Origin: Candidatus Desulfovibrio intestinigallinarum
GTDB lineage: Bacteria; Desulfobacterota; Desulfovibrionia; Desulfovibrionales; Desulfovibrionaceae
Length of the DNA stretch: 49,278 nucleotides
Assembly (NCBI GenBank): GCA_019114565.1
Contig: DXFI01000177.1
Location: 1-49,278, forward strand
Reading direction: 5' to 3'
Shown in pieces: positions 1 through 49,278 of the stretch. The translations under genes and the position numbers were made by a program. Every line of letters begins with the position of its first letter. The stretch's first letter is position 1. The notes beneath the pieces were generated by a model, which worked only from the letters and a program-made list of their open reading frames with translations, ran no database searches and had not been told where the DNA came from.

Positions 1-2
1 CA

Positions 3-80
3 TCAGGCAGCAGAGGAGTCGCGCAACGGATCGGCCGTCCAGGAGTTGATGGACCAGCGCAGGAAGCCGTCATAGCCCCC
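3..80 (-). pseudogene. Short fragment resembling a DUF4091/GH123-like glycoside hydrolase C-terminal motif
   Basis: Minus strand reads GGYDGFLRWSINSWTADPLRDSSAA*. This resembles the recalled DUF4091 motif YDGxLRWAYNSWxxDPLRDS. Its upstream side abuts a repeat at 79. Confidence 0.4.
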
Positions 81-191
81 ATACGGCCTGTTGTTTCGCG
101 GAAAAAGCGTGTTTTTTCCCGCGAAACGACAGGCCGGGCGGCGCTGTGCCGCCGCCTCGCGTTCTGCCTTTTTCAAAGGCAAAACGCTTTT
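79..191 (-). mobile_element. Family A miniature inverted-repeat element, partial, long-palindrome subtype
   Basis: Shares CCATACGGCC..TTTCGCGGAAAA..CCTCGCGTT..TTTCAAAG..AAAACGCT with the other family A copies. Confidence 0.85.
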
Positions 192-245
192 GTATCGCTG
201 TGTTTCCTGCGGCCATGCTGCCGTTCTTCCGCAGGCGGCATAAAC

Positions 246-281
246 AAAAAAAGGGGGGAACCCCTTGCGGAGTTCCCCCCT
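246..281 (-). terminator. Intrinsic terminator of the porin gene
   Basis: GGGGGGAAC..GTTCCCCCC hairpin followed by a U-tract on the minus strand, about 25 nt after the stop. Confidence 0.85.
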
Positions 282-306
282 GTAAAGCCTTCTTCAGGCC
301 AGCAGC

Positions 307-1851
307 TTAGAAGCTGTAGGTGAAGGTCAGGTCAGCAGACCACATGTCCTGACGGCTGTAGCTGGCACCGGTAGCCTTGCTCCACGTGTCGCTGTCCATC
401 ATGTTGACGGCGTAGGCCAGTTCCAGACCCATCTTCAGGTTTTCGTAGATCTGGTAGTAGCTGTTCACGTTGAACTCGAGGATGCTGTCCTTGTCGGTCA
501 GGTACAGATCCTTTTTGTTCATAGCCCAAGGATTGGTCATGACATCACGCGGATCGAACTGCCCCCTATCGTTGAACATGTTATCAGCGAAGTAGGCATA
601 ACGGAGTACCTTGTGATCGTTGGTACCGCCGTAGTAGGCCACGCGCAGGGTGTGCTTCAGGTCCTCCACGAAGGACAGATCCTTCACCTGGAGACCGATA
701 CCCCAGGAGCCGTCGAGGGACAGCTTCATATCGGTGTGACCGCCGGTGTAGGCCACGTCTTCGCCCAGCATGCTGGTGAACTTCTGTTCGGCGTAGAGGT
801 AGGGCATACGCTCGGAGCCGTTCTTGATGTTCTTATCATCGCCGGAAGCATACCAGCCGAAGATGCCGGGAGTACCCCAATCCATCTTGTATTCGACCAG
901 GGCCTTCACCAACCAGCCTTCGCGCTGGGTACTGGCGCGACCGCTTTTGTTGAGATCATACATGTTGATGGCATCGTAACGGCCCATCTTGCTGACATAA
1001 CCGTAGTTGATGTCGAGTTCGACGTTCAGAGGATCGAAGGCCGTCACCTTGATGGGCAGACCGAACCAGAAAGCGGAAGCATAGCCCTTACCGGTGTTGC
1101 GATTGGCATCCTTCGCGTAGCCGTAGAGATAGTTGCCCAGAGCTTCGCTGGTGTTGACGCCGGTTTCGCCGGGTTCACCGTTGTAGAAGGCGTTCTTGCC
1201 GATCATGCCGTACATGACCCAGGGGGTCACTTCCACGCCGTCAAAGGTCAGCGGCACGGACAGCATGAACAGGTCAACATTGTCAAGCGCGTTATTGGTA
1301 CGGCCGGAACCGTAGGAGAAGTTATCATTGTAGGGACGGGCCCACATGAGGGTCGCGCCTACGTTTTCGTTGAACTGATAAGAAGCAACGATGGCGGCGG
1401 TATCCGTGTTGTCCAGCACGTTGCCGTCACCGGCGGCGCTGGGCAGGCTCAGGTTCTGGATACCCATGCGGATCTTCAGGTCGGTCTGGGGCACAACCCA
1501 GTCGAGGTAGGCCTGACGCACCTTCACCACCTGGCCGTCGGCGCCCATAGCCGCACCGCTGTTACCCTGGCCCCAGCGCTGATGACCGATTTCAAAGAAC
1601 ACGGTGCCGGACAGGGCTTCGGAAGCCACGGCGTCCAACTGCAGACGCACGCGCTGACGGGCACCGAAGATGTCGTTGGTATCGGTGTGATGGCTGCCGT
1701 TACCCAGATTCACCTTGTTGGTCATGGTGCTGTCGCCGACGTTGAAGCCGAACTGCCACTGACCCTTGGCCTTGAAATCGATAGCGCTGGCACATGTGGC
1801 AGCACCCATCACCATAGCAGCGGCAAGCGCGAGCGTGGTAAGCTTTTTCAT
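307..1851 (-). CDS. Outer membrane homotrimeric porin (Desulfovibrio type)
   Basis: Signal peptide (..ASA/IDFKAKG), QRVRLQLDAVASE and FEIG motifs, beta-strand pattern, C-terminal Phe (YSF), AAGGAAGG RBS. Confidence 0.9.
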   Translation of the reverse strand: MKKLTTLALAAAMVMGAATCASAIDFKAKGQWQFGFNVGDSTMTNKVNLGNGSHHTDTNDIFGARQRVRLQLDAVASEALSGTVFFEIGHQRWGQGNSGAAMGADGQVVKVRQAYLDWVVPQTDLKIRMGIQNLSLPSAAGDGNVLDNTDTAAIVASYQFNENVGATLMWARPYNDNFSYGSGRTNNALDNVDLFMLSVPLTFDGVEVTPWVMYGMIGKNAFYNGEPGETGVNTSEALGNYLYGYAKDANRNTGKGYASAFWFGLPIKVTAFDPLNVELDINYGYVSKMGRYDAINMYDLNKSGRASTQREGWLVKALVEYKMDWGTPGIFGWYASGDDKNIKNGSERMPYLYAEQKFTSMLGEDVAYTGGHTDMKLSLDGSWGIGLQVKDLSFVEDLKHTLRVAYYGGTNDHKVLRYAYFADNMFNDRGQFDPRDVMTNPWAMNKKDLYLTDKDSILEFNVNSYYQIYENLKMGLELAYAVNMMDSDTWSKATGASYSRQDMWSADLTFTYSF

Positions 1852-2334
1852 GACATACCTTCCTTAAATTTCTTTTGCTGACATTTCTTGGGGCTTTCGC
1901 CCGTGCCCGAAGGGCCTTCCTTTCCGGTTTTTGCCGGATGCCGGACGAGACTGTCCGGCTCACCACGGGTAGCCTCCAGCTTCCCCTTGGTTGTCAAAAT
2001 TTTTATACCCCTTTACGGAGCTTGTCAAAAAGAAAAACGGGAATAGCGGAAAATTTTTTGAATTTTTATTTTTTATTTTTTTATTTCAATAGGATATGTC
2101 ATATTTTTATTTTTTTCATCTAGAAAAAATCTATGGATGGAAAACCAGCAGGTAGTCATTTAATTTATTGTAATTATTGTAAAAAATTTAAAAATGAAGA
2201 ATTTTTCTCTAAATATTTTCTTAATGAGCATGCAGTCCTTCCCTCATGCGCCGGAGCTTTTTTCGAGGGGGCGGACAGGGGCCTGACCGCATGGCGGAGT
2301 GCGGGCAGCCGGCTGAAAACGTTTTTTCCCGGGC

Positions 2335-2363
2335 TTGACCTCACGCCTGCAACCTTTTATAAG
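2335..2363 (+). promoter_or_regulatory. Sigma70 promoter of tRNA-Arg
   Basis: TTGACC-17 bp-TATAAG ending 9 nt before the tRNA. Confidence 0.7.
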
Positions 2364-2372
2364 AACAGCGTT

Positions 2373-2449
2373 GCGTCCGTAGCTCAGTCGGATAGAGCAG
2401 GAGCCTTCTAAGCTCTTGGTCGAGGGTTCGATTCCTTCCGGGCGCGCCA
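2373..2449 (+). tRNA. tRNA-Arg (anticodon TCT)
   Basis: GCGTCCG/CGGGCGC acceptor stem, AGCTCAGTCGGATAGAGC D arm, CT-TCT-AA loop, GGTTCGATTCC T arm, CCA end. Confidence 0.97.
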
Positions 2450-2457
2450 AATATTTC

Positions 2458-2492
2458 AGGCCCTTACGGAAAGCTCTCCGTGAGGGCCTTTT
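2458..2492 (+). terminator. Intrinsic terminator after tRNA-Arg
   Basis: AGGCCCTTACGGA..TCCGTGAGGGCCT stem plus T-tract. Confidence 0.85.
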
Positions 2493-2610
2493 CTTTTCCC
2501 CGCACGCATCGGCAATTTTTTTGCCTCCCCGCACCGCCTCCGCACAGGTGCGGCCCTGCCGGATTACGAATAGCGCATAGGCGTTTTGGCGGGCGTCTCT
2601 GCCCTCTGCC

Positions 2611-2648
2611 TTGACAAAACGGGGCTTATGGTATCATTTCTGGTATCA
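2611..2648 (+). promoter_or_regulatory. Putative hicAB promoter/operator
   Basis: TTGACA at 2611; TG-extended TATCAT with a short spacer; direct repeat TGGTATCA at 2629-2636 and 2641-2648. Confidence 0.55.
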
Positions 2649-2661
2649 GAAGCGAGGCCGC

Positions 2662-2910
2662 ATGAATCTTGAAAAAATCCTTCGCCAAATGCGGGAAGCG
2701 CCGCAAAATGTGCGCTATGCCGATGTGGTCAAAGTTTGTACCGTTTACTTTGGCGAACCGCGCCAGCAGGGGACAAGCCATTGCGTGTTCAAAACCCCGT
2801 GGCCCGGAGACCCCCGCGTCAATGTTCAGAACAAGAACGGTTACGCCAAGCCCTATCAGGTGAGGCAGGTTCTTGCCGCCATCGCCAAACTACAGGAGTG
2901 CGCCCTATGA
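2662..2910 (+). CDS. hicA: HicA-family toxin
   Basis: 82 aa with the pattern NVRxxD..YFGEPRQxGTSHxVFKTPWxGDPRVNxQ..AKPYQVRQVL; ATGA overlap with the next gene. Confidence 0.88.
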   Translation: MNLEKILRQMREAPQNVRYADVVKVCTVYFGEPRQQGTSHCVFKTPWPGDPRVNVQNKNGYAKPYQVRQVLAAIAKLQECAL

Positions 2911-3230
2911 ACGTGAAGCAATACGCCTACCGCGTCATCTGGTCGGAAGAGGATCAGGAATTTGTGGGGCTGTGCGCGGAGTTTCCCAGTCTTTCATGGC
3001 TGGAGGAAGAGCAGGACGCGGCCTTGCGGGGTATCGTCCGCCTTGTGGAAGAAACCGTGCGGGATATGGCGGCTAATGGGGAGACTATCCCGGAGCCGCT
3101 TTCCCTGCGGAAGTATTCGGGCAAGTTTATGGTGCGTACCACGCCGGAGATGCACCGCCATCTGACTATGCTTTCCGCCGAAGCGGGCGTTAGCCTCAAC
3201 CGCTATATCAATGGCCGCCTTGGCGCATAA
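2907..3230 (+). CDS. hicB: HicB-family antitoxin with C-terminal ribbon-helix-helix
   Basis: YRVIWSEEDQEFVGLCAEFPSLSW N-terminus and YSGKFMVR..H..L..AxxxGVSLN C-terminus. Confidence 0.9.
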   Translation: MNVKQYAYRVIWSEEDQEFVGLCAEFPSLSWLEEEQDAALRGIVRLVEETVRDMAANGETIPEPLSLRKYSGKFMVRTTPEMHRHLTMLSAEAGVSLNRYINGRLGA

Positions 3231-3257
3231 GTCCTTTTTTCCAAAGATGGATAAAAC

Positions 3258-3290
3258 AAGCCCGCAGGATACCCCCGACGGGCTTTTCTG
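3258..3290 (+). terminator. Putative terminator after hicB
   Basis: AAGCCCG..CGGGCTT stem followed by TTCTGTT. Confidence 0.55.
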
Positions 3291-3478
3291 TTGCTCTGGT
3301 TACGCTAAAAAAAGTCGTTTGTTACGCCCTGTTCGCAGAACTCCCGCGTTATGCGTGCCTGGCTCTTCGCCGCTGTTTTCAGCTTCGCCGCGTCCATGAG
3401 CTGCCCCGCCGTTGCCGGAGCAATGACGCCTTCCCGCACCGCGTCCAGTACGGCATCGGCAAAGGCGGGTACATCTTC

Positions 3479-3515
3479 TAGAGCGTTTCACCTTTTTCAA
3501 AGTTGAAACGCTCTA
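3479..3515. repeat. Family A mini-palindrome (37 bp)
   Basis: TAGAGCGTTTCA..TGAAACGCTCTA, equivalent to one end-hairpin of family A. Confidence 0.85.
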
Positions 3516-3554
3516 TCCGCGTCAGCAGAGGCCGGCGTGACGCGTGAAGCTACG

Positions 3555-3588
3555 ATAAAGGCCCGCCGGATATCCGGCGGGCCTTTAT
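3555..3588. terminator. Perfect 34-bp palindrome, probable bidirectional terminator
   Basis: ATAAAGGCCCGCCGGAT|ATCCGGCGGGCCTTTAT, downstream of the converging YczE-like gene. Confidence 0.7.
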
Positions 3589-3667
3589 ATATTGAAGCGA
3601 TGGTAACGTCGTTGTCGTTTTTCGGGCAAACCGCACGGATACGGCTCGTCCATGTCGTCTGCCAGGC

Positions 3668-4366
3668 CTAGCGTCTGGCCTCTGCTTCCTTGAGGGGGGC
3701 GTCGGCGTTGTCCGCCGTGGCGGGAGCGGCAAAGAGCGGCGCGAGTCTGCTCACGCTGGAACCGAGCATGCGGGCAAAGATGCCGGTCAGCAGCGCGGAA
3801 ACCAGCGTGCCTTCACGCAGGCCGACAACCGTTCCCAGACCAAACCAGCCTACCAGTGCCGCGGACGCAACCAGACTGGAGTCCACCAGCGTCTTGATGC
3901 TGCCGAAGCTGTGCCGTGTCCGGAAGGCGAGAGCCAGCACAATGCCTTCGCCGGGCAGCACAACGGCGTTGCTTACAACCTGAAGGTTGATGCCGGCCGC
4001 GAGGACGGCGATACCGGACAGCAGGACGCAGAGGCGTTCCCAGTAGGGGAGCAGTCCCACCTGCGCGGTGACGTCCATCCAGCAGTCAATGAACAGGCCG
4101 AAGAGGAAGACCGGGGGCATCTGGAGAATATTGGCAAGGCTGAAATGCTTGCCGAGAATCAGTTTTTCCACACCGATAAAAAGGACGCTGACAATGACCG
4201 TGTAGCCGCCGATGCTGAGCGGGACCAGCGCATTCAGGGCAACGGGCAGGCTCGTGATGGGCGTGGTTCCCAGATTGGTATTGGTGATAAGCGCAAGGCC
4301 CAGCGAGGAAAAGCACATACCGATGCAGAAACCCAGACAACGACGGAACCACAGAGCTGCGGACAT
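3668..4366 (-). CDS. YczE/YyaS/YitT-like (DUF6198-like) membrane protein
   Basis: LGTTPITSLP, GxFID, LPGEG and GLREGT motifs; several TM helices; AGGAGA RBS before the ATG at 4366. Confidence 0.8.
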   Translation of the reverse strand: MSAALWFRRCLGFCIGMCFSSLGLALITNTNLGTTPITSLPVALNALVPLSIGGYTVIVSVLFIGVEKLILGKHFSLANILQMPPVFLFGLFIDCWMDVTAQVGLLPYWERLCVLLSGIAVLAAGINLQVVSNAVVLPGEGIVLALAFRTRHSFGSIKTLVDSSLVASAALVGWFGLGTVVGLREGTLVSALLTGIFARMLGSSVSRLAPLFAAPATADNADAPLKEAEARR

Positions 4367-5037
4367 GATATCTCCTGAAAAAAAGAAAAAAAGGATGTGT
4401 TGCCGCCCGGAAGCGGAAACAGAAAAAGGGAGTCGGCGCGCTACCGGACGAAGCAACAGCACATCCGCGCTTCCTGCTCTTCAGCACGAAGCGTGACAGA
4501 CTGACAGCGACGGGTATCGCGTGCGAATCGTAAGAGAAAAGGAAAGGAGAATCGGGGGACTAGGGACCCCGGCGGGAAGAACGTCGCGTTGCCGAGCAAC
4601 GCACGGAACGCCACATATGGCACTGGGCGCAACGATGGCGGCAGTGTGCGGCGAGAGGAAGGGAGGAGAAGAAGATCTGTTTCATGGTCAGAAAGGAAAG
4701 CGGAAACCGTGCCGGCCGGCAAAAAGCGCCATTCCCGGCCTGCCGCTCCTGAAGAGCGACAGATAAAACTTACAACGAACTTTTCTATTTATGCTTATTT
4801 TTTGAAAAAGGCAAGAGAATACTTCTATGCCGCAAGAGGAGAGCGGGCTGGCGGCAGCAGCCCGGTCAATCTGGACGCGATGCGTGTCGCAGGGGGCCTC
4901 GCGCCCGCTTGCCGTTCTCAGAACACTGATTTCTTTCGGTCCGCGCGACGTCCGGTCATGCGCGCATACCGGCAACGCTGCCCGTAAACGTCTGCTTTCC
5001 GGTTGTCCTCACCCGGTTTTTGTGTCGTACGGCCTTG

Positions 5038-6498
5038 CTATCGGGACTGTTCTCCGCTGTCCGAAATTCTGCGGCAGATGCCGGTTGTGCTGTAGCCGTC
5101 CTGCAGGCGTGCCAGATGCACACGGCCGCCGTGGGCCTGAACCACGTCGGCCCCTATGACGTTTTCTACGGAATAGTCGCTGCCCTTGACCAGCACGTCG
5201 GGAAGCAGACTTTCCACAAGGCGCAGAGGCGTGTCTTCCTCAAAGATGGTGACGGCATCCACGTCCTGAAGGGCGGCGATGAGCAATGCGCGACTCTGTT
5301 CGTCCTGCACCGGGCGGCTCTCGCCCTTGAGGCGGCGCACGGAAGCATCGGAATTGATGGCGACCACAAGCTTGTCACCCTGCGCGGCTGCTTCGTGCAG
5401 AAGCATGATGTGTCCCTTGTGCAGAATATCGAAGCAGCCGTTGGTAAAGACGACGCGTTGTCCCTGCTGCTTCCAGAAGGCGACGAGTTCGCGCAGCTGG
5501 GGCAGATCCATGATTTTCGGCGTGCTGCCGCCGTCACGCCGGACGGCGTAGAGAAATTCGGCGCGGCTCACGGGGCTGGTGCCTGCCTTGCAGACGACCA
5601 TACCCGCGGCGGCATTGGCGCAGCGGGCCGCTTCCTTATAAGGAAGGCCGCCGGCACGACAGGCGGCCAGCACGGCGATCACCGTGTCGCCTGCCCCGGA
5701 AACGTCCACTACCTGCCGGGCTTCGGCCTTGATGAAGAGCGGCTCCTGTTCCTGTTCGAACAGGGCCATGCCCCGGGCTCCTCTGGTCAGCAGCAGCCGG
5801 GGAACGGCAATGCGGCGGCACAGGGCGCGGGCCTCGCGTTCCATTTCTTCCCGCATTTCTCCGGAGCAGCCCGAAACCGCGGCAAATTCGGCGCTGTTGG
5901 GCGTAATGCATTCCGCTCCGGCATAGCGGTTCCAGTCGTCGAGCTTGGGGTCCGCCAGAACGGGAATGCCGCGGGCCGCGCAGGCGGCAATGACATCCCC
6001 GGCAAGGCAGGAGCCGTCCTGACAGCGCAGAAGGACGCCCTTGCCGTAGTCGGACAGGATAACGGCATGACAGCCTTCCAGCGCCGCGGGCAGGGCCGCT
6101 TTCAGCGCGGCATATTCCTGCGGCGAGAGGGGGCGGCGCGCTTCTTCGTCCATGCGCAGCAGCTGCTGCCCGTGGGTGACGATGCGTGTCTTGCAGGTGG
6201 TGGGGCGTTCGGAAGAGGCGATCAGCGTCGCCTCGATGCCGCCCTCGTCCAGACGCTGCCGCAGCGTCTCCGCCGCGGCATCCGTGCCGCACAGGGCCAG
6301 CAGCGCGGCGCGGCATCCCAGTGAAACCAGATTGCGCGCCACATTGGCCGCGCCGCCGGGAACGCTCCAGCGGGAACGCACGTCGGCCACGGGCACCGGA
6401 GCTTCAGGTGAGATGCGGCGCACCGCGGTTTCCACATACATGTCCAGCATGGCGTCGCCCACAACGAGCAGGCGCGTACGAGTAAAGTCGGGTATCAT
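5038..6498 (-). CDS. hldE: Bifunctional heptose-7-phosphate kinase / heptose-1-phosphate adenylyltransferase
   Basis: RISPEAPVP, GGAANVA, LSDYGKG and DVSGAGDT kinase motifs plus FTNGCFDILHxGH and LVKGSDY transferase motifs. Confidence 0.95.
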   Translation of the reverse strand: MIPDFTRTRLLVVGDAMLDMYVETAVRRISPEAPVPVADVRSRWSVPGGAANVARNLVSLGCRAALLALCGTDAAAETLRQRLDEGGIEATLIASSERPTTCKTRIVTHGQQLLRMDEEARRPLSPQEYAALKAALPAALEGCHAVILSDYGKGVLLRCQDGSCLAGDVIAACAARGIPVLADPKLDDWNRYAGAECITPNSAEFAAVSGCSGEMREEMEREARALCRRIAVPRLLLTRGARGMALFEQEQEPLFIKAEARQVVDVSGAGDTVIAVLAACRAGGLPYKEAARCANAAAGMVVCKAGTSPVSRAEFLYAVRRDGGSTPKIMDLPQLRELVAFWKQQGQRVVFTNGCFDILHKGHIMLLHEAAAQGDKLVVAINSDASVRRLKGESRPVQDEQSRALLIAALQDVDAVTIFEEDTPLRLVESLLPDVLVKGSDYSVENVIGADVVQAHGGRVHLARLQDGYSTTGICRRISDSGEQSR

Positions 6499-6641
6499 GT
6501 TTTCTCCGGCAGAGGGCTTGCCGTAATGGAGTAGCCCAGCGGCACGCATCCGTCAACGCGCCGTAGTCCTGTTGCGGGCATGGGCCTTCTGCGGTATAGC
6601 GGAAGGGATTTTTTCACCCTTTTTCCTGCCGAGGCCGCTCC

Positions 6642-7733
6642 ATGTCAGCCCCTGTCAGCACACGTTTCGAAGATCGCGCTTTTCTGTTGCTGCTTGCCGC
6701 CACAACCATCCTGTTTTTCTGGATGCTGGGCCCCTTCTTCAACATTATTTTCTGGGCCGTGGTCATCGGTCTGCTGAGCCGACCGCTTTTTGTCTTTCTT
6801 CTGCGCCGGGGGCTGGGACCGACGACGGCCTCCCTGCTGTGCGTGCTGACAAGCCTTGTGGTCATTGTCGTGCCCTGCGTCTATCTTTTCTATACCTGCG
6901 CGCATGAGATAAGCCAGCTCTATGCCCGGCTGAGCGGCGACGCCCACGCGCTTTCGGATATCGTGGAGCGCCTGCGGCAGGCCGTGCCGGGCGCGCTGGA
7001 ATGGCTGGGACGCTTCGGCTATACGCCGGACGGCATCAAGGCGAAACTGTCGGAACAGGCCGTGAAGGTCAGCGGCATTCTGGCTTCCAATACGGTGGCG
7101 CTGGGGAGCATTACCGTCAATCTGGTGGTGGACATGGCCATGATGCTCTATCTGGCCTTTTTCCTTGTGCGCGACGGCGAGCGTTTCCGGGCGCTGCTGA
7201 TCCGGGCCCTTCCCTTTGGCGATCACCGCGAGGAGCTGCTATTCCGCAAGTTTGCGGAAGTTCTGCGGGCCACCATCAAGGGCAGCGTGCTGGTTGCCAT
7301 GGCGCAGGGGGCGCTGGGAGGCATCATCTTTGCCCTGTTGGACATTCGCGCCCCCGTTCTCTGGGGGGTGGTCATGAGTCTGCTGTCGCTGATTCCGCTG
7401 GTGGGGGCCGGGCTGGTCTGGGTTCCCGTGGCCGTCTACCTGCTGCTGACGGGCGATATTATTTCCGGGCTGGTGCTCATGGCCTATGGCGTCTTTGTCA
7501 TCGGTCTGGCGGACAACGTGCTGCGGCCGCTGCTGGTGGGACGTGATACCAAGCTGCCCGATTTCATGGTGCTGCTGTCCACGCTGGGCGGATTCATGAT
7601 GTTCGGTATGGACGGTTTTGTCAGCGGGCCTCTTCTGGCTGTCTTCTTCGTGACGGTCTGGCAGATATTCATGGACGAATTTGCACAGGGGCGACAGACG
7701 CCCGCTGAAAAGCAGGAGGATCTTGCCGCATGA
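6642..7733 (+). CDS. AI-2E family transporter
   Basis: Hydrophobic protein with FFLVRDG, IPLVGxxLVWVP and DNVLRPxL..GFVSGP motifs. Confidence 0.9.
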   Translation: MSAPVSTRFEDRAFLLLLAATTILFFWMLGPFFNIIFWAVVIGLLSRPLFVFLLRRGLGPTTASLLCVLTSLVVIVVPCVYLFYTCAHEISQLYARLSGDAHALSDIVERLRQAVPGALEWLGRFGYTPDGIKAKLSEQAVKVSGILASNTVALGSITVNLVVDMAMMLYLAFFLVRDGERFRALLIRALPFGDHREELLFRKFAEVLRATIKGSVLVAMAQGALGGIIFALLDIRAPVLWGVVMSLLSLIPLVGAGLVWVPVAVYLLLTGDIISGLVLMAYGVFVIGLADNVLRPLLVGRDTKLPDFMVLLSTLGGFMMFGMDGFVSGPLLAVFFVTVWQIFMDEFAQGRQTPAEKQEDLAA

Positions 7734-8896
7734 ACGGACAGATGGCGCGTTTAAGTCTGATTGCCTTTATTCTGGCCTTTCTGCTTGCGCTGCTGCCGCA
7801 TCTTGCGCGAGGCGCGACGCCGGGAGAACCGGTTCTGTCGCCGGAGCGCATGGTCGGTTCCATGCTCATGCTCGGTTTTCGCGGGATACAGGAGGCCGAC
7901 GATCCTGTTTTCTGGAAGGCCCTGCGCGCGGGCAGGGTGGGGCATGTGCTGCTGTTCGACAAGGATACGGCCAGCGGCGGTCTGCGCAATATCCGTTCGC
8001 CGCAGCAGTTGCGCGGGCTGACGGCGGCACTGCGGCAGGCCGCTCCGCTGACGCCCTTTATTGCCGTGGACGACGAGGGCGGCAACGTCCGCCGCTGCAA
8101 GCCTGCGTATGGGTTTTCCGCGCTGCCTTCGGCTTCCCTTATGGGCAGAGAACGGCCGGAGCGGACCTGGGGCCGGGCTGAACGGCTGGGCAGGGAGCTG
8201 CGTTCCGTCGGCGTCAATGTGAATCTTGCGCCTGTGGCCGACGTGAACACCAATCCCGGCAATCCCGTCATTGCCCGCCTTGGCCGCAGTTTCAGCCCCA
8301 GTCCGCAGACGGTGTCGCTGCATGCCTGGGCCTTCGGGCAGGGGCTGGCCGCGGAAGGGGTGATTCCCGTGCTCAAGCACTTCCCCGGGCACGGCAGCTC
8401 CAGATTTGATACGCACCGCGGCACGGCCGATATTACGGAAACCTGGCAGGCCGCCGAACTGCAACCCTTCCGGGACTGTTTTGGCGCAGGCTGGCCCGGC
8501 ATGGTCATGGTCGGCCATGTGTCGCATCGCGGCATGGACGCGCGCCTGCCCGCCTCGCTGTCTCCGGCCGTCATAGAGGATTTGCTGCGGGGACAAATGG
8601 GATGGCAGGGGGTCGTCATCAGCGACGATCTGATGATGGACGCCGTAGCCCGGCGCTTCACACTGAAGCAGATTGTGCTGCTGGCCGTGGCCGCGGGCAA
8701 TGATATTCTCGTTTTCGGCAACAATACCGCGCAGCCGGACCCGGATCTGCCGGAAAAGGTGCATGCCGCCTTTATGGAACTGGTGCGCGATGGTTCCATC
8801 CCTCTGTGGCGTATTCAGCAGTCCTGGGAACGCATCGAGGCTTTGCGGCAGACGCTGGGCGTTCCGCTGCGCGGAGCCTGCCGCCGGACGTTCTGA
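7730..8896 (+). CDS. nagZ: GH3 beta-N-acetylhexosaminidase (NagZ-like), exported
   Basis: VDxEGG, NLAPVAD, KHFPGHG..DTH and ISDDLxM motifs; signal peptide; ATGA overlap with the previous gene. Confidence 0.82.
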   Translation: MNGQMARLSLIAFILAFLLALLPHLARGATPGEPVLSPERMVGSMLMLGFRGIQEADDPVFWKALRAGRVGHVLLFDKDTASGGLRNIRSPQQLRGLTAALRQAAPLTPFIAVDDEGGNVRRCKPAYGFSALPSASLMGRERPERTWGRAERLGRELRSVGVNVNLAPVADVNTNPGNPVIARLGRSFSPSPQTVSLHAWAFGQGLAAEGVIPVLKHFPGHGSSRFDTHRGTADITETWQAAELQPFRDCFGAGWPGMVMVGHVSHRGMDARLPASLSPAVIEDLLRGQMGWQGVVISDDLMMDAVARRFTLKQIVLLAVAAGNDILVFGNNTAQPDPDLPEKVHAAFMELVRDGSIPLWRIQQSWERIEALRQTLGVPLRGACRRTF

Positions 8897-9136
8897 GGGA
8901 GGCGTCTTTTTCGGAGAAATGGCATGGAAACGTGTGCGGCCGCGCGAAATTCCTTTTCAGAAACGCCTCCTTGCAAGATTGCCAAAGTTGCCGTTGCTTC
9001 GTAGACTGGAACTCTGCGGTTACGCTTTGAAAAGCTGGGCGGCCGCAGAGATCACGCCTTTTTCGTCGTACCGGGCGGCATTGCTCTTGAAAAGTCCCGT
9101 TTTCAGGGCCTGCTGCCCCAGCACTGAGGTGAAACT

Positions 9137-10252
9137 ATGGGCGAAGTCCTTTCTATGGATGTTCCGCCGCAAAAGCCTTCCCGGAACCGGGCACGCCTTT
9201 TGCTGGCCGTGGCTGTTCTTTTGCTGGCTCTGCTTCTGGCCGGTCTGGCGCTTCTCTGGCTTTCCGGTTCTTCCGTGCAAAGCCGCTGGGCCGCGCTGGA
9301 TGCCGAAAGTCAGATGCTGACGGCGCCGTACAGCGCGCCTGTGGAAAATGTCTTTGTAAACGAAGGAATGCGCGTCAGCAGCGGGCAGGCGCTGCTGCGT
9401 CTGAGCAATGAGGATCTGCTGCGCCGTCAGGAGCAGGCAGGGCACGATCTGCGCGCGCTGCGTTCCGACATGGTGCAGCGCGAAATGGCCACGGAGCGCC
9501 TGCAGCGCGCACAGGCGGCATGGGAAGGCATGGTGTCGCGCCTGACCATCGCCCGGCATGAGGAAGAGCTGCGTTCCCGGGAGCGCGAACAGAAAAGCGT
9601 GGAGCATGTGCGGGCCCAGCTGGCGTTGCGCGGCATGGCTGCTTCCGGCGGCCCCGCCTATGACAAGGCCGCCCGCAAGGAAGCCGAGGCGCGCGCGGCT
9701 CTGGAGCAGGCGGAAAAGCGTTTCGAGCAGGCCAATCAGGAGCGGGCCGAGGCCGAGCGGGATGTGATGGCCCTGCGTGACGAAATTCAGAAGGCCAAGC
9801 GTGTGGCCGGTCCCGCGGCGGGGGTGAAGACGCCTTCCGGCAGCAGCCTGCCGTCGGTGGACGGCGTGCTGACCAGCGCGCAGGACGGGCTTGTGCTGCA
9901 TGTGCAGACCGCGCAGGGGCAGACCGTACAGCGGCAGCAGCCTCTGATGGAAATTGTGCCTTCTTCCAGCGAATACTGGTGGGTTCTGGCCTACTTCCCG
10001 GCGGAACAGGCCGGGCTTTTGCGGCAGGGCATGCCCTGCCGTGTCATTATCGGCGGCAGCAAGGAAAGTCTGGACGGCGAAATAGCCGAGCTGGCTCCGG
10101 CGGAGAAGCTGAACATGCCGGATCAGCGGGACGGTCCGCGAGAAAATGTCGTTCCCGCCAGAATCCGTATCCCCGGCGTGGACATGCTGGCCAGGGGCTG
10201 GAAGCCGGGGCAGCCCGCCGTGTGCGAAGTGGAAACAGGATTTTTCCGCTAG
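9137..10252 (+). CDS. HlyD-family membrane fusion protein
   Basis: N-terminal TM, lipoyl half-motifs (V.EG.RV..GQ.LL; G.V...GQ.V..QQPL) around a long coiled coil. Confidence 0.8.
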   Translation: MGEVLSMDVPPQKPSRNRARLLLAVAVLLLALLLAGLALLWLSGSSVQSRWAALDAESQMLTAPYSAPVENVFVNEGMRVSSGQALLRLSNEDLLRRQEQAGHDLRALRSDMVQREMATERLQRAQAAWEGMVSRLTIARHEEELRSREREQKSVEHVRAQLALRGMAASGGPAYDKAARKEAEARAALEQAEKRFEQANQERAEAERDVMALRDEIQKAKRVAGPAAGVKTPSGSSLPSVDGVLTSAQDGLVLHVQTAQGQTVQRQQPLMEIVPSSSEYWWVLAYFPAEQAGLLRQGMPCRVIIGGSKESLDGEIAELAPAEKLNMPDQRDGPRENVVPARIRIPGVDMLARGWKPGQPAVCEVETGFFR

Positions 10253-10418
10253 AGTCTGTTAACACTAAATGGTTCTTCTGGGGGGAAGGCCCCGTCCTTC
10301 CCCCAACGCGCTTTTTCAAAGAGGGTACAGGCCATGCGGCAAGTACCTTTCAGCGGCTCTGTGTAGCCTTCATTTTCTATTTGTTTGAAATAAATAGAAG
10401 ATTAGTGTTAACAGGCCC
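10252..10418 (-). mobile_element. Family B MITE-like element (short form)
   Basis: TIRs GAGTCTGTTAACACTAA / TTAGTGTTAACAGGCCC with TA on both sides; reverse-complement match to 23380-23663. Confidence 0.88.
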
Positions 10419-10526
10419 TAGAGCGTTTCAACCGCTTTCTGAACAGGATGCGCGGGAGCGAATACGTCCGGGGGAAGGGCAAGGTGCCTCTTCCCCCGTA
10501 TATCTTTGAGTTTGAGGCTTTTCTGT

Positions 10527-12524
10527 ATGGAACAGTTGCATCAGCTTGTCATTCTCTTTCTGCTGGCCATTGCGGTCAGCCTCGTATGCAACAAGTTGAA
10601 AATCATGCCTATGGTGGGTTTTCTGCTGACGGGCGTACTGTGCGGGCCGTCCATGCTGGGGCTGGTGGAAGATCAGGAGATCATCAACCAGATCGCCGAC
10701 CTGGGCGTGGCCATGCTGTTGTTTACCATTGGTATCGAATTGTCTGTGGATGCGCTCAACAGGCTCAAGCGGCCTGTGTTCATGGGCGGCAGCCTGCAGA
10801 TCGGTCTGACGGTGGCCTTTATTGCGCTGGCCTGCTGGCTGTACGGCACAAGCATACAGTCGGGGATTTTCTGGGGGTGTCTGGCGGCTTTGTCCTCGTC
10901 GGCCATCGTCCTGCAGATTTTCCAGAAGAAGGGGTACACCAGCACGCCTGTCGGACGTATCACGCTGGCCATCCTCGTTTTTCAGGATATCATGGTTGCG
11001 CCCTTCATGCTGTGCGTGCCGCTGCTGGGCGGAGCCCTGACGCTTTCGCTGACGGAGGCGCTGTTTGCCGTGGGCAAGGTTATTGCCGTTCTGGGCGGCG
11101 TCCTGCTGGCTGCGCATTTCGGACTGGCCCGGCTCATGGATGCCGTCATGGCGACGCGGGCGCGGGAAATTCTGCTGATGACGACGCTGGCCCTCTGCTT
11201 CGGCATCGCTACGCTTACGGAATCCCTCGGGCTTTCCTTTTCGCTGGGCGCCTTTCTGGCAGGTCTGCTGCTGGCCCGTTCGCCATACAGTATGAGCGTT
11301 GTTTCCGGCGTGCTGCCCTACAGGGATATTTTTCTCAGCCTCTTTTTCATCTCCGTGGGCATGATGCTGGATGTGGGCTTCTTCCTGAACCACATGGGCG
11401 CGATTCTGGCTTTTACCGCCGTCTTCATCATTCTGAAATTCCTGCTTTCCCTGCCGGCGGCGCTCATGCAGGGCTATCCTCTGCATACGGCTGTTTTCAG
11501 CGGCCTTGCGCTGGCGCAGGTCGGGGAATTTTCCTTTGTGCTGGCAGCGTCCGGTCTGACTTACCATCTTTTCAGCATGGAGGAGTATCAGCTCTTTCTG
11601 GCGGCCAGCGTGCTGACCATGATGCTGACGCCGCTGCTCATTTCCCTTGCGCCGCGCATCAGCGGCGCCATCATGCACTGGCGCAAGATCAAGGAAGAGG
11701 AAGAAAAGCCCTGTTCCGGCTGCGCCCTGCAGGATCACCTGATTATTGTGGGCTTCGGCATCAGCGGCAAACATCTTGCGCTGGTGGCAAAGGAATCCGG
11801 CATTGCCTACAATATTCTGGAAATGAATCCTGATACGGTCAACCGCTACAAGGATTCGGAACCCATTATGCACGGCGATGCCTCTCAGCCTGTTGTGCTG
11901 GAGCATCTGGGCGTGGACAAGGCCCGCGTGCTGGCCATCATCATTTCCGATCCGGCGGCGGTGCGGGCCATTACCGAAGAAGCCCGCAGCATGAACCCCA
12001 ACCTCTTTATTGTGGCGCGCACGCGCTTTGTGACCGAGGTTGCGCCGCTGCGGCGTCTGGGCGCGGATGTCGTCATTGCCGAAGAGTTTGAATCGTCCAT
12101 CGAGGTCTTCAGTCAGGTTCTTTCGCGCTATCTTGTGCCTCAGCAGAATATCGAGGCCTTTTCCGCGCGTCTGCGGCGGGCTAATTACCGCATGATCCGG
12201 CGCATGAGCGCCGGGGTCAGCAATCTTTCGGAAATGGTGGACCGGCTGCCGGAGATCGGCGTTCAGGCCATACGCCTGTGCGCGGATTCGCCCCTGTGCG
12301 GCGTGCGGCTCTGCGAAAGCAATTTGCGGCGCGGCCACGGCCTGACAGTGGTGGCCATTCTGCGCGACAAGGAAATGATCGCCACACCGGACCCGGAATG
12401 TACCCTGAACGCCGGGGACGTGCTTTATCTGTTTGCCTCGACGGAAAAGCTGCTGGCTGCCCGGCCGCTTTTTGGCGGGAGTGTGCAGGAAGGCGCTGGC
12501 ACGCATCAGAGTCAGCCCGCATAA
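10527..12524 (+). CDS. CPA2 cation/H+ antiporter (Kef-like) with TrkA-N and TrkA-C domains
   Basis: LLFTIGIE, LSSSAIV, LVFQD, FFISVGM and QVGEFSFV motifs; IIVGFG..G RCK-N domain; C-terminal RCK-C domain. Confidence 0.9.
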   Translation: MEQLHQLVILFLLAIAVSLVCNKLKIMPMVGFLLTGVLCGPSMLGLVEDQEIINQIADLGVAMLLFTIGIELSVDALNRLKRPVFMGGSLQIGLTVAFIALACWLYGTSIQSGIFWGCLAALSSSAIVLQIFQKKGYTSTPVGRITLAILVFQDIMVAPFMLCVPLLGGALTLSLTEALFAVGKVIAVLGGVLLAAHFGLARLMDAVMATRAREILLMTTLALCFGIATLTESLGLSFSLGAFLAGLLLARSPYSMSVVSGVLPYRDIFLSLFFISVGMMLDVGFFLNHMGAILAFTAVFIILKFLLSLPAALMQGYPLHTAVFSGLALAQVGEFSFVLAASGLTYHLFSMEEYQLFLAASVLTMMLTPLLISLAPRISGAIMHWRKIKEEEEKPCSGCALQDHLIIVGFGISGKHLALVAKESGIAYNILEMNPDTVNRYKDSEPIMHGDASQPVVLEHLGVDKARVLAIIISDPAAVRAITEEARSMNPNLFIVARTRFVTEVAPLRRLGADVVIAEEFESSIEVFSQVLSRYLVPQQNIEAFSARLRRANYRMIRRMSAGVSNLSEMVDRLPEIGVQAIRLCADSPLCGVRLCESNLRRGHGLTVVAILRDKEMIATPDPECTLNAGDVLYLFASTEKLLAARPLFGGSVQEGAGTHQSQPA

Positions 12525-12558
12525 CGTCTTTAACCGGTCCGCCGGTCTTTGAAAAAAG

Positions 12559-12609
12559 AAAGCGCCTGTGCGGCAACAGACATCTTCTGTCGCCGCACAG
12601 GCGCTTTTT
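12559..12609. terminator. Long hairpin terminator
   Basis: AAAGCGCCTGTGCGGC..GCCGCACAGGCGCTTTT. Confidence 0.8.
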
Positions 12610-12632
12610 GCGGTGCGAGAGCGTTTTTCCTT

Positions 12633-12779
12633 TAGAGTGTTTCAACTTTGAAAAAGGTGAAACGCGAGGCGGCGGCACAGCGCCGCCCGGCCCAGAGAGA
12701 GTGGAAAAACCGCGTTTTTTCCGCGAAACGAAGGCCGTATGGTTTGAAATGCACAGCGTTCCAAACTGCAATTGCTCCA
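12633..12779 (+). mobile_element. Family A element, full length
   Basis: TAGAGTGTTTCAACTTTG...AAACTGCAATTGCTCCA; aligns with 46812-46959. Confidence 0.9.
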
Positions 12780-13005
12780 AGGCCTGTTAACACAAATTTT
12801 AAAAATAATTTCAATAGATAGGATAAACATGCTGTACACACGCCACTTGTTTTTGGTGGCGGAGTCGCTTCGTATTCCAGACTCTTTCCCCGATAAAAGC
12901 GCGCTGGGGAAGGGATGGGGGCTTGGGGGGAAGGGAAACCCCTCTCGCCCTAGCAGAGGGGTTTCCCTTCCCCCCAAACAACTTACGAAGAGTGTCAACA
13001 GGCCC
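12780..13005 (+). mobile_element. Family B element abutting a family A end
   Basis: AGGCCTGTTAACAC ... GTGTCAACAGGCCC+TA; internal GGGAAACCCCTCT/AGAGGGGTTTCCC hairpin. Confidence 0.88.
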
Positions 13006-13664
13006 TAGTTGCGGAAGCGTTCCACGCGGGCCGGAGGCAGATTGCAGAGAGCAAAGCGGCAGACATCTCTGTCGCAGCCGGTCTGCTGGAGAATGGAGGG
13101 GCCCCAGAGGGCATAGGTAAACTGAATAATGACGCCGTTCCGCGCAACGGAACGCATCTGTTCGATGACGGCGGCGCGCAGTCCGTCCGGGAAGCTGACA
13201 AGCGGCAGTGAAGACACAATGGCGCGAACGTGCGTGCGCGCCAGCCGGGGGGCGAGCAGTTCGCCCAGACGGGCGGCGTCCCCTTCCAGAACCTGAAGGC
13301 GCGGGAAACGGCGACGCAGGGCCCGGCAGAACTCGGGCGCATACTCCACCAGAATCAAATCCTGCGGGTCAATGCCGCTTCGCAGCAGGGCGCGGGTAAC
13401 GGAGCCGGTACCCGGGCCAAGTTCCACCACCAGACCGGGGCCCGGAGGCACAAGGGCCGCCATGCGGGCTGCCAGCATGGGGCCGCTGGGAGCAATGGCT
13501 CCTATGGAACGGGGATGTTCGGCCCACTGCCGGACAAAGGTTCCGCCTTCTTTCAGACAGGACAGCATCGCGGCCGTATGCGTACCGGCATGGCGCAGGC
13601 CAAAGCCTACGGCGCGGCGCAGAAGTTCGATTCGCGGGGAAAGGAAGGGGGCGGAAGGGGACAT
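13005..13664 (-). CDS. Class I SAM methyltransferase, PmtA/OlsG-like lipid N-methyltransferase
   Basis: GAIAPSG..LA..MA, VVELGPGTG, GDA and IVSSLPL motifs; start codon uncertain. Confidence 0.8.
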   Translation of the reverse strand: MSPSAPFLSPRIELLRRAVGFGLRHAGTHTAAMLSCLKEGGTFVRQWAEHPRSIGAIAPSGPMLAARMAALVPPGPGLVVELGPGTGSVTRALLRSGIDPQDLILVEYAPEFCRALRRRFPRLQVLEGDAARLGELLAPRLARTHVRAIVSSLPLVSFPDGLRAAVIEQMRSVARNGVIIQFTYALWGPSILQQTGCDRDVCRFALCNLPPARVERFRN

Positions 13665-13948
13665 GCAGACTCCAGAATTCGGGCGTGTAGGTGAAAGCTG
13701 ATATGCCGCGGCCCGGGAAGGAGCCCGTGCAGCGGCTGGAGAGCATCATGCCGCATGGAGCGTCGGGAAAGCGTCGGGATGGTATGATTGTTGGGGCGGC
13801 TCTGCGGGAAGGATGCCGCCTGACGCGGGGTGATTACGGGAAGATATGTACGCAGAGCGGCGACAGTTGCCGACGGTTGCTGTTTTCCGCAGTTCCCGGC
13901 AGGCGCAGGGGCTCTGCCGGGAGCCGCAGAAAGTGTGGAAATGAGAGT

Positions 13949-14980
13949 TTAGCCCAGCATATCGGGGACAAAGTCGTCGGGTACGTCGGCCAGCGTGGCG
14001 ACCATGACGGCCTTGATGGTGTGCATGCGGTTTTCCGCTTCGGGGAAGACCAGGCTGCGGGGAGATTCAAAGACTTCGTCCGTGACTTCCATGCAGTCGA
14101 TGCCGAAACGCTGATAGATTTGTTCGCCGACGGTGGTTTCCCGATTGTGGAAGCTGGGCAGACAGTGCAGGAAGCCGCAGTCCGGGTTGCCTGTCTGCGC
14201 CATGACGTCGGCGGTGATGCGGTAAGGCGTCAGGAGTTTGATGCGTTCTTCCCAGACTTCGTCTGGTTCTCCCATGGAGACCCAGACATCGGCATAGAGG
14301 TAGTCGCAGCCCCTGACGCCGTCGGCAACGCTTTCCGTGCGGCTGATGTGCGCGCCGGTGCGGGCGGCAATGGCCTGCGCCGTGGCGAAGACCTCGTCGC
14401 TGGTCCACAGAGCGCGGGGGGCCACGGAGCGGAAGTCCATGCCCATCATGGCCGCGGCCACCATGAGCGAATTACCCATATTGAAACGGGCGTCGCCCAG
14501 GTAGGCAAAGGTCTGGCGCGACAGGGGCTTTTCATTGTGTTCGCGCATGGTGAGCAGGTCGGCCAGCATCTGGGTGGGATGCCATTCGTTGGTGAGACCG
14601 TTCCAGACGGGCACAGGCGCAAAGCGGGCCAGCGTCTCCACAATGTCCTGACCGAAGCCGCGGTATTCGATGCCGTCGTAAAAACCGGAAAGAACACGCG
14701 CCGTGTCGGCCATGGATTCCTTCTTGCCGACCTGAGAACCGGAGGGACCAAGATAGGTTGCGTGGGCTCCCTGATCGAAGGCGGCCACCTCAAAGGAACA
14801 ACGGGTGCGCGTGGAATCCTTTTCAAACAGCAGCGCAATGTTCTTGCCTGCCAGAAAGCGGGGTTCCGTGCCGCTTTTCTTGGCTTTCTTGAGCGCGGCT
14901 GCCAAATCCAGCAACGAGGAGAATTCCTCGGGCGTGAAATCCGTTTCCTTGAGGAAATCTCTGCCTGTCAATCTGCTCAT
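13949..14980 (-). CDS. argF: Ornithine carbamoyltransferase
   Basis: STRTR, HPTQ, DVWVSMG and HCLP motifs; GGAGA RBS before the ATG at 14980. Confidence 0.92.
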
Positions 14981-15091
14981 GGGCATTCTCCGCCGGGGCA
15001 GTCGGGGACGTCCCGGGTTAGCGATGTAAAAATAAACGCCTAGCCAAAAAAGGCGTAAAAGTCCAGACAGGCGACCCCGTGCGCAGCCCCG

Positions 15092-15268
15092 GAGCGTTTC
15101 ACCCTTGAAAAAAGTACGCGAGGCGGAGACACAGCGCCACCCGGCCAGAAGTGAGCGGAAAAACCGCGCTGGGGAAGGGATGGGGGGTTGGGGGGAAGGG
15201 AAACACCTCTCGCGAGCAGAGGGGTTTCCCTTCCCCCCAAACAACTTAGGAAGAGTGTTGACAGGCCC
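15092..15268 (+). mobile_element. Chimeric A/B repeat (left half A, right half B)
   Basis: Family A sequence to about 15169 runs directly into family B sequence ending GTGTTGACAGGCCC. Confidence 0.85.
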
Positions 15269-16097
15269 TGGGGGATGAGGCTTTGCGGGGAGTGCGGGGG
15301 AGGGGCAGACAGCGGAGTTCGTAGGCGGGATTGTCCATGGAAACATCGCCGCCGAACAGTTCCGTTGCCAGAATGAGATGCGGTTTCGGCTCAGAAAGCG
15401 CGCAGGTAAAGAGATCGGATGCCTGTTCGATGCCGCCAGCGTCGGTGCGGGTATGCAGCATGGGCGTGGCGGGAATCCGTAACAGGCTGATCCCCGGAAT
15501 TTTCCGGCTGGCCGGGCATTTTTCCACTTCGATGAAGATATGGCGCTCGCGCGTGCCGTTTTTGAAAAGGAGCGCCAGCCCGTACTCATAGGCGGGCGGG
15601 ACGCCTGTGGTGCGCAGATCGCCCATGAGCCGGTACAATGCCCGGTGATAGGCGTCGCTTTCCACTGCGCCGTCAAAGGGACGCAGGGCCAGGGTGCAGG
15701 CATGCTGTATGCTGTTGCCCAGCGTCGGCGCGGGCGGGCAGACGTTACAGCGGCGCATGTCCGCTTCCAGTATCCGCAGCAGATGCAGCGTGCGGCGTAT
15801 CTCCTGAATCCGGGCTTCCGCGGCCTTTTTGCCGACAGCCAGCAGATCGGCATAGCGTATGCGTCCGTCAGGCGTCACGAAGTCGGAAAATTCCTTGAGG
15901 GGGATGCCGGTCAGCGTGCAGAATCTGAGAAGATCCACCAGCAGCGCCTGACGCGGGGCGTAATAGCGGTAGCCGTTTTCGGGATTGACATACTGCGGGG
16001 GGAGAACACCGATTTCATCGTAATATCTCAATGTTTTTATATTTACCCCGGTAAGGGAGGACAAATCTCCAATGCGGAGCAGAAACGATGACGGCAT
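15246..16097 (-). CDS. MerR-family regulator (BltR/BmrR-like) with effector domain
   Basis: [24 protein letters not shown]...NGYRYY helix-turn-helix; divergent from a MATE gene. Confidence 0.9.
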
Positions 16098-16099
16098 GC

Positions 16100-16130
16100 T
16101 TGACTCTCCTGTTATGGGAGACTTTATACT
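16100..16130 (+). promoter_or_regulatory. MerR-type promoter/operator for the MATE gene
   Basis: TTGACT (16100-05), 19-bp spacer, TATACT (16125-30), with dyad TCTCC-N7-GGAGA between them. Confidence 0.85.
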
Positions 16131-16209
16131 GTAAGGTGCTGTGTCGCAAGAAAGCTCCCGGAGCCGGACGACCGGATCGAACCGGCCTTCCTGATCCTTG
16201 CGGAAGACC

Positions 16210-16355
16210 TGAGCGTTCTGCTTTTGAGAAAGACAGAGCGCGAGGCGGCGGCACAGCGCAGCCCGGCCCTGAGTGAGCGGAGCTCTGCGTTTTTTCCGCG
16301 AAACGACAGGCCGTATGGTTTTGAAGCGCAACATGTTTCAAACTGAAATGCTCTG
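16210..16355 (+). mobile_element. Family A element in the MATE 5' leader
   Basis: GAGCGTTCTGC...AAACTGAAATGCTCTG. Confidence 0.88.
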
Positions 16356-16371
16356 AAAGGAGAAGTCCGTC

Positions 16372-17700
16372 ATGTCGCGGAGTCTGAATCAGGCTGTCGA
16401 TACGCCGCTCCTCATACGTTTTGCTCTGCCCACCATCTGTTCCATGCTGAGCGCCGGGCTTTACGGGACTGTGGACGGCATCTTTGTGGCGCGCCTTGTG
16501 GGAGCGGATGCGCTGGCGGCGGTGAATATTGTTGCACCCCTGCTGATTTTCGGCGTGTCGCTCGGTCATATGTTCGGCATGGGCGGGAGCGCGCTGGTGG
16601 CGCGCACCCTGGGCGAAGGGGACGACGCTGCCGCGCGGGAATATTTTTCGCTGATTCTCTATACTGTGGGCCTGCTGGGCATGGCCATACTGTTTGCGGG
16701 CGAAGCCCTGCTGGAGCCGCTGCTTGGCCTGCTGGGAAGCGACGCGGCTCTGCTGCCGCTGTGCCGGGACTATGCGCGGCCTCTCCTGCTCTTTTTCCCC
16801 TTTCTGCTGCTGACGCTTGCCTTTGAAATCTTTTTCATCACGGCGGGGCGCGCATCGCTGGGGCTGGCCTGCACCATGACGGGCGGCATCTGCAACATCG
16901 TTCTGGACTATCTTTTCATGGCCGTGCTGAACTGGGGCATTCAGGGGGCTGCGGTGGCAACGGGGCTGGGCTATGCCCTGTCGGCATGTCTGGGACTGGT
17001 CTATTTTGCGCGGCCCCGTGACGGGCTGTGTCTGGGCAGGCCGTCGCGGCGGGTGGCTGTCCTGCTGACGGCCGCCGGAAACGGTTTTTCCGAAATGGTG
17101 TCGAATCTGGCAGCCGCCGTCGTGACCTTATTATTCAACAATATTCTGATGCGCATGTGCGGGGCGGAGGGCGTTGCGGCCATTACCATCATTCTGTATG
17201 GGCAATGGCTCATCAATATGGTCTTCATGGGCTATGCCGTGGGCATATCGCCGCTTGTCAGCTACAACGACGGCAGCGGCAACAGGTCGCGCCTGCGCGC
17301 CATTCACCGGCGCAGCCTGCGCCTCATAGCCGCTTTTTCGGCGGTTACGTGCTGCATCGCCTATGTGTCCGCACCCGTGCTGACGGGACTGTTCAGCCCG
17401 CCGGGCACAACGGTGCACACGCTGGCGTCGCGGGGCTTCCGCCTGTTTGCCGTCTCGTTTCTGCTGGCCGGATTCAATATCTATGCTTCGGCGTTGTTTA
17501 CGGCTCTGTCCAACGGCGTGGTATCGGCGCTGCTGTCGTTCTGCCGGACCTTTCTGTTTGTGGTTCCGGCGGCGCTGCTGCTGCCCCTGTGGCTGGATCT
17601 CGACGGCGTGTGGCTGTCCATTCCCTGCGCGGAGGCTCTGGGGCTGTTCCTGTCCCTGTTCATGATATGGCGCAAGCGCGGCAACTACGGCTATGCCTGA
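16372..17700 (+). CDS. MATE family efflux transporter
   Basis: VDGIFV..LVG.DALAAVN, NIVLDYLF..WGIQGAAVAT and GVWLSIP.AE motifs; about 12 TM helices. Confidence 0.93.
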   Translation: MSRSLNQAVDTPLLIRFALPTICSMLSAGLYGTVDGIFVARLVGADALAAVNIVAPLLIFGVSLGHMFGMGGSALVARTLGEGDDAAAREYFSLILYTVGLLGMAILFAGEALLEPLLGLLGSDAALLPLCRDYARPLLLFFPFLLLTLAFEIFFITAGRASLGLACTMTGGICNIVLDYLFMAVLNWGIQGAAVATGLGYALSACLGLVYFARPRDGLCLGRPSRRVAVLLTAAGNGFSEMVSNLAAAVVTLLFNNILMRMCGAEGVAAITIILYGQWLINMVFMGYAVGISPLVSYNDGSGNRSRLRAIHRRSLRLIAAFSAVTCCIAYVSAPVLTGLFSPPGTTVHTLASRGFRLFAVSFLLAGFNIYASALFTALSNGVVSALLSFCRTFLFVVPAALLLPLWLDLDGVWLSIPCAEALGLFLSLFMIWRKRGNYGYA

Positions 17701-17725
17701 TGCAGGTGGGGCTTGCGTCCTTACT

Positions 17726-17757
17726 AAAAATGCTCCTGTGATACAGGAGCATTTTTT
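17726..17757. terminator. Bidirectional terminator
   Basis: AAAAATGCTCCTGT..ACAGGAGCATTTTTT between convergent genes. Confidence 0.85.
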
Positions 17758-17869
17758 ATATCAGAGCTTCCGGCTGTCCCGTTGCGGTTTCCGGGGACGG
17801 CGGACAGGGGAAGAACCGGAGCCTTTCCTTCCGCTGTGTTTTTGTGCTCCGGGCGTTCTCCAGTAGGCG

Positions 17870-18075
17870 GGTTTTGGGGAAGATAGGGGAGTTTGAGGGG
17901 GAATCTACGGGAACGCCCTTCCTCGCTTCGCTAGGGAAGGGCTGGGCCCTTTTTGCCGCAAGCAGCGACCCAACGGGCGGCCGAAGGCCGTGTCCGTTAG
18001 GCGACGCAGGAGCCTTACGGACATCGACAGCAGAGCAAAGGGGTTTCTTCCCCCTCAAGCGTATGAATCCTGAAC
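17870..18075. repeat. Third repeat type carrying a 60-bp hairpin module shared with family B
   Basis: TTGAGGGGGAA..TTCCCCCTCAA outer stem; 17976-18035 matches 23554-23613 at 57/60; left boundary uncertain. Confidence 0.7.
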
Positions 18076-19455
18076 TTAGGAAAGCTCCTGCCCGTTTTCC
18101 TCTCTGGCTTCGGCGAGGCGGCTTGCCAGCTTGGCATCGGCCTTGTCGAGGCTCCATTCGCCGGGCAGGGGGGCGGTGAGTTCCGCCTTGTCGCCCACAT
18201 AGGGATTGAAATAGCCGTAACGCAGCCAGGGGCACAGGCGGCGCAGACGCTTCATGAAGACGGCAAGGCTCATGGACGGGCCGTGGGAGATGCCCTCCAT
18301 AAGATTCCAGTACCAGTCGGGATCGATATTCAGATTGCGCCACTGAATCATGCTGACGCCGTTTTCTCCCACAAGGCGGGCGAGGGCTTCCAGTTCGGCT
18401 TCCGTGTCTGTGATGCCGGGGAAGAAAAGCAGGTTGAGCGAGACGAAGATTCCGTGGCGGCGGGCCACGGCAATGGACGTGCGCACGTCTCCGAAGCTGT
18501 AGCCGTGGGGACGGTAGTAGCGTTCATAGACTTCGGGACGGGCGGAGTTGAGGCTGACGCGCAGACTGGTCAGACCGGAGCGGGCCAGCGCCTCCACGGC
18601 CGAGGGACGCGAGGCATTGCTGTTGCAGTTGACGGTGCCCACACCGCCGCCGGAACGGAACAGACGGACGCTTTCGCAGAGCAGATCGGGATTCATGAGG
18701 GGATCGCCCTCGCAGCCCTGACCAAAGGAATAGACGGGGCGTTCCAGTTCCCGACCCATGTGGAAGCGCATGACTTCGGCCAGTTCTTCGGCCGTGGGCG
18801 TGAAGGCCAGACGGCACTGCGGCGTGACGGCCAGCGGAGAATCCTTTTCCTGCTCGGAAATACACCCTACGCAGCGCGCATTGCAGGAACGGGAGCTGGG
18901 CAGGGGAGCCTCAAAACGGCCGAGCGCGAAGTTGCGGGCCGCCGGACAGTCGTAGCGATAGACGCAGTTGTCGATGATGTGGCGGGCAAGGCGGTTTTGA
19001 GGCAGGGCCGCCAGCACGTCCCGCGCGCCGCGTTCAATGCGGGCCCGGGGGATATGGCGGAACTGCTGCCGCGGATCGTCGTCCACTTTTCGCGCGCAGA
19101 TATAGAAGCGGCCGTGGGCAAAGCCGACGGCGCCGTAGGCAAACAGAGGCAGCAGGGGGGCGTCGTCGTCCTGCTCGTAGGCCGGATGCGCTGAAAGCGT
19201 GTGGGCGGGGGCGGCAAAGGCCGCCACGGCGACCTCGTCTCCCGCCACAATATCGCCGCTTTGCGGATCAAGGCCCACGGCGCGCCGTCCGGGCAGGAGA
19301 AACAGTTCGCTTTCTTCGGGCAGGGGCATGAGCTCGTCCGGGCGGGGCAGGCCCCATTCCCCGCCGCGCCGACAGACCATCAGCAAATCGGGGTCGTCGA
19401 AAATGTTGCCCTGGGCGTCGGCCATGACCATATGGGGAACTACGGGATGAGCCAT
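18076..19455 (-). CDS. Radical SAM protein of unknown function
   Basis: CNARCVGC (CxxxCxxC), SFGQGCEGDP and RVSLNS motifs; AAGGAG RBS. Confidence 0.88.
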   Translation of the reverse strand: MAHPVVPHMVMADAQGNIFDDPDLLMVCRRGGEWGLPRPDELMPLPEESELFLLPGRRAVGLDPQSGDIVAGDEVAVAAFAAPAHTLSAHPAYEQDDDAPLLPLFAYGAVGFAHGRFYICARKVDDDPRQQFRHIPRARIERGARDVLAALPQNRLARHIIDNCVYRYDCPAARNFALGRFEAPLPSSRSCNARCVGCISEQEKDSPLAVTPQCRLAFTPTAEELAEVMRFHMGRELERPVYSFGQGCEGDPLMNPDLLCESVRLFRSGGGVGTVNCNSNASRPSAVEALARSGLTSLRVSLNSARPEVYERYYRPHGYSFGDVRTSIAVARRHGIFVSLNLLFFPGITDTEAELEALARLVGENGVSMIQWRNLNIDPDWYWNLMEGISHGPSMSLAVFMKRLRRLCPWLRYGYFNPYVGDKAELTAPLPGEWSLDKADAKLASRLAEAREENGQELS

Positions 19456-19512
19456 GCGGCTTCTCCTTGCTCAATGCGGGTTGAACGGATATAAAACCCC
19501 CTGCGCCTGTGC

Positions 19513-19896
19513 GTGAATACCTCTCTGGGGGCTGTTGCCATGATGTCCATCATGTTTTTTATCTTTCTCTGTTTCCTCGGCATTTCCGCCATGCTGTACT
19601 ACGTGCTGCGCTGTCAGGAGCGCCACTGCCGCATGCTGCGGGACGATAATGCCGAGTTGCGCGTGCTGCTGCGCGCGCTGGAATCGCGCATGGCCCATCT
19701 TGAAGGCGATGCGCCCGCAACGGCAGCGCCGCAGCCCGCCGCTGCCGCCGATACCGCCGCGGAACCCGACAGCCTGCTGCATCTGAGCTTTGATGCTCCG
19801 GCCCCGGAACAGAGCGCGCCGCAGGAAAGCAAAACGGACCCCGGTCTGGATCTTCACTTTGACGGCGACGTTGTGTCGTCCCGGCGTCAGGGGTAG
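19513..19896 (+). CDS. Small membrane-anchored hypothetical protein
   Basis: N-terminal TM, short coiled coil and low-complexity tail; upstream TTGCTC-17-TATAAA; start may be the ATG at 19540. Confidence 0.7.
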   Translation: MNTSLGAVAMMSIMFFIFLCFLGISAMLYYVLRCQERHCRMLRDDNAELRVLLRALESRMAHLEGDAPATAAPQPAAAADTAAEPDSLLHLSFDAPAPEQSAPQESKTDPGLDLHFDGDVVSSRRQG

Positions 19897-20118
19897 AGCT
19901 GCCCCGGTTGTCCTGCATGGCGCGCAGGCACAGGCGCTTTCTTACGGCTTTCTCCGTGTCTGCCGGGGGAATCCGCCGCTGCTGCGAACGTCTTTTCCGG
20001 CGTGATCCTTCGGGCCGCGCCGGTTGTCGTTTTTTCCTTATCTCGGAAAGTATAATTTAGCTCCGGCACAATAGCGCGTCAAGCGTCCCTCTTCTCCCTG
20101 TTTTCCGGTTCTGGTGCC

Positions 20119-23100
20119 ATGCGTCTTCTTGTTCGTCGTCTCATTCTGGCCGCGCTGGTCTGTCTTGTGCTTCTGCTGTCGCTGGGCGTGGCGCTGGGTG
20201 TCGCCCTGCAGACCCTGCAGCGGGACCCGCAGGCCCTGACGCAGCGGCTGACGGCGCTTCTGCCTGAAAAGAGCGGTTTTTCCGTCTCGCTGGGCACGGT
20301 AAGCGTGCGTCTGCTGCCGGTGCCGCGTCTCGTGGCCAGCGACGTAAGCATAAACGGCCCGGGGGTTCGGGCTTCCGTAGCCTATGTGGTGGCGACGCCC
20401 AGCCTGACGGGCATTCTGCGGGGCGACGCGCTGCCGGCGGCGCTTACGCTGTATCATCCGCAGATAACGGCCACGCTGCCTGTGAAGAGCTTTCTTGCCG
20501 CAGAGGAAGGGAGCGGCGCAGGGGGGCTGCCGCCTCTGCCGTCCTTTCAGGTGCGGATACAGCAGGGGCAGGCGGTGCTGTATGCCCGCGACGGCAGCGC
20601 GCTGTCGCTGGTCAATGCCCGCTGTTCCCTGCGCGGACGCGGGCGGATGCTCAGGGGGAGCGCCGGTTTCAGCAGCCTGACGCTCTATGACGGCGGGGCA
20701 AGACCCCTTGCCGGACTGATCAATACCAGTCTGGAAGGGGAAGTGCCCCTTGCGGACTGGAGTGAACGGGAAACGCAGCTGCGGCTGGAAACTCAGGCCG
20801 CTTTGCCGCCCGTGCTCCCTATCATGAGTCTTGCCCTTGAGCTGGAGGGGCGGCCTGCCGACGGTACGGTGAAGGCCGATGTGCGCGGCAGCCTGCGCGT
20901 GGCCTCGGCGCTGGTACCGTTCGGCATCGGGGGGCAGGCGGAATGTCGCGCGGACGAAGCGCATAACGCCCTGCCCGGGGAAGTGACCCTGCGCGGCTGG
21001 CAGCTGGAGCTGGCCGAAGACAGCGCCCGTCTGGACGGGGTGCTGCGCCTGGGCGCAGCCGGAGAACTGCCTTCCCTGGCCGGGCATCTTGTCGCGCATC
21101 GCCTGAGCCTGACGCGCTGGCTGGATTTTGCGCGCGATCTGCCTCCCGGCCTGCAATGGGCGTTGGACAATATTACGCGCGGCGAGGCCGACTTTGAACT
21201 GGACGGAAAAGGTCTGCGCGTGCCGCGGGTGACGGCCCGCAGCTCGGGAAGCGTGTTTGAGGGCAGCGGAGGCGTGGCTTCATGGGCGGAGCCGGTGGTG
21301 GCGCTGGATTTGAAAGCGCCCAGCGTGAATCTCGGTCTGGCCCTGCCGGAAGCTCTGGGAAGCGCGCCGGAAGCGCCTTTTTATGTGCATCCGCCGCTGA
21401 CGTCCGCCTATGACGAGCCCGGAGCGCCGTCGTCTTCCATTTCGCTGGGCTTCGACATTCGTCTGGGAGCGAAGCAGCTGCTTTACGGGCCGCTGCGGCT
21501 GGAGGATGCCTCTGTGCGCATTACGCCCGGGCCGAAGAAGAACGGTCTGGAGGAAGGTGCGCTGCTGGCGGGCAAGGCTGCCCTGTACGGCGGGCGGCTG
21601 TCCTCTGAAACCCATATCACGGGTACGGGGCAGGAAAACGTCTATCGCATTGATGGAACGGTGCAGGGCGTCAAAGCGTCGGACATTGCGCGGGACATGG
21701 CGTCCTTTCCCTTTGCTTCCGGACGCTGCGATGCCCGGCTCTCGCTGGAGAGCCGCGGGCTGGGGCTGGATGCCTTTCTGCGGCATCTGCGCGGCAGCCT
21801 GCATGCCGATGTGACACAGGGGCGTTTCCGTTCCGGCATGGACAGCGCCATACGAGATTTTGCCCGTATCTCGCTGGATGTGACGCCGCGCGGCGGACGC
21901 GCCGTTGCGGAAGGCGGCCGGGGAGCCGCCCGTCTGGAGGCCCTCTGGAAAGCGCATCTGGAATCTCCGGGGCTGGAGGCCGATGTTCAGCTGGACGGTC
22001 CTCTGATTTTTGGCGGCCGTTCCCGTCTGCGTACCGAAGCCGCCGCCCTGCGCGGCAATCTGCACATGCCTCCCGGAGCTGCTTTGCCGCACGGTCTGAC
22101 AGCGGGCGTAGCCGGGCAGTGCGCCTTTAATGTCGGGACGTTGGCCTTTTCCCTGCAACGGGCGGCCTTGTCCACGCTGGGAGTGGAAGGACAGGGCGAC
22201 CTGCATCTGGACGGCGGCGGCAGGGCTCCTTCCTGGCGTGGCAGGCTGCATCTGCAATGCCGGGATCTGGTGGCTACGTTGCGGCAGGCTACTGGTCAGA
22301 GCCCGGATTTGCCCGCCCCCCTGCGCCGCTGGCAGGTGTCGGGCAATTTCAGCGGTCAGGCGGGCAGTCTTGCCGTGAGCGGTATGCAGGCGCGCGCGTC
22401 GCAGATTACACTGGAAGGCGATGCTTCCCTGCAGTGGAAGGGGGCGCGTCCCGCTCTGCGCTTTGATCTTGTCTCGCCGCACTTTGATCTTGATGCCTTC
22501 ATGGCGGCGGCCTTTCCCGATACGGGGGGACGGAATGACGCGCCGGGGCAGTCCTGGGATTTGCGGGCCATGAAAGCCTTTGATGCCGAGGGCGTGCTGC
22601 ATGTGCAGCGCCTGACGGCATGGAAATTCAATCTGTCGTCTCTGTCTGTTCCTCTGAAATTGCAGGAGGGGCGTCTGCGCTGCGACGCTGTGCGGGCCAA
22701 CTGTTACGGCGCGCCGCTGCGGGCCTCCGTGGATGCCCGCTTTGATCGCGGACTGGAGCTGGCGCTGGATGTCAAAGCGAACGACATTGATGTGGAGCGC
22801 GCCAGCAACGACCGCGGCGGCGAAAAGGCCTTCGGGGGACGCGGTTCCGTCGATCTGGAATTGCGGCAGCATATGACGGCGGGCGGACAGTGGGCCTCGT
22901 CGCTCAACGGTCTTTGGAAAATATCGCTGCTCAAAGGGTACATGCAGGATCGGGGACGCGACGGGCGGCGCAGGGGAAAGCCCACGCCCATCACGCGCTG
23001 TTCGGCCTCCGGCAATATTCGTTCCGGCGTGATCCGCAGCAGCGACTTCTTCTATCTGGGCGACGACCTTCAGGCGCAGGGCGGCGGATGGCTGCACCTG

Positions 23101-23307
23101 GTGCGCAAGCAGCTGGACTGCAATCTGTCCGTTAAAATGGGCCGGATTCCTCCGTTCCCCGTGCGCGTGTACGGCCCGCTGGACAAGCCGCAGACATCCA
23201 TTGGCGCGGGAACGGCGCTGCTGCGTATTCTGGGCAGCATTGCCGGAAGCGTGGGCGACGTCATCGGCGGTCTGTTCGGCAGTATTGGTCAGCTCATGAG
23301 CAAGTAG
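20119..23307 (+). CDS. AsmA-family protein
   Basis: N-terminal TM, beta-rich repeats (LYGG, CYG) and C-terminal G.I.SG.I.S.D..G.GW.L..V.GPL..P pattern. Confidence 0.8.
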   Translation: MRLLVRRLILAALVCLVLLLSLGVALGVALQTLQRDPQALTQRLTALLPEKSGFSVSLGTVSVRLLPVPRLVASDVSINGPGVRASVAYVVATPSLTGILRGDALPAALTLYHPQITATLPVKSFLAAEEGSGAGGLPPLPSFQVRIQQGQAVLYARDGSALSLVNARCSLRGRGRMLRGSAGFSSLTLYDGGARPLAGLINTSLEGEVPLADWSERETQLRLETQAALPPVLPIMSLALELEGRPADGTVKADVRGSLRVASALVPFGIGGQAECRADEAHNALPGEVTLRGWQLELAEDSARLDGVLRLGAAGELPSLAGHLVAHRLSLTRWLDFARDLPPGLQWALDNITRGEADFELDGKGLRVPRVTARSSGSVFEGSGGVASWAEPVVALDLKAPSVNLGLALPEALGSAPEAPFYVHPPLTSAYDEPGAPSSSISLGFDIRLGAKQLLYGPLRLEDASVRITPGPKKNGLEEGALLAGKAALYGGRLSSETHITGTGQENVYRIDGTVQGVKASDIARDMASFPFASGRCDARLSLESRGLGLDAFLRHLRGSLHADVTQGRFRSGMDSAIRDFARISLDVTPRGGRAVAEGGRGAARLEALWKAHLESPGLEADVQLDGPLIFGGRSRLRTEAAALRGNLHMPPGAALPHGLTAGVAGQCAFNVGTLAFSLQRAALSTLGVEGQGDLHLDGGGRAPSWRGRLHLQCRDLVATLRQATGQSPDLPAPLRRWQVSGNFSGQAGSLAVSGMQARASQITLEGDASLQWKGARPALRFDLVSPHFDLDAFMAAAFPDTGGRNDAPGQSWDLRAMKAFDAEGVLHVQRLTAWKFNLSSLSVPLKLQEGRLRCDAVRANCYGAPLRASVDARFDRGLELALDVKANDIDVERASNDRGGEKAFGGRGSVDLELRQHMTAGGQWASSLNGLWKISLLKGYMQDRGRDGRRRGKPTPITRCSASGNIRSGVIRSSDFFYLGDDLQAQGGGWLHLVRKQLDCNLSVKMGRIPPFPVRVYGPLDKPQTSIGAGTALLRILGSIAGSVGDVIGGLFGSIGQLMSK

Positions 23308-23355
23308 AGCATTTTCAGTTTGAAACGCACAGTGTTTCAAACTGAAAATGCTCTA
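23305..23355. repeat. Family A mini-palindrome (51 bp, perfect 22-bp arms)
   Basis: TAGAGCATTTTCAGTTTGAAAC-7 nt-GTTTCAAACTGAAAATGCTCTA. Confidence 0.92.
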
Positions 23356-23379
23356 AAAGTAGTACTGACATGCCCCACA

Positions 23380-23663
23380 GGGCCTGTTAACACTAATTTT
23401 CTATTCATTTCAAACAAATAGAAAATGAAGACTACACAGAGCCGCTGAAAGGTACTTGCCGCATGGCCTGCACCCTCTTTGAAAGCGCGTTGGGGGAAGG
23501 ATGGGGGGCCTGGGGGGAAGGAAACACCCCTTGCGCGCCAGCCGCGACCGAATGGCGGCCGCAGGCCGTGCCCGTTAGGCGACGCAGGAGCCTTACGGGC
23601 ATCGACAGCAGAGATAAGGGGGGTTCCTTCCCCCCAGAAGAACAATTTAGTGTTAACAGGCCC
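23380..23663 (+). mobile_element. Family B element, long form
   Basis: Perfect 17-bp TIR GGGCCTGTTAACACTAA; TA follows the right end. Confidence 0.92.
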
Positions 23664-25243
23664 TAAAGCCGGACGCGCACGCAGTCGCGCCCCGCGCCCT
23701 TGGCCTGATACAGCGAGGTGTCCGCCTGATGCAGAAGCTCGTCACAGGAAAGCGATTCGCCGGCTTCGCGTACGGCAACGCCGATGCTTACGGTCAGCAC
23801 CCCCGGCGGATTGCCGGGATGGGAAATGGCCAGGGCCCGCACGCTCCGGCGGATATCCTCGGCAATTTCCACGGCGCGATAAACATCGTCATCCAGAAGC
23901 AGCACGCAAAATTCCTCGCCGCCGTAACGGAAAAAGCGACCACTCCCGGCTACGACGCGGGAGCCCTCCTGAGCCACCAGCCGCAAAGCCTCATCGCCCT
24001 TCTGATGCCCCAGCGTGTCGTTATAGGCCTTGAAGTTGTCCACATCCAGAAGAAAGACAGCCAGCGCGCGTTCCTGCGCCACTTCGGCCAGCGCCGCATC
24101 CAGACTGCGGCGATTGGGCACGCCGCAGAGCTCATCCATAAAGCTCATCTGCCGGAATTCGCTGCACTCCTCCGCCAGATTACGGGAATGCGCCTTCATG
24201 CCGGCAATAAGATTCTTCAGGCGGGGCAGCATGCCGAAAAGGGCGTCCAGCTCGCGAATTTTGCTCGGGGGGATGTTCTCGCAGTCGCCGCTTGCCTCCA
24301 GACGCCGCAACTGCTGCGACGCAAGAGAAATGGGGAAAATGACCCTGCGCATAAAGATCAGAAAACAGAGCAGCGAGGAGAACGATATGCCGACAATGGC
24401 ACTCTTGATGACCAGCTCCATGTGCATGCGCTCGGTTTCCATGGTTTCCATGGCCTTTCTGATGGCAAGACTGTTGGCGGCCTCAAAGCGGGAGAACCAG
24501 TCGCGCAGACGAAAGTCTATGGCGGAGCTCAGATTGTAGACGGCCACCTGCGCCTGATGATGACGCTGCCAGACAACTTCCAGCGATTCAACATTCCGCA
24601 TCAAATCCTGGCAGATATTGGTCTTTTTCAGAGAGGATTCCTGACAGTAGGCCAGAGGGGCCTGAAGGCTGGCCAGCGCCTGCCGGAGATGCTCCCTTTC
24701 CGTATCCGGGTCCGGCGTATCATAAGGACTGGAAGCCAGAATCTCGGGGAGGGAGAACACCCTGCCCGAAACAACAGCCAGACGATTTACCCGCCGTTCA
24801 AGGCGGGCAACAACAAAGGCCAGTTCGGCCTTGTACCGGCTGGCCGTGCGCTTGGCGCGCTCCAGTTCGTCCAGAAGGCCCCGCAACGCGCTCGTTTCCG
24901 TGCTGGAAAGCGTGCTGTCCACAAAGGTTCCGTCAAGCTGATGACGCGCATCCGCCAGCGCCTTGCGGCACAAATCCATATTATCTGAAAGTCGGACGCT
25001 CAGAACGGAACGTCGCAAAACTTCAACGCGATTTTGCAGGGGGTGGCGTGCCTGATAATCCGGGAGATAGTCTTCGCTGATGCGCAGAGCGGCCGAATCC
25101 AGTCGGTGCAGGCCGTTGACAAGCAGACCGAACGCTGCGCCCACAAGAAGAAAGACCGGCAGGCTCAACAGAAAGCAGTACCAGTAGACGCCCATCTTCC
25201 GGGGTTTTGCAGGAGAAGGATCAACAGCTGCGGGACCCGGCAT
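23663..25243 (-). CDS. Membrane-bound diguanylate cyclase
   Basis: Two TM helices around a periplasmic domain; DVDNFKAYND.LGH..GD, RYGGEEF, TVSIG and LY.AK..GR motifs. Confidence 0.92.
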   Translation of the reverse strand: MPGPAAVDPSPAKPRKMGVYWYCFLLSLPVFLLVGAAFGLLVNGLHRLDSAALRISEDYLPDYQARHPLQNRVEVLRRSVLSVRLSDNMDLCRKALADARHQLDGTFVDSTLSSTETSALRGLLDELERAKRTASRYKAELAFVVARLERRVNRLAVVSGRVFSLPEILASSPYDTPDPDTEREHLRQALASLQAPLAYCQESSLKKTNICQDLMRNVESLEVVWQRHHQAQVAVYNLSSAIDFRLRDWFSRFEAANSLAIRKAMETMETERMHMELVIKSAIVGISFSSLLCFLIFMRRVIFPISLASQQLRRLEASGDCENIPPSKIRELDALFGMLPRLKNLIAGMKAHSRNLAEECSEFRQMSFMDELCGVPNRRSLDAALAEVAQERALAVFLLDVDNFKAYNDTLGHQKGDEALRLVAQEGSRVVAGSGRFFRYGGEEFCVLLLDDDVYRAVEIAEDIRRSVRALAISHPGNPPGVLTVSIGVAVREAGESLSCDELLHQADTSLYQAKGAGRDCVRVRL

Positions 25244-25268
25244 GACCGCTCCAGAAAAGAGAAAGAAG

Positions 25269-26315
25269 TTAGCCTCCGATGCCTACCATATGTTTGGCGG
25301 CCACGGCGGCGCCCTGACGGGCGGCGAGCAAGTCCGCGCCTACGGGCTTGAGCCGACAGGCATTGCTAATGGTACGCGCAATGCAGCTGTCGTCAAGGCC
25401 GGGCGTCCGCAACATGCCCCGAAGGGCATACTCCTTGTCGGCAAAGAGACAGGTCCGCACGTTGCCGTCGCTGGTAAGGCGCAGCCGGTTGCAGGACGCG
25501 CAGAAATGGTTGCTCAACGGCGAAATGAAGCCCAGACGCCCCCTGCCGCCCACGATACGGAACATGCGGGCCGGTCCGCTGGTCTCGCCGCCCGTCTCAT
25601 CGGGCAGCAGGCGCACAAGCCGCTCGGCATCGGCGCGAATCTGATCGGCAGGCCAGAAATGCTGCTCGTCCCAGCGCGTGCCGCTGCCCATGGGCATGAA
25701 TTCGATAAAGCGCACATCCACGGGCAGGGTCTTTGCGGCGTGCACAAAATCGTCCAGCTGCCCGTCATTGACGCCGCGCAGGGCCACGGCATTGATCTTT
25801 ACCCGCAGCCCGGCGACCAGCAGTCCGTCCACCGCCGCCAGCACGGAGGGCAGCAGATCGTGCCCCGTCACCCGCGCGAAGGTGGTCCGATCAAAGCTGT
25901 CCAGAGAAATATTGACCACGCTCACCCCCACGCGGCGCAGCAGCGGAATATGAGGCTCAAGCAGCGTGGCATTGGTCGTCAGCCGCAGGTCCAGATCATC
26001 ATGGCGGGCATGCAGCATGGCCAGAAAATCATCGCAGCCCTTGCGCGCAAAGGGTTCCCCCCCCGTCAGCCGGACCTTGCGCACGCCCATGTCGTGCACA
26101 ATGCGCACCACCCGGGCCATTTCCTCATAGCGCAGAATATTTTCATGCGGAATGAAATCGCGCTGCTCCACGCTGCGGCAGTACAGGCAGTGCAGATTGC
26201 AGCGATCCGTCACCGACAGGCGCAGATAGCGGACATTGCGCCCGTGGGCGTCGTGCAGCGGGGACAGGGAGACGGTGTTGCCAAGAGAAGGGAATGGATT
26301 TACAGATGTCGCCAT
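25269..26315 (-). CDS. moaA: GTP 3',8-cyclase MoaA
   Basis: YLRLSVTDRCNLHCLYC, LTGGEP, RFIEFMP and FCASCNRLRLT..C motifs; C-terminal GG. Confidence 0.96.
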   Translation of the reverse strand: MATSVNPFPSLGNTVSLSPLHDAHGRNVRYLRLSVTDRCNLHCLYCRSVEQRDFIPHENILRYEEMARVVRIVHDMGVRKVRLTGGEPFARKGCDDFLAMLHARHDDLDLRLTTNATLLEPHIPLLRRVGVSVVNISLDSFDRTTFARVTGHDLLPSVLAAVDGLLVAGLRVKINAVALRGVNDGQLDDFVHAAKTLPVDVRFIEFMPMGSGTRWDEQHFWPADQIRADAERLVRLLPDETGGETSGPARMFRIVGGRGRLGFISPLSNHFCASCNRLRLTSDGNVRTCLFADKEYALRGMLRTPGLDDSCIARTISNACRLKPVGADLLAARQGAAVAAKHMVGIGG

Positions 26316-26592
26316 GAAGTACCTGCTTACCTGTTCAGCCGTGGCCGCCTGTCTGGGGATTCCCGTCATGCTGTATGCGTGGGACGGCTTCGACGCCGCC
26401 ACAGCGGATCTCGTGGAAGTAACGCCTGATGCGCTGCCGTCCGGGGGAGACACCATTGATGTTCGGGACTATGCCACAGACACGGTGCAGACCTGTCTGG
26501 TGGAAAACGTGACCCGCAACGCCCGCACCGTGGAGCTATCCGTTCGCACGCCGGACGGACAGTGGCGGACGCTGGTCATGGAGGGAAGATAG
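26314..26592 (+). CDS. Small exported protein, DUF5334-like
   Basis: Signal peptide, then WDGFD..VEV..G.TI.V.DY..VELSV...DG..RTL.ME. Confidence 0.7.
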   Translation: MKYLLTCSAVAACLGIPVMLYAWDGFDAATADLVEVTPDALPSGGDTIDVRDYATDTVQTCLVENVTRNARTVELSVRTPDGQWRTLVMEGR

Positions 26593-26644
26593 CACGCATG
26601 ATCAAAAAAGGGAACGCTCCGCCAGGCCTTCCCTGTCTTGTGAA

Positions 26645-26678
26645 AAAACGCCTTGCGGCCCGGGCCGCAAGGCGTTTT
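26645..26678. terminator. Bidirectional terminator
   Basis: AAAACGCCTTGCGGCC..GGCCGCAAGGCGTTTT between convergent genes. Confidence 0.85.
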
Positions 26679-26724
26679 CAAGGTTTGGGAAACATTCTCC
26701 CGAAAAACGATATCTTTCCGGAAA

Positions 26725-27291
26725 TCAGGCGTTGCCGCCGTCACGTTCGTAGCCGGGCAGAAGCACGCTGGCGGCCTGACTCTGGCCCTGACCCTTGGGG
26801 CACTGGCCCTGCAAATGGCAAATTTCACAGCCCCCCTTGAAGGGGAAGTGGGTGACCACGGCAAAACGGCGATCCAGCGTGGCAGCGCCTTCCTTATAAT
26901 GCAGGCCCAGTTCAGCCAGCGCCGCCTTGAGGGCCTCGGTGGGCCGGGGAGCGGGAGCGCAGCCCGCATCTTCCACCTGAGGCAGGAGCTCGCGCACGGC
27001 CGCCATGCAAAGGAACTGGGCGAGGTTGTTGTCCTGCCAGCCGTCGGACGGCGACTTTTCCCATGCGGCGTCGACCTGCTGTTCCACGGCTTCGGGCAGC
27101 CAGACCGCAAGATAGGAGATGGCCCCGGTGGCGATCTCGCGCACCTCAAGCCGGGGCAGCCATTCGCCCCACAGTTTGATGAGGCGCTCCAGCGTCGCGC
27201 CGCCCAGACGGCTTTCCTGGCTCATGACCATAAAGCCTTCCATATCAAAATAGGGCACAACCTCATGTTTGGTAATGCGGGTATCGCTCAC
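26725..27291 (-). CDS. Conserved hypothetical protein with C-terminal CxxCxxxxxC
   Basis: AGGAG RBS before the GTG at 27291; GCEICHLQGQCP motif. Confidence 0.75.
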   Translation of the reverse strand: MSDTRITKHEVVPYFDMEGFMVMSQESRLGGATLERLIKLWGEWLPRLEVREIATGAISYLAVWLPEAVEQQVDAAWEKSPSDGWQDNNLAQFLCMAAVRELLPQVEDAGCAPAPRPTEALKAALAELGLHYKEGAATLDRRFAVVTHFPFKGGCEICHLQGQCPKGQGQSQAASVLLPGYERDGGNA

Positions 27292-27467
27292 GCTCGTCTC
27301 CTTCCTGTTCGGCGTCCCAATGCCGGATTCTGTGCGCAGTATTGTAGTCACGGCCGCGGCCGCGTCAAGGGCGCTCGCGAAAGCTTTACTTCATGCCGCG
27401 TCTTTTTTACCATTTGCGGGATTCCCGCCGCTTCGCGCGTACGGGAAAATATGTTACAGGAGCCCAC

Positions 27468-27842
27468 ATGAATCCCCTCCGTCATCCCAACAAAATCCGC
27501 TACCGCTACACCATCGACAAGGACGCCCGCCTGCATACGGCCCACGGCGTCTGGGGCGGTATCAATCCCCAGGGAGAAATAGAGCTCAATTTTTATCATG
27601 AAAGCGACGCCCTGCCGCAGTCCACGGAATGCCTCGTCTCGCCCGACGGCTCCCTGGGACCGGAAAACCTGCCCGAAGGTTTCGAGCAGCGCGACATTAT
27701 CCGTCATATACATTCCCGGGTGCTGCTGAACTACGAAACGGCCCGCGCCGTTCTGGAATGGCTGGAAGATCGGGTGGCGACGCTGGAAATGGAAGACGGG
27801 GAGGCCCCGCTCTTCTCCGGGCACTCGGGACGCGAGCAGTAA
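27468..27842 (+). CDS. Conserved hypothetical protein upstream of miaB
   Basis: AGGAG RBS; HGVWGGINPQGEIELNFY motif; 3-nt gap to miaB. Confidence 0.8.
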   Translation: MNPLRHPNKIRYRYTIDKDARLHTAHGVWGGINPQGEIELNFYHESDALPQSTECLVSPDGSLGPENLPEGFEQRDIIRHIHSRVLLNYETARAVLEWLEDRVATLEMEDGEAPLFSGHSGREQ

Positions 27843-27845
27843 AGC

Positions 27846-29198
27846 ATGCGGGAACGTAGCTATCATATCATAACCTTCGGCTGCCAGATGAACGTGCACG
27901 ACTCCCAGTGGCTGGGGCGCGTGCTGCAGCGGCGGGGCTTTGCCGAAGGCTCTCTGGAAGAGGCGCAGGTCGTCGTCGTCAACACCTGCTCCGTGCGGGA
28001 AAAGCCGGAACAGAAAGTCATGAGCGCCCTCGGGCGCATCCGTCAGGCCACGAACAGTAATCCCGACGTGCTGGTCGTCGTCACGGGCTGCGTGGCCCAG
28101 CAGCTGGGTGAAGAGCTCTTCCGTCAGCCGCAGGTGCGGCTTGTGGCCGGCAGCGACGGCATCGCCTCAGCGCCGGAAGCCATCGAACGCCTGCTGGCGG
28201 AACCGGATCGCAAGCTGTCGCTGCTGGACTTCACCTCCTCCTACGAAGAACGGGAAGAAGGCGTGCGCGCCCCCTCCGGGCCTGTCGCCTACGTCAACAT
28301 CATGCAGGGCTGCGACAACTTCTGCGCCTACTGCATTGTGCCCTATACGCGCGGACGTCAGAAATCGCGCCTGACGGCGGCCGTCCTGGACGACTGCCGC
28401 AAGGCGCTGGAAGACGGCGCGCGCGAAATCTGCCTGCTGGGACAGAACGTCAATGCCTTCGGCAGAGACAAGCACGGCGACGGCGTCAGCTTTGCCGATC
28501 TGCTGCGGCAGGTGGCCGCGCTTCCGGGCCTGCTTCGTCTGCGCTATGTGACGCCGCACCCCAAGGACATGGGACCGGAGGACGTGGCCCTGTTCGGAGA
28601 ACTGCCCAACCTCTGCCCGCGTCTGCACCTGCCGCTGCAGGCCGGTTCCGATGCCGTGCTGGCCCGCATGGGGCGCAAGTACGACGCGGCCCGCTACATT
28701 GAACTGACGGACGCGCTGCGCGCCGCCAGACCGGACATCGCCCTGTCCACGGATCTTATTGTGGGCTTTCCCGGCGAAAGCGAGGAAGATTTTCAGCAGA
28801 CACTGGCGCTCATGCGTCGCTGCGGCTTCATGTCCAGTTTTTCCTTCTGCTATTCGGACCGTCCCGGCACGCGGGCCTCGCGCTTTCTCGACAAGATTGC
28901 GCCCGACGTGCAGCAGGATCGCCTGCTGCGTTTACAGGCGCTCCAGGAAGAACTGGGGCAGGCCTGGCTTGACGCGCGCATCGGGCAGGAGACCGACCTG
29001 CTCATCGAAGGAGAAAGCCGCCGCGACGACAGCAGCGACGGTCTGCGGAGCTGGCAGGGACGCGACCCTTACGGGGCGCTGGTGCATGTCGGTCTGCCGT
29101 CCGCCGACGGGGACATGACGGGCCGCATGGTGCGCGTCCGCCTTACCGAAGCCAAGAAACACAGCCTTCTGGGGCAACAGGCAGGGGCGTCATGGTAG
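27846..29198 (+). CDS. miaB: tRNA-i6A37 methylthiotransferase MiaB
   Basis: TFGCQMN.HDS, NTCSVRE, GCVAQ, GCDNFCAYCIVPYTRG and DLIVGFPGE motifs; TRAM domain. Confidence 0.96.
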   Translation: MRERSYHIITFGCQMNVHDSQWLGRVLQRRGFAEGSLEEAQVVVVNTCSVREKPEQKVMSALGRIRQATNSNPDVLVVVTGCVAQQLGEELFRQPQVRLVAGSDGIASAPEAIERLLAEPDRKLSLLDFTSSYEEREEGVRAPSGPVAYVNIMQGCDNFCAYCIVPYTRGRQKSRLTAAVLDDCRKALEDGAREICLLGQNVNAFGRDKHGDGVSFADLLRQVAALPGLLRLRYVTPHPKDMGPEDVALFGELPNLCPRLHLPLQAGSDAVLARMGRKYDAARYIELTDALRAARPDIALSTDLIVGFPGESEEDFQQTLALMRRCGFMSSFSFCYSDRPGTRASRFLDKIAPDVQQDRLLRLQALQEELGQAWLDARIGQETDLLIEGESRRDDSSDGLRSWQGRDPYGALVHVGLPSADGDMTGRMVRVRLTEAKKHSLLGQQAGASW

Positions 29199-29779
29199 AA
29201 ATGCAGGTAGACGGTCTGACTCTGGACCCGGACACCAAGGCGCCGCTCGTCATTCTGCGTTCCGCGGAAGAGGGAACCTTTCTGCCGCTGCTGGTCGGCC
29301 CCATGGAAGCCATGTCGCTGACCTTCATGCTCAGCGGCGAACAGCTGCCCCGCCCCCTGACGCACGATCTGCTGCTCATGTCGGTGCAGGCGCTCAAGGG
29401 CGCGGTCGTGGGTGTGGAAATCGTGGACATCAGGGACGGCGTCTATTATGCCGCCCTGCTGCTGCGGCATCGCGAAGGCATAACCCGCGTGGACTGCCGT
29501 CCCTCGGACGCCATTGCCGTCGCCCTGCGCGCGGGCGTGCGCATCCGCGTGCACGAAAGGGTGCTGGAACTGGCGCAGCAGGAACGTCGCCAGCGGCATC
29601 TGCGCGCCGACGCCGCCATCGACATGCTGCGCGAGGCCGACGCCCGCCGGGAGGCGGATCGCCTGACGGACAGACTGGCCCGCGGCAAGCCGCTTGACGA
29701 AACAACCGCCGACGCCGAAGCCGCGGGATACGAAAATCTGCTGCGCTCGCTGGAGCCCGAAACAAACCGCAAAATGTGA
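29192..29779 (+). CDS. Bifunctional nuclease family protein (DUF151)
   Basis: LP..VG..EA, PRPLTHDL and DCRPSDAIAVALR motifs. Confidence 0.92.
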   Translation: MVEMQVDGLTLDPDTKAPLVILRSAEEGTFLPLLVGPMEAMSLTFMLSGEQLPRPLTHDLLLMSVQALKGAVVGVEIVDIRDGVYYAALLLRHREGITRVDCRPSDAIAVALRAGVRIRVHERVLELAQQERRQRHLRADAAIDMLREADARREADRLTDRLARGKPLDETTADAEAAGYENLLRSLEPETNRKM

Positions 29780-29786
29780 GGCTGCC

Positions 29787-31190
29787 GTGGCCGCGCCCCG
29801 TCCCATTTCCGTCATGCTCCTGAGCAGGAGCGAACGCCTCGCGTCGGTGGACAAGAGAACCCTGCGCGAGGCCGGGGCCATCACCCGATGGAGCATGACT
29901 TCCGGCGTGGAAGCCGCACGCCTGCTGGAAGGGCTCGCCTCCGGTTCCCGGCCGGAAACGCCCGACGTCATTGTCTGCCATCAGGAGCTGGAAGACATGG
30001 ACGGCGAGCAGTTCTGCGCCATGCTCCGCCTGCATCCCCGTCTGGTGTCGCAACCTGTGCTTCTGCTGCTGGCCAATGACGACGAAGCCCAGCAGATGGC
30101 CGCTCTCGGCTGCGGCGCCAGCGCTCTTCTTTCGCGTCCCTATTCGGTGGAAACGCTCCGCCGCCAGCTCCTCTCCCTGACCGCCTATGCCGCCCATGAG
30201 CGCCAGTTGCAGAAGGCCGCGGCCAATACCGACGCCAGCGCCTTCAACGAAGCTCTGGCGTCCTATGCCATGCTGCTCAAACCGGCGCGCCAGCCTGAAG
30301 ACTACTTCAACGCCGCCCTGCGCTGTCTGGAGGCCGGGCAGTGGAATACGGCCATCGCCGCCTTTCAGCGCGCCCTGCGGGCGGAACACATCAAGGGCGA
30401 GGCCGAACTGGGCATTGCGGCCGCCTACAAGGGCAAGGGCGACAGAGCGCGCTACCGGGCGTGGCTGGCCCGGGCCGCCGACACCTTCGCCCGGGCGCGG
30501 CGCTGGCACAAGGCGCGTTCCGCCTATATGCGCCTGCTTCAGGAAAATCCGCGCGCCCGCAATCCCGTCATCGCCGCCGCCCAGCGGCTGCTGCGTCAGG
30601 GAGATGTGGAAGGGGCCGCGCAGGCGCTGGCCGCCGTCTACGACATCAGCGACGATACGACCCTTGCGGACAAGCTGGCGCAAACCTGTCTGGCTTCGGC
30701 TACGGAGGACAGCGAAGGCGACGAGAATGCCGCGCGTATCCGTGCCGAAAGCAACGAACTGATTGCCCGGCTGGAAAATCATCTGAAAGGCGAGCTCGGC
30801 GACGAGGCCCTTTCCTTGAGCAGTGAAATCCGCCGACAGCTGGATGTGCTCGCCCGTCAGCGGGAAGAACGCCTGCGTCAGGCCGCCGAAGAACGCCGCC
30901 GGGAAGCCGCCGCCTTCCAGCAGTGGCAGGAGCGTCAGGCGGCACGCGACGAGGCAGGCGCACGGGAAGACAGCGGCAGCACGCAGCCCGCTCCCGAAGC
31001 GCCGTCATGGCCGCCGCAGGACAGTCTGCCGCAGCCGCCCCCGTATCTGGAGGAAATCGAGCCCCTGTCCCCGCTGCCGCAGCCCGGTACGGACGCGCAG
31101 GACAGCGGCGTCTCCCGCACGCATCTCTTCAACGACGTACTTTCCGTGATTCGCTGTACGTGGCAGCTGTCGCGACGCCGCAGAAAATAG
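29787..31190 (+). CDS. Atypical receiver domain plus TPR protein
   Basis: PDVIVCH..L.DMDG..PVLLL..G.SALL.RPY receiver fold followed by TPR-like helices; GAGG RBS before the GTG at 29787. Confidence 0.72.
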   Translation: MAAPRPISVMLLSRSERLASVDKRTLREAGAITRWSMTSGVEAARLLEGLASGSRPETPDVIVCHQELEDMDGEQFCAMLRLHPRLVSQPVLLLLANDDEAQQMAALGCGASALLSRPYSVETLRRQLLSLTAYAAHERQLQKAAANTDASAFNEALASYAMLLKPARQPEDYFNAALRCLEAGQWNTAIAAFQRALRAEHIKGEAELGIAAAYKGKGDRARYRAWLARAADTFARARRWHKARSAYMRLLQENPRARNPVIAAAQRLLRQGDVEGAAQALAAVYDISDDTTLADKLAQTCLASATEDSEGDENAARIRAESNELIARLENHLKGELGDEALSLSSEIRRQLDVLARQREERLRQAAEERRREAAAFQQWQERQAARDEAGAREDSGSTQPAPEAPSWPPQDSLPQPPPYLEEIEPLSPLPQPGTDAQDSGVSRTHLFNDVLSVIRCTWQLSRRRRK

Positions 31191-31334
31191 CGCGTTCTGC
31201 CCTTGAAAAAGGCGGAACGCGAGGCGGCGACACACCCCCGCCCGGCCCGAAGTGAGCGGAAAAACCGCGTTTTTCCGCGAAACGACAGACCGTATGGTTT
31301 GAAACGCACAGCATTTCAAACGGAAAGTACCCTA
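31188..31334 (+). mobile_element. Family A element
   Basis: TAGCGCGTTCTG...AAACGGAAAGTACCCTA; starts on the stop codon. Confidence 0.88.
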
Positions 31335-31643
31335 AAAAAATACAGCAAAGCGCCAGCAAGAGGACTCGACCGCGCTTCCAAAGCATGCTAGGTTTTTCTG
31401 TCTCCAACAACATGCCCTTGCAGCAGTTGGACACAAACTCCCCCCGACGCATTCATCCGCCGCACGCAACGGAGGATGACGCCTTATATGTCCGTGGTTT
31501 GAAGAGCAGCCCATCCCGGGCTGGTGCCCTGCTTTCCCCGTGCCGACGGCATCATGAACTTTCTGCTCTTCCCTTGACCTCTTGGGTGTCGGCTTCGGCC
31601 GCCCCCGACAGGGATCACGTCTTTCTCGTCAGGAGGAAAATGC

Positions 31644-33008
31644 ATGGAGTTTCTCAATTCGCTGGTCGGTGATATCAACAGCGTCCTGTGGGGGGTGTTC
31701 GTTCTCATTCCCCTGTTGTGCGGTACCGGCATTTTCTACACCTTCAAGCTGCGCTTCGTTCAGGTTCGCCAGTTCGGCCTTGCGGCCCGCTATCTGTTCG
31801 GCGGCGCCACCCTCTTCGGCAAGAAGGCCGACAAGACCGGCATGAGTTCCTTTCAGGCGCTGGCCACAGCCGTGGCCGCCCAGGTAGGCACGGGTAACGT
31901 CGCCGGAACGGCAACGGCGCTGGTTTCCGGCGGCCCCGGCGCGCTCTTCTGGCTCTGGGTCGCGGCCTTCTTCGGCATGGCCACCATCTTTGCCGAAGCC
32001 GTGCTGGCGCAGACCTTCAAGGACACCGACGAACACGGCCATGTGGTCGGCGGCCCCGCCTACTACATCACCAAGGGGCTGGGTCCCAAGTTCAAGCCCC
32101 TGGCCGTCTTCTTCTCCATCGCCATCATCATTGCCCTCGGCTGCATCGGCAACATGGTGCAGTCCAATTCCATTTCCCAGGGCATGCAGACGGCCTTCAG
32201 CATTCCGCTCATCGTCTCCGGCATCGCCACGGCCATTCTGGCGGGCATCGTCTTCTTCGGCGGCGTGGGGCGTCTTGCCAGCGTGACTGAAAAGCTCGTT
32301 CCCTTCATGGCCGCTATCTACCTGCTGGGCGGCACCTATGTCATCCTGAGCAACGCCAGCCAGATTATTCCGGCCTTCAAGCTCATCTTTACCGCGGCCT
32401 TCAATCCGCAGGCCGTCGCGGGCGGCGCGCTCGGCCTTACCGTGGCCAAGGCCATGCAGTTCGGCGTGGCGCGCGGTCTGTTCTCCAATGAAGCCGGTAT
32501 GGGCTCCACCCCGCATGCTCATGCCATCGCCAAGGTGGAACATCCCGCCGAACAGGGTCTTGTCGCCATCTTCGGCGTCTTTACGACCGTTCTGATCGTT
32601 ACCTTCACCGGTATCGTCATCCTCGTTACCGGCGTGCTGGACTACCAGACCACCGGCATCGAACTCACCCAGAAGGCCTACAACCTCGGTCTCGGCAGCT
32701 TTGGGATGAGCTTTGTCGCCATCTGCCTGTTCTTCTTCGCCTACTCCACCATTATCGGCTGGTACTTCTTCGGCGAGCAGAACGTGCGCTTCCTGTTCGG
32801 CGACGGCGGCCTGCTGCCCTACCGTCTCATCGTCTGCGCCTTCATCGTTGTCGGCGCGACCCTTAAGGTTGATCTCGTCTGGGCCCTGGCCGACCTCTTC
32901 AACGGCCTGATGGTCATTCCCAACCTGATCGCTCTGCTGGCGCTGCACAAGATCGTGGGCAATTCGCTCCAGGATTTTGAACAGAAGCTGACTCAGCCCA
33001 GAAAGTAA
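31644..33008 (+). CDS. Alanine/glycine:cation symporter (AGCS family)
   Basis: SSFQAL..A.QVGTGNVAG, GGPGA.FW, GGPAYY, RGLFSNEAGMG and NGLM.IPN motifs. Confidence 0.95.
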   Translation: MEFLNSLVGDINSVLWGVFVLIPLLCGTGIFYTFKLRFVQVRQFGLAARYLFGGATLFGKKADKTGMSSFQALATAVAAQVGTGNVAGTATALVSGGPGALFWLWVAAFFGMATIFAEAVLAQTFKDTDEHGHVVGGPAYYITKGLGPKFKPLAVFFSIAIIIALGCIGNMVQSNSISQGMQTAFSIPLIVSGIATAILAGIVFFGGVGRLASVTEKLVPFMAAIYLLGGTYVILSNASQIIPAFKLIFTAAFNPQAVAGGALGLTVAKAMQFGVARGLFSNEAGMGSTPHAHAIAKVEHPAEQGLVAIFGVFTTVLIVTFTGIVILVTGVLDYQTTGIELTQKAYNLGLGSFGMSFVAICLFFFAYSTIIGWYFFGEQNVRFLFGDGGLLPYRLIVCAFIVVGATLKVDLVWALADLFNGLMVIPNLIALLALHKIVGNSLQDFEQKLTQPRK

Positions 33009-33033
33009 TGCCCTGACGACAGCCCGCTCTCCC

Positions 33034-33062
33034 GGCCCCCGGCATCCGCCGGGGGCTTTTTT
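33034..33062 (+). terminator. Intrinsic terminator
   Basis: GCCCCCGGC-ATCC-GCCGGGGGC followed by a T-tract. Confidence 0.85.
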
Positions 33063-33070
33063 GTTCTCCC

Positions 33071-33210
33071 GGAGCATTTTCAGTTTGAAACGCTGCGCGT
33101 TTCAAACCATACGGCCTGTCGTTTCGCGGAAAAAACACGGTTTTCCGCTCACTTTGGGCCGGGCGGGCCGGACGCCTCGCGTTTTACCTTTTCAAAGTAG
33201 AAGCGCTCTG
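33071..33210 (-). mobile_element. Family A element, reverse orientation
   Basis: GAGCATTTTCAGTTTGAAAC...TTTCAAAGTAGAAGCGCTCTG. Confidence 0.88.
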
Positions 33211-33486
33211 ACTTCCGAAGATTCTCCGGAAGCGGGCGTTTCCATTGAAAAAAATTTTTTCCTGCCTGACGGACAGATTGAGAAAAAAAGCACAAAAATC
33301 TATTCACATGAAATTGTTAGGATTATAAAGCCTGTCAAATTTATTAAAGAAAAAAGGCACAACGATGACTGAAAGCACAAACAACAAAGGGGTCCTTGAC
33401 GCACACGGGCAAAGCCGCTACCCCGATAGAATGGCGGCATGTTCACGCCATATCCGGCATATTTCAGCAGAGAAGGAGCAGAAAGG

Positions 33487-35553
33487 ATGTCACAGGAGCG
33501 CCTCACCACCTTGTTAACGGAACAGCGCAGCTATCTCCCTCCCCAGCACGGCAAATCGTCTGCCTGGGTATGCGGCAGCGAAGAAGCCGAAGCCCTGTAC
33601 CGGGCTGCTCTGGACGACCCCAACGATTTCTGGGCCGCCCGGGCTTCGCAGCTGCTGCACTGGTTCAAGCGCTGGGACAAGGTACTGGAGGCTGACGAGG
33701 AACGGCATAAGTATCGCTGGTTCACCGGCGCCAAGCTCAACGCTTCGTTCAACTGCATCGACCGCCATCTCTTTTCCGGTCGTCGCAACAAGGCGGCGCT
33801 CATCTGGCAGGGCGAAAAGGAAATGGACGTGCGCTGCTTCACCTACCAGATGCTCTACACCGAGGTCTGCCGCGTGGCGCATGCCCTGAGCTCCCTGCGC
33901 ATCCGCAAGGGGGATCGCGTGGCGCTCTACATGCCCATGATTCCCGAACTGGTCATCGCCATGCTTGCCTGCGCGCGCATCGGCGCCATCCACACCACCA
34001 TCTTCTCCGGTTATGCTGAAGGCGGCGTGCGCAGCCGTATTCAGGGCGCCAAGGCCAAGGTCGTCATCACGGCCGACGCCGCCGTCCGCGCGGGCAAGCT
34101 CAAGCCGCTCAAGGCCAATCTTGATCCCATTCTGGAAAAGTGCCCCTCCGTGGCGCATGTGGTCGTGGTGAATCACGCCGACCTCTACGACGTGAAGATG
34201 ACGCCCAACCGTGACATCTGGTGGCACGATCTCATTGAGGACTTTACTCTCGACGTGGACTTCCCCTGCGAAAGCATGGATGCCAACGATCCTCTGTTCC
34301 TGCTCCACACCAGCGGCAGCACCGGCAAGCCTACGGGCATCATGCATTCCACCGGCGGCTATCTGACCTACGCCGCCCATACGACCCAGTGGATCTTTGA
34401 CATGCGCGACGACGACGTGCACTGGTGCACCGCCGACATCGGCTGGATCACCGGGCATACCTACGGCGTCTACGGCCCGCTGGCTCTGGGGGCCACGACC
34501 ATGATGTTCGAGGGCGTTCCCAACTGGCCCAAACCCGACCGCTACTGGCGCATGGTGGAAAAATTCCGCGTCAACATTCTCTACACCGCTCCCACGGTCA
34601 TCCGCTCGCTCATGCGCATGGGCGAAGCCTGGACGGAACGCTACGACCTCGGCACGCTGCGCATCCTCGGCAGCGTGGGCGAGCCCATGAACCCCGAGGC
34701 CTGGCACTGGTATCACCGGAACATCGGCGGCAGCGAGCTGCCCATCGTGGACACATGGTGGCAGACCGAAACCGGCGGGGCCATGATTTCCCCCTTCCCC
34801 TACGCGACCAAGCTCAAGCCCGGTTCCGTCACCAAGCCTCTGCCCGGCGTGGATGCCGCCGTGCTGCGCGACGGACAAACCCCGGACATGGACACCAGCG
34901 AAGGCCGCCGCTCCGGTCACCTTGTCATCCGCAAGCCGTGGCCCGGCATGATGCTCGGCGTCTATAACGACGAAGAAAAATATCAGTCCTATTTCCAGCG
35001 CTTCGGCTGCTATGAATCGGGCGACGGCGCGGAAGTGGACGAGGACGGCTATTTCTGGATTCTGGGCCGTATCGACGACTCCATCAACGTATCCGGACAC
35101 CGTCTGTCCACGGCCGAAATCGAGGCCGTTCTGGCCTCCTGCCCCGAAGTCGCCGAGGCGGCCGTGGTGCCCATGCCTCACCCGCTCAAGGGCGAAGGCA
35201 TCTATGCCTATGTCGTCACCCGCGACGAAGTGCCGTGGAGCGAGGACGTCCGCAAGAAGCTGCGTGACACCGTGCGCCGGGATATCGGCGCGCTGGCCTC
35301 GCCCGAGTACATTCAGTTTGCCGAGGCCCTGCCCAAAACCTGTTCCGGCAAGGTCATCCGGCGCATGCTGCGCAAAATTGCGGGCGGCACCTACGACGAC
35401 CTCGGCGACACCACCGCTCTGGCCAAGCCCGAAGTGCTCAAGCCCATTATCTTCGGCCACCAGAACCTGATGCTGGGTCAGCATGAAACAGCGTCGGCCG
35501 CGGCGGAGGAGCACGGGCAGGAAAAGGATTCCACTGCGGAAAAGCAGGACTAA
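33487..35553 (+). CDS. acs: Acetate--CoA ligase (Acs-like, with divergent motifs)
   Basis: [47 protein letters not shown] and PKT.SGK motifs. Confidence 0.88.
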
Positions 35554-35695
35554 GGCCGATCTTCCTCCTCTTGTCGGACGCGCGCCGAACCACCTCCCGA
35601 TTGGCGCGCGTCCGTGTCCTGCAATGCTGTTCTCCACAGTGGTTCGCGGGGGAAGGATGTTCCTTCCCCCGCATTTTTTGTATGTTGCTACGCCC

Positions 35696-35824
35696 GGAGC
35701 GTTTTACCTTTCAAAAGATAAAATGCGAGGCGGCAGCCCCCGGCAACAACGGAAAAATCACGTTTTCCCGCAAACGACAGGCTGTATGCCCTGAAGGCAA
35801 CGCGTTTCAAGCGGAAAAGACTCA
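35696..35824 (+). mobile_element. Family A element, degenerate
   Basis: GAGCGTTTTACCTTT..GCGAGGCGGC..AAACGACAGGC.GTATG..GCGTTTCAA. Confidence 0.75.
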
Positions 35825-35828
35825 GGAC

Positions 35829-35863
35829 AAAAGAAAAGGCCCATGCTTGAAAGCATGGGCCCA
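35829..35863 (-). terminator. Terminator after tRNA-Ser
   Basis: GGCCCATGCT..AGCATGGGCC stem with a U-tract on the minus strand. Confidence 0.8.
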
Positions 35864-35897
35864 TATTTCTACGGCCTTGCAGGCCTCTTATCTGCAC

Positions 35898-35989
35898 TGG
35901 CGGAGAGGAAGAGATTCGAACTCTTGGTACGCTTTTAACGTACACACGATTTCCAATCGTGCTCCTTCGACCAACTCGGACACCTCTCC
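35898..35989 (-). tRNA. tRNA-Ser (anticodon GGA)
   Basis: GGAGAGG/CCTCTCC acceptor stem, CACGA-TTGGAAA-TCGTG anticodon arm, long variable arm, GTTCGAATC T loop, GCCA end. Confidence 0.97.
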
Positions 35990-36003
35990 GTGCTGACTTG
36001 GTT

Positions 36004-36032
36004 GTTATATGTGAAAGCCCCGGGCTTGGCAA
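36004..36032 (-). promoter_or_regulatory. Sigma70 promoter of tRNA-Ser
   Basis: TTGCCA-17 bp-TATAAC on the minus strand. Confidence 0.75.
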
Positions 36033-36093
36033 GTCTTTTTTTGCATTTTCTTCATTTTTTTATAATCAACTGAAAAACAAAGAAAAAAACGCT

Positions 36094-36741
36094 CTAGATG
36101 CCGTACACGCCGTTCACCTGTAAATTATAGGCTCCGTTTTCGGCCCGCGACAGGCCGATACGCATAAACAGCTGTTCATAGCGCAGCATGCGCGCCTGCA
36201 GTTCGTTGATGGCGTCCGCCCTGTTTTTGAGGCTTGCCCGATACCAGGCCCACTGCATGAGCGGCAGATTGAACCACTCGCGCTCATTCTGAAAAATAAT
36301 GCGGATGATATGCGGATGCGTCGCGCGATTGTCCGGCGTGAGCTTGACCTTGTTGCGCTGGCATTTGGTGGTTGCCAGCGAGCGCAGGACACACTGCTCT
36401 TCCTTAATATAGCGGTTGTCGTGAATGGTCGTCTGAAATTCACGCGCCAGAGAACCGCGACAGGTCAGCGCCAGCGCCTTTTTCAACGCGCCGCCGCTGG
36501 CGGGGGTTGCCGAAATCAGGCGCTCCATGAAAAAGTCTTCCACAAAGGGGGGGGCTCCGTAAAACTCCCCGTCCATCTCCAGCACCGCCCCGGGCAGAAT
36601 TCCCCTGGCAATACAGGCGCGCTCGCTGAGATAAGGCAGGGGACGGACGTTCTGTCCCGTTGCCATGTCAACGCCCGTCACGTACAGCAGGCCTCCCTTG
36701 CCGTAGGGCGTCAAATCCGTCACGATAATGGAGCAGGTCAT
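36094..36741 (-). CDS. Dual OB-fold domain-like protein
   Basis: IIVTDLT..G.....TGVD..TG..VRPLP N-terminus, PxxED, and L.MRIGLSR....Y.LQVNGVY C-terminus; AGGAGG RBS. Confidence 0.62.
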   Translation of the reverse strand: MTCSIIVTDLTPYGKGGLLYVTGVDMATGQNVRPLPYLSERACIARGILPGAVLEMDGEFYGAPPFVEDFFMERLISATPASGGALKKALALTCRGSLAREFQTTIHDNRYIKEEQCVLRSLATTKCQRNKVKLTPDNRATHPHIIRIIFQNEREWFNLPLMQWAWYRASLKNRADAINELQARMLRYEQLFMRIGLSRAENGAYNLQVNGVYGI

Positions 36742-36916
36742 TCTTTCCTCCTGCGGCGCTGCATCGCGCAGCGCGAAATCGGCTTCCGGCCTTCGGTCGC
36801 CGAATCTGGCTTCGCTCCCCCCTGCTCCGACAGACGTCAGGCATCCTCACGCGCAGCCAGTCTGAAAAATCCAGTCATCCCCTGCCCGGCAGCGTCATCC
36901 GGGAGGGCCTCCGGTT

Positions 36917-37058
36917 GTGAGCACTTTCAGTTTGCACGCGTTGCGTTTCAAACCATGCGGCCTGTCGTTTCGCGGAAAAACGCGGTTCTTCCGCTCATCC
37001 CGGGCCGCGCGGCGCCGAACGCCTCGCGTGCCGCCTTTTTCAAAGGCAAAGCATTTTA
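36917..37058 (-). mobile_element. Family A element, reverse orientation
   Basis: GAGCACTTTCAGTTTG...TTTCAAAGGCAAAGCATTTTA; ends on the rnj stop codon. Confidence 0.85.
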
Positions 37059-38714
37059 GATTTCCGTCACCACAGGCACGACAACCGGGTCACGTTCCAG
37101 CACACGCCGGAAGAAGCGCCGCAGCGACGAACGGATGCCGTCCTGCAGACGCGTCAGCTGCCCGGGACGGACAGCCTCTATTTCGTCGAGCACAAGACAT
37201 TTGGCATCTTCCAGCACATGGCTGTAGCGCTGCTCGAACACAAAACCCTTGGAGAACATTTCCGGCCCGTGCAGGACGCTGCCCGTCTCCGAGTCCAGCA
37301 CAAGCACGACCACGACCATGCCTTCGTCCCCGAGGATGCGGCGTTCCCGCAGCACGGCCGTACCGACATCCCCCACGCCCTTGCCGTCCACCAGCGTGCA
37401 TTCCACGGACAGCGCAGGCTCCAGCCGGAAGCCGTCGGGCAGCAGCGTAATGGGATGCCCGTCTTCCAGCACCACCACATTTTCACGGGGCACGCCTTCT
37501 TCCACGGCCAGCCGCCCGTGCTTGACAAGGTGGCGGTATTCCCCGTGCACAGGCACGAAAATATCGGGATTGACCGTATGCAGCATCTCCACCAGTTCTT
37601 CGCGGTGCGCATGCCCCGAGGCATGGATGGAGCGCACGCTTTCATACAGCACTTCCGCGCCCAGCCGGTACATTTCATTAATCAGACGCGAAACGGCCTT
37701 GGCATTGCCGGGGATCATCCGGGAGCTCATGACGACCGTATCGCCCTCGCGCACGCTCAGCTGACGATGCCCGCCGTAGACCATCCGGGACAGGGCCGAC
37801 AAAGGTTCGCCCTGCGCTCCCGTCACGACCAGCACAAGCTGCTCGTCGGGCAGGTCCGGCACCCCGTTGTGCGCGTTGAAAAAATTGGGCGGCAGCTTGG
37901 CAATGCCCAGATCGCGGGCCATTTCAATATTGTTTGCCAGGGACTTGCCGCTGATGACCACGGTGCGCCCATGCTCCTGCGCCAGATCGAACACTTCCTG
38001 AATACGCTGGATATGGCTTGAAAACAGCGTGATGACAATGCGGCCCTTTGCCGTGTCAAAGACTCTGCCCAGCGAGGCCTTGACCTCGCGCTCCGACAGG
38101 GAATGGCCGTCGCGCTCCACATTGGTGGAATCGGCCATGAGCAGACGCGCCCCCTTGGGCCCCACGAACTCGGCAATGCCTTTCAAATCCGTGGGAATGC
38201 CGCTCATGGGCGTGGGATCGAGCTTGAAGTCCCCGGTATGGATCACGCGGCCCACCGGCGTTTCCACGCCCAGCGCGAAGCCTTCGGGGATGGAATGGCA
38301 GACCGGGAAAAAGCGGAAATGCAAATCCCCCAGCCGCACCCGTCCGCGACTGTCCACGGGGCACAGCTCCACCATGTCCAGCAGCTCGTGTTCACGCAGC
38401 TTGTGCTCCACCAGCGCCAGCGTGAAGCAGGAACCATAAATGCGCACGCCCTTCAGCTGCGGCACAATCCACGGCAGCGCGCCGATATGATCCTCGTGCC
38501 CGTGCGTGAGCACGATGCCGATCAGCTTTTCCTTGATGGCAGACAAGGCCGCAAAATGCGGAATCACCACATCCACGCCAAGATGGCAATCATCGGGAAA
38601 CATCAGGCCGCAATCTATCATCACCACGCCGCTGGCGGTTTCCCACAGCTGGCAGTTGAGGCCAATTTCGCCCAACCCTCCCAATGGCGTTATCGTCAAA
38701 TAGGCTTCGTTCAT
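37056..38714 (-). CDS. rnj: Ribonuclease J
   Basis: PLGGLGEIG.N, THGHEDHIG, HSIP, HTGDFK, DSTN, G.QGEP, HASGH and PVHGE motifs. Confidence 0.96.
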   Translation of the reverse strand: MNEAYLTITPLGGLGEIGLNCQLWETASGVVMIDCGLMFPDDCHLGVDVVIPHFAALSAIKEKLIGIVLTHGHEDHIGALPWIVPQLKGVRIYGSCFTLALVEHKLREHELLDMVELCPVDSRGRVRLGDLHFRFFPVCHSIPEGFALGVETPVGRVIHTGDFKLDPTPMSGIPTDLKGIAEFVGPKGARLLMADSTNVERDGHSLSEREVKASLGRVFDTAKGRIVITLFSSHIQRIQEVFDLAQEHGRTVVISGKSLANNIEMARDLGIAKLPPNFFNAHNGVPDLPDEQLVLVVTGAQGEPLSALSRMVYGGHRQLSVREGDTVVMSSRMIPGNAKAVSRLINEMYRLGAEVLYESVRSIHASGHAHREELVEMLHTVNPDIFVPVHGEYRHLVKHGRLAVEEGVPRENVVVLEDGHPITLLPDGFRLEPALSVECTLVDGKGVGDVGTAVLRERRILGDEGMVVVVLVLDSETGSVLHGPEMFSKGFVFEQRYSHVLEDAKCLVLDEIEAVRPGQLTRLQDGIRSSLRRFFRRVLERDPVVVPVVTEI

Positions 38715-38895
38715 CAATCCTCTGCTTCGCGCACAAACAGCGCCACAGGGCAGACGCGACGCGCCTGCCCTTTCGTCAGTTCCGGGACGTACTGTCGACC
38801 ATGTCGACAAAAATTTTCCGGGGGCTCACCTGCCCCGGCAGGGCCGCTTTCGAATAGCGGCACCCACACGCGCCTCTGCCCGGCGCGTATGCGTT

Positions 38896-39041
38896 TAAAG
38901 CGTTTTACCTTTGAAAAAAGGTAAAACGCGAGGCGGCAATACAGCGCCGCCCGGCCCGAAGTGAGCGGAAAAACGCGTTTTTTCCCGCGAAACGACAGGC
39001 CGCAGGTTTGGAACGCGAAGCGTTCCAAACTGAAAAACTCA
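38896..39041 (+). mobile_element. Family A element
   Basis: TAAAGCGTTTTACCTTTGAAAAAGGTAAAACGCGAGG...AAACTGAAAAACTCA. Confidence 0.88.
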
Positions 39042-39138
39042 GGGAACGCCGCCCCGCGCGGCAGCGTCATCCGGAGCGCGTTCCTTTCCGGCGTCTGCCG
39101 AGGCAAAGCGGCGCGCCTGCCGCAGCAGCTTTGCGGCG

Positions 39139-40587
39139 CTACTTCTTCGGCCGGACTTCGTTCTGCCGTGCCGCAGCGCGCGTCACATCAGGATGAAATT
39201 CACCCATAGCCACATAGAGCTGCGCCAGCGCCGTCAGATAATCCGCCTTGGCTCCGGTCAGAGACGAATGCGCCGTCTTGAGATTGGAAGAGGCATCCAG
39301 CACGTCGAAGTTCGTGCCCACGTGCTCCTGATAGCGGGCAACGGCCACGTCATAGGCTTCCCTGGCCTGCGCCACGCCCTTCTGCGCCACGCCGATACGC
39401 TTTTCCGCCTCGCGGACGGCCAGCAGCTTGGACTTGATGTCATAGCCCACGTTGAGCTTGAGGTCTTCTTCCTCGTAGCGCATCTTGGTCACCAGCCAGC
39501 CCGCCTGCTGATCGGCGTAGTAGGTGGTGCCCCACTGAAAGACTTCCCAGGTTGCGCGCGCGCCGACCTCCCATGAGGACATGCGCGAACCGTGATTCCC
39601 GGCATTGCGCAAATCGGGCGTGTTGCCCTCCTGCGTGATGTTGTAATAGGCCTCAATCTGCGGGTAGTACTCGCTCTGCACTTCCTTCTGGCTCTTGCCC
39701 GCAATTTCCACGCTTTTAGCGGCAATGTACAAATCGGGGCGCTGCCGGTAGGCGCGCTCCAGGCACTGCTCCAGCGAGAAACGGAACGGCACATGCCGCA
39801 GTGTGCCCGCATAGGCGACCTGCGCCGTGGCCGGCAGTCCCAGCAGGGTATTGAGCTCGGCCAGATAGGTTTCCCGCGAATTTTCCGCCTGAATATAGGA
39901 GCGTTCCGCCTCGCTGACGTCGACCTCGGCCTGAAGCACATCCAGACGCGGGCTCAGGCCAACGTCATAATACGCGCGGGTAATCTTGAGCTGATCGCGC
40001 AGGCGCTCCAGAGATTCCTTTTCGCTCAGGCTGTTCTCCGCCGCGCGCAGGTAGTTGAGAAAGGCCGTCTGCACCTTTTCCGTCATGCTCAGCTCGGCCT
40101 GACGCACGGAGGCCTTGTCGCTGTCGGCCTGCAGGGCGGCCTTCTGGTAGGTGGCCAGCAGCCGGAAGCCCTGAAAGACGGGCTGCGAAACTTCGATGCC
40201 CCAGCTGTACACGCCGTATTCCGCGGGGCGCTGCGTCGACGCGGGACGGCGCTCCTGCTTGGTCACGCTGTAGCTCATGCCCAGCCGGGGGCCGAAGGCT
40301 CCCCGGGCGGACTTGCGGCCTTCTTCAGAAGAGCGGCTCTGCGCTTCCTCCGCGCCGAGGCCGGGATTATGCCGCAGCGCCCGTTCCACGGCGCCCCGCA
40401 TGTCCAGAGGCCCGCGCGGCAGCGGTTCGCGGGCGCGGTCTTCGGCTCCCAGCGGGCGCTCGCCGCTGTAGAGAGGCTTTTGCACCACATGAGAATCCGC
40501 GGCAGCGGCATCAGCAAGCCACGCCCCGCCGGGCAGCGTCAGCGCCGCTCCGAACGCGCACAGTCCGAAAAGAAAACTGCCTTTCAT
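39139..40587 (-). CDS. TolC-family outer membrane efflux protein
   Basis: Two OEP repeats (AL..NP, QPVFQG, Y.VG....DVLQA, Y...VG...DVLDA). Confidence 0.92.
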   Translation of the reverse strand: MKGSFLFGLCAFGAALTLPGGAWLADAAAADSHVVQKPLYSGERPLGAEDRAREPLPRGPLDMRGAVERALRHNPGLGAEEAQSRSSEEGRKSARGAFGPRLGMSYSVTKQERRPASTQRPAEYGVYSWGIEVSQPVFQGFRLLATYQKAALQADSDKASVRQAELSMTEKVQTAFLNYLRAAENSLSEKESLERLRDQLKITRAYYDVGLSPRLDVLQAEVDVSEAERSYIQAENSRETYLAELNTLLGLPATAQVAYAGTLRHVPFRFSLEQCLERAYRQRPDLYIAAKSVEIAGKSQKEVQSEYYPQIEAYYNITQEGNTPDLRNAGNHGSRMSSWEVGARATWEVFQWGTTYYADQQAGWLVTKMRYEEEDLKLNVGYDIKSKLLAVREAEKRIGVAQKGVAQAREAYDVAVARYQEHVGTNFDVLDASSNLKTAHSSLTGAKADYLTALAQLYVAMGEFHPDVTRAAARQNEVRPKK

Positions 40588-40746
40588 AGCACCTGCTCAA
40601 ACGTGACGCTGCCCGGGCCGGACAGGGCAGGCGTCAAAGGAACCGTCGTCCCGGAGGTCCGGCAAAATTCACGCGAACCTGTCCGACAGGGAACTCCAGC
40701 GAAAAAACTCGATCAACCACGCCATATTCATGTATTATAGACCCTC

Positions 40747-40776
40747 ACTATACACGGGCAGGGGGGCGCTTGGCAA
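40747..40776 (-). promoter_or_regulatory. Putative sigma70 promoter of the TolC-family gene
   Basis: TTGCCA-18 bp-TATAGT on the minus strand. Confidence 0.6.
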
Positions 40777-40928
40777 TGAGCTTGTCACCTCCGCGTCTCT
40801 AAAATTCATCTTGAAAAAGTCTTGACTTCGCGGCATGCTGCTCCACGATGCGTTTTCGTCCTGTTCCGGCAGGACGCGCCAAATCTGGCAGACAGGCGCG
40901 AACACCGCGCTTTTTTACGGAGACAGGA

Positions 40929-41624
40929 ATGGAATTCAGCTTTTTTACCATGGTTGCACAGGCCAGCCTGGTGGCCCAGTGCGTGCTGGCCTTTCTGCTG
41001 CTCATGTCCGTCGGCAGCTGGGGCCTCATGATTCAAAAAGCCATTGCGCTCAATGCCGCGCAGAAAAAGGCCCTGAGCGGCACAGCCCGCTTCGAGAAGG
41101 CCGCCACCCTGCGCGAAGCCGTGCAATCGCTGGGCTCGGACCCCTCGTCCCCCCTTTACTATGTCGCTCATCAGGGCGTTCTGGAGTTCAACCGCTCCAA
41201 GGAGCTGGGCAACGACAGCGAAGTGGTGGTGGACAATGTGCGCCGAGCTCTGCGGCAGGGCGTGGCCAGCGAAATGTCCCGCCTGCAGAGCTCCCTGTCC
41301 CTGCTGGCAACAGCGGCCAACACGGCCCCCTTCATCGGCCTGTTCGGGACGGTCTGGGGCATCATGAGTTCCTTCCACTCCATCGGGATGCTCAAGACGG
41401 CCTCCCTCGCCACGGTGGCCCCCGGCATCTCCGAAGCGCTGGTCGCCACGGCCATCGGCCTGCTTGTGGCCGTGCCCGCCACCATCGGCTTCAATATTTT
41501 CATGGGCAAAATCGGCCAGGTGGACACCCTGCTGGTCAACTTCGCCGGCGTCTTTCTGAATCGTGTGCAGCGCGAGCTTAACGCCCATCGCCCGGTGACG
41601 CGCACCGGCAGCACGGAGATGTAG
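40929..41624 (+). CDS. tolQ: TolQ
   Basis: APFIGLFGTVWGIM.SF and VAPGISEAL.ATA.GL.VAVPA motifs. Confidence 0.93.
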   Translation: MEFSFFTMVAQASLVAQCVLAFLLLMSVGSWGLMIQKAIALNAAQKKALSGTARFEKAATLREAVQSLGSDPSSPLYYVAHQGVLEFNRSKELGNDSEVVVDNVRRALRQGVASEMSRLQSSLSLLATAANTAPFIGLFGTVWGIMSSFHSIGMLKTASLATVAPGISEALVATAIGLLVAVPATIGFNIFMGKIGQVDTLLVNFAGVFLNRVQRELNAHRPVTRTGSTEM

Positions 41625-41626
41625 TC

Positions 41627-42058
41627 ATGGGAGCCAACGTCGGCGGCGGCAGCAAATTCGTTTCCGAAATCAACGTGACGCCCTTTGTGGACGTCATGCT
41701 CGTGCTTCTCATCATCTTCATGGTGGCCACGCCCATGATGAGTCAGGGCATAGACGTGGATCTGCCCCAGACCAAGCAGGTGGAAGTTCTGCCCACCGAA
41801 TCGGAAAACATGGTCATGACGGTGCGCCAGGATGGTAAAATATTTCTGGACGAATACGCCGTGGAACTGGACGACCTTGAAAACAAGCTCCAGGTGCTGG
41901 TCAAGGAAAAGAACAAGACGCTTTTCCTTCAGGCCGACAAGAACGTCCCCTACGGGACCGTTGTTGACATCATGGGCCGTATCAAGGCCGTAGGCATCGA
42001 AAAGCTCGGCGTCGTGGCCGAAAAGCCCGACGAGGCCCCCGCCGCCGGCCGCCGCTAG
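41627..42058 (+). CDS. tolR: TolR
   Basis: EINVTPFVDVMLVLLIIFMV..P and AD..V.YG motifs. Confidence 0.93.
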   Translation: MGANVGGGSKFVSEINVTPFVDVMLVLLIIFMVATPMMSQGIDVDLPQTKQVEVLPTESENMVMTVRQDGKIFLDEYAVELDDLENKLQVLVKEKNKTLFLQADKNVPYGTVVDIMGRIKAVGIEKLGVVAEKPDEAPAAGRR

Positions 42059-42201
42059 AGCGTTTTATCTTTCCAGAGGTAAAACGCGAGGCGGGGCACA
42101 GCGCCGCCCTGTCCGCAGTGAGCGGAAAAAATTGCACTTTTCCGCGAAACGGAAGGCCGTATGCGTTGAAACGCACAGCGTTTCAAACTGAAAATGCTCT
42201 A
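42056..42201 (+). mobile_element. Family A element, both TA ends intact
   Basis: TAGAGCGTTTT...AAAATGCTCTA, 146 bp. Confidence 0.92.
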
Positions 42202-42385
42202 ACTTCTCCCGCGGGCCTGCCTGTTTTCCGGGCGGGCCGCGCTTCGTCAAGAAACAGACTCCGGAACGCGGGACCTGCCGCCGTTCCCGGAAGACAGGGA
42301 ACCGCAAAACGCCCGTCGTCTCCTTACGGAAAAACGCTGCGGGACAAAGGGCGCGCCCCTGCCCCAGACAGAAAAGACTGCCATC

Positions 42386-43450
42386 ATGAACTGGGCCTCC
42401 TATATTCTTTCTTTTTGCCTTCATGTGCTGATCATTCTGCTGATCTGGCTCTGGCCGGCTTCGCCGCCGGTCAAGCTGGACGCGCCTCCCGTCATGATCA
42501 GCCTTGTGGACGGCGCTCCCGGCGGCAATCGCACGCCCTCCTCCATTCTCGGCGCCGCAGGGCAGCCCACCTCCGGACCCAGGGATTTCGCGGCGCCGGC
42601 GCCCAAGGCCGAAGTTGCCGCCCCGGCGGCCACCCCGCCTCAGGCCGAGCCCATCAAGAGCCCGCCGAAGGAGGCGGCGCAGGATCGTTCGCCCAAGGAT
42701 GAGGTCAAGGAAGCCCCGCGCCCCCGGCCCAAGCCTGACGACAACGCCGCGGCGCTTCTGGCCAAGAAGAAAAAGGAAGAAGAAGCCAAGCGCCGGCAGG
42801 AGGAGCGCGAACGGCAGCAGGCGGAACTGAAAAAGAAGGAAGAGGAACGCCGCGAAGCCGAACAGAAGAAGAAGGAAGAAGAGCGCAAGAAAGCCGAGCA
42901 GAAGAAAAAGGAAGAGGCTCGCAAGAAGGCCGAACAGAAAAAGAAGGAAGAAGAGCGCAAAAAGGCCGAACAGGAACGCAAGGAGAAGGAAAAGGATTCC
43001 GTGGCGGCCGCGCTGCGGGATGCGCGCCGCAAGGCGTCTTCTCGCGTGGAGTCCGGCGACCGCGGCACCGCCGTGGAACAGGCGCTGGCGCAGGCCCGCA
43101 AAAATGCCGGCGGCGACGGCGGCGGAGGCGGCGGCGAAGGCGACGGCCCGGGCGGCGGCGGTCTGAACGAGGTCTACCTCGGGCAGATCATGCTTGCCGT
43201 GCGCCCCAACTGGAGTTTTGCCTCGGCCAGTCGCGCCAACTTTGCCTGCATCGTGCACGTCAGCGTGGACATGAACGGCGAAGTGCAGGATGCCCAGGTC
43301 ACCCAGGGCTCGGGCAATGCGCAGTTCGACGCCTCGGCGGTCAATGCCGTCATCCGCACCGGCAAGGCCGGCCTCTTCCCGAAGCCGCCTTCACCGGAAT
43401 ACTGCGAGGTGGATCTGGTCTTCCGTATGGACGAGCTGTCGCGACGCTAG
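42386..43450 (+). CDS. tolA: TolA
   Basis: S..LH TM motif, K/E/A-rich helix and C-terminal TonB/TolA domain (SG...FD.SA..A); lies between tolR and tolB. Confidence 0.88.
   Translation: MNWASYILSFCLHVLIILLIWLWPASPPVKLDAPPVMISLVDGAPGGNRTPSSILGAAGQPTSGPRDFAAPAPKAEVAAPAATPPQAEPIKSPPKEAAQDRSPKDEVKEAPRPRPKPDDNAAALLAKKKKEEEAKRRQEERERQQAELKKKEEERREAEQKKKEEERKKAEQKKKEEARKKAEQKKKEEERKKAEQERKEKEKDSVAAALRDARRKASSRVESGDRGTAVEQALAQARKNAGGDGGGGGGEGDGPGGGGLNEVYLGQIMLAVRPNWSFASASRANFACIVHVSVDMNGEVQDAQVTQGSGNAQFDASAVNAVIRTGKAGLFPKPPSPEYCEVDLVFRMDELSRR
42821..42973 (+). repeat. 36-bp coding tandem repeat (about 4.25 units, AEQKKKEEERKK)
   Basis: Units start at 42821, 42857, 42893 and 42929. Confidence 0.9.
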
Positions 43451-43760
43451 AACGTTTCAACTTTGAAAAAGGTGGAACGCGAAGCGGCGGCAGGACATCC
43501 GCTGCAGACAGTCCGCAATACGCGCTCCTCTCCGGGCCCGTCCCCGCGAGAGGAGCGCGTCGATCCCCCCGGGACGGCTTATCCTCGATTTTAACGTATT
43601 CAACCAGGAACAAGCGTTCAACTGGCCTGCCATGTAAAAGGCTTGCCGCACCCCCTCTGAAAAAGCGCGCCGGGGGAAGAACCACATGAACGCCTTTCCA
43701 GCAGAAAGACCGGGTCCCTTACGCCCCGGCCAGGAGAGGTTCCTTCCTCCCGGAAGAACG
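43448..43760 (+). repeat. Partial family A element followed by a degenerate family B remnant
   Basis: TAGAACGTTTCAACTTTGAAAAAGG at the tolA stop; CTCTGAAAAAGCGCGC.GGGG and GGTTCCTTCC..GAAGAAC match the family B interior. Confidence 0.65.
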
Positions 43761-43883
43761 GCGCAGTGCTGATGCACTCCGGCGCGCACCTGTATGAATG
43801 AACGGCGATCCACGGGATCGCCATCCGGCTCCGGCTCATCCGCCCGGCGGGCGGAGTGTTTTTTTTCGCAGCAAGGAGGTCTT

Positions 43884-44720
43884 ATGCCCCTGTTTTCCCT
43901 GAAAACCATCTGCCGCCCGCAGCGCCTCGCCTCTTGCGCTGCGCTTCTCGCCCTGCTGGGCGCGACGGACGCGACGCATGCGGCCGCCATCATGGCCGCC
44001 GATCAGCAGGACGGTTATGCCGGAGCCATGCTGGAAAAGGTTTCCGAACGCTGGTCGCCCCCGACCATCAAGAATAATGTGCTCCTGCGCGTGCGCGTCT
44101 CCCTCGACGGACGCGGCCGGGTGCTTTCCTGTTCTCCGGTAAGCTCCTCGGGCTATCCCGCGCTGGACATTTCCGCCTGTGAGGCCGTCAAGGCTACGGA
44201 AAGCTACGGCACCCCGCCCTACAGCATGCCCATTGACGTCTATCTTTCCTTCTGGACGGGCACGCCGCGCGCCAGGAGCGCGCCCGCGGCTCCTCAGACG
44301 CCCGCCGCCCCGACAGCCCCGTCGGCTCCGGCAGCGTCTCCCGCTCTGACCACGCCTCCGGAAAATACGACCGCACATCAGGGTATTACGCCTTCTCCGG
44401 CGTCGGTTCCGGCCACGTCGTCCGGCATTGCCCAGGATGCCTACGGCCCGCAGTTCAAGCGCTATTTTTCCAATGTCGTCTGGAAGCTCCGCAACGCCAT
44501 CTTCATTCCGGTGGAAAGCAAGCCCGGCACCTATCGCGTCACCGTACGACTTGACGTCGATACGGCAGGCAACATAAAGCACTACGACATCGTTTCCGGC
44601 AGCGGCGACGAACGCCTCGACAAATACGTGCGCCAGGGCATCAAGCGCGCCGGCAGCATTCCTCCGCCGCCGGCCGGCCTCGGCTCCACGATGGACGTCA
44701 CCTTAACCCTGACGCGCTAG
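43884..44720 (+). CDS. Protein with two TonB/TolA C-terminal domains
   Basis: AAGGAGGT RBS; two Y..V...W/R..V.LD..G....SG...LD domains joined by a Pro/Ala/Thr linker. Confidence 0.8.
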   Translation: MPLFSLKTICRPQRLASCAALLALLGATDATHAAAIMAADQQDGYAGAMLEKVSERWSPPTIKNNVLLRVRVSLDGRGRVLSCSPVSSSGYPALDISACEAVKATESYGTPPYSMPIDVYLSFWTGTPRARSAPAAPQTPAAPTAPSAPAASPALTTPPENTTAHQGITPSPASVPATSSGIAQDAYGPQFKRYFSNVVWKLRNAIFIPVESKPGTYRVTVRLDVDTAGNIKHYDIVSGSGDERLDKYVRQGIKRAGSIPPPPAGLGSTMDVTLTLTR

Positions 44721-44760
44721 CTGCAACAACGGCGCGTCGATCTGCGAGGATGCCTTTTCC

Positions 44761-46074
44761 ATGAAACGCACTTTTCTTCTGTCGGTTCTGGGTCTGTGCC
44801 TGCTGGCGGCAAGCTCCGTGCATGCCGCCATGCGCGTGGACATCTATGGTCCCGGACAAAACAGCGTCAATCTGGCTCTGGCCGCGCCTCTGACAGGTCC
44901 CGAAAAAGAAGCGGGCAACATGGGCGCGGAACTTCAGAAGCTGATTAACGAGAACCTGAGCTTTCTGCCCTTCATGCGCCTGACCGATCCCAAGGCCGTT
45001 CTCGGCGGTACGGTGCTTCAGGGCTACGAGCCGCCGAACCTCGACTTCAAGCGCTTCCAGCTCGCCGGCAGCGACATCGTGGTCACGACCTACTGGCCCA
45101 ACGGCGACCGCGGGACCTCGTCCGTGCAGATCCGCGCCTTTGAAACCAATACCGGCGGCCGTCTCTTCGGCAAGGAATATCCCCGCGTGAGCTCCAAGGA
45201 GCTGCCCGAAGTCGCGGACCGCTTCTGTGCGGACCTGCTGGAAGTGCTGACCGGCAGCGGCGCCTTCTTCCGCTCCACGCTGGCCTTTGTCAAGAAGACC
45301 GGCCGCATGAGCTCCAATGTCTGGCTCTGCAAGCCCACGGGCCGCAACCTGCGCCAGATCACCCGTATTTCCGGCGAAGCCCTGTCGCCCGCCTGGTCCA
45401 TTGACGGCCGCTTCATCGTCTTCACGCACATCGATCCCAAGTCCCATTCGCTCGGCGTGTGGGATCGCAAGAAGGGCAGCGTGCAGCGCGTGCGCTTCCC
45501 CGGCAACGTGGTCATCGGCCCGTCCTTCACGCCCGACAACAAGGTGGCCGTGGCCCTGTCCAACGGCAAGTACCCCGTCATCTACCTGCTGAACCACGCC
45601 TTCCAGAAGGAACGTGTTCTCGAGGGCGGGCACTCCATCAACGTGTCGCCGACCTTTGACAAGACCGGCACCAAGATGGCCTTCACCTCCTCCCGCCTCG
45701 GCGGCCCGCAGATCTTCCTCAAGGACCTGAACAGCGGCGCCACCACCCGCGTGAGCATGAACGGCGGCTACAATACCGAAGCCAACCTTTCCCCCGACGG
45801 CACGCTCGTCACCTACAGCCGCATGACGGAATACGGCCACCGCATCTTCGTGCAGGATATGGTCACCGGCGCCGAACGCCAGATTTCCTTCGGCCCCGGC
45901 AGCGACGAACAGCCCTCCTTCTGCGGCGACAGCTACTTCATCGCCTTTACCTCCAGCCGCGGCGGTTCGCGCGGCATATATCTCACGACCCGCCACGGCG
46001 GCGACGCCAAGAAGGTTCCCACCGGCGGCGGCGACGCCTCCTTCCCGCGCTGGGGCATGCCCGAAGGCGAATAG
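44761..46074 (+). CDS. tolB: TolB
   Basis: Signal peptide, N-terminal alpha/beta domain and PD40 repeats (SPAWS.DG, SPDG, IAFTSSR). Confidence 0.92.
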   Translation: MKRTFLLSVLGLCLLAASSVHAAMRVDIYGPGQNSVNLALAAPLTGPEKEAGNMGAELQKLINENLSFLPFMRLTDPKAVLGGTVLQGYEPPNLDFKRFQLAGSDIVVTTYWPNGDRGTSSVQIRAFETNTGGRLFGKEYPRVSSKELPEVADRFCADLLEVLTGSGAFFRSTLAFVKKTGRMSSNVWLCKPTGRNLRQITRISGEALSPAWSIDGRFIVFTHIDPKSHSLGVWDRKKGSVQRVRFPGNVVIGPSFTPDNKVAVALSNGKYPVIYLLNHAFQKERVLEGGHSINVSPTFDKTGTKMAFTSSRLGGPQIFLKDLNSGATTRVSMNGGYNTEANLSPDGTLVTYSRMTEYGHRIFVQDMVTGAERQISFGPGSDEQPSFCGDSYFIAFTSSRGGSRGIYLTTRHGGDAKKVPTGGGDASFPRWGMPEGE

Positions 46075-46101
46075 CGTAAAAAAAATAGTACCGCTATAAC
46101 A

Positions 46102-46141
46102 GGGCGTTTTTCCTCATAAAAAGAGGAAAAACGCCCCTTTT
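46102..46141 (+). terminator. Hairpin terminator between tolB and pal
   Basis: GGGCGTTTTTCCTC..GAGGAAAAACGCCC followed by CTTTT. Confidence 0.7.
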
Positions 46142-46177
46142 CACGTCTAAAACACGGCCTGCGGCCCCTGCCGCATC

Positions 46178-46205
46178 TTGACAAAATCGGCATGACATAT
46201 ACCAT
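46178..46205 (+). promoter_or_regulatory. Putative pal promoter
   Basis: TTGACA-16 bp-TACCAT. Confidence 0.55.
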
Positions 46206-46283
46206 CCGCCCTGTGAGCAATATTTTTCTCTGCTCACAGGCAGGAGTTCCGCTCCTGCCGCGAGAGATCTCAGGAGGAACATC

Positions 46284-46754
46284 ATGAAACGCTACGCTCT
46301 TATTCTGACTCTGGTTCTGGCTCTGGCCGCCGGTTTCGGCTGCTCCAAGAAAACCGCTACCGCTGATCCCAACGCTGATCAGGGCGTGGATCCCGCTCTG
46401 CAGGCTGCCGTGCAGCAGATCACCGATGGCCGCGTGCTCTTTGCCTTCGACAAGTTCGACATTCAGCCCGAATACAAGGAAGTGCTGAAGACCAAGGCCG
46501 AACTGATGAAGCAGTATCCCAGCATCCGCGTGCGCATCGAAGGTAACTGCGACGAACGCGGCACCCAGGAATACAACCTCGCCCTCGGCGAACGCCGCGC
46601 CCGCGCTGCCTACGAATACATGGTTACCCTCGGCGTGAATCCCAGCCAGCTGGAAATGATCAGCTTCGGCAAGGAAAACCCCGTGGTGCAGGGTTCCGGC
46701 GAATCCGTGTGGTCCCAGAACCGCCGCGACGACTTCCGCGTGATCGCTCAGTAG
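46284..46754 (+). CDS. pal: Peptidoglycan-associated lipoprotein Pal
   Basis: Lipobox (GFGC); F.FD, IEGNCDERGT.EYNLALGERRA, S.GKE and NRR motifs. Confidence 0.96.
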   Translation: MKRYALILTLVLALAAGFGCSKKTATADPNADQGVDPALQAAVQQITDGRVLFAFDKFDIQPEYKEVLKTKAELMKQYPSIRVRIEGNCDERGTQEYNLALGERRARAAYEYMVTLGVNPSQLEMISFGKENPVVQGSGESVWSQNRRDDFRVIAQ

Positions 46755-46776
46755 TTCGCGTCTGATACGATTTCGC

Positions 46777-46803
46777 AAGGCCGCCCCTCGGGCGGCCTTT
46801 TTT
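46777..46803 (+). terminator. Intrinsic terminator after pal
   Basis: AAGGCCGCCC-CTC-GGGCGGCCTT followed by a T-tract. Confidence 0.88.
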
Positions 46804-46811
46804 ATTGAGCA

Positions 46812-46959
46812 TAGAGCGTTTCAACTTTGAAAAAGGTGAAACGCGAGGCGGCGGCACAGCGCCGCCCGGCCCAAAGCGAGCGGAAAAACCGCGCTTTTTC
46901 CGCGAAACGACAGGGCGTATGGTTTGAAACGAGAAGCGTTTCAAACTGAAAATGCTCTG
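46812..46959 (+). mobile_element. Family A element, near-consensus
   Basis: TAGAGCGTTTCAACTTTG...AAACTGAAAATGCTCTG; an extra end remnant TGAAACGCTCTA follows at 46966-46977. Confidence 0.92.
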
Positions 46960-47058
46960 GCTGGCTGAAACGCTCTATCTGCCGCTTGCGAAATGCCGCG
47001 GGCTGGGCTACCACAGAAAACGCACTGTCCCCCCGCATCCTCAACACGAGTTAGTCTC

Positions 47059-48036
47059 ATGAAGATAGCCATTCTGGACGGCAAGATGCTCAATCCCGGC
47101 GATGTGGACTGGTCGCCGATTTCCGCCCTTGGCGAAACCGTCATTTACGACACCACCAGCGCCGCGGAACTTCGCAGTCACGCGGCCGGCGCCGATGTGC
47201 TGCTCCTGAACAAAGTCCCCCTGCGCAAGTCCAGCCTGAAGGACATCCCCGATGCGCGCTTTGTAGGTGCTCTTGCCACCGGCTATGATATTGTTGACGT
47301 GGCCGCCTGCGCCGAGCGCAATATCCCTGTCTGCAATGTCGTTGCCTACGGCGTGGACGATGTCGCCCAGCACACCCTGACGCTGCTGCTGGAACTCTGC
47401 CGCCATACCAGCGAGCACAGCCTCCGCGTCAAGGAAGGGCAATGGCAGCAGTGCGGGCAGTGGTGCTTCTGGGAAAAAACGCCCGTGCAGCTTACCGGCC
47501 TGACCATAGGCATCATCGGTTTCGGCACCATCGGCCGCCGTGTGGGCGAGCTGGCCAACGCCTTCGGCATGAACGTCCTTGCCCATACCCGGACGCCGCG
47601 CAACCCTCCCCAATACCGCAATTTTTCCTTTGCCACGCTGGATCAGCTTCTGGCAAAGGCCGACGTCATTTCCCTGCACTGCCCGCTGACGGAAAATACG
47701 CACGCCCTCATCAACAAGGAAAGCATCGCCCGCATGAAAAGCGGCGTCATTCTGCTCAATACGGCGCGTGGTCCTCTGCTCAACGAGGCGGACGTGGCCC
47801 GGGCCCTCAAAAACGGGAAGATTGGCGGCCTCGGCACAGACGTGCTCGCCAAGGAGCCTCCCTCAGCCTCCAATCCCCTGCTCTCCGCCCCCAATACCAT
47901 CATCACGCCGCATATGGCGTGGGCCTCGGTGCGCTCCCGGCAGAATATCATCAATCTCATGGCCGAGAATATCCGCCGCTGGCGCGACGGCACGCCCATC
48001 AATGTCGTCAACGGCGTAGGCAAGAAAAAGGCCTGA
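47059..48036 (+). CDS. D-2-hydroxyacid dehydrogenase (glycerate dehydrogenase-like)
   Basis: ATGY, GIIGFG.IG, SLHCPLT, NTARG, DVL..EP and TPH.AW motifs. Confidence 0.93.
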   Translation: MKIAILDGKMLNPGDVDWSPISALGETVIYDTTSAAELRSHAAGADVLLLNKVPLRKSSLKDIPDARFVGALATGYDIVDVAACAERNIPVCNVVAYGVDDVAQHTLTLLLELCRHTSEHSLRVKEGQWQQCGQWCFWEKTPVQLTGLTIGIIGFGTIGRRVGELANAFGMNVLAHTRTPRNPPQYRNFSFATLDQLLAKADVISLHCPLTENTHALINKESIARMKSGVILLNTARGPLLNEADVARALKNGKIGGLGTDVLAKEPPSASNPLLSAPNTIITPHMAWASVRSRQNIINLMAENIRRWRDGTPINVVNGVGKKKA

Positions 48037-48038
48037 TC

Positions 48039-48830
48039 ATGCTTTTCGATATCCACACCCACGCCTTTCATCCCAAAATTGCCCGCAAGGCCGTGGAGCA
48101 TCTCAACAGGGCCTACAATCTCGCCTGCGAAGGCGACGGCACCATCGCGCATCTGCTGGAGCAGGAAAGCGCCGTCGGCATAGAAAAAATGGTGCTGCTC
48201 TGCGCGGCGACAACGCCCTCGCAGGTCATCCCCGCCAATAATTACGCCATGGAGCTGCAACGCTCCCACCCGGAACACGTCATTGCCTTCGGTACGTTTC
48301 ATCCCGAATATGCCCGCTGGGAAGAGGAGCTGGAACGTCTGGAGCGCAACAATATCCGCGGCATCAAGCTGCACCCCGACTTTCAGGGCTTCCGGCTCGA
48401 CGATCCCCGCCTGATGCCCATTCTGGATGCCTGTCAGGATCGCTTTATCCTGCTGTTCCATGTGGGTTCCCGCAGGCCTCTTGCCGAGTGCCCCTCCACC
48501 CCCTACATGGTCGCCCGCCTTGCCGCCGCCTTTCCCCGCCTCACCATCGTGGCCGCCCATTTCGGCGGTTATCGCATGTGGGAACATACCCTGAAAGGGC
48601 TCCCCCCCAGCGAAAACCTCTGGTGCGATACGTCCAGCACCAGCCCCTATGCTTCTCCGGAGCTGCTCAAGGCGCTGCTGGCCCATTTCCCCCGTGAGCG
48701 CCTCCTCTTCGGCACGGACTGGCCTCTGTACTCGCCGGACAAGGAAATTCGCCGCTTTCAGGAAAAATCCGGCCTCTCGGACAGCCGCATGGCAGACCTC
48801 ATGGGCAACGCCCTCCATCTCTTTGCCTGA
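48039..48830 (+). CDS. Amidohydrolase_2 family metallohydrolase
   Basis: DIHTH, GIKLHP..QG, FHVG, AAHFGG, DTS and LFGTDWP motifs. Confidence 0.9.
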   Translation: MLFDIHTHAFHPKIARKAVEHLNRAYNLACEGDGTIAHLLEQESAVGIEKMVLLCAATTPSQVIPANNYAMELQRSHPEHVIAFGTFHPEYARWEEELERLERNNIRGIKLHPDFQGFRLDDPRLMPILDACQDRFILLFHVGSRRPLAECPSTPYMVARLAAAFPRLTIVAAHFGGYRMWEHTLKGLPPSENLWCDTSSTSPYASPELLKALLAHFPRERLLFGTDWPLYSPDKEIRRFQEKSGLSDSRMADLMGNALHLFA

Positions 48831-49002
48831 CGCGCCCTCCTCTGTCTCATCCCCGGACGCGCTTTCGCTGCCGGCAAAAACGCCTTTTCCCGCTGCGGCA
48901 CAGAGAGTCAGGCGACGCGACTGTGCCGCCGCTGCGGGGTGTGCGGGAGCATAAAAGTTTTCATAATATTCCTTCTGAGAGAACTTTTTCACGCTCCTGC
49001 CA

Positions 49003-49148
49003 TAAGCCTTTTCAGTCTGAAACGCTGTCGTTTCAAACCATACGGTCTGCGTTTCGCGGAAAAAACGCGTTTTTTCCGCGAAACGACAGTCCGGGCGACG
49101 TTGTGCCGACGCCTGACGTTTTATCTTTTTCAAAGCTAAAACGCTCTA
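49003..49148 (-). mobile_element. Family A element, reverse orientation, long-palindrome subtype
   Basis: TTTTCAGTCTGAAAC...AAAACGCTCTA. Confidence 0.88.
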
Positions 49149-49278
49149 GGGCTGTTAACACTATTCGTAAGTTGTTTGGGGGAAGGGAACCCCCTCTGCT
49201 AGCGCGAGAGGTGTTTCCCTTCCCCCAAGCCCCCCATCCCTTCCCCAGCGCGCTTTTTCAGAGGGGACAGAAGCGTCA
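49149..49278 (-). mobile_element. Family B element, cut by the window edge, sharing a TA with the family A end
   Basis: TA+GGGCTGTTAACACTATTCGTAAGTTGTTTGGGGG; reverse-complement match to about 12895-13005. Confidence 0.88.

What the first reader, a model, noticed from the sequence alone, without database searches (positions are those of the whole stretch)
10250..43450. Repeat elements land on the TA of stop codons and regenerate the stop
Seen: element ends coincide with the stop codons of HlyD (10250), the PmtA-like gene (13005), AsmA (23305), the DGC (23663), the TPR protein (31188), rnj (37056), tolR (42056) and tolA (43448). They probably also coincide for the radical SAM gene (18076) and the dual-OB gene (36094, end remnant AAAACGCTCTA). 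Both families begin with G after TA, so insertion into TAA or TAG yields TAG. In three cases the distal TA is followed by A (23354, 31333, 42200), which restores the presumed original TAA. Inference: a harmless landing site that puts hairpins directly into 3' UTRs and converts TAA stops to TAG.
Basis: partly seen in the sequence, partly recalled or inferred. Interest (0 to 1): 0.75.

Follow-up and report, generated by a model that had tools for sequence, protein, structure and literature searches.

The report
Mini-transposons parked on stop codons
Three families of small non-coding repeats, likely mobile elements, end exactly on the stop codon of about one gene in nine in this gut bacterium and rebuild it, but they occupy stop codons no more often than the same rare four-letter site just downstream, so this is ordinary transposon target choice.

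Summary
In the window, element ends sit on the stop-codon TA of nine named genes; the tenth (dual-OB) is unresolved. Genome-wide, 211 of 1892 genes end this way, against 0-4 element ends at each neighbouring offset.

There are three families, not two: a 144-bp element sharing 19 terminal bases with an IS630 in this genome, and two roughly 220-bp elements with IS5-type ends. All duplicate TA, prefer Y-TA-R and start with G, so a hit on TAA or TAG leaves TAG and the protein unchanged (74 of 78 orthologues end at the same codon).

The excess is 4-fold over all non-coding TA but disappears when target context is matched: 171 of 601 Y-TA-R stops are occupied against 21 of 83 such sites in the next 30 nt. 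CTAG and TTAG are very rare, so stops supply about 45% of such sites in short intergenic gaps. About 40% of hits were TAA; TAG dominance predates the elements.

Sister species often carry different elements on the same stop. No hairpin function was shown. Repeats supplying stop codons are in print (BOX, GTAG REPs), and this scan has noted the pattern in other genomes.

The parts
10250..10420 (+). HlyD stop TAG 10250-10252; family B element 10252-10418; distal TA 10419-10420 shared with a decayed left end of family A
   Evidence: G115 carries A on this stop, so B likely inserted in front of an older A
12778..13007 (-). PmtA-like stop TAG 13007-13005; family B element 13005-12780; decayed junction dinucleotide 12779-12778
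   Evidence: G113 has only A on this stop
12633..12779 (+). family A element 12635-12777 stacked behind the PmtA B element; outer TA 12633-12634
17861..18078 (-). radical SAM stop, now TAA; decayed family C element (left boundary approximate)
   Evidence: G113 and G003 carry A-type ends and TAG here
23305..23356 (+). AsmA stop TAG; 47-bp palindrome built from the right end of family A (23307-23353); distal TAA 23354-23356
23378..23665 (-). diguanylate cyclase stop TAG 23665-23663; family B element 23663-23380; decayed distal dinucleotide 23379-23378
31188..31335 (+). receiver/TPR-like gene stop TAG; family A element 31190-31332; distal TAA 31333-31335
   Evidence: empty TAA site with matching downstream sequence in G113
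36085..36096 (-). dual-OB gene stop TAG followed by 8 bases resembling an A end; remnant or native sequence, unresolved
36919..37058 (-). rnj stop, now TAA; decayed family A element 37056-36919; distal TA lost
   Evidence: TAG plus A in G113 and G115, TAG plus B in G003, TGA without element in G107
42056..42202 (+). tolR stop TAG; family A element 42058-42199; distal TAA 42200-42202
   Evidence: TAA without element in G003 and G107
43448..43502 (+). tolA stop TAG; truncated left end of family A
   Evidence: TGA without element in G003 and G107
46812..46959 (+). reference family A copy not on a stop codon (60 nt after the pal stop, behind a native terminator-like hairpin)
33070..33210 (-). family A copy not on a stop codon, behind a native terminator-like hairpin at 33034-33057
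16209..16355 (+). family A copy not on a stop codon
35695..35825 (+). family A copy not on a stop codon
38896..39044 (+). family A copy not on a stop codon
49002..49278 (.). family A copy (minus strand, 49146-49004) abutting a family B left end at 49148; not on a stop codon

Best explanation
These are three families of miniature inverted-repeat elements, likely moved in trans by IS630 and IS5-family transposases, that are flanked by duplicated TA in a Y-TA-R context and start with G, so an end that lies on the TA of a TAA or TAG stop reads TAG and leaves the protein unchanged. Stops collect so many of them because Y-TA-R is very rare in this GC-rich genome and stop codons supply close to half of the sites in short intergenic gaps; per site, a stop is occupied no more often than the same motif just downstream (shown). 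CTAG and TTAG erode to CCAG/CTGG/TCAG at element flanks (shown); in a stop codon those changes would give CAG or TGG and lose the stop, so selection likely keeps the stop TA as a lasting target (inferred). That would explain why later elements of other families re-insert at the same TA (shown in 7 orthologue pairs; inferred for the rest). Insertions in coding DNA and in tightly coupled operons are likely removed by selection (inferred from their rarity).
For: Target: 79% Y before and 89% R after 319 near-full-length A copies, TA the commonest flank on both sides; empty orthologous sites carry one TA-type dinucleotide where filled sites have two (TPR, window 35553, C9, C98, C49, C287). Occupancy follows the base before the stop: C 107/432, T 64/210, A 29/288, G 11/453, TGA 0/509. 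Matched test: 171/601 at stops, 21/83 at 1-30 nt, 11/64 at 31-60 nt, 51/166 at 61-150 nt. In gaps of at most 300 non-repeat bases, 333 of 746 Y-TA-R sites are stops (45%) and 73 of 183 insertions are on stops (40%). CTAG occupancy is 35/229 at stops and 44/285 elsewhere outside genes; only 69 CTAG lie inside coding DNA. Flanks off stops keep TA in 212 of 546 cases after C and 263 of 378 after T (eight commonest dinucleotides counted), while T inside A is 91% conserved. Partners: IS630 at G000:C286 (NF033545 over cut-off) shares 19 terminal bases with A; an IS5-family element at G000:C185 has the ends of C; the B end motif lies outward of IS5-type transposase genes in 8 of 80 loci from other bacteria. 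A copies on and off stops are equally diverged (76 against 243, median 0.93 both, p 0.79).
Against: With all uncalled DNA as background, a residual excess remains (Y-TA-R null 22.5% against 30% observed, odds ratio 1.6; tetramer-stratified odds ratio 1.9, and 8.4 for the 19 clusters bounded by B or C); I attribute it to missed genes in long gaps (occupancy 2-6% there) but did not prove that. The near-stop control is small (83 sites). 17 G000/G113 pairs carry different ends on the same stop against 9.3 expected, and only 7 of 65 discordant pairs show clean stacking. Ten repeat-free orthologues end in TGA, more than background explains. No Vsr homologue in G000, G007, G107 or G003, so the cause of CTAG erosion is unknown. 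Movement was not observed: no empty site appeared in the rows shown for five other DNA or unlabelled runs. Genes were called with my own model.
Confidence: 0.8

Rival explanations
1. The elements are kept at gene ends because their hairpins are useful in the mRNA (stability, processing or attenuation), so positive selection adds to target availability.
For: A lies in the sense of transcription about 2:1, both on stops (51 against 26) and off stops between co-directional genes (78 against 40). Stem positions show 263 compensated double changes against 115 expected from independent columns (relatedness of copies not corrected). Short convergent gaps are often occupied (16 of 23). 548 of 1892 genes have a repeat starting within 30 nt of the stop. 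ERIC elements affect mRNA stability in an orientation-dependent way (PMC2229807, passages).
Against: Copies on stops are neither older nor better conserved. The orientation bias is the same in older and younger halves (64:30 and 47:24), which fits an insertion bias as well. Family, orientation and presence change between sister species at the same gene. A copies give only weak 5-6-pair terminator-like hits in 30500-47500, and two sit behind native terminator-like hairpins.
Confidence: 0.12
2. The transposases are actively steered to gene ends, for example by terminating ribosomes, RNA polymerase or local DNA opening, beyond the sequence motif.
For: Residual odds ratios of 1.6-1.9 against whole non-coding DNA, strongest for B and C. 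B, C and D ends thin out with distance from the stop (74/601, 13/83, 5/64, 7/166). Repeated use of the same stop in sister species exceeds independence (17 against 9.3, p 0.003).
Against: No excess over matched sites 1-30 nt downstream or in short gaps. TGA stops are never hit (0/509) and G-TAR stops rarely (11/453), as a DNA motif predicts. Off-stop copies show the same motif.
Confidence: 0.06
3. The coincidence is an artefact: any open frame running into a TA-G end is stopped there, so the gene caller assigns stops to element ends that were not stops before.
For: Every element end preceded by TA creates a TAG triplet, and my gene calls come from a self-trained model.
Against: 74 of 78 G113 orthologues end at the same codon; distal triplets end in A or G in nearly all cases, with TAT/TGT in 4 of 107; the share is 11% at every threshold; the named genes match full protein families.
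Confidence: 0.02

Closest known systems
RUP of Streptococcus pneumoniae and other IS630-linked bacterial MITEs
   Same: Short non-coding repeat, hundreds of copies, TA target, terminal repeats shared with an IS630 of the same genome (PMC2229807 and PMC3049150, passages read). Family A fits this.
   Different: Unrelated sequence, 144 bp, GC-rich hairpins, marked Y-TA-R preference; the passages read do not report RUP ends on stop codons.
ISY100 / IS630-Tc1-mariner transposons
   Same: Insert only into TA and duplicate it; the inverted repeats are likely the only cis requirement (PMC2170065, passages read).
   Different: Family A encodes no transposase, and its right end matches the C286 IS630 ends less well than its left end.
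IS5-family elements with a DUF4096 two-frame transposase (IS427 group; group name recalled) and their MITEs
   Same: Family C has the same ends as the C185 element; the B end motif flanks such transposases in other bacteria; TA-flanked, Y-TA-R context.
   Different: B and C are about 220 bp, non-coding and share an internal hairpin module; no element with B ends and a transposase was found in G000.
BOX elements of S. pneumoniae and GTAG REPs
   Same: Repeats that supply the stop codon of the upstream gene without truncating it: 36 genes for BOX (PMC3049150, passage); GTAG REP termini often provide TAG (PMC3733652, passage).
   Different: Different element classes; here TA duplication plus a terminal G explains the rebuilt stop, and three families share the sites.
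ERIC and Correia/NEMIS elements
   Same: TA-flanked MITEs next to genes, co-transcribed, with reported effects on mRNA stability (PMC2229807, PMC3049150, PMC3733652; passages).
   Different: No RNA effect is shown here. The primary ERIC and YPAL papers were not held, so whether they report ends on stop codons was not checked.

Membership tests
MITE (general) | short, non-coding, many dispersed copies | tested here: met
   A: 144 bp, about 550-600 copies by BLAST coverage, 319 near full length; B and C: 151 and 107 ends, paired copies mostly 210-340 bp; no Rfam match
MITE (general) | terminal inverted repeats | tested here: met
   A ends GAGCGTTT / GAGCATTT; B and C have matching ends in 25 and 26 paired copies
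MITE (general) | target-site duplication, shown by empty orthologous sites | tested here: met
   one TA-type dinucleotide in empty sites, two around filled sites; 19 of 49 testable one-sided pairs had alignable distal flanks, 30 did not, 11 more were too short
MITE (general) | mobility | tested here: inconclusive
   presence differs between sister species (65 of 598 G113 pairs); no empty site in the rows shown for other runs of the same species; no assay possible
IS630-derived MITE (family A) | TA target duplicated | tested here: met
IS630-derived MITE (family A) | terminal repeats shared with an IS630 element | tested here: met
   19 terminal bases identical to one end of the 990-bp IS630 at G000:C286; related copies in G113 and G108, 3 of 111 genus genomes
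IS630-derived MITE (family A) | mobilisation by that transposase | not testable with these tools
   needs a transposition assay; the element has two overlapping frames of 135 and 208 codons, activity unknown
IS5-family-derived MITE (family C) | ends shared with an IS5-family element; TA flanks | tested here: met
   828-bp element at G000:C185 has C ends, TA flanks and a DUF4096 / NF033580 match with an internal stop
IS5-family-derived MITE (family B) | ends shared with an IS5-family element | tested here: inconclusive
   no partner found in G000; the same end motif lies outward of IS5-type transposase genes in 8 of 80 loci of other bacteria, two of them the same 820-bp element with both ends
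REP / BIME | 20-40-bp palindrome with a GTAG-type tail and no TA duplication | tested here: not met
   elements are 144-340 bp with terminal repeats and TA duplication; no search for a REP-associated transposase was made
Intrinsic terminator | GC-rich hairpin followed by a U tract in the sense orientation | tested here: inconclusive
   only weak 5-6-pair hits inside A copies in window 30500-47500; B and C copies were not scanned

The most novel reading that the evidence does not exclude
Stop codons work as self-renewing landing pads: mutation strips CTAG and TTAG from the rest of the genome, selection locks them in stops, each hit leaves a TAG that stays a target, and rival IS630- and IS5-type MITEs replace one another there. 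The first bases of the 3' UTR of over a quarter of genes are thereby rewritten between sister species with oriented, co-varying hairpins that tune mRNA fate, and TGA is the escape route.
Probability: 0.15. Interest if true: 0.55.

Novelty: new member of a known kind. Interest (0 to 1): 0.27.

Why it matters
As a mechanism it is expected behaviour of TA-targeting elements that start with G. Its value is as a clean, quantified case: 11% of genes end on an element, the whole excess follows from a four-base motif, and three families from two transposase groups share and re-use the same sites. It shows how hundreds of MITEs fit into a compact genome without altering proteins. If the oriented hairpins proved to change mRNA stability, the clade would offer hundreds of natural 3' UTR swaps between sister species.

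Tried and rejected
(1) 'The elements made TAG the commonest stop': rejected. G007, with no element on any of 82 sampled orthologous stops, ends 37 of 82 in TAG (200 kb of 2.8 Mb sampled), against 823 of 1892 in G000.

(2) 'The elements purged CTAG': rejected as sole cause; CTAG is also rare in G007 (0.087 of expectation against 0.049 in G000).

(3) Very-short-patch repair as the cause of CTAG loss (PMC5591236, passage): no Vsr match in 4 of 5 genomes, present only in G113; not supported.

(4) Older or better-kept copies on stops: no difference.

(5) Strain-level empty sites: contigs of five DNA or unlabelled runs and three RNA-library runs were laid on 29500-47200 and 9000-25300. No joint skipping a named element appeared in the rows shown, but 105 and 60 rows were not shown. 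One RNA-library contig runs from tolA across the remnant to 43890; contigs cannot show starts, ends or strand, so this says nothing on termination.

(6) Footprint test: TAA/TAG discordance in repeat-free G113 pairs is 15 of 88 after Y and 23 of 182 after R, no clear sign of lost elements.

(7) A raised C-TAA to C-TGA rate as the reason for the TGA orthologues: not seen in repeat-free pairs (2 of 28 after C, 3 of 67 after G).

(8) Whether the gene-proximal element of a stack is generally the younger: 28 stacks listed, not decisive.

(9) Rfam: only two tRNAs.

(10) Literature: three searches for phrases on insertion at or regeneration of stop codons and for IS427/IS630/CTAG returned nothing; one search listed five papers not on this point (listing only); one search listed no paper on Desulfovibrio MITEs among the 15 shown of 81; the bioRxiv MITE census 10.1101/2024.01.18.576219 has no occurrence of 'stop codon' (its supplements were not visible and may list these families). 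Three papers asked for by id were not held.

(11) 223 of 1732 raw end hits were dropped as internal hairpin matches before the later counts; orthologue pairs whose ends differed by more than 3 codons were left out but counted.
Full report
Setting. The window is contig C113 of genome G000 (2.9 Mb, 297 contigs, 61% GC). Near-identical DNA occurs in bird and chicken gut runs. No gene caller was available, so I trained a hexamer model: 2261 genes, 1892 with a stop, score above 30 and at least 300 bases.

The observation. Nine of the ten named stops carry an element end starting at their third base; dual-OB has only an 8-base resemblance and stays unresolved. The radical SAM site holds a third family, and both it and rnj read TAA today while occupied orthologues read TAG. 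Genome-wide, 211 of 1509 element ends lie at offset 0 (192 TAG, 19 TAA) and 0-4 at each offset from -6 to +6; 11% of genes are affected at three thresholds. Counting decayed copies, 548 of 1892 genes have a repeat starting within 30 nt of the stop (the same test flags 2 of 82 genes in G007). Exact ends are also on stops in relatives: 62 of 598 orthologues in G113, 33 of 203 in G003, 9 of 109 in G107, 0 of 82 in G007 (1.43 of 3.3, 0.38 of 2.5, 0.28 of 2.9 and 0.2 of 2.8 Mb were fetched).

What the elements are. Family A is 144 bp with several hairpins, about 550-600 copies, and matches in 49 of 111 genomes of the genus. Its left 19 bases are identical to one end of a 990-bp IS630 in the same genome, which has relatives in G113 and G108. 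Families B and C are about 220 bp and share an internal hairpin module. C has the ends of an 828-bp IS5-family element at C185 whose transposase has an internal stop. The B end motif lies outward of IS5-type transposase genes in 8 of 80 loci from other bacteria. A fourth set of ends, D, belongs to a full IS5-family element. All begin with G and are flanked by TA; around A the neighbours are 79% Y and 89% R. Empty orthologous sites show one dinucleotide where filled sites show two, and 81 tandem junctions share a single dinucleotide.

Is it more than TA availability? Against all non-coding TA, yes: 105 of 346 clusters against 7% expected. Against Y-TA-R in all uncalled DNA the expectation rises to 22.5% (odds ratio 1.6; 1.9 when stratified by tetramer). 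That background includes long gaps with 2-6% occupancy, probably holding genes my model missed. With matched sites the excess goes: 171 of 601 Y-TA-R stops are occupied, against 21 of 83 at 1-30 nt, 11 of 64 at 31-60 nt and 51 of 166 at 61-150 nt; after A the figures are 10% and 8%, after G 3% and 3%. In gaps of at most 300 non-repeat bases, stops are 45% of Y-TA-R sites and take 40% of insertions. TGA stops are never occupied (0 of 509). The spike is therefore supply: every TAA or TAG gene has a TA-R at offset 0, and CTAG is at 0.05 of its expected frequency, with 229 copies in stops, 285 outside genes and 69 in coding DNA.

Why stops keep their TA. Off stops, the flank keeps TA in 39% of cases after C and 70% after T, mostly changing to CA or TG, while T inside A is 91% conserved. 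In a stop, those changes give CAG or TGG and would lose termination; I infer that selection preserves the target there. CTAG loss is known in enteric bacteria and credited to very-short-patch repair (PMC5591236, passage), but Vsr was found in only 1 of 5 genomes here, and CTAG is rare in element-poor G007 too. The cause is open.

Consequences. Proteins are unchanged (74 of 78 against 509 of 531). Conversion is real but partial: 38 of 96 readable distal triplets point to TAA and 58 to TAG (11 others). TPR and tolR have empty TAA orthologues; AsmA has none. In 36 one-sided G113 pairs the repeat-free gene ends TAG 15, TAA 11, TGA 10, against 234, 38 and 4 of 276 controls; the TGA share, all after Y, is unexplained. 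TAG dominance predates the elements (37 of 82 in G007). Stops within 20 nt of the next co-directional gene are rarely occupied (4 of 104, against 21 of 87 and 64 of 207 for wider gaps), though gap size is measured after insertion.

Re-use of the same stop. HlyD, PmtA, radical SAM, AsmA, DGC and rnj each carry different families or orientations in different relatives. Of 36 G000/G113 stops with exact ends in both, 17 differ, against 9.3 expected after removing shared ends. In 7 of 65 discordant pairs one genome has a new element in front of the element the other genome has on the stop, as at PmtA; 44 did not show this and 14 could not be tested. Within the species no empty site appeared in the rows shown.

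RNA function. A lies in the sense orientation 2:1 on and off stops, and its stems show compensated changes (263 against 115, not corrected for relatedness). Against a selected role: equal divergence on and off stops, no growth of the bias with age, turnover between species, and only weak terminator-like hits in A. Contigs from RNA libraries cannot test termination.

Comparison with what is known. IS630-Tc1-mariner elements insert into TA and duplicate it (PMC2170065, passages); RUP is a MITE tied to IS630-Spn1 by its ends and TA target (PMC2229807, PMC3049150, passages). Repeats that supply stop codons are in print: BOX in 36 pneumococcal genes without truncation (PMC3049150, passage) and GTAG REPs providing TAG (PMC3733652, passage). 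Searches for an explicit report of stop regeneration by TA duplication found none in the held library, and the primary ERIC and YPAL papers were not held. From memory, not from a call: IS870 needs a CTAG target to complete its own transposase stop. The scan's earlier notes describe what appears to be family A in another genome and the same stop pattern in eight others; they agree with what I tested here and are not evidence for it.

Verdict. Real, striking in scale, and explained by known target choice plus motif scarcity and selection. New members of known kinds. What remains of interest is the multi-family turnover on the same stops, the erosion of CTAG, the TGA excess and the orientation bias. 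Interest 0.27.

Noticed in passing
L006:1399-2388 (G000:C286:14010-14999): The full IS630 itself sits on the stop TA of a transporter gene, but its other flank continues in frame into a different coding fragment at a Tyr codon, which suggests a rearrangement or a misjoined contig.
   Followed up: partly
G000:C20:1-834 and C222: A full IS5-family element (D ends, 23 found) inserts into an internal CTAG of the hairpin module of family B; that internal site reads CTGG more often than CTAG.
   Followed up: partly
window 15092-15268: Hybrid of an A left end and a B end. The gene at 16031-15246 (minus) reads into the B end out of register with its TA and stops inside it; orthologues end at about the same length with other residues.
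   Followed up: partly
window 8896, 12524, 35553: Stops that are empty in G000 (TGA, TAA, TAA) but carry family A in relatives; 35553 is a clean empty site against G113.
   Followed up: yes
window 3481-3513 and 23307-23353: Very short palindromic derivatives made of one end of family A (33 and 47 bp) with their own flanking TA.
   Followed up: no
genome-wide, G000 and G007: TAG is the commonest stop codon (955 of 2219 called stops in G000; 37 of 82 sampled in G007), and TGA stops mostly follow C or T (330 of 509).
   Followed up: partly
families B and C, e.g. window 12895-12980, 17976-18043, 23481-23621: Two families with different IS-type ends share a G/C-rich hairpin module of about 300 copies, often with a nested insert of about 70 bp; its origin was not traced.
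   Followed up: no
window 19818-23347 (AsmA region): Contigs of three other runs differ from the window here at 84-111 positions over 3.2-5.3 kb, more than in neighbouring genes, with a compensating pair of one-base indels at 20365 and 20368.
   Followed up: no
window 2373-2446 (+) and 35901-35989 (-): Two tRNA genes.
   Followed up: no
L002 (G000:C105:37752-38867): An IS5-family transposase region that begins with a family A right end in place of its own left end.
   Followed up: no
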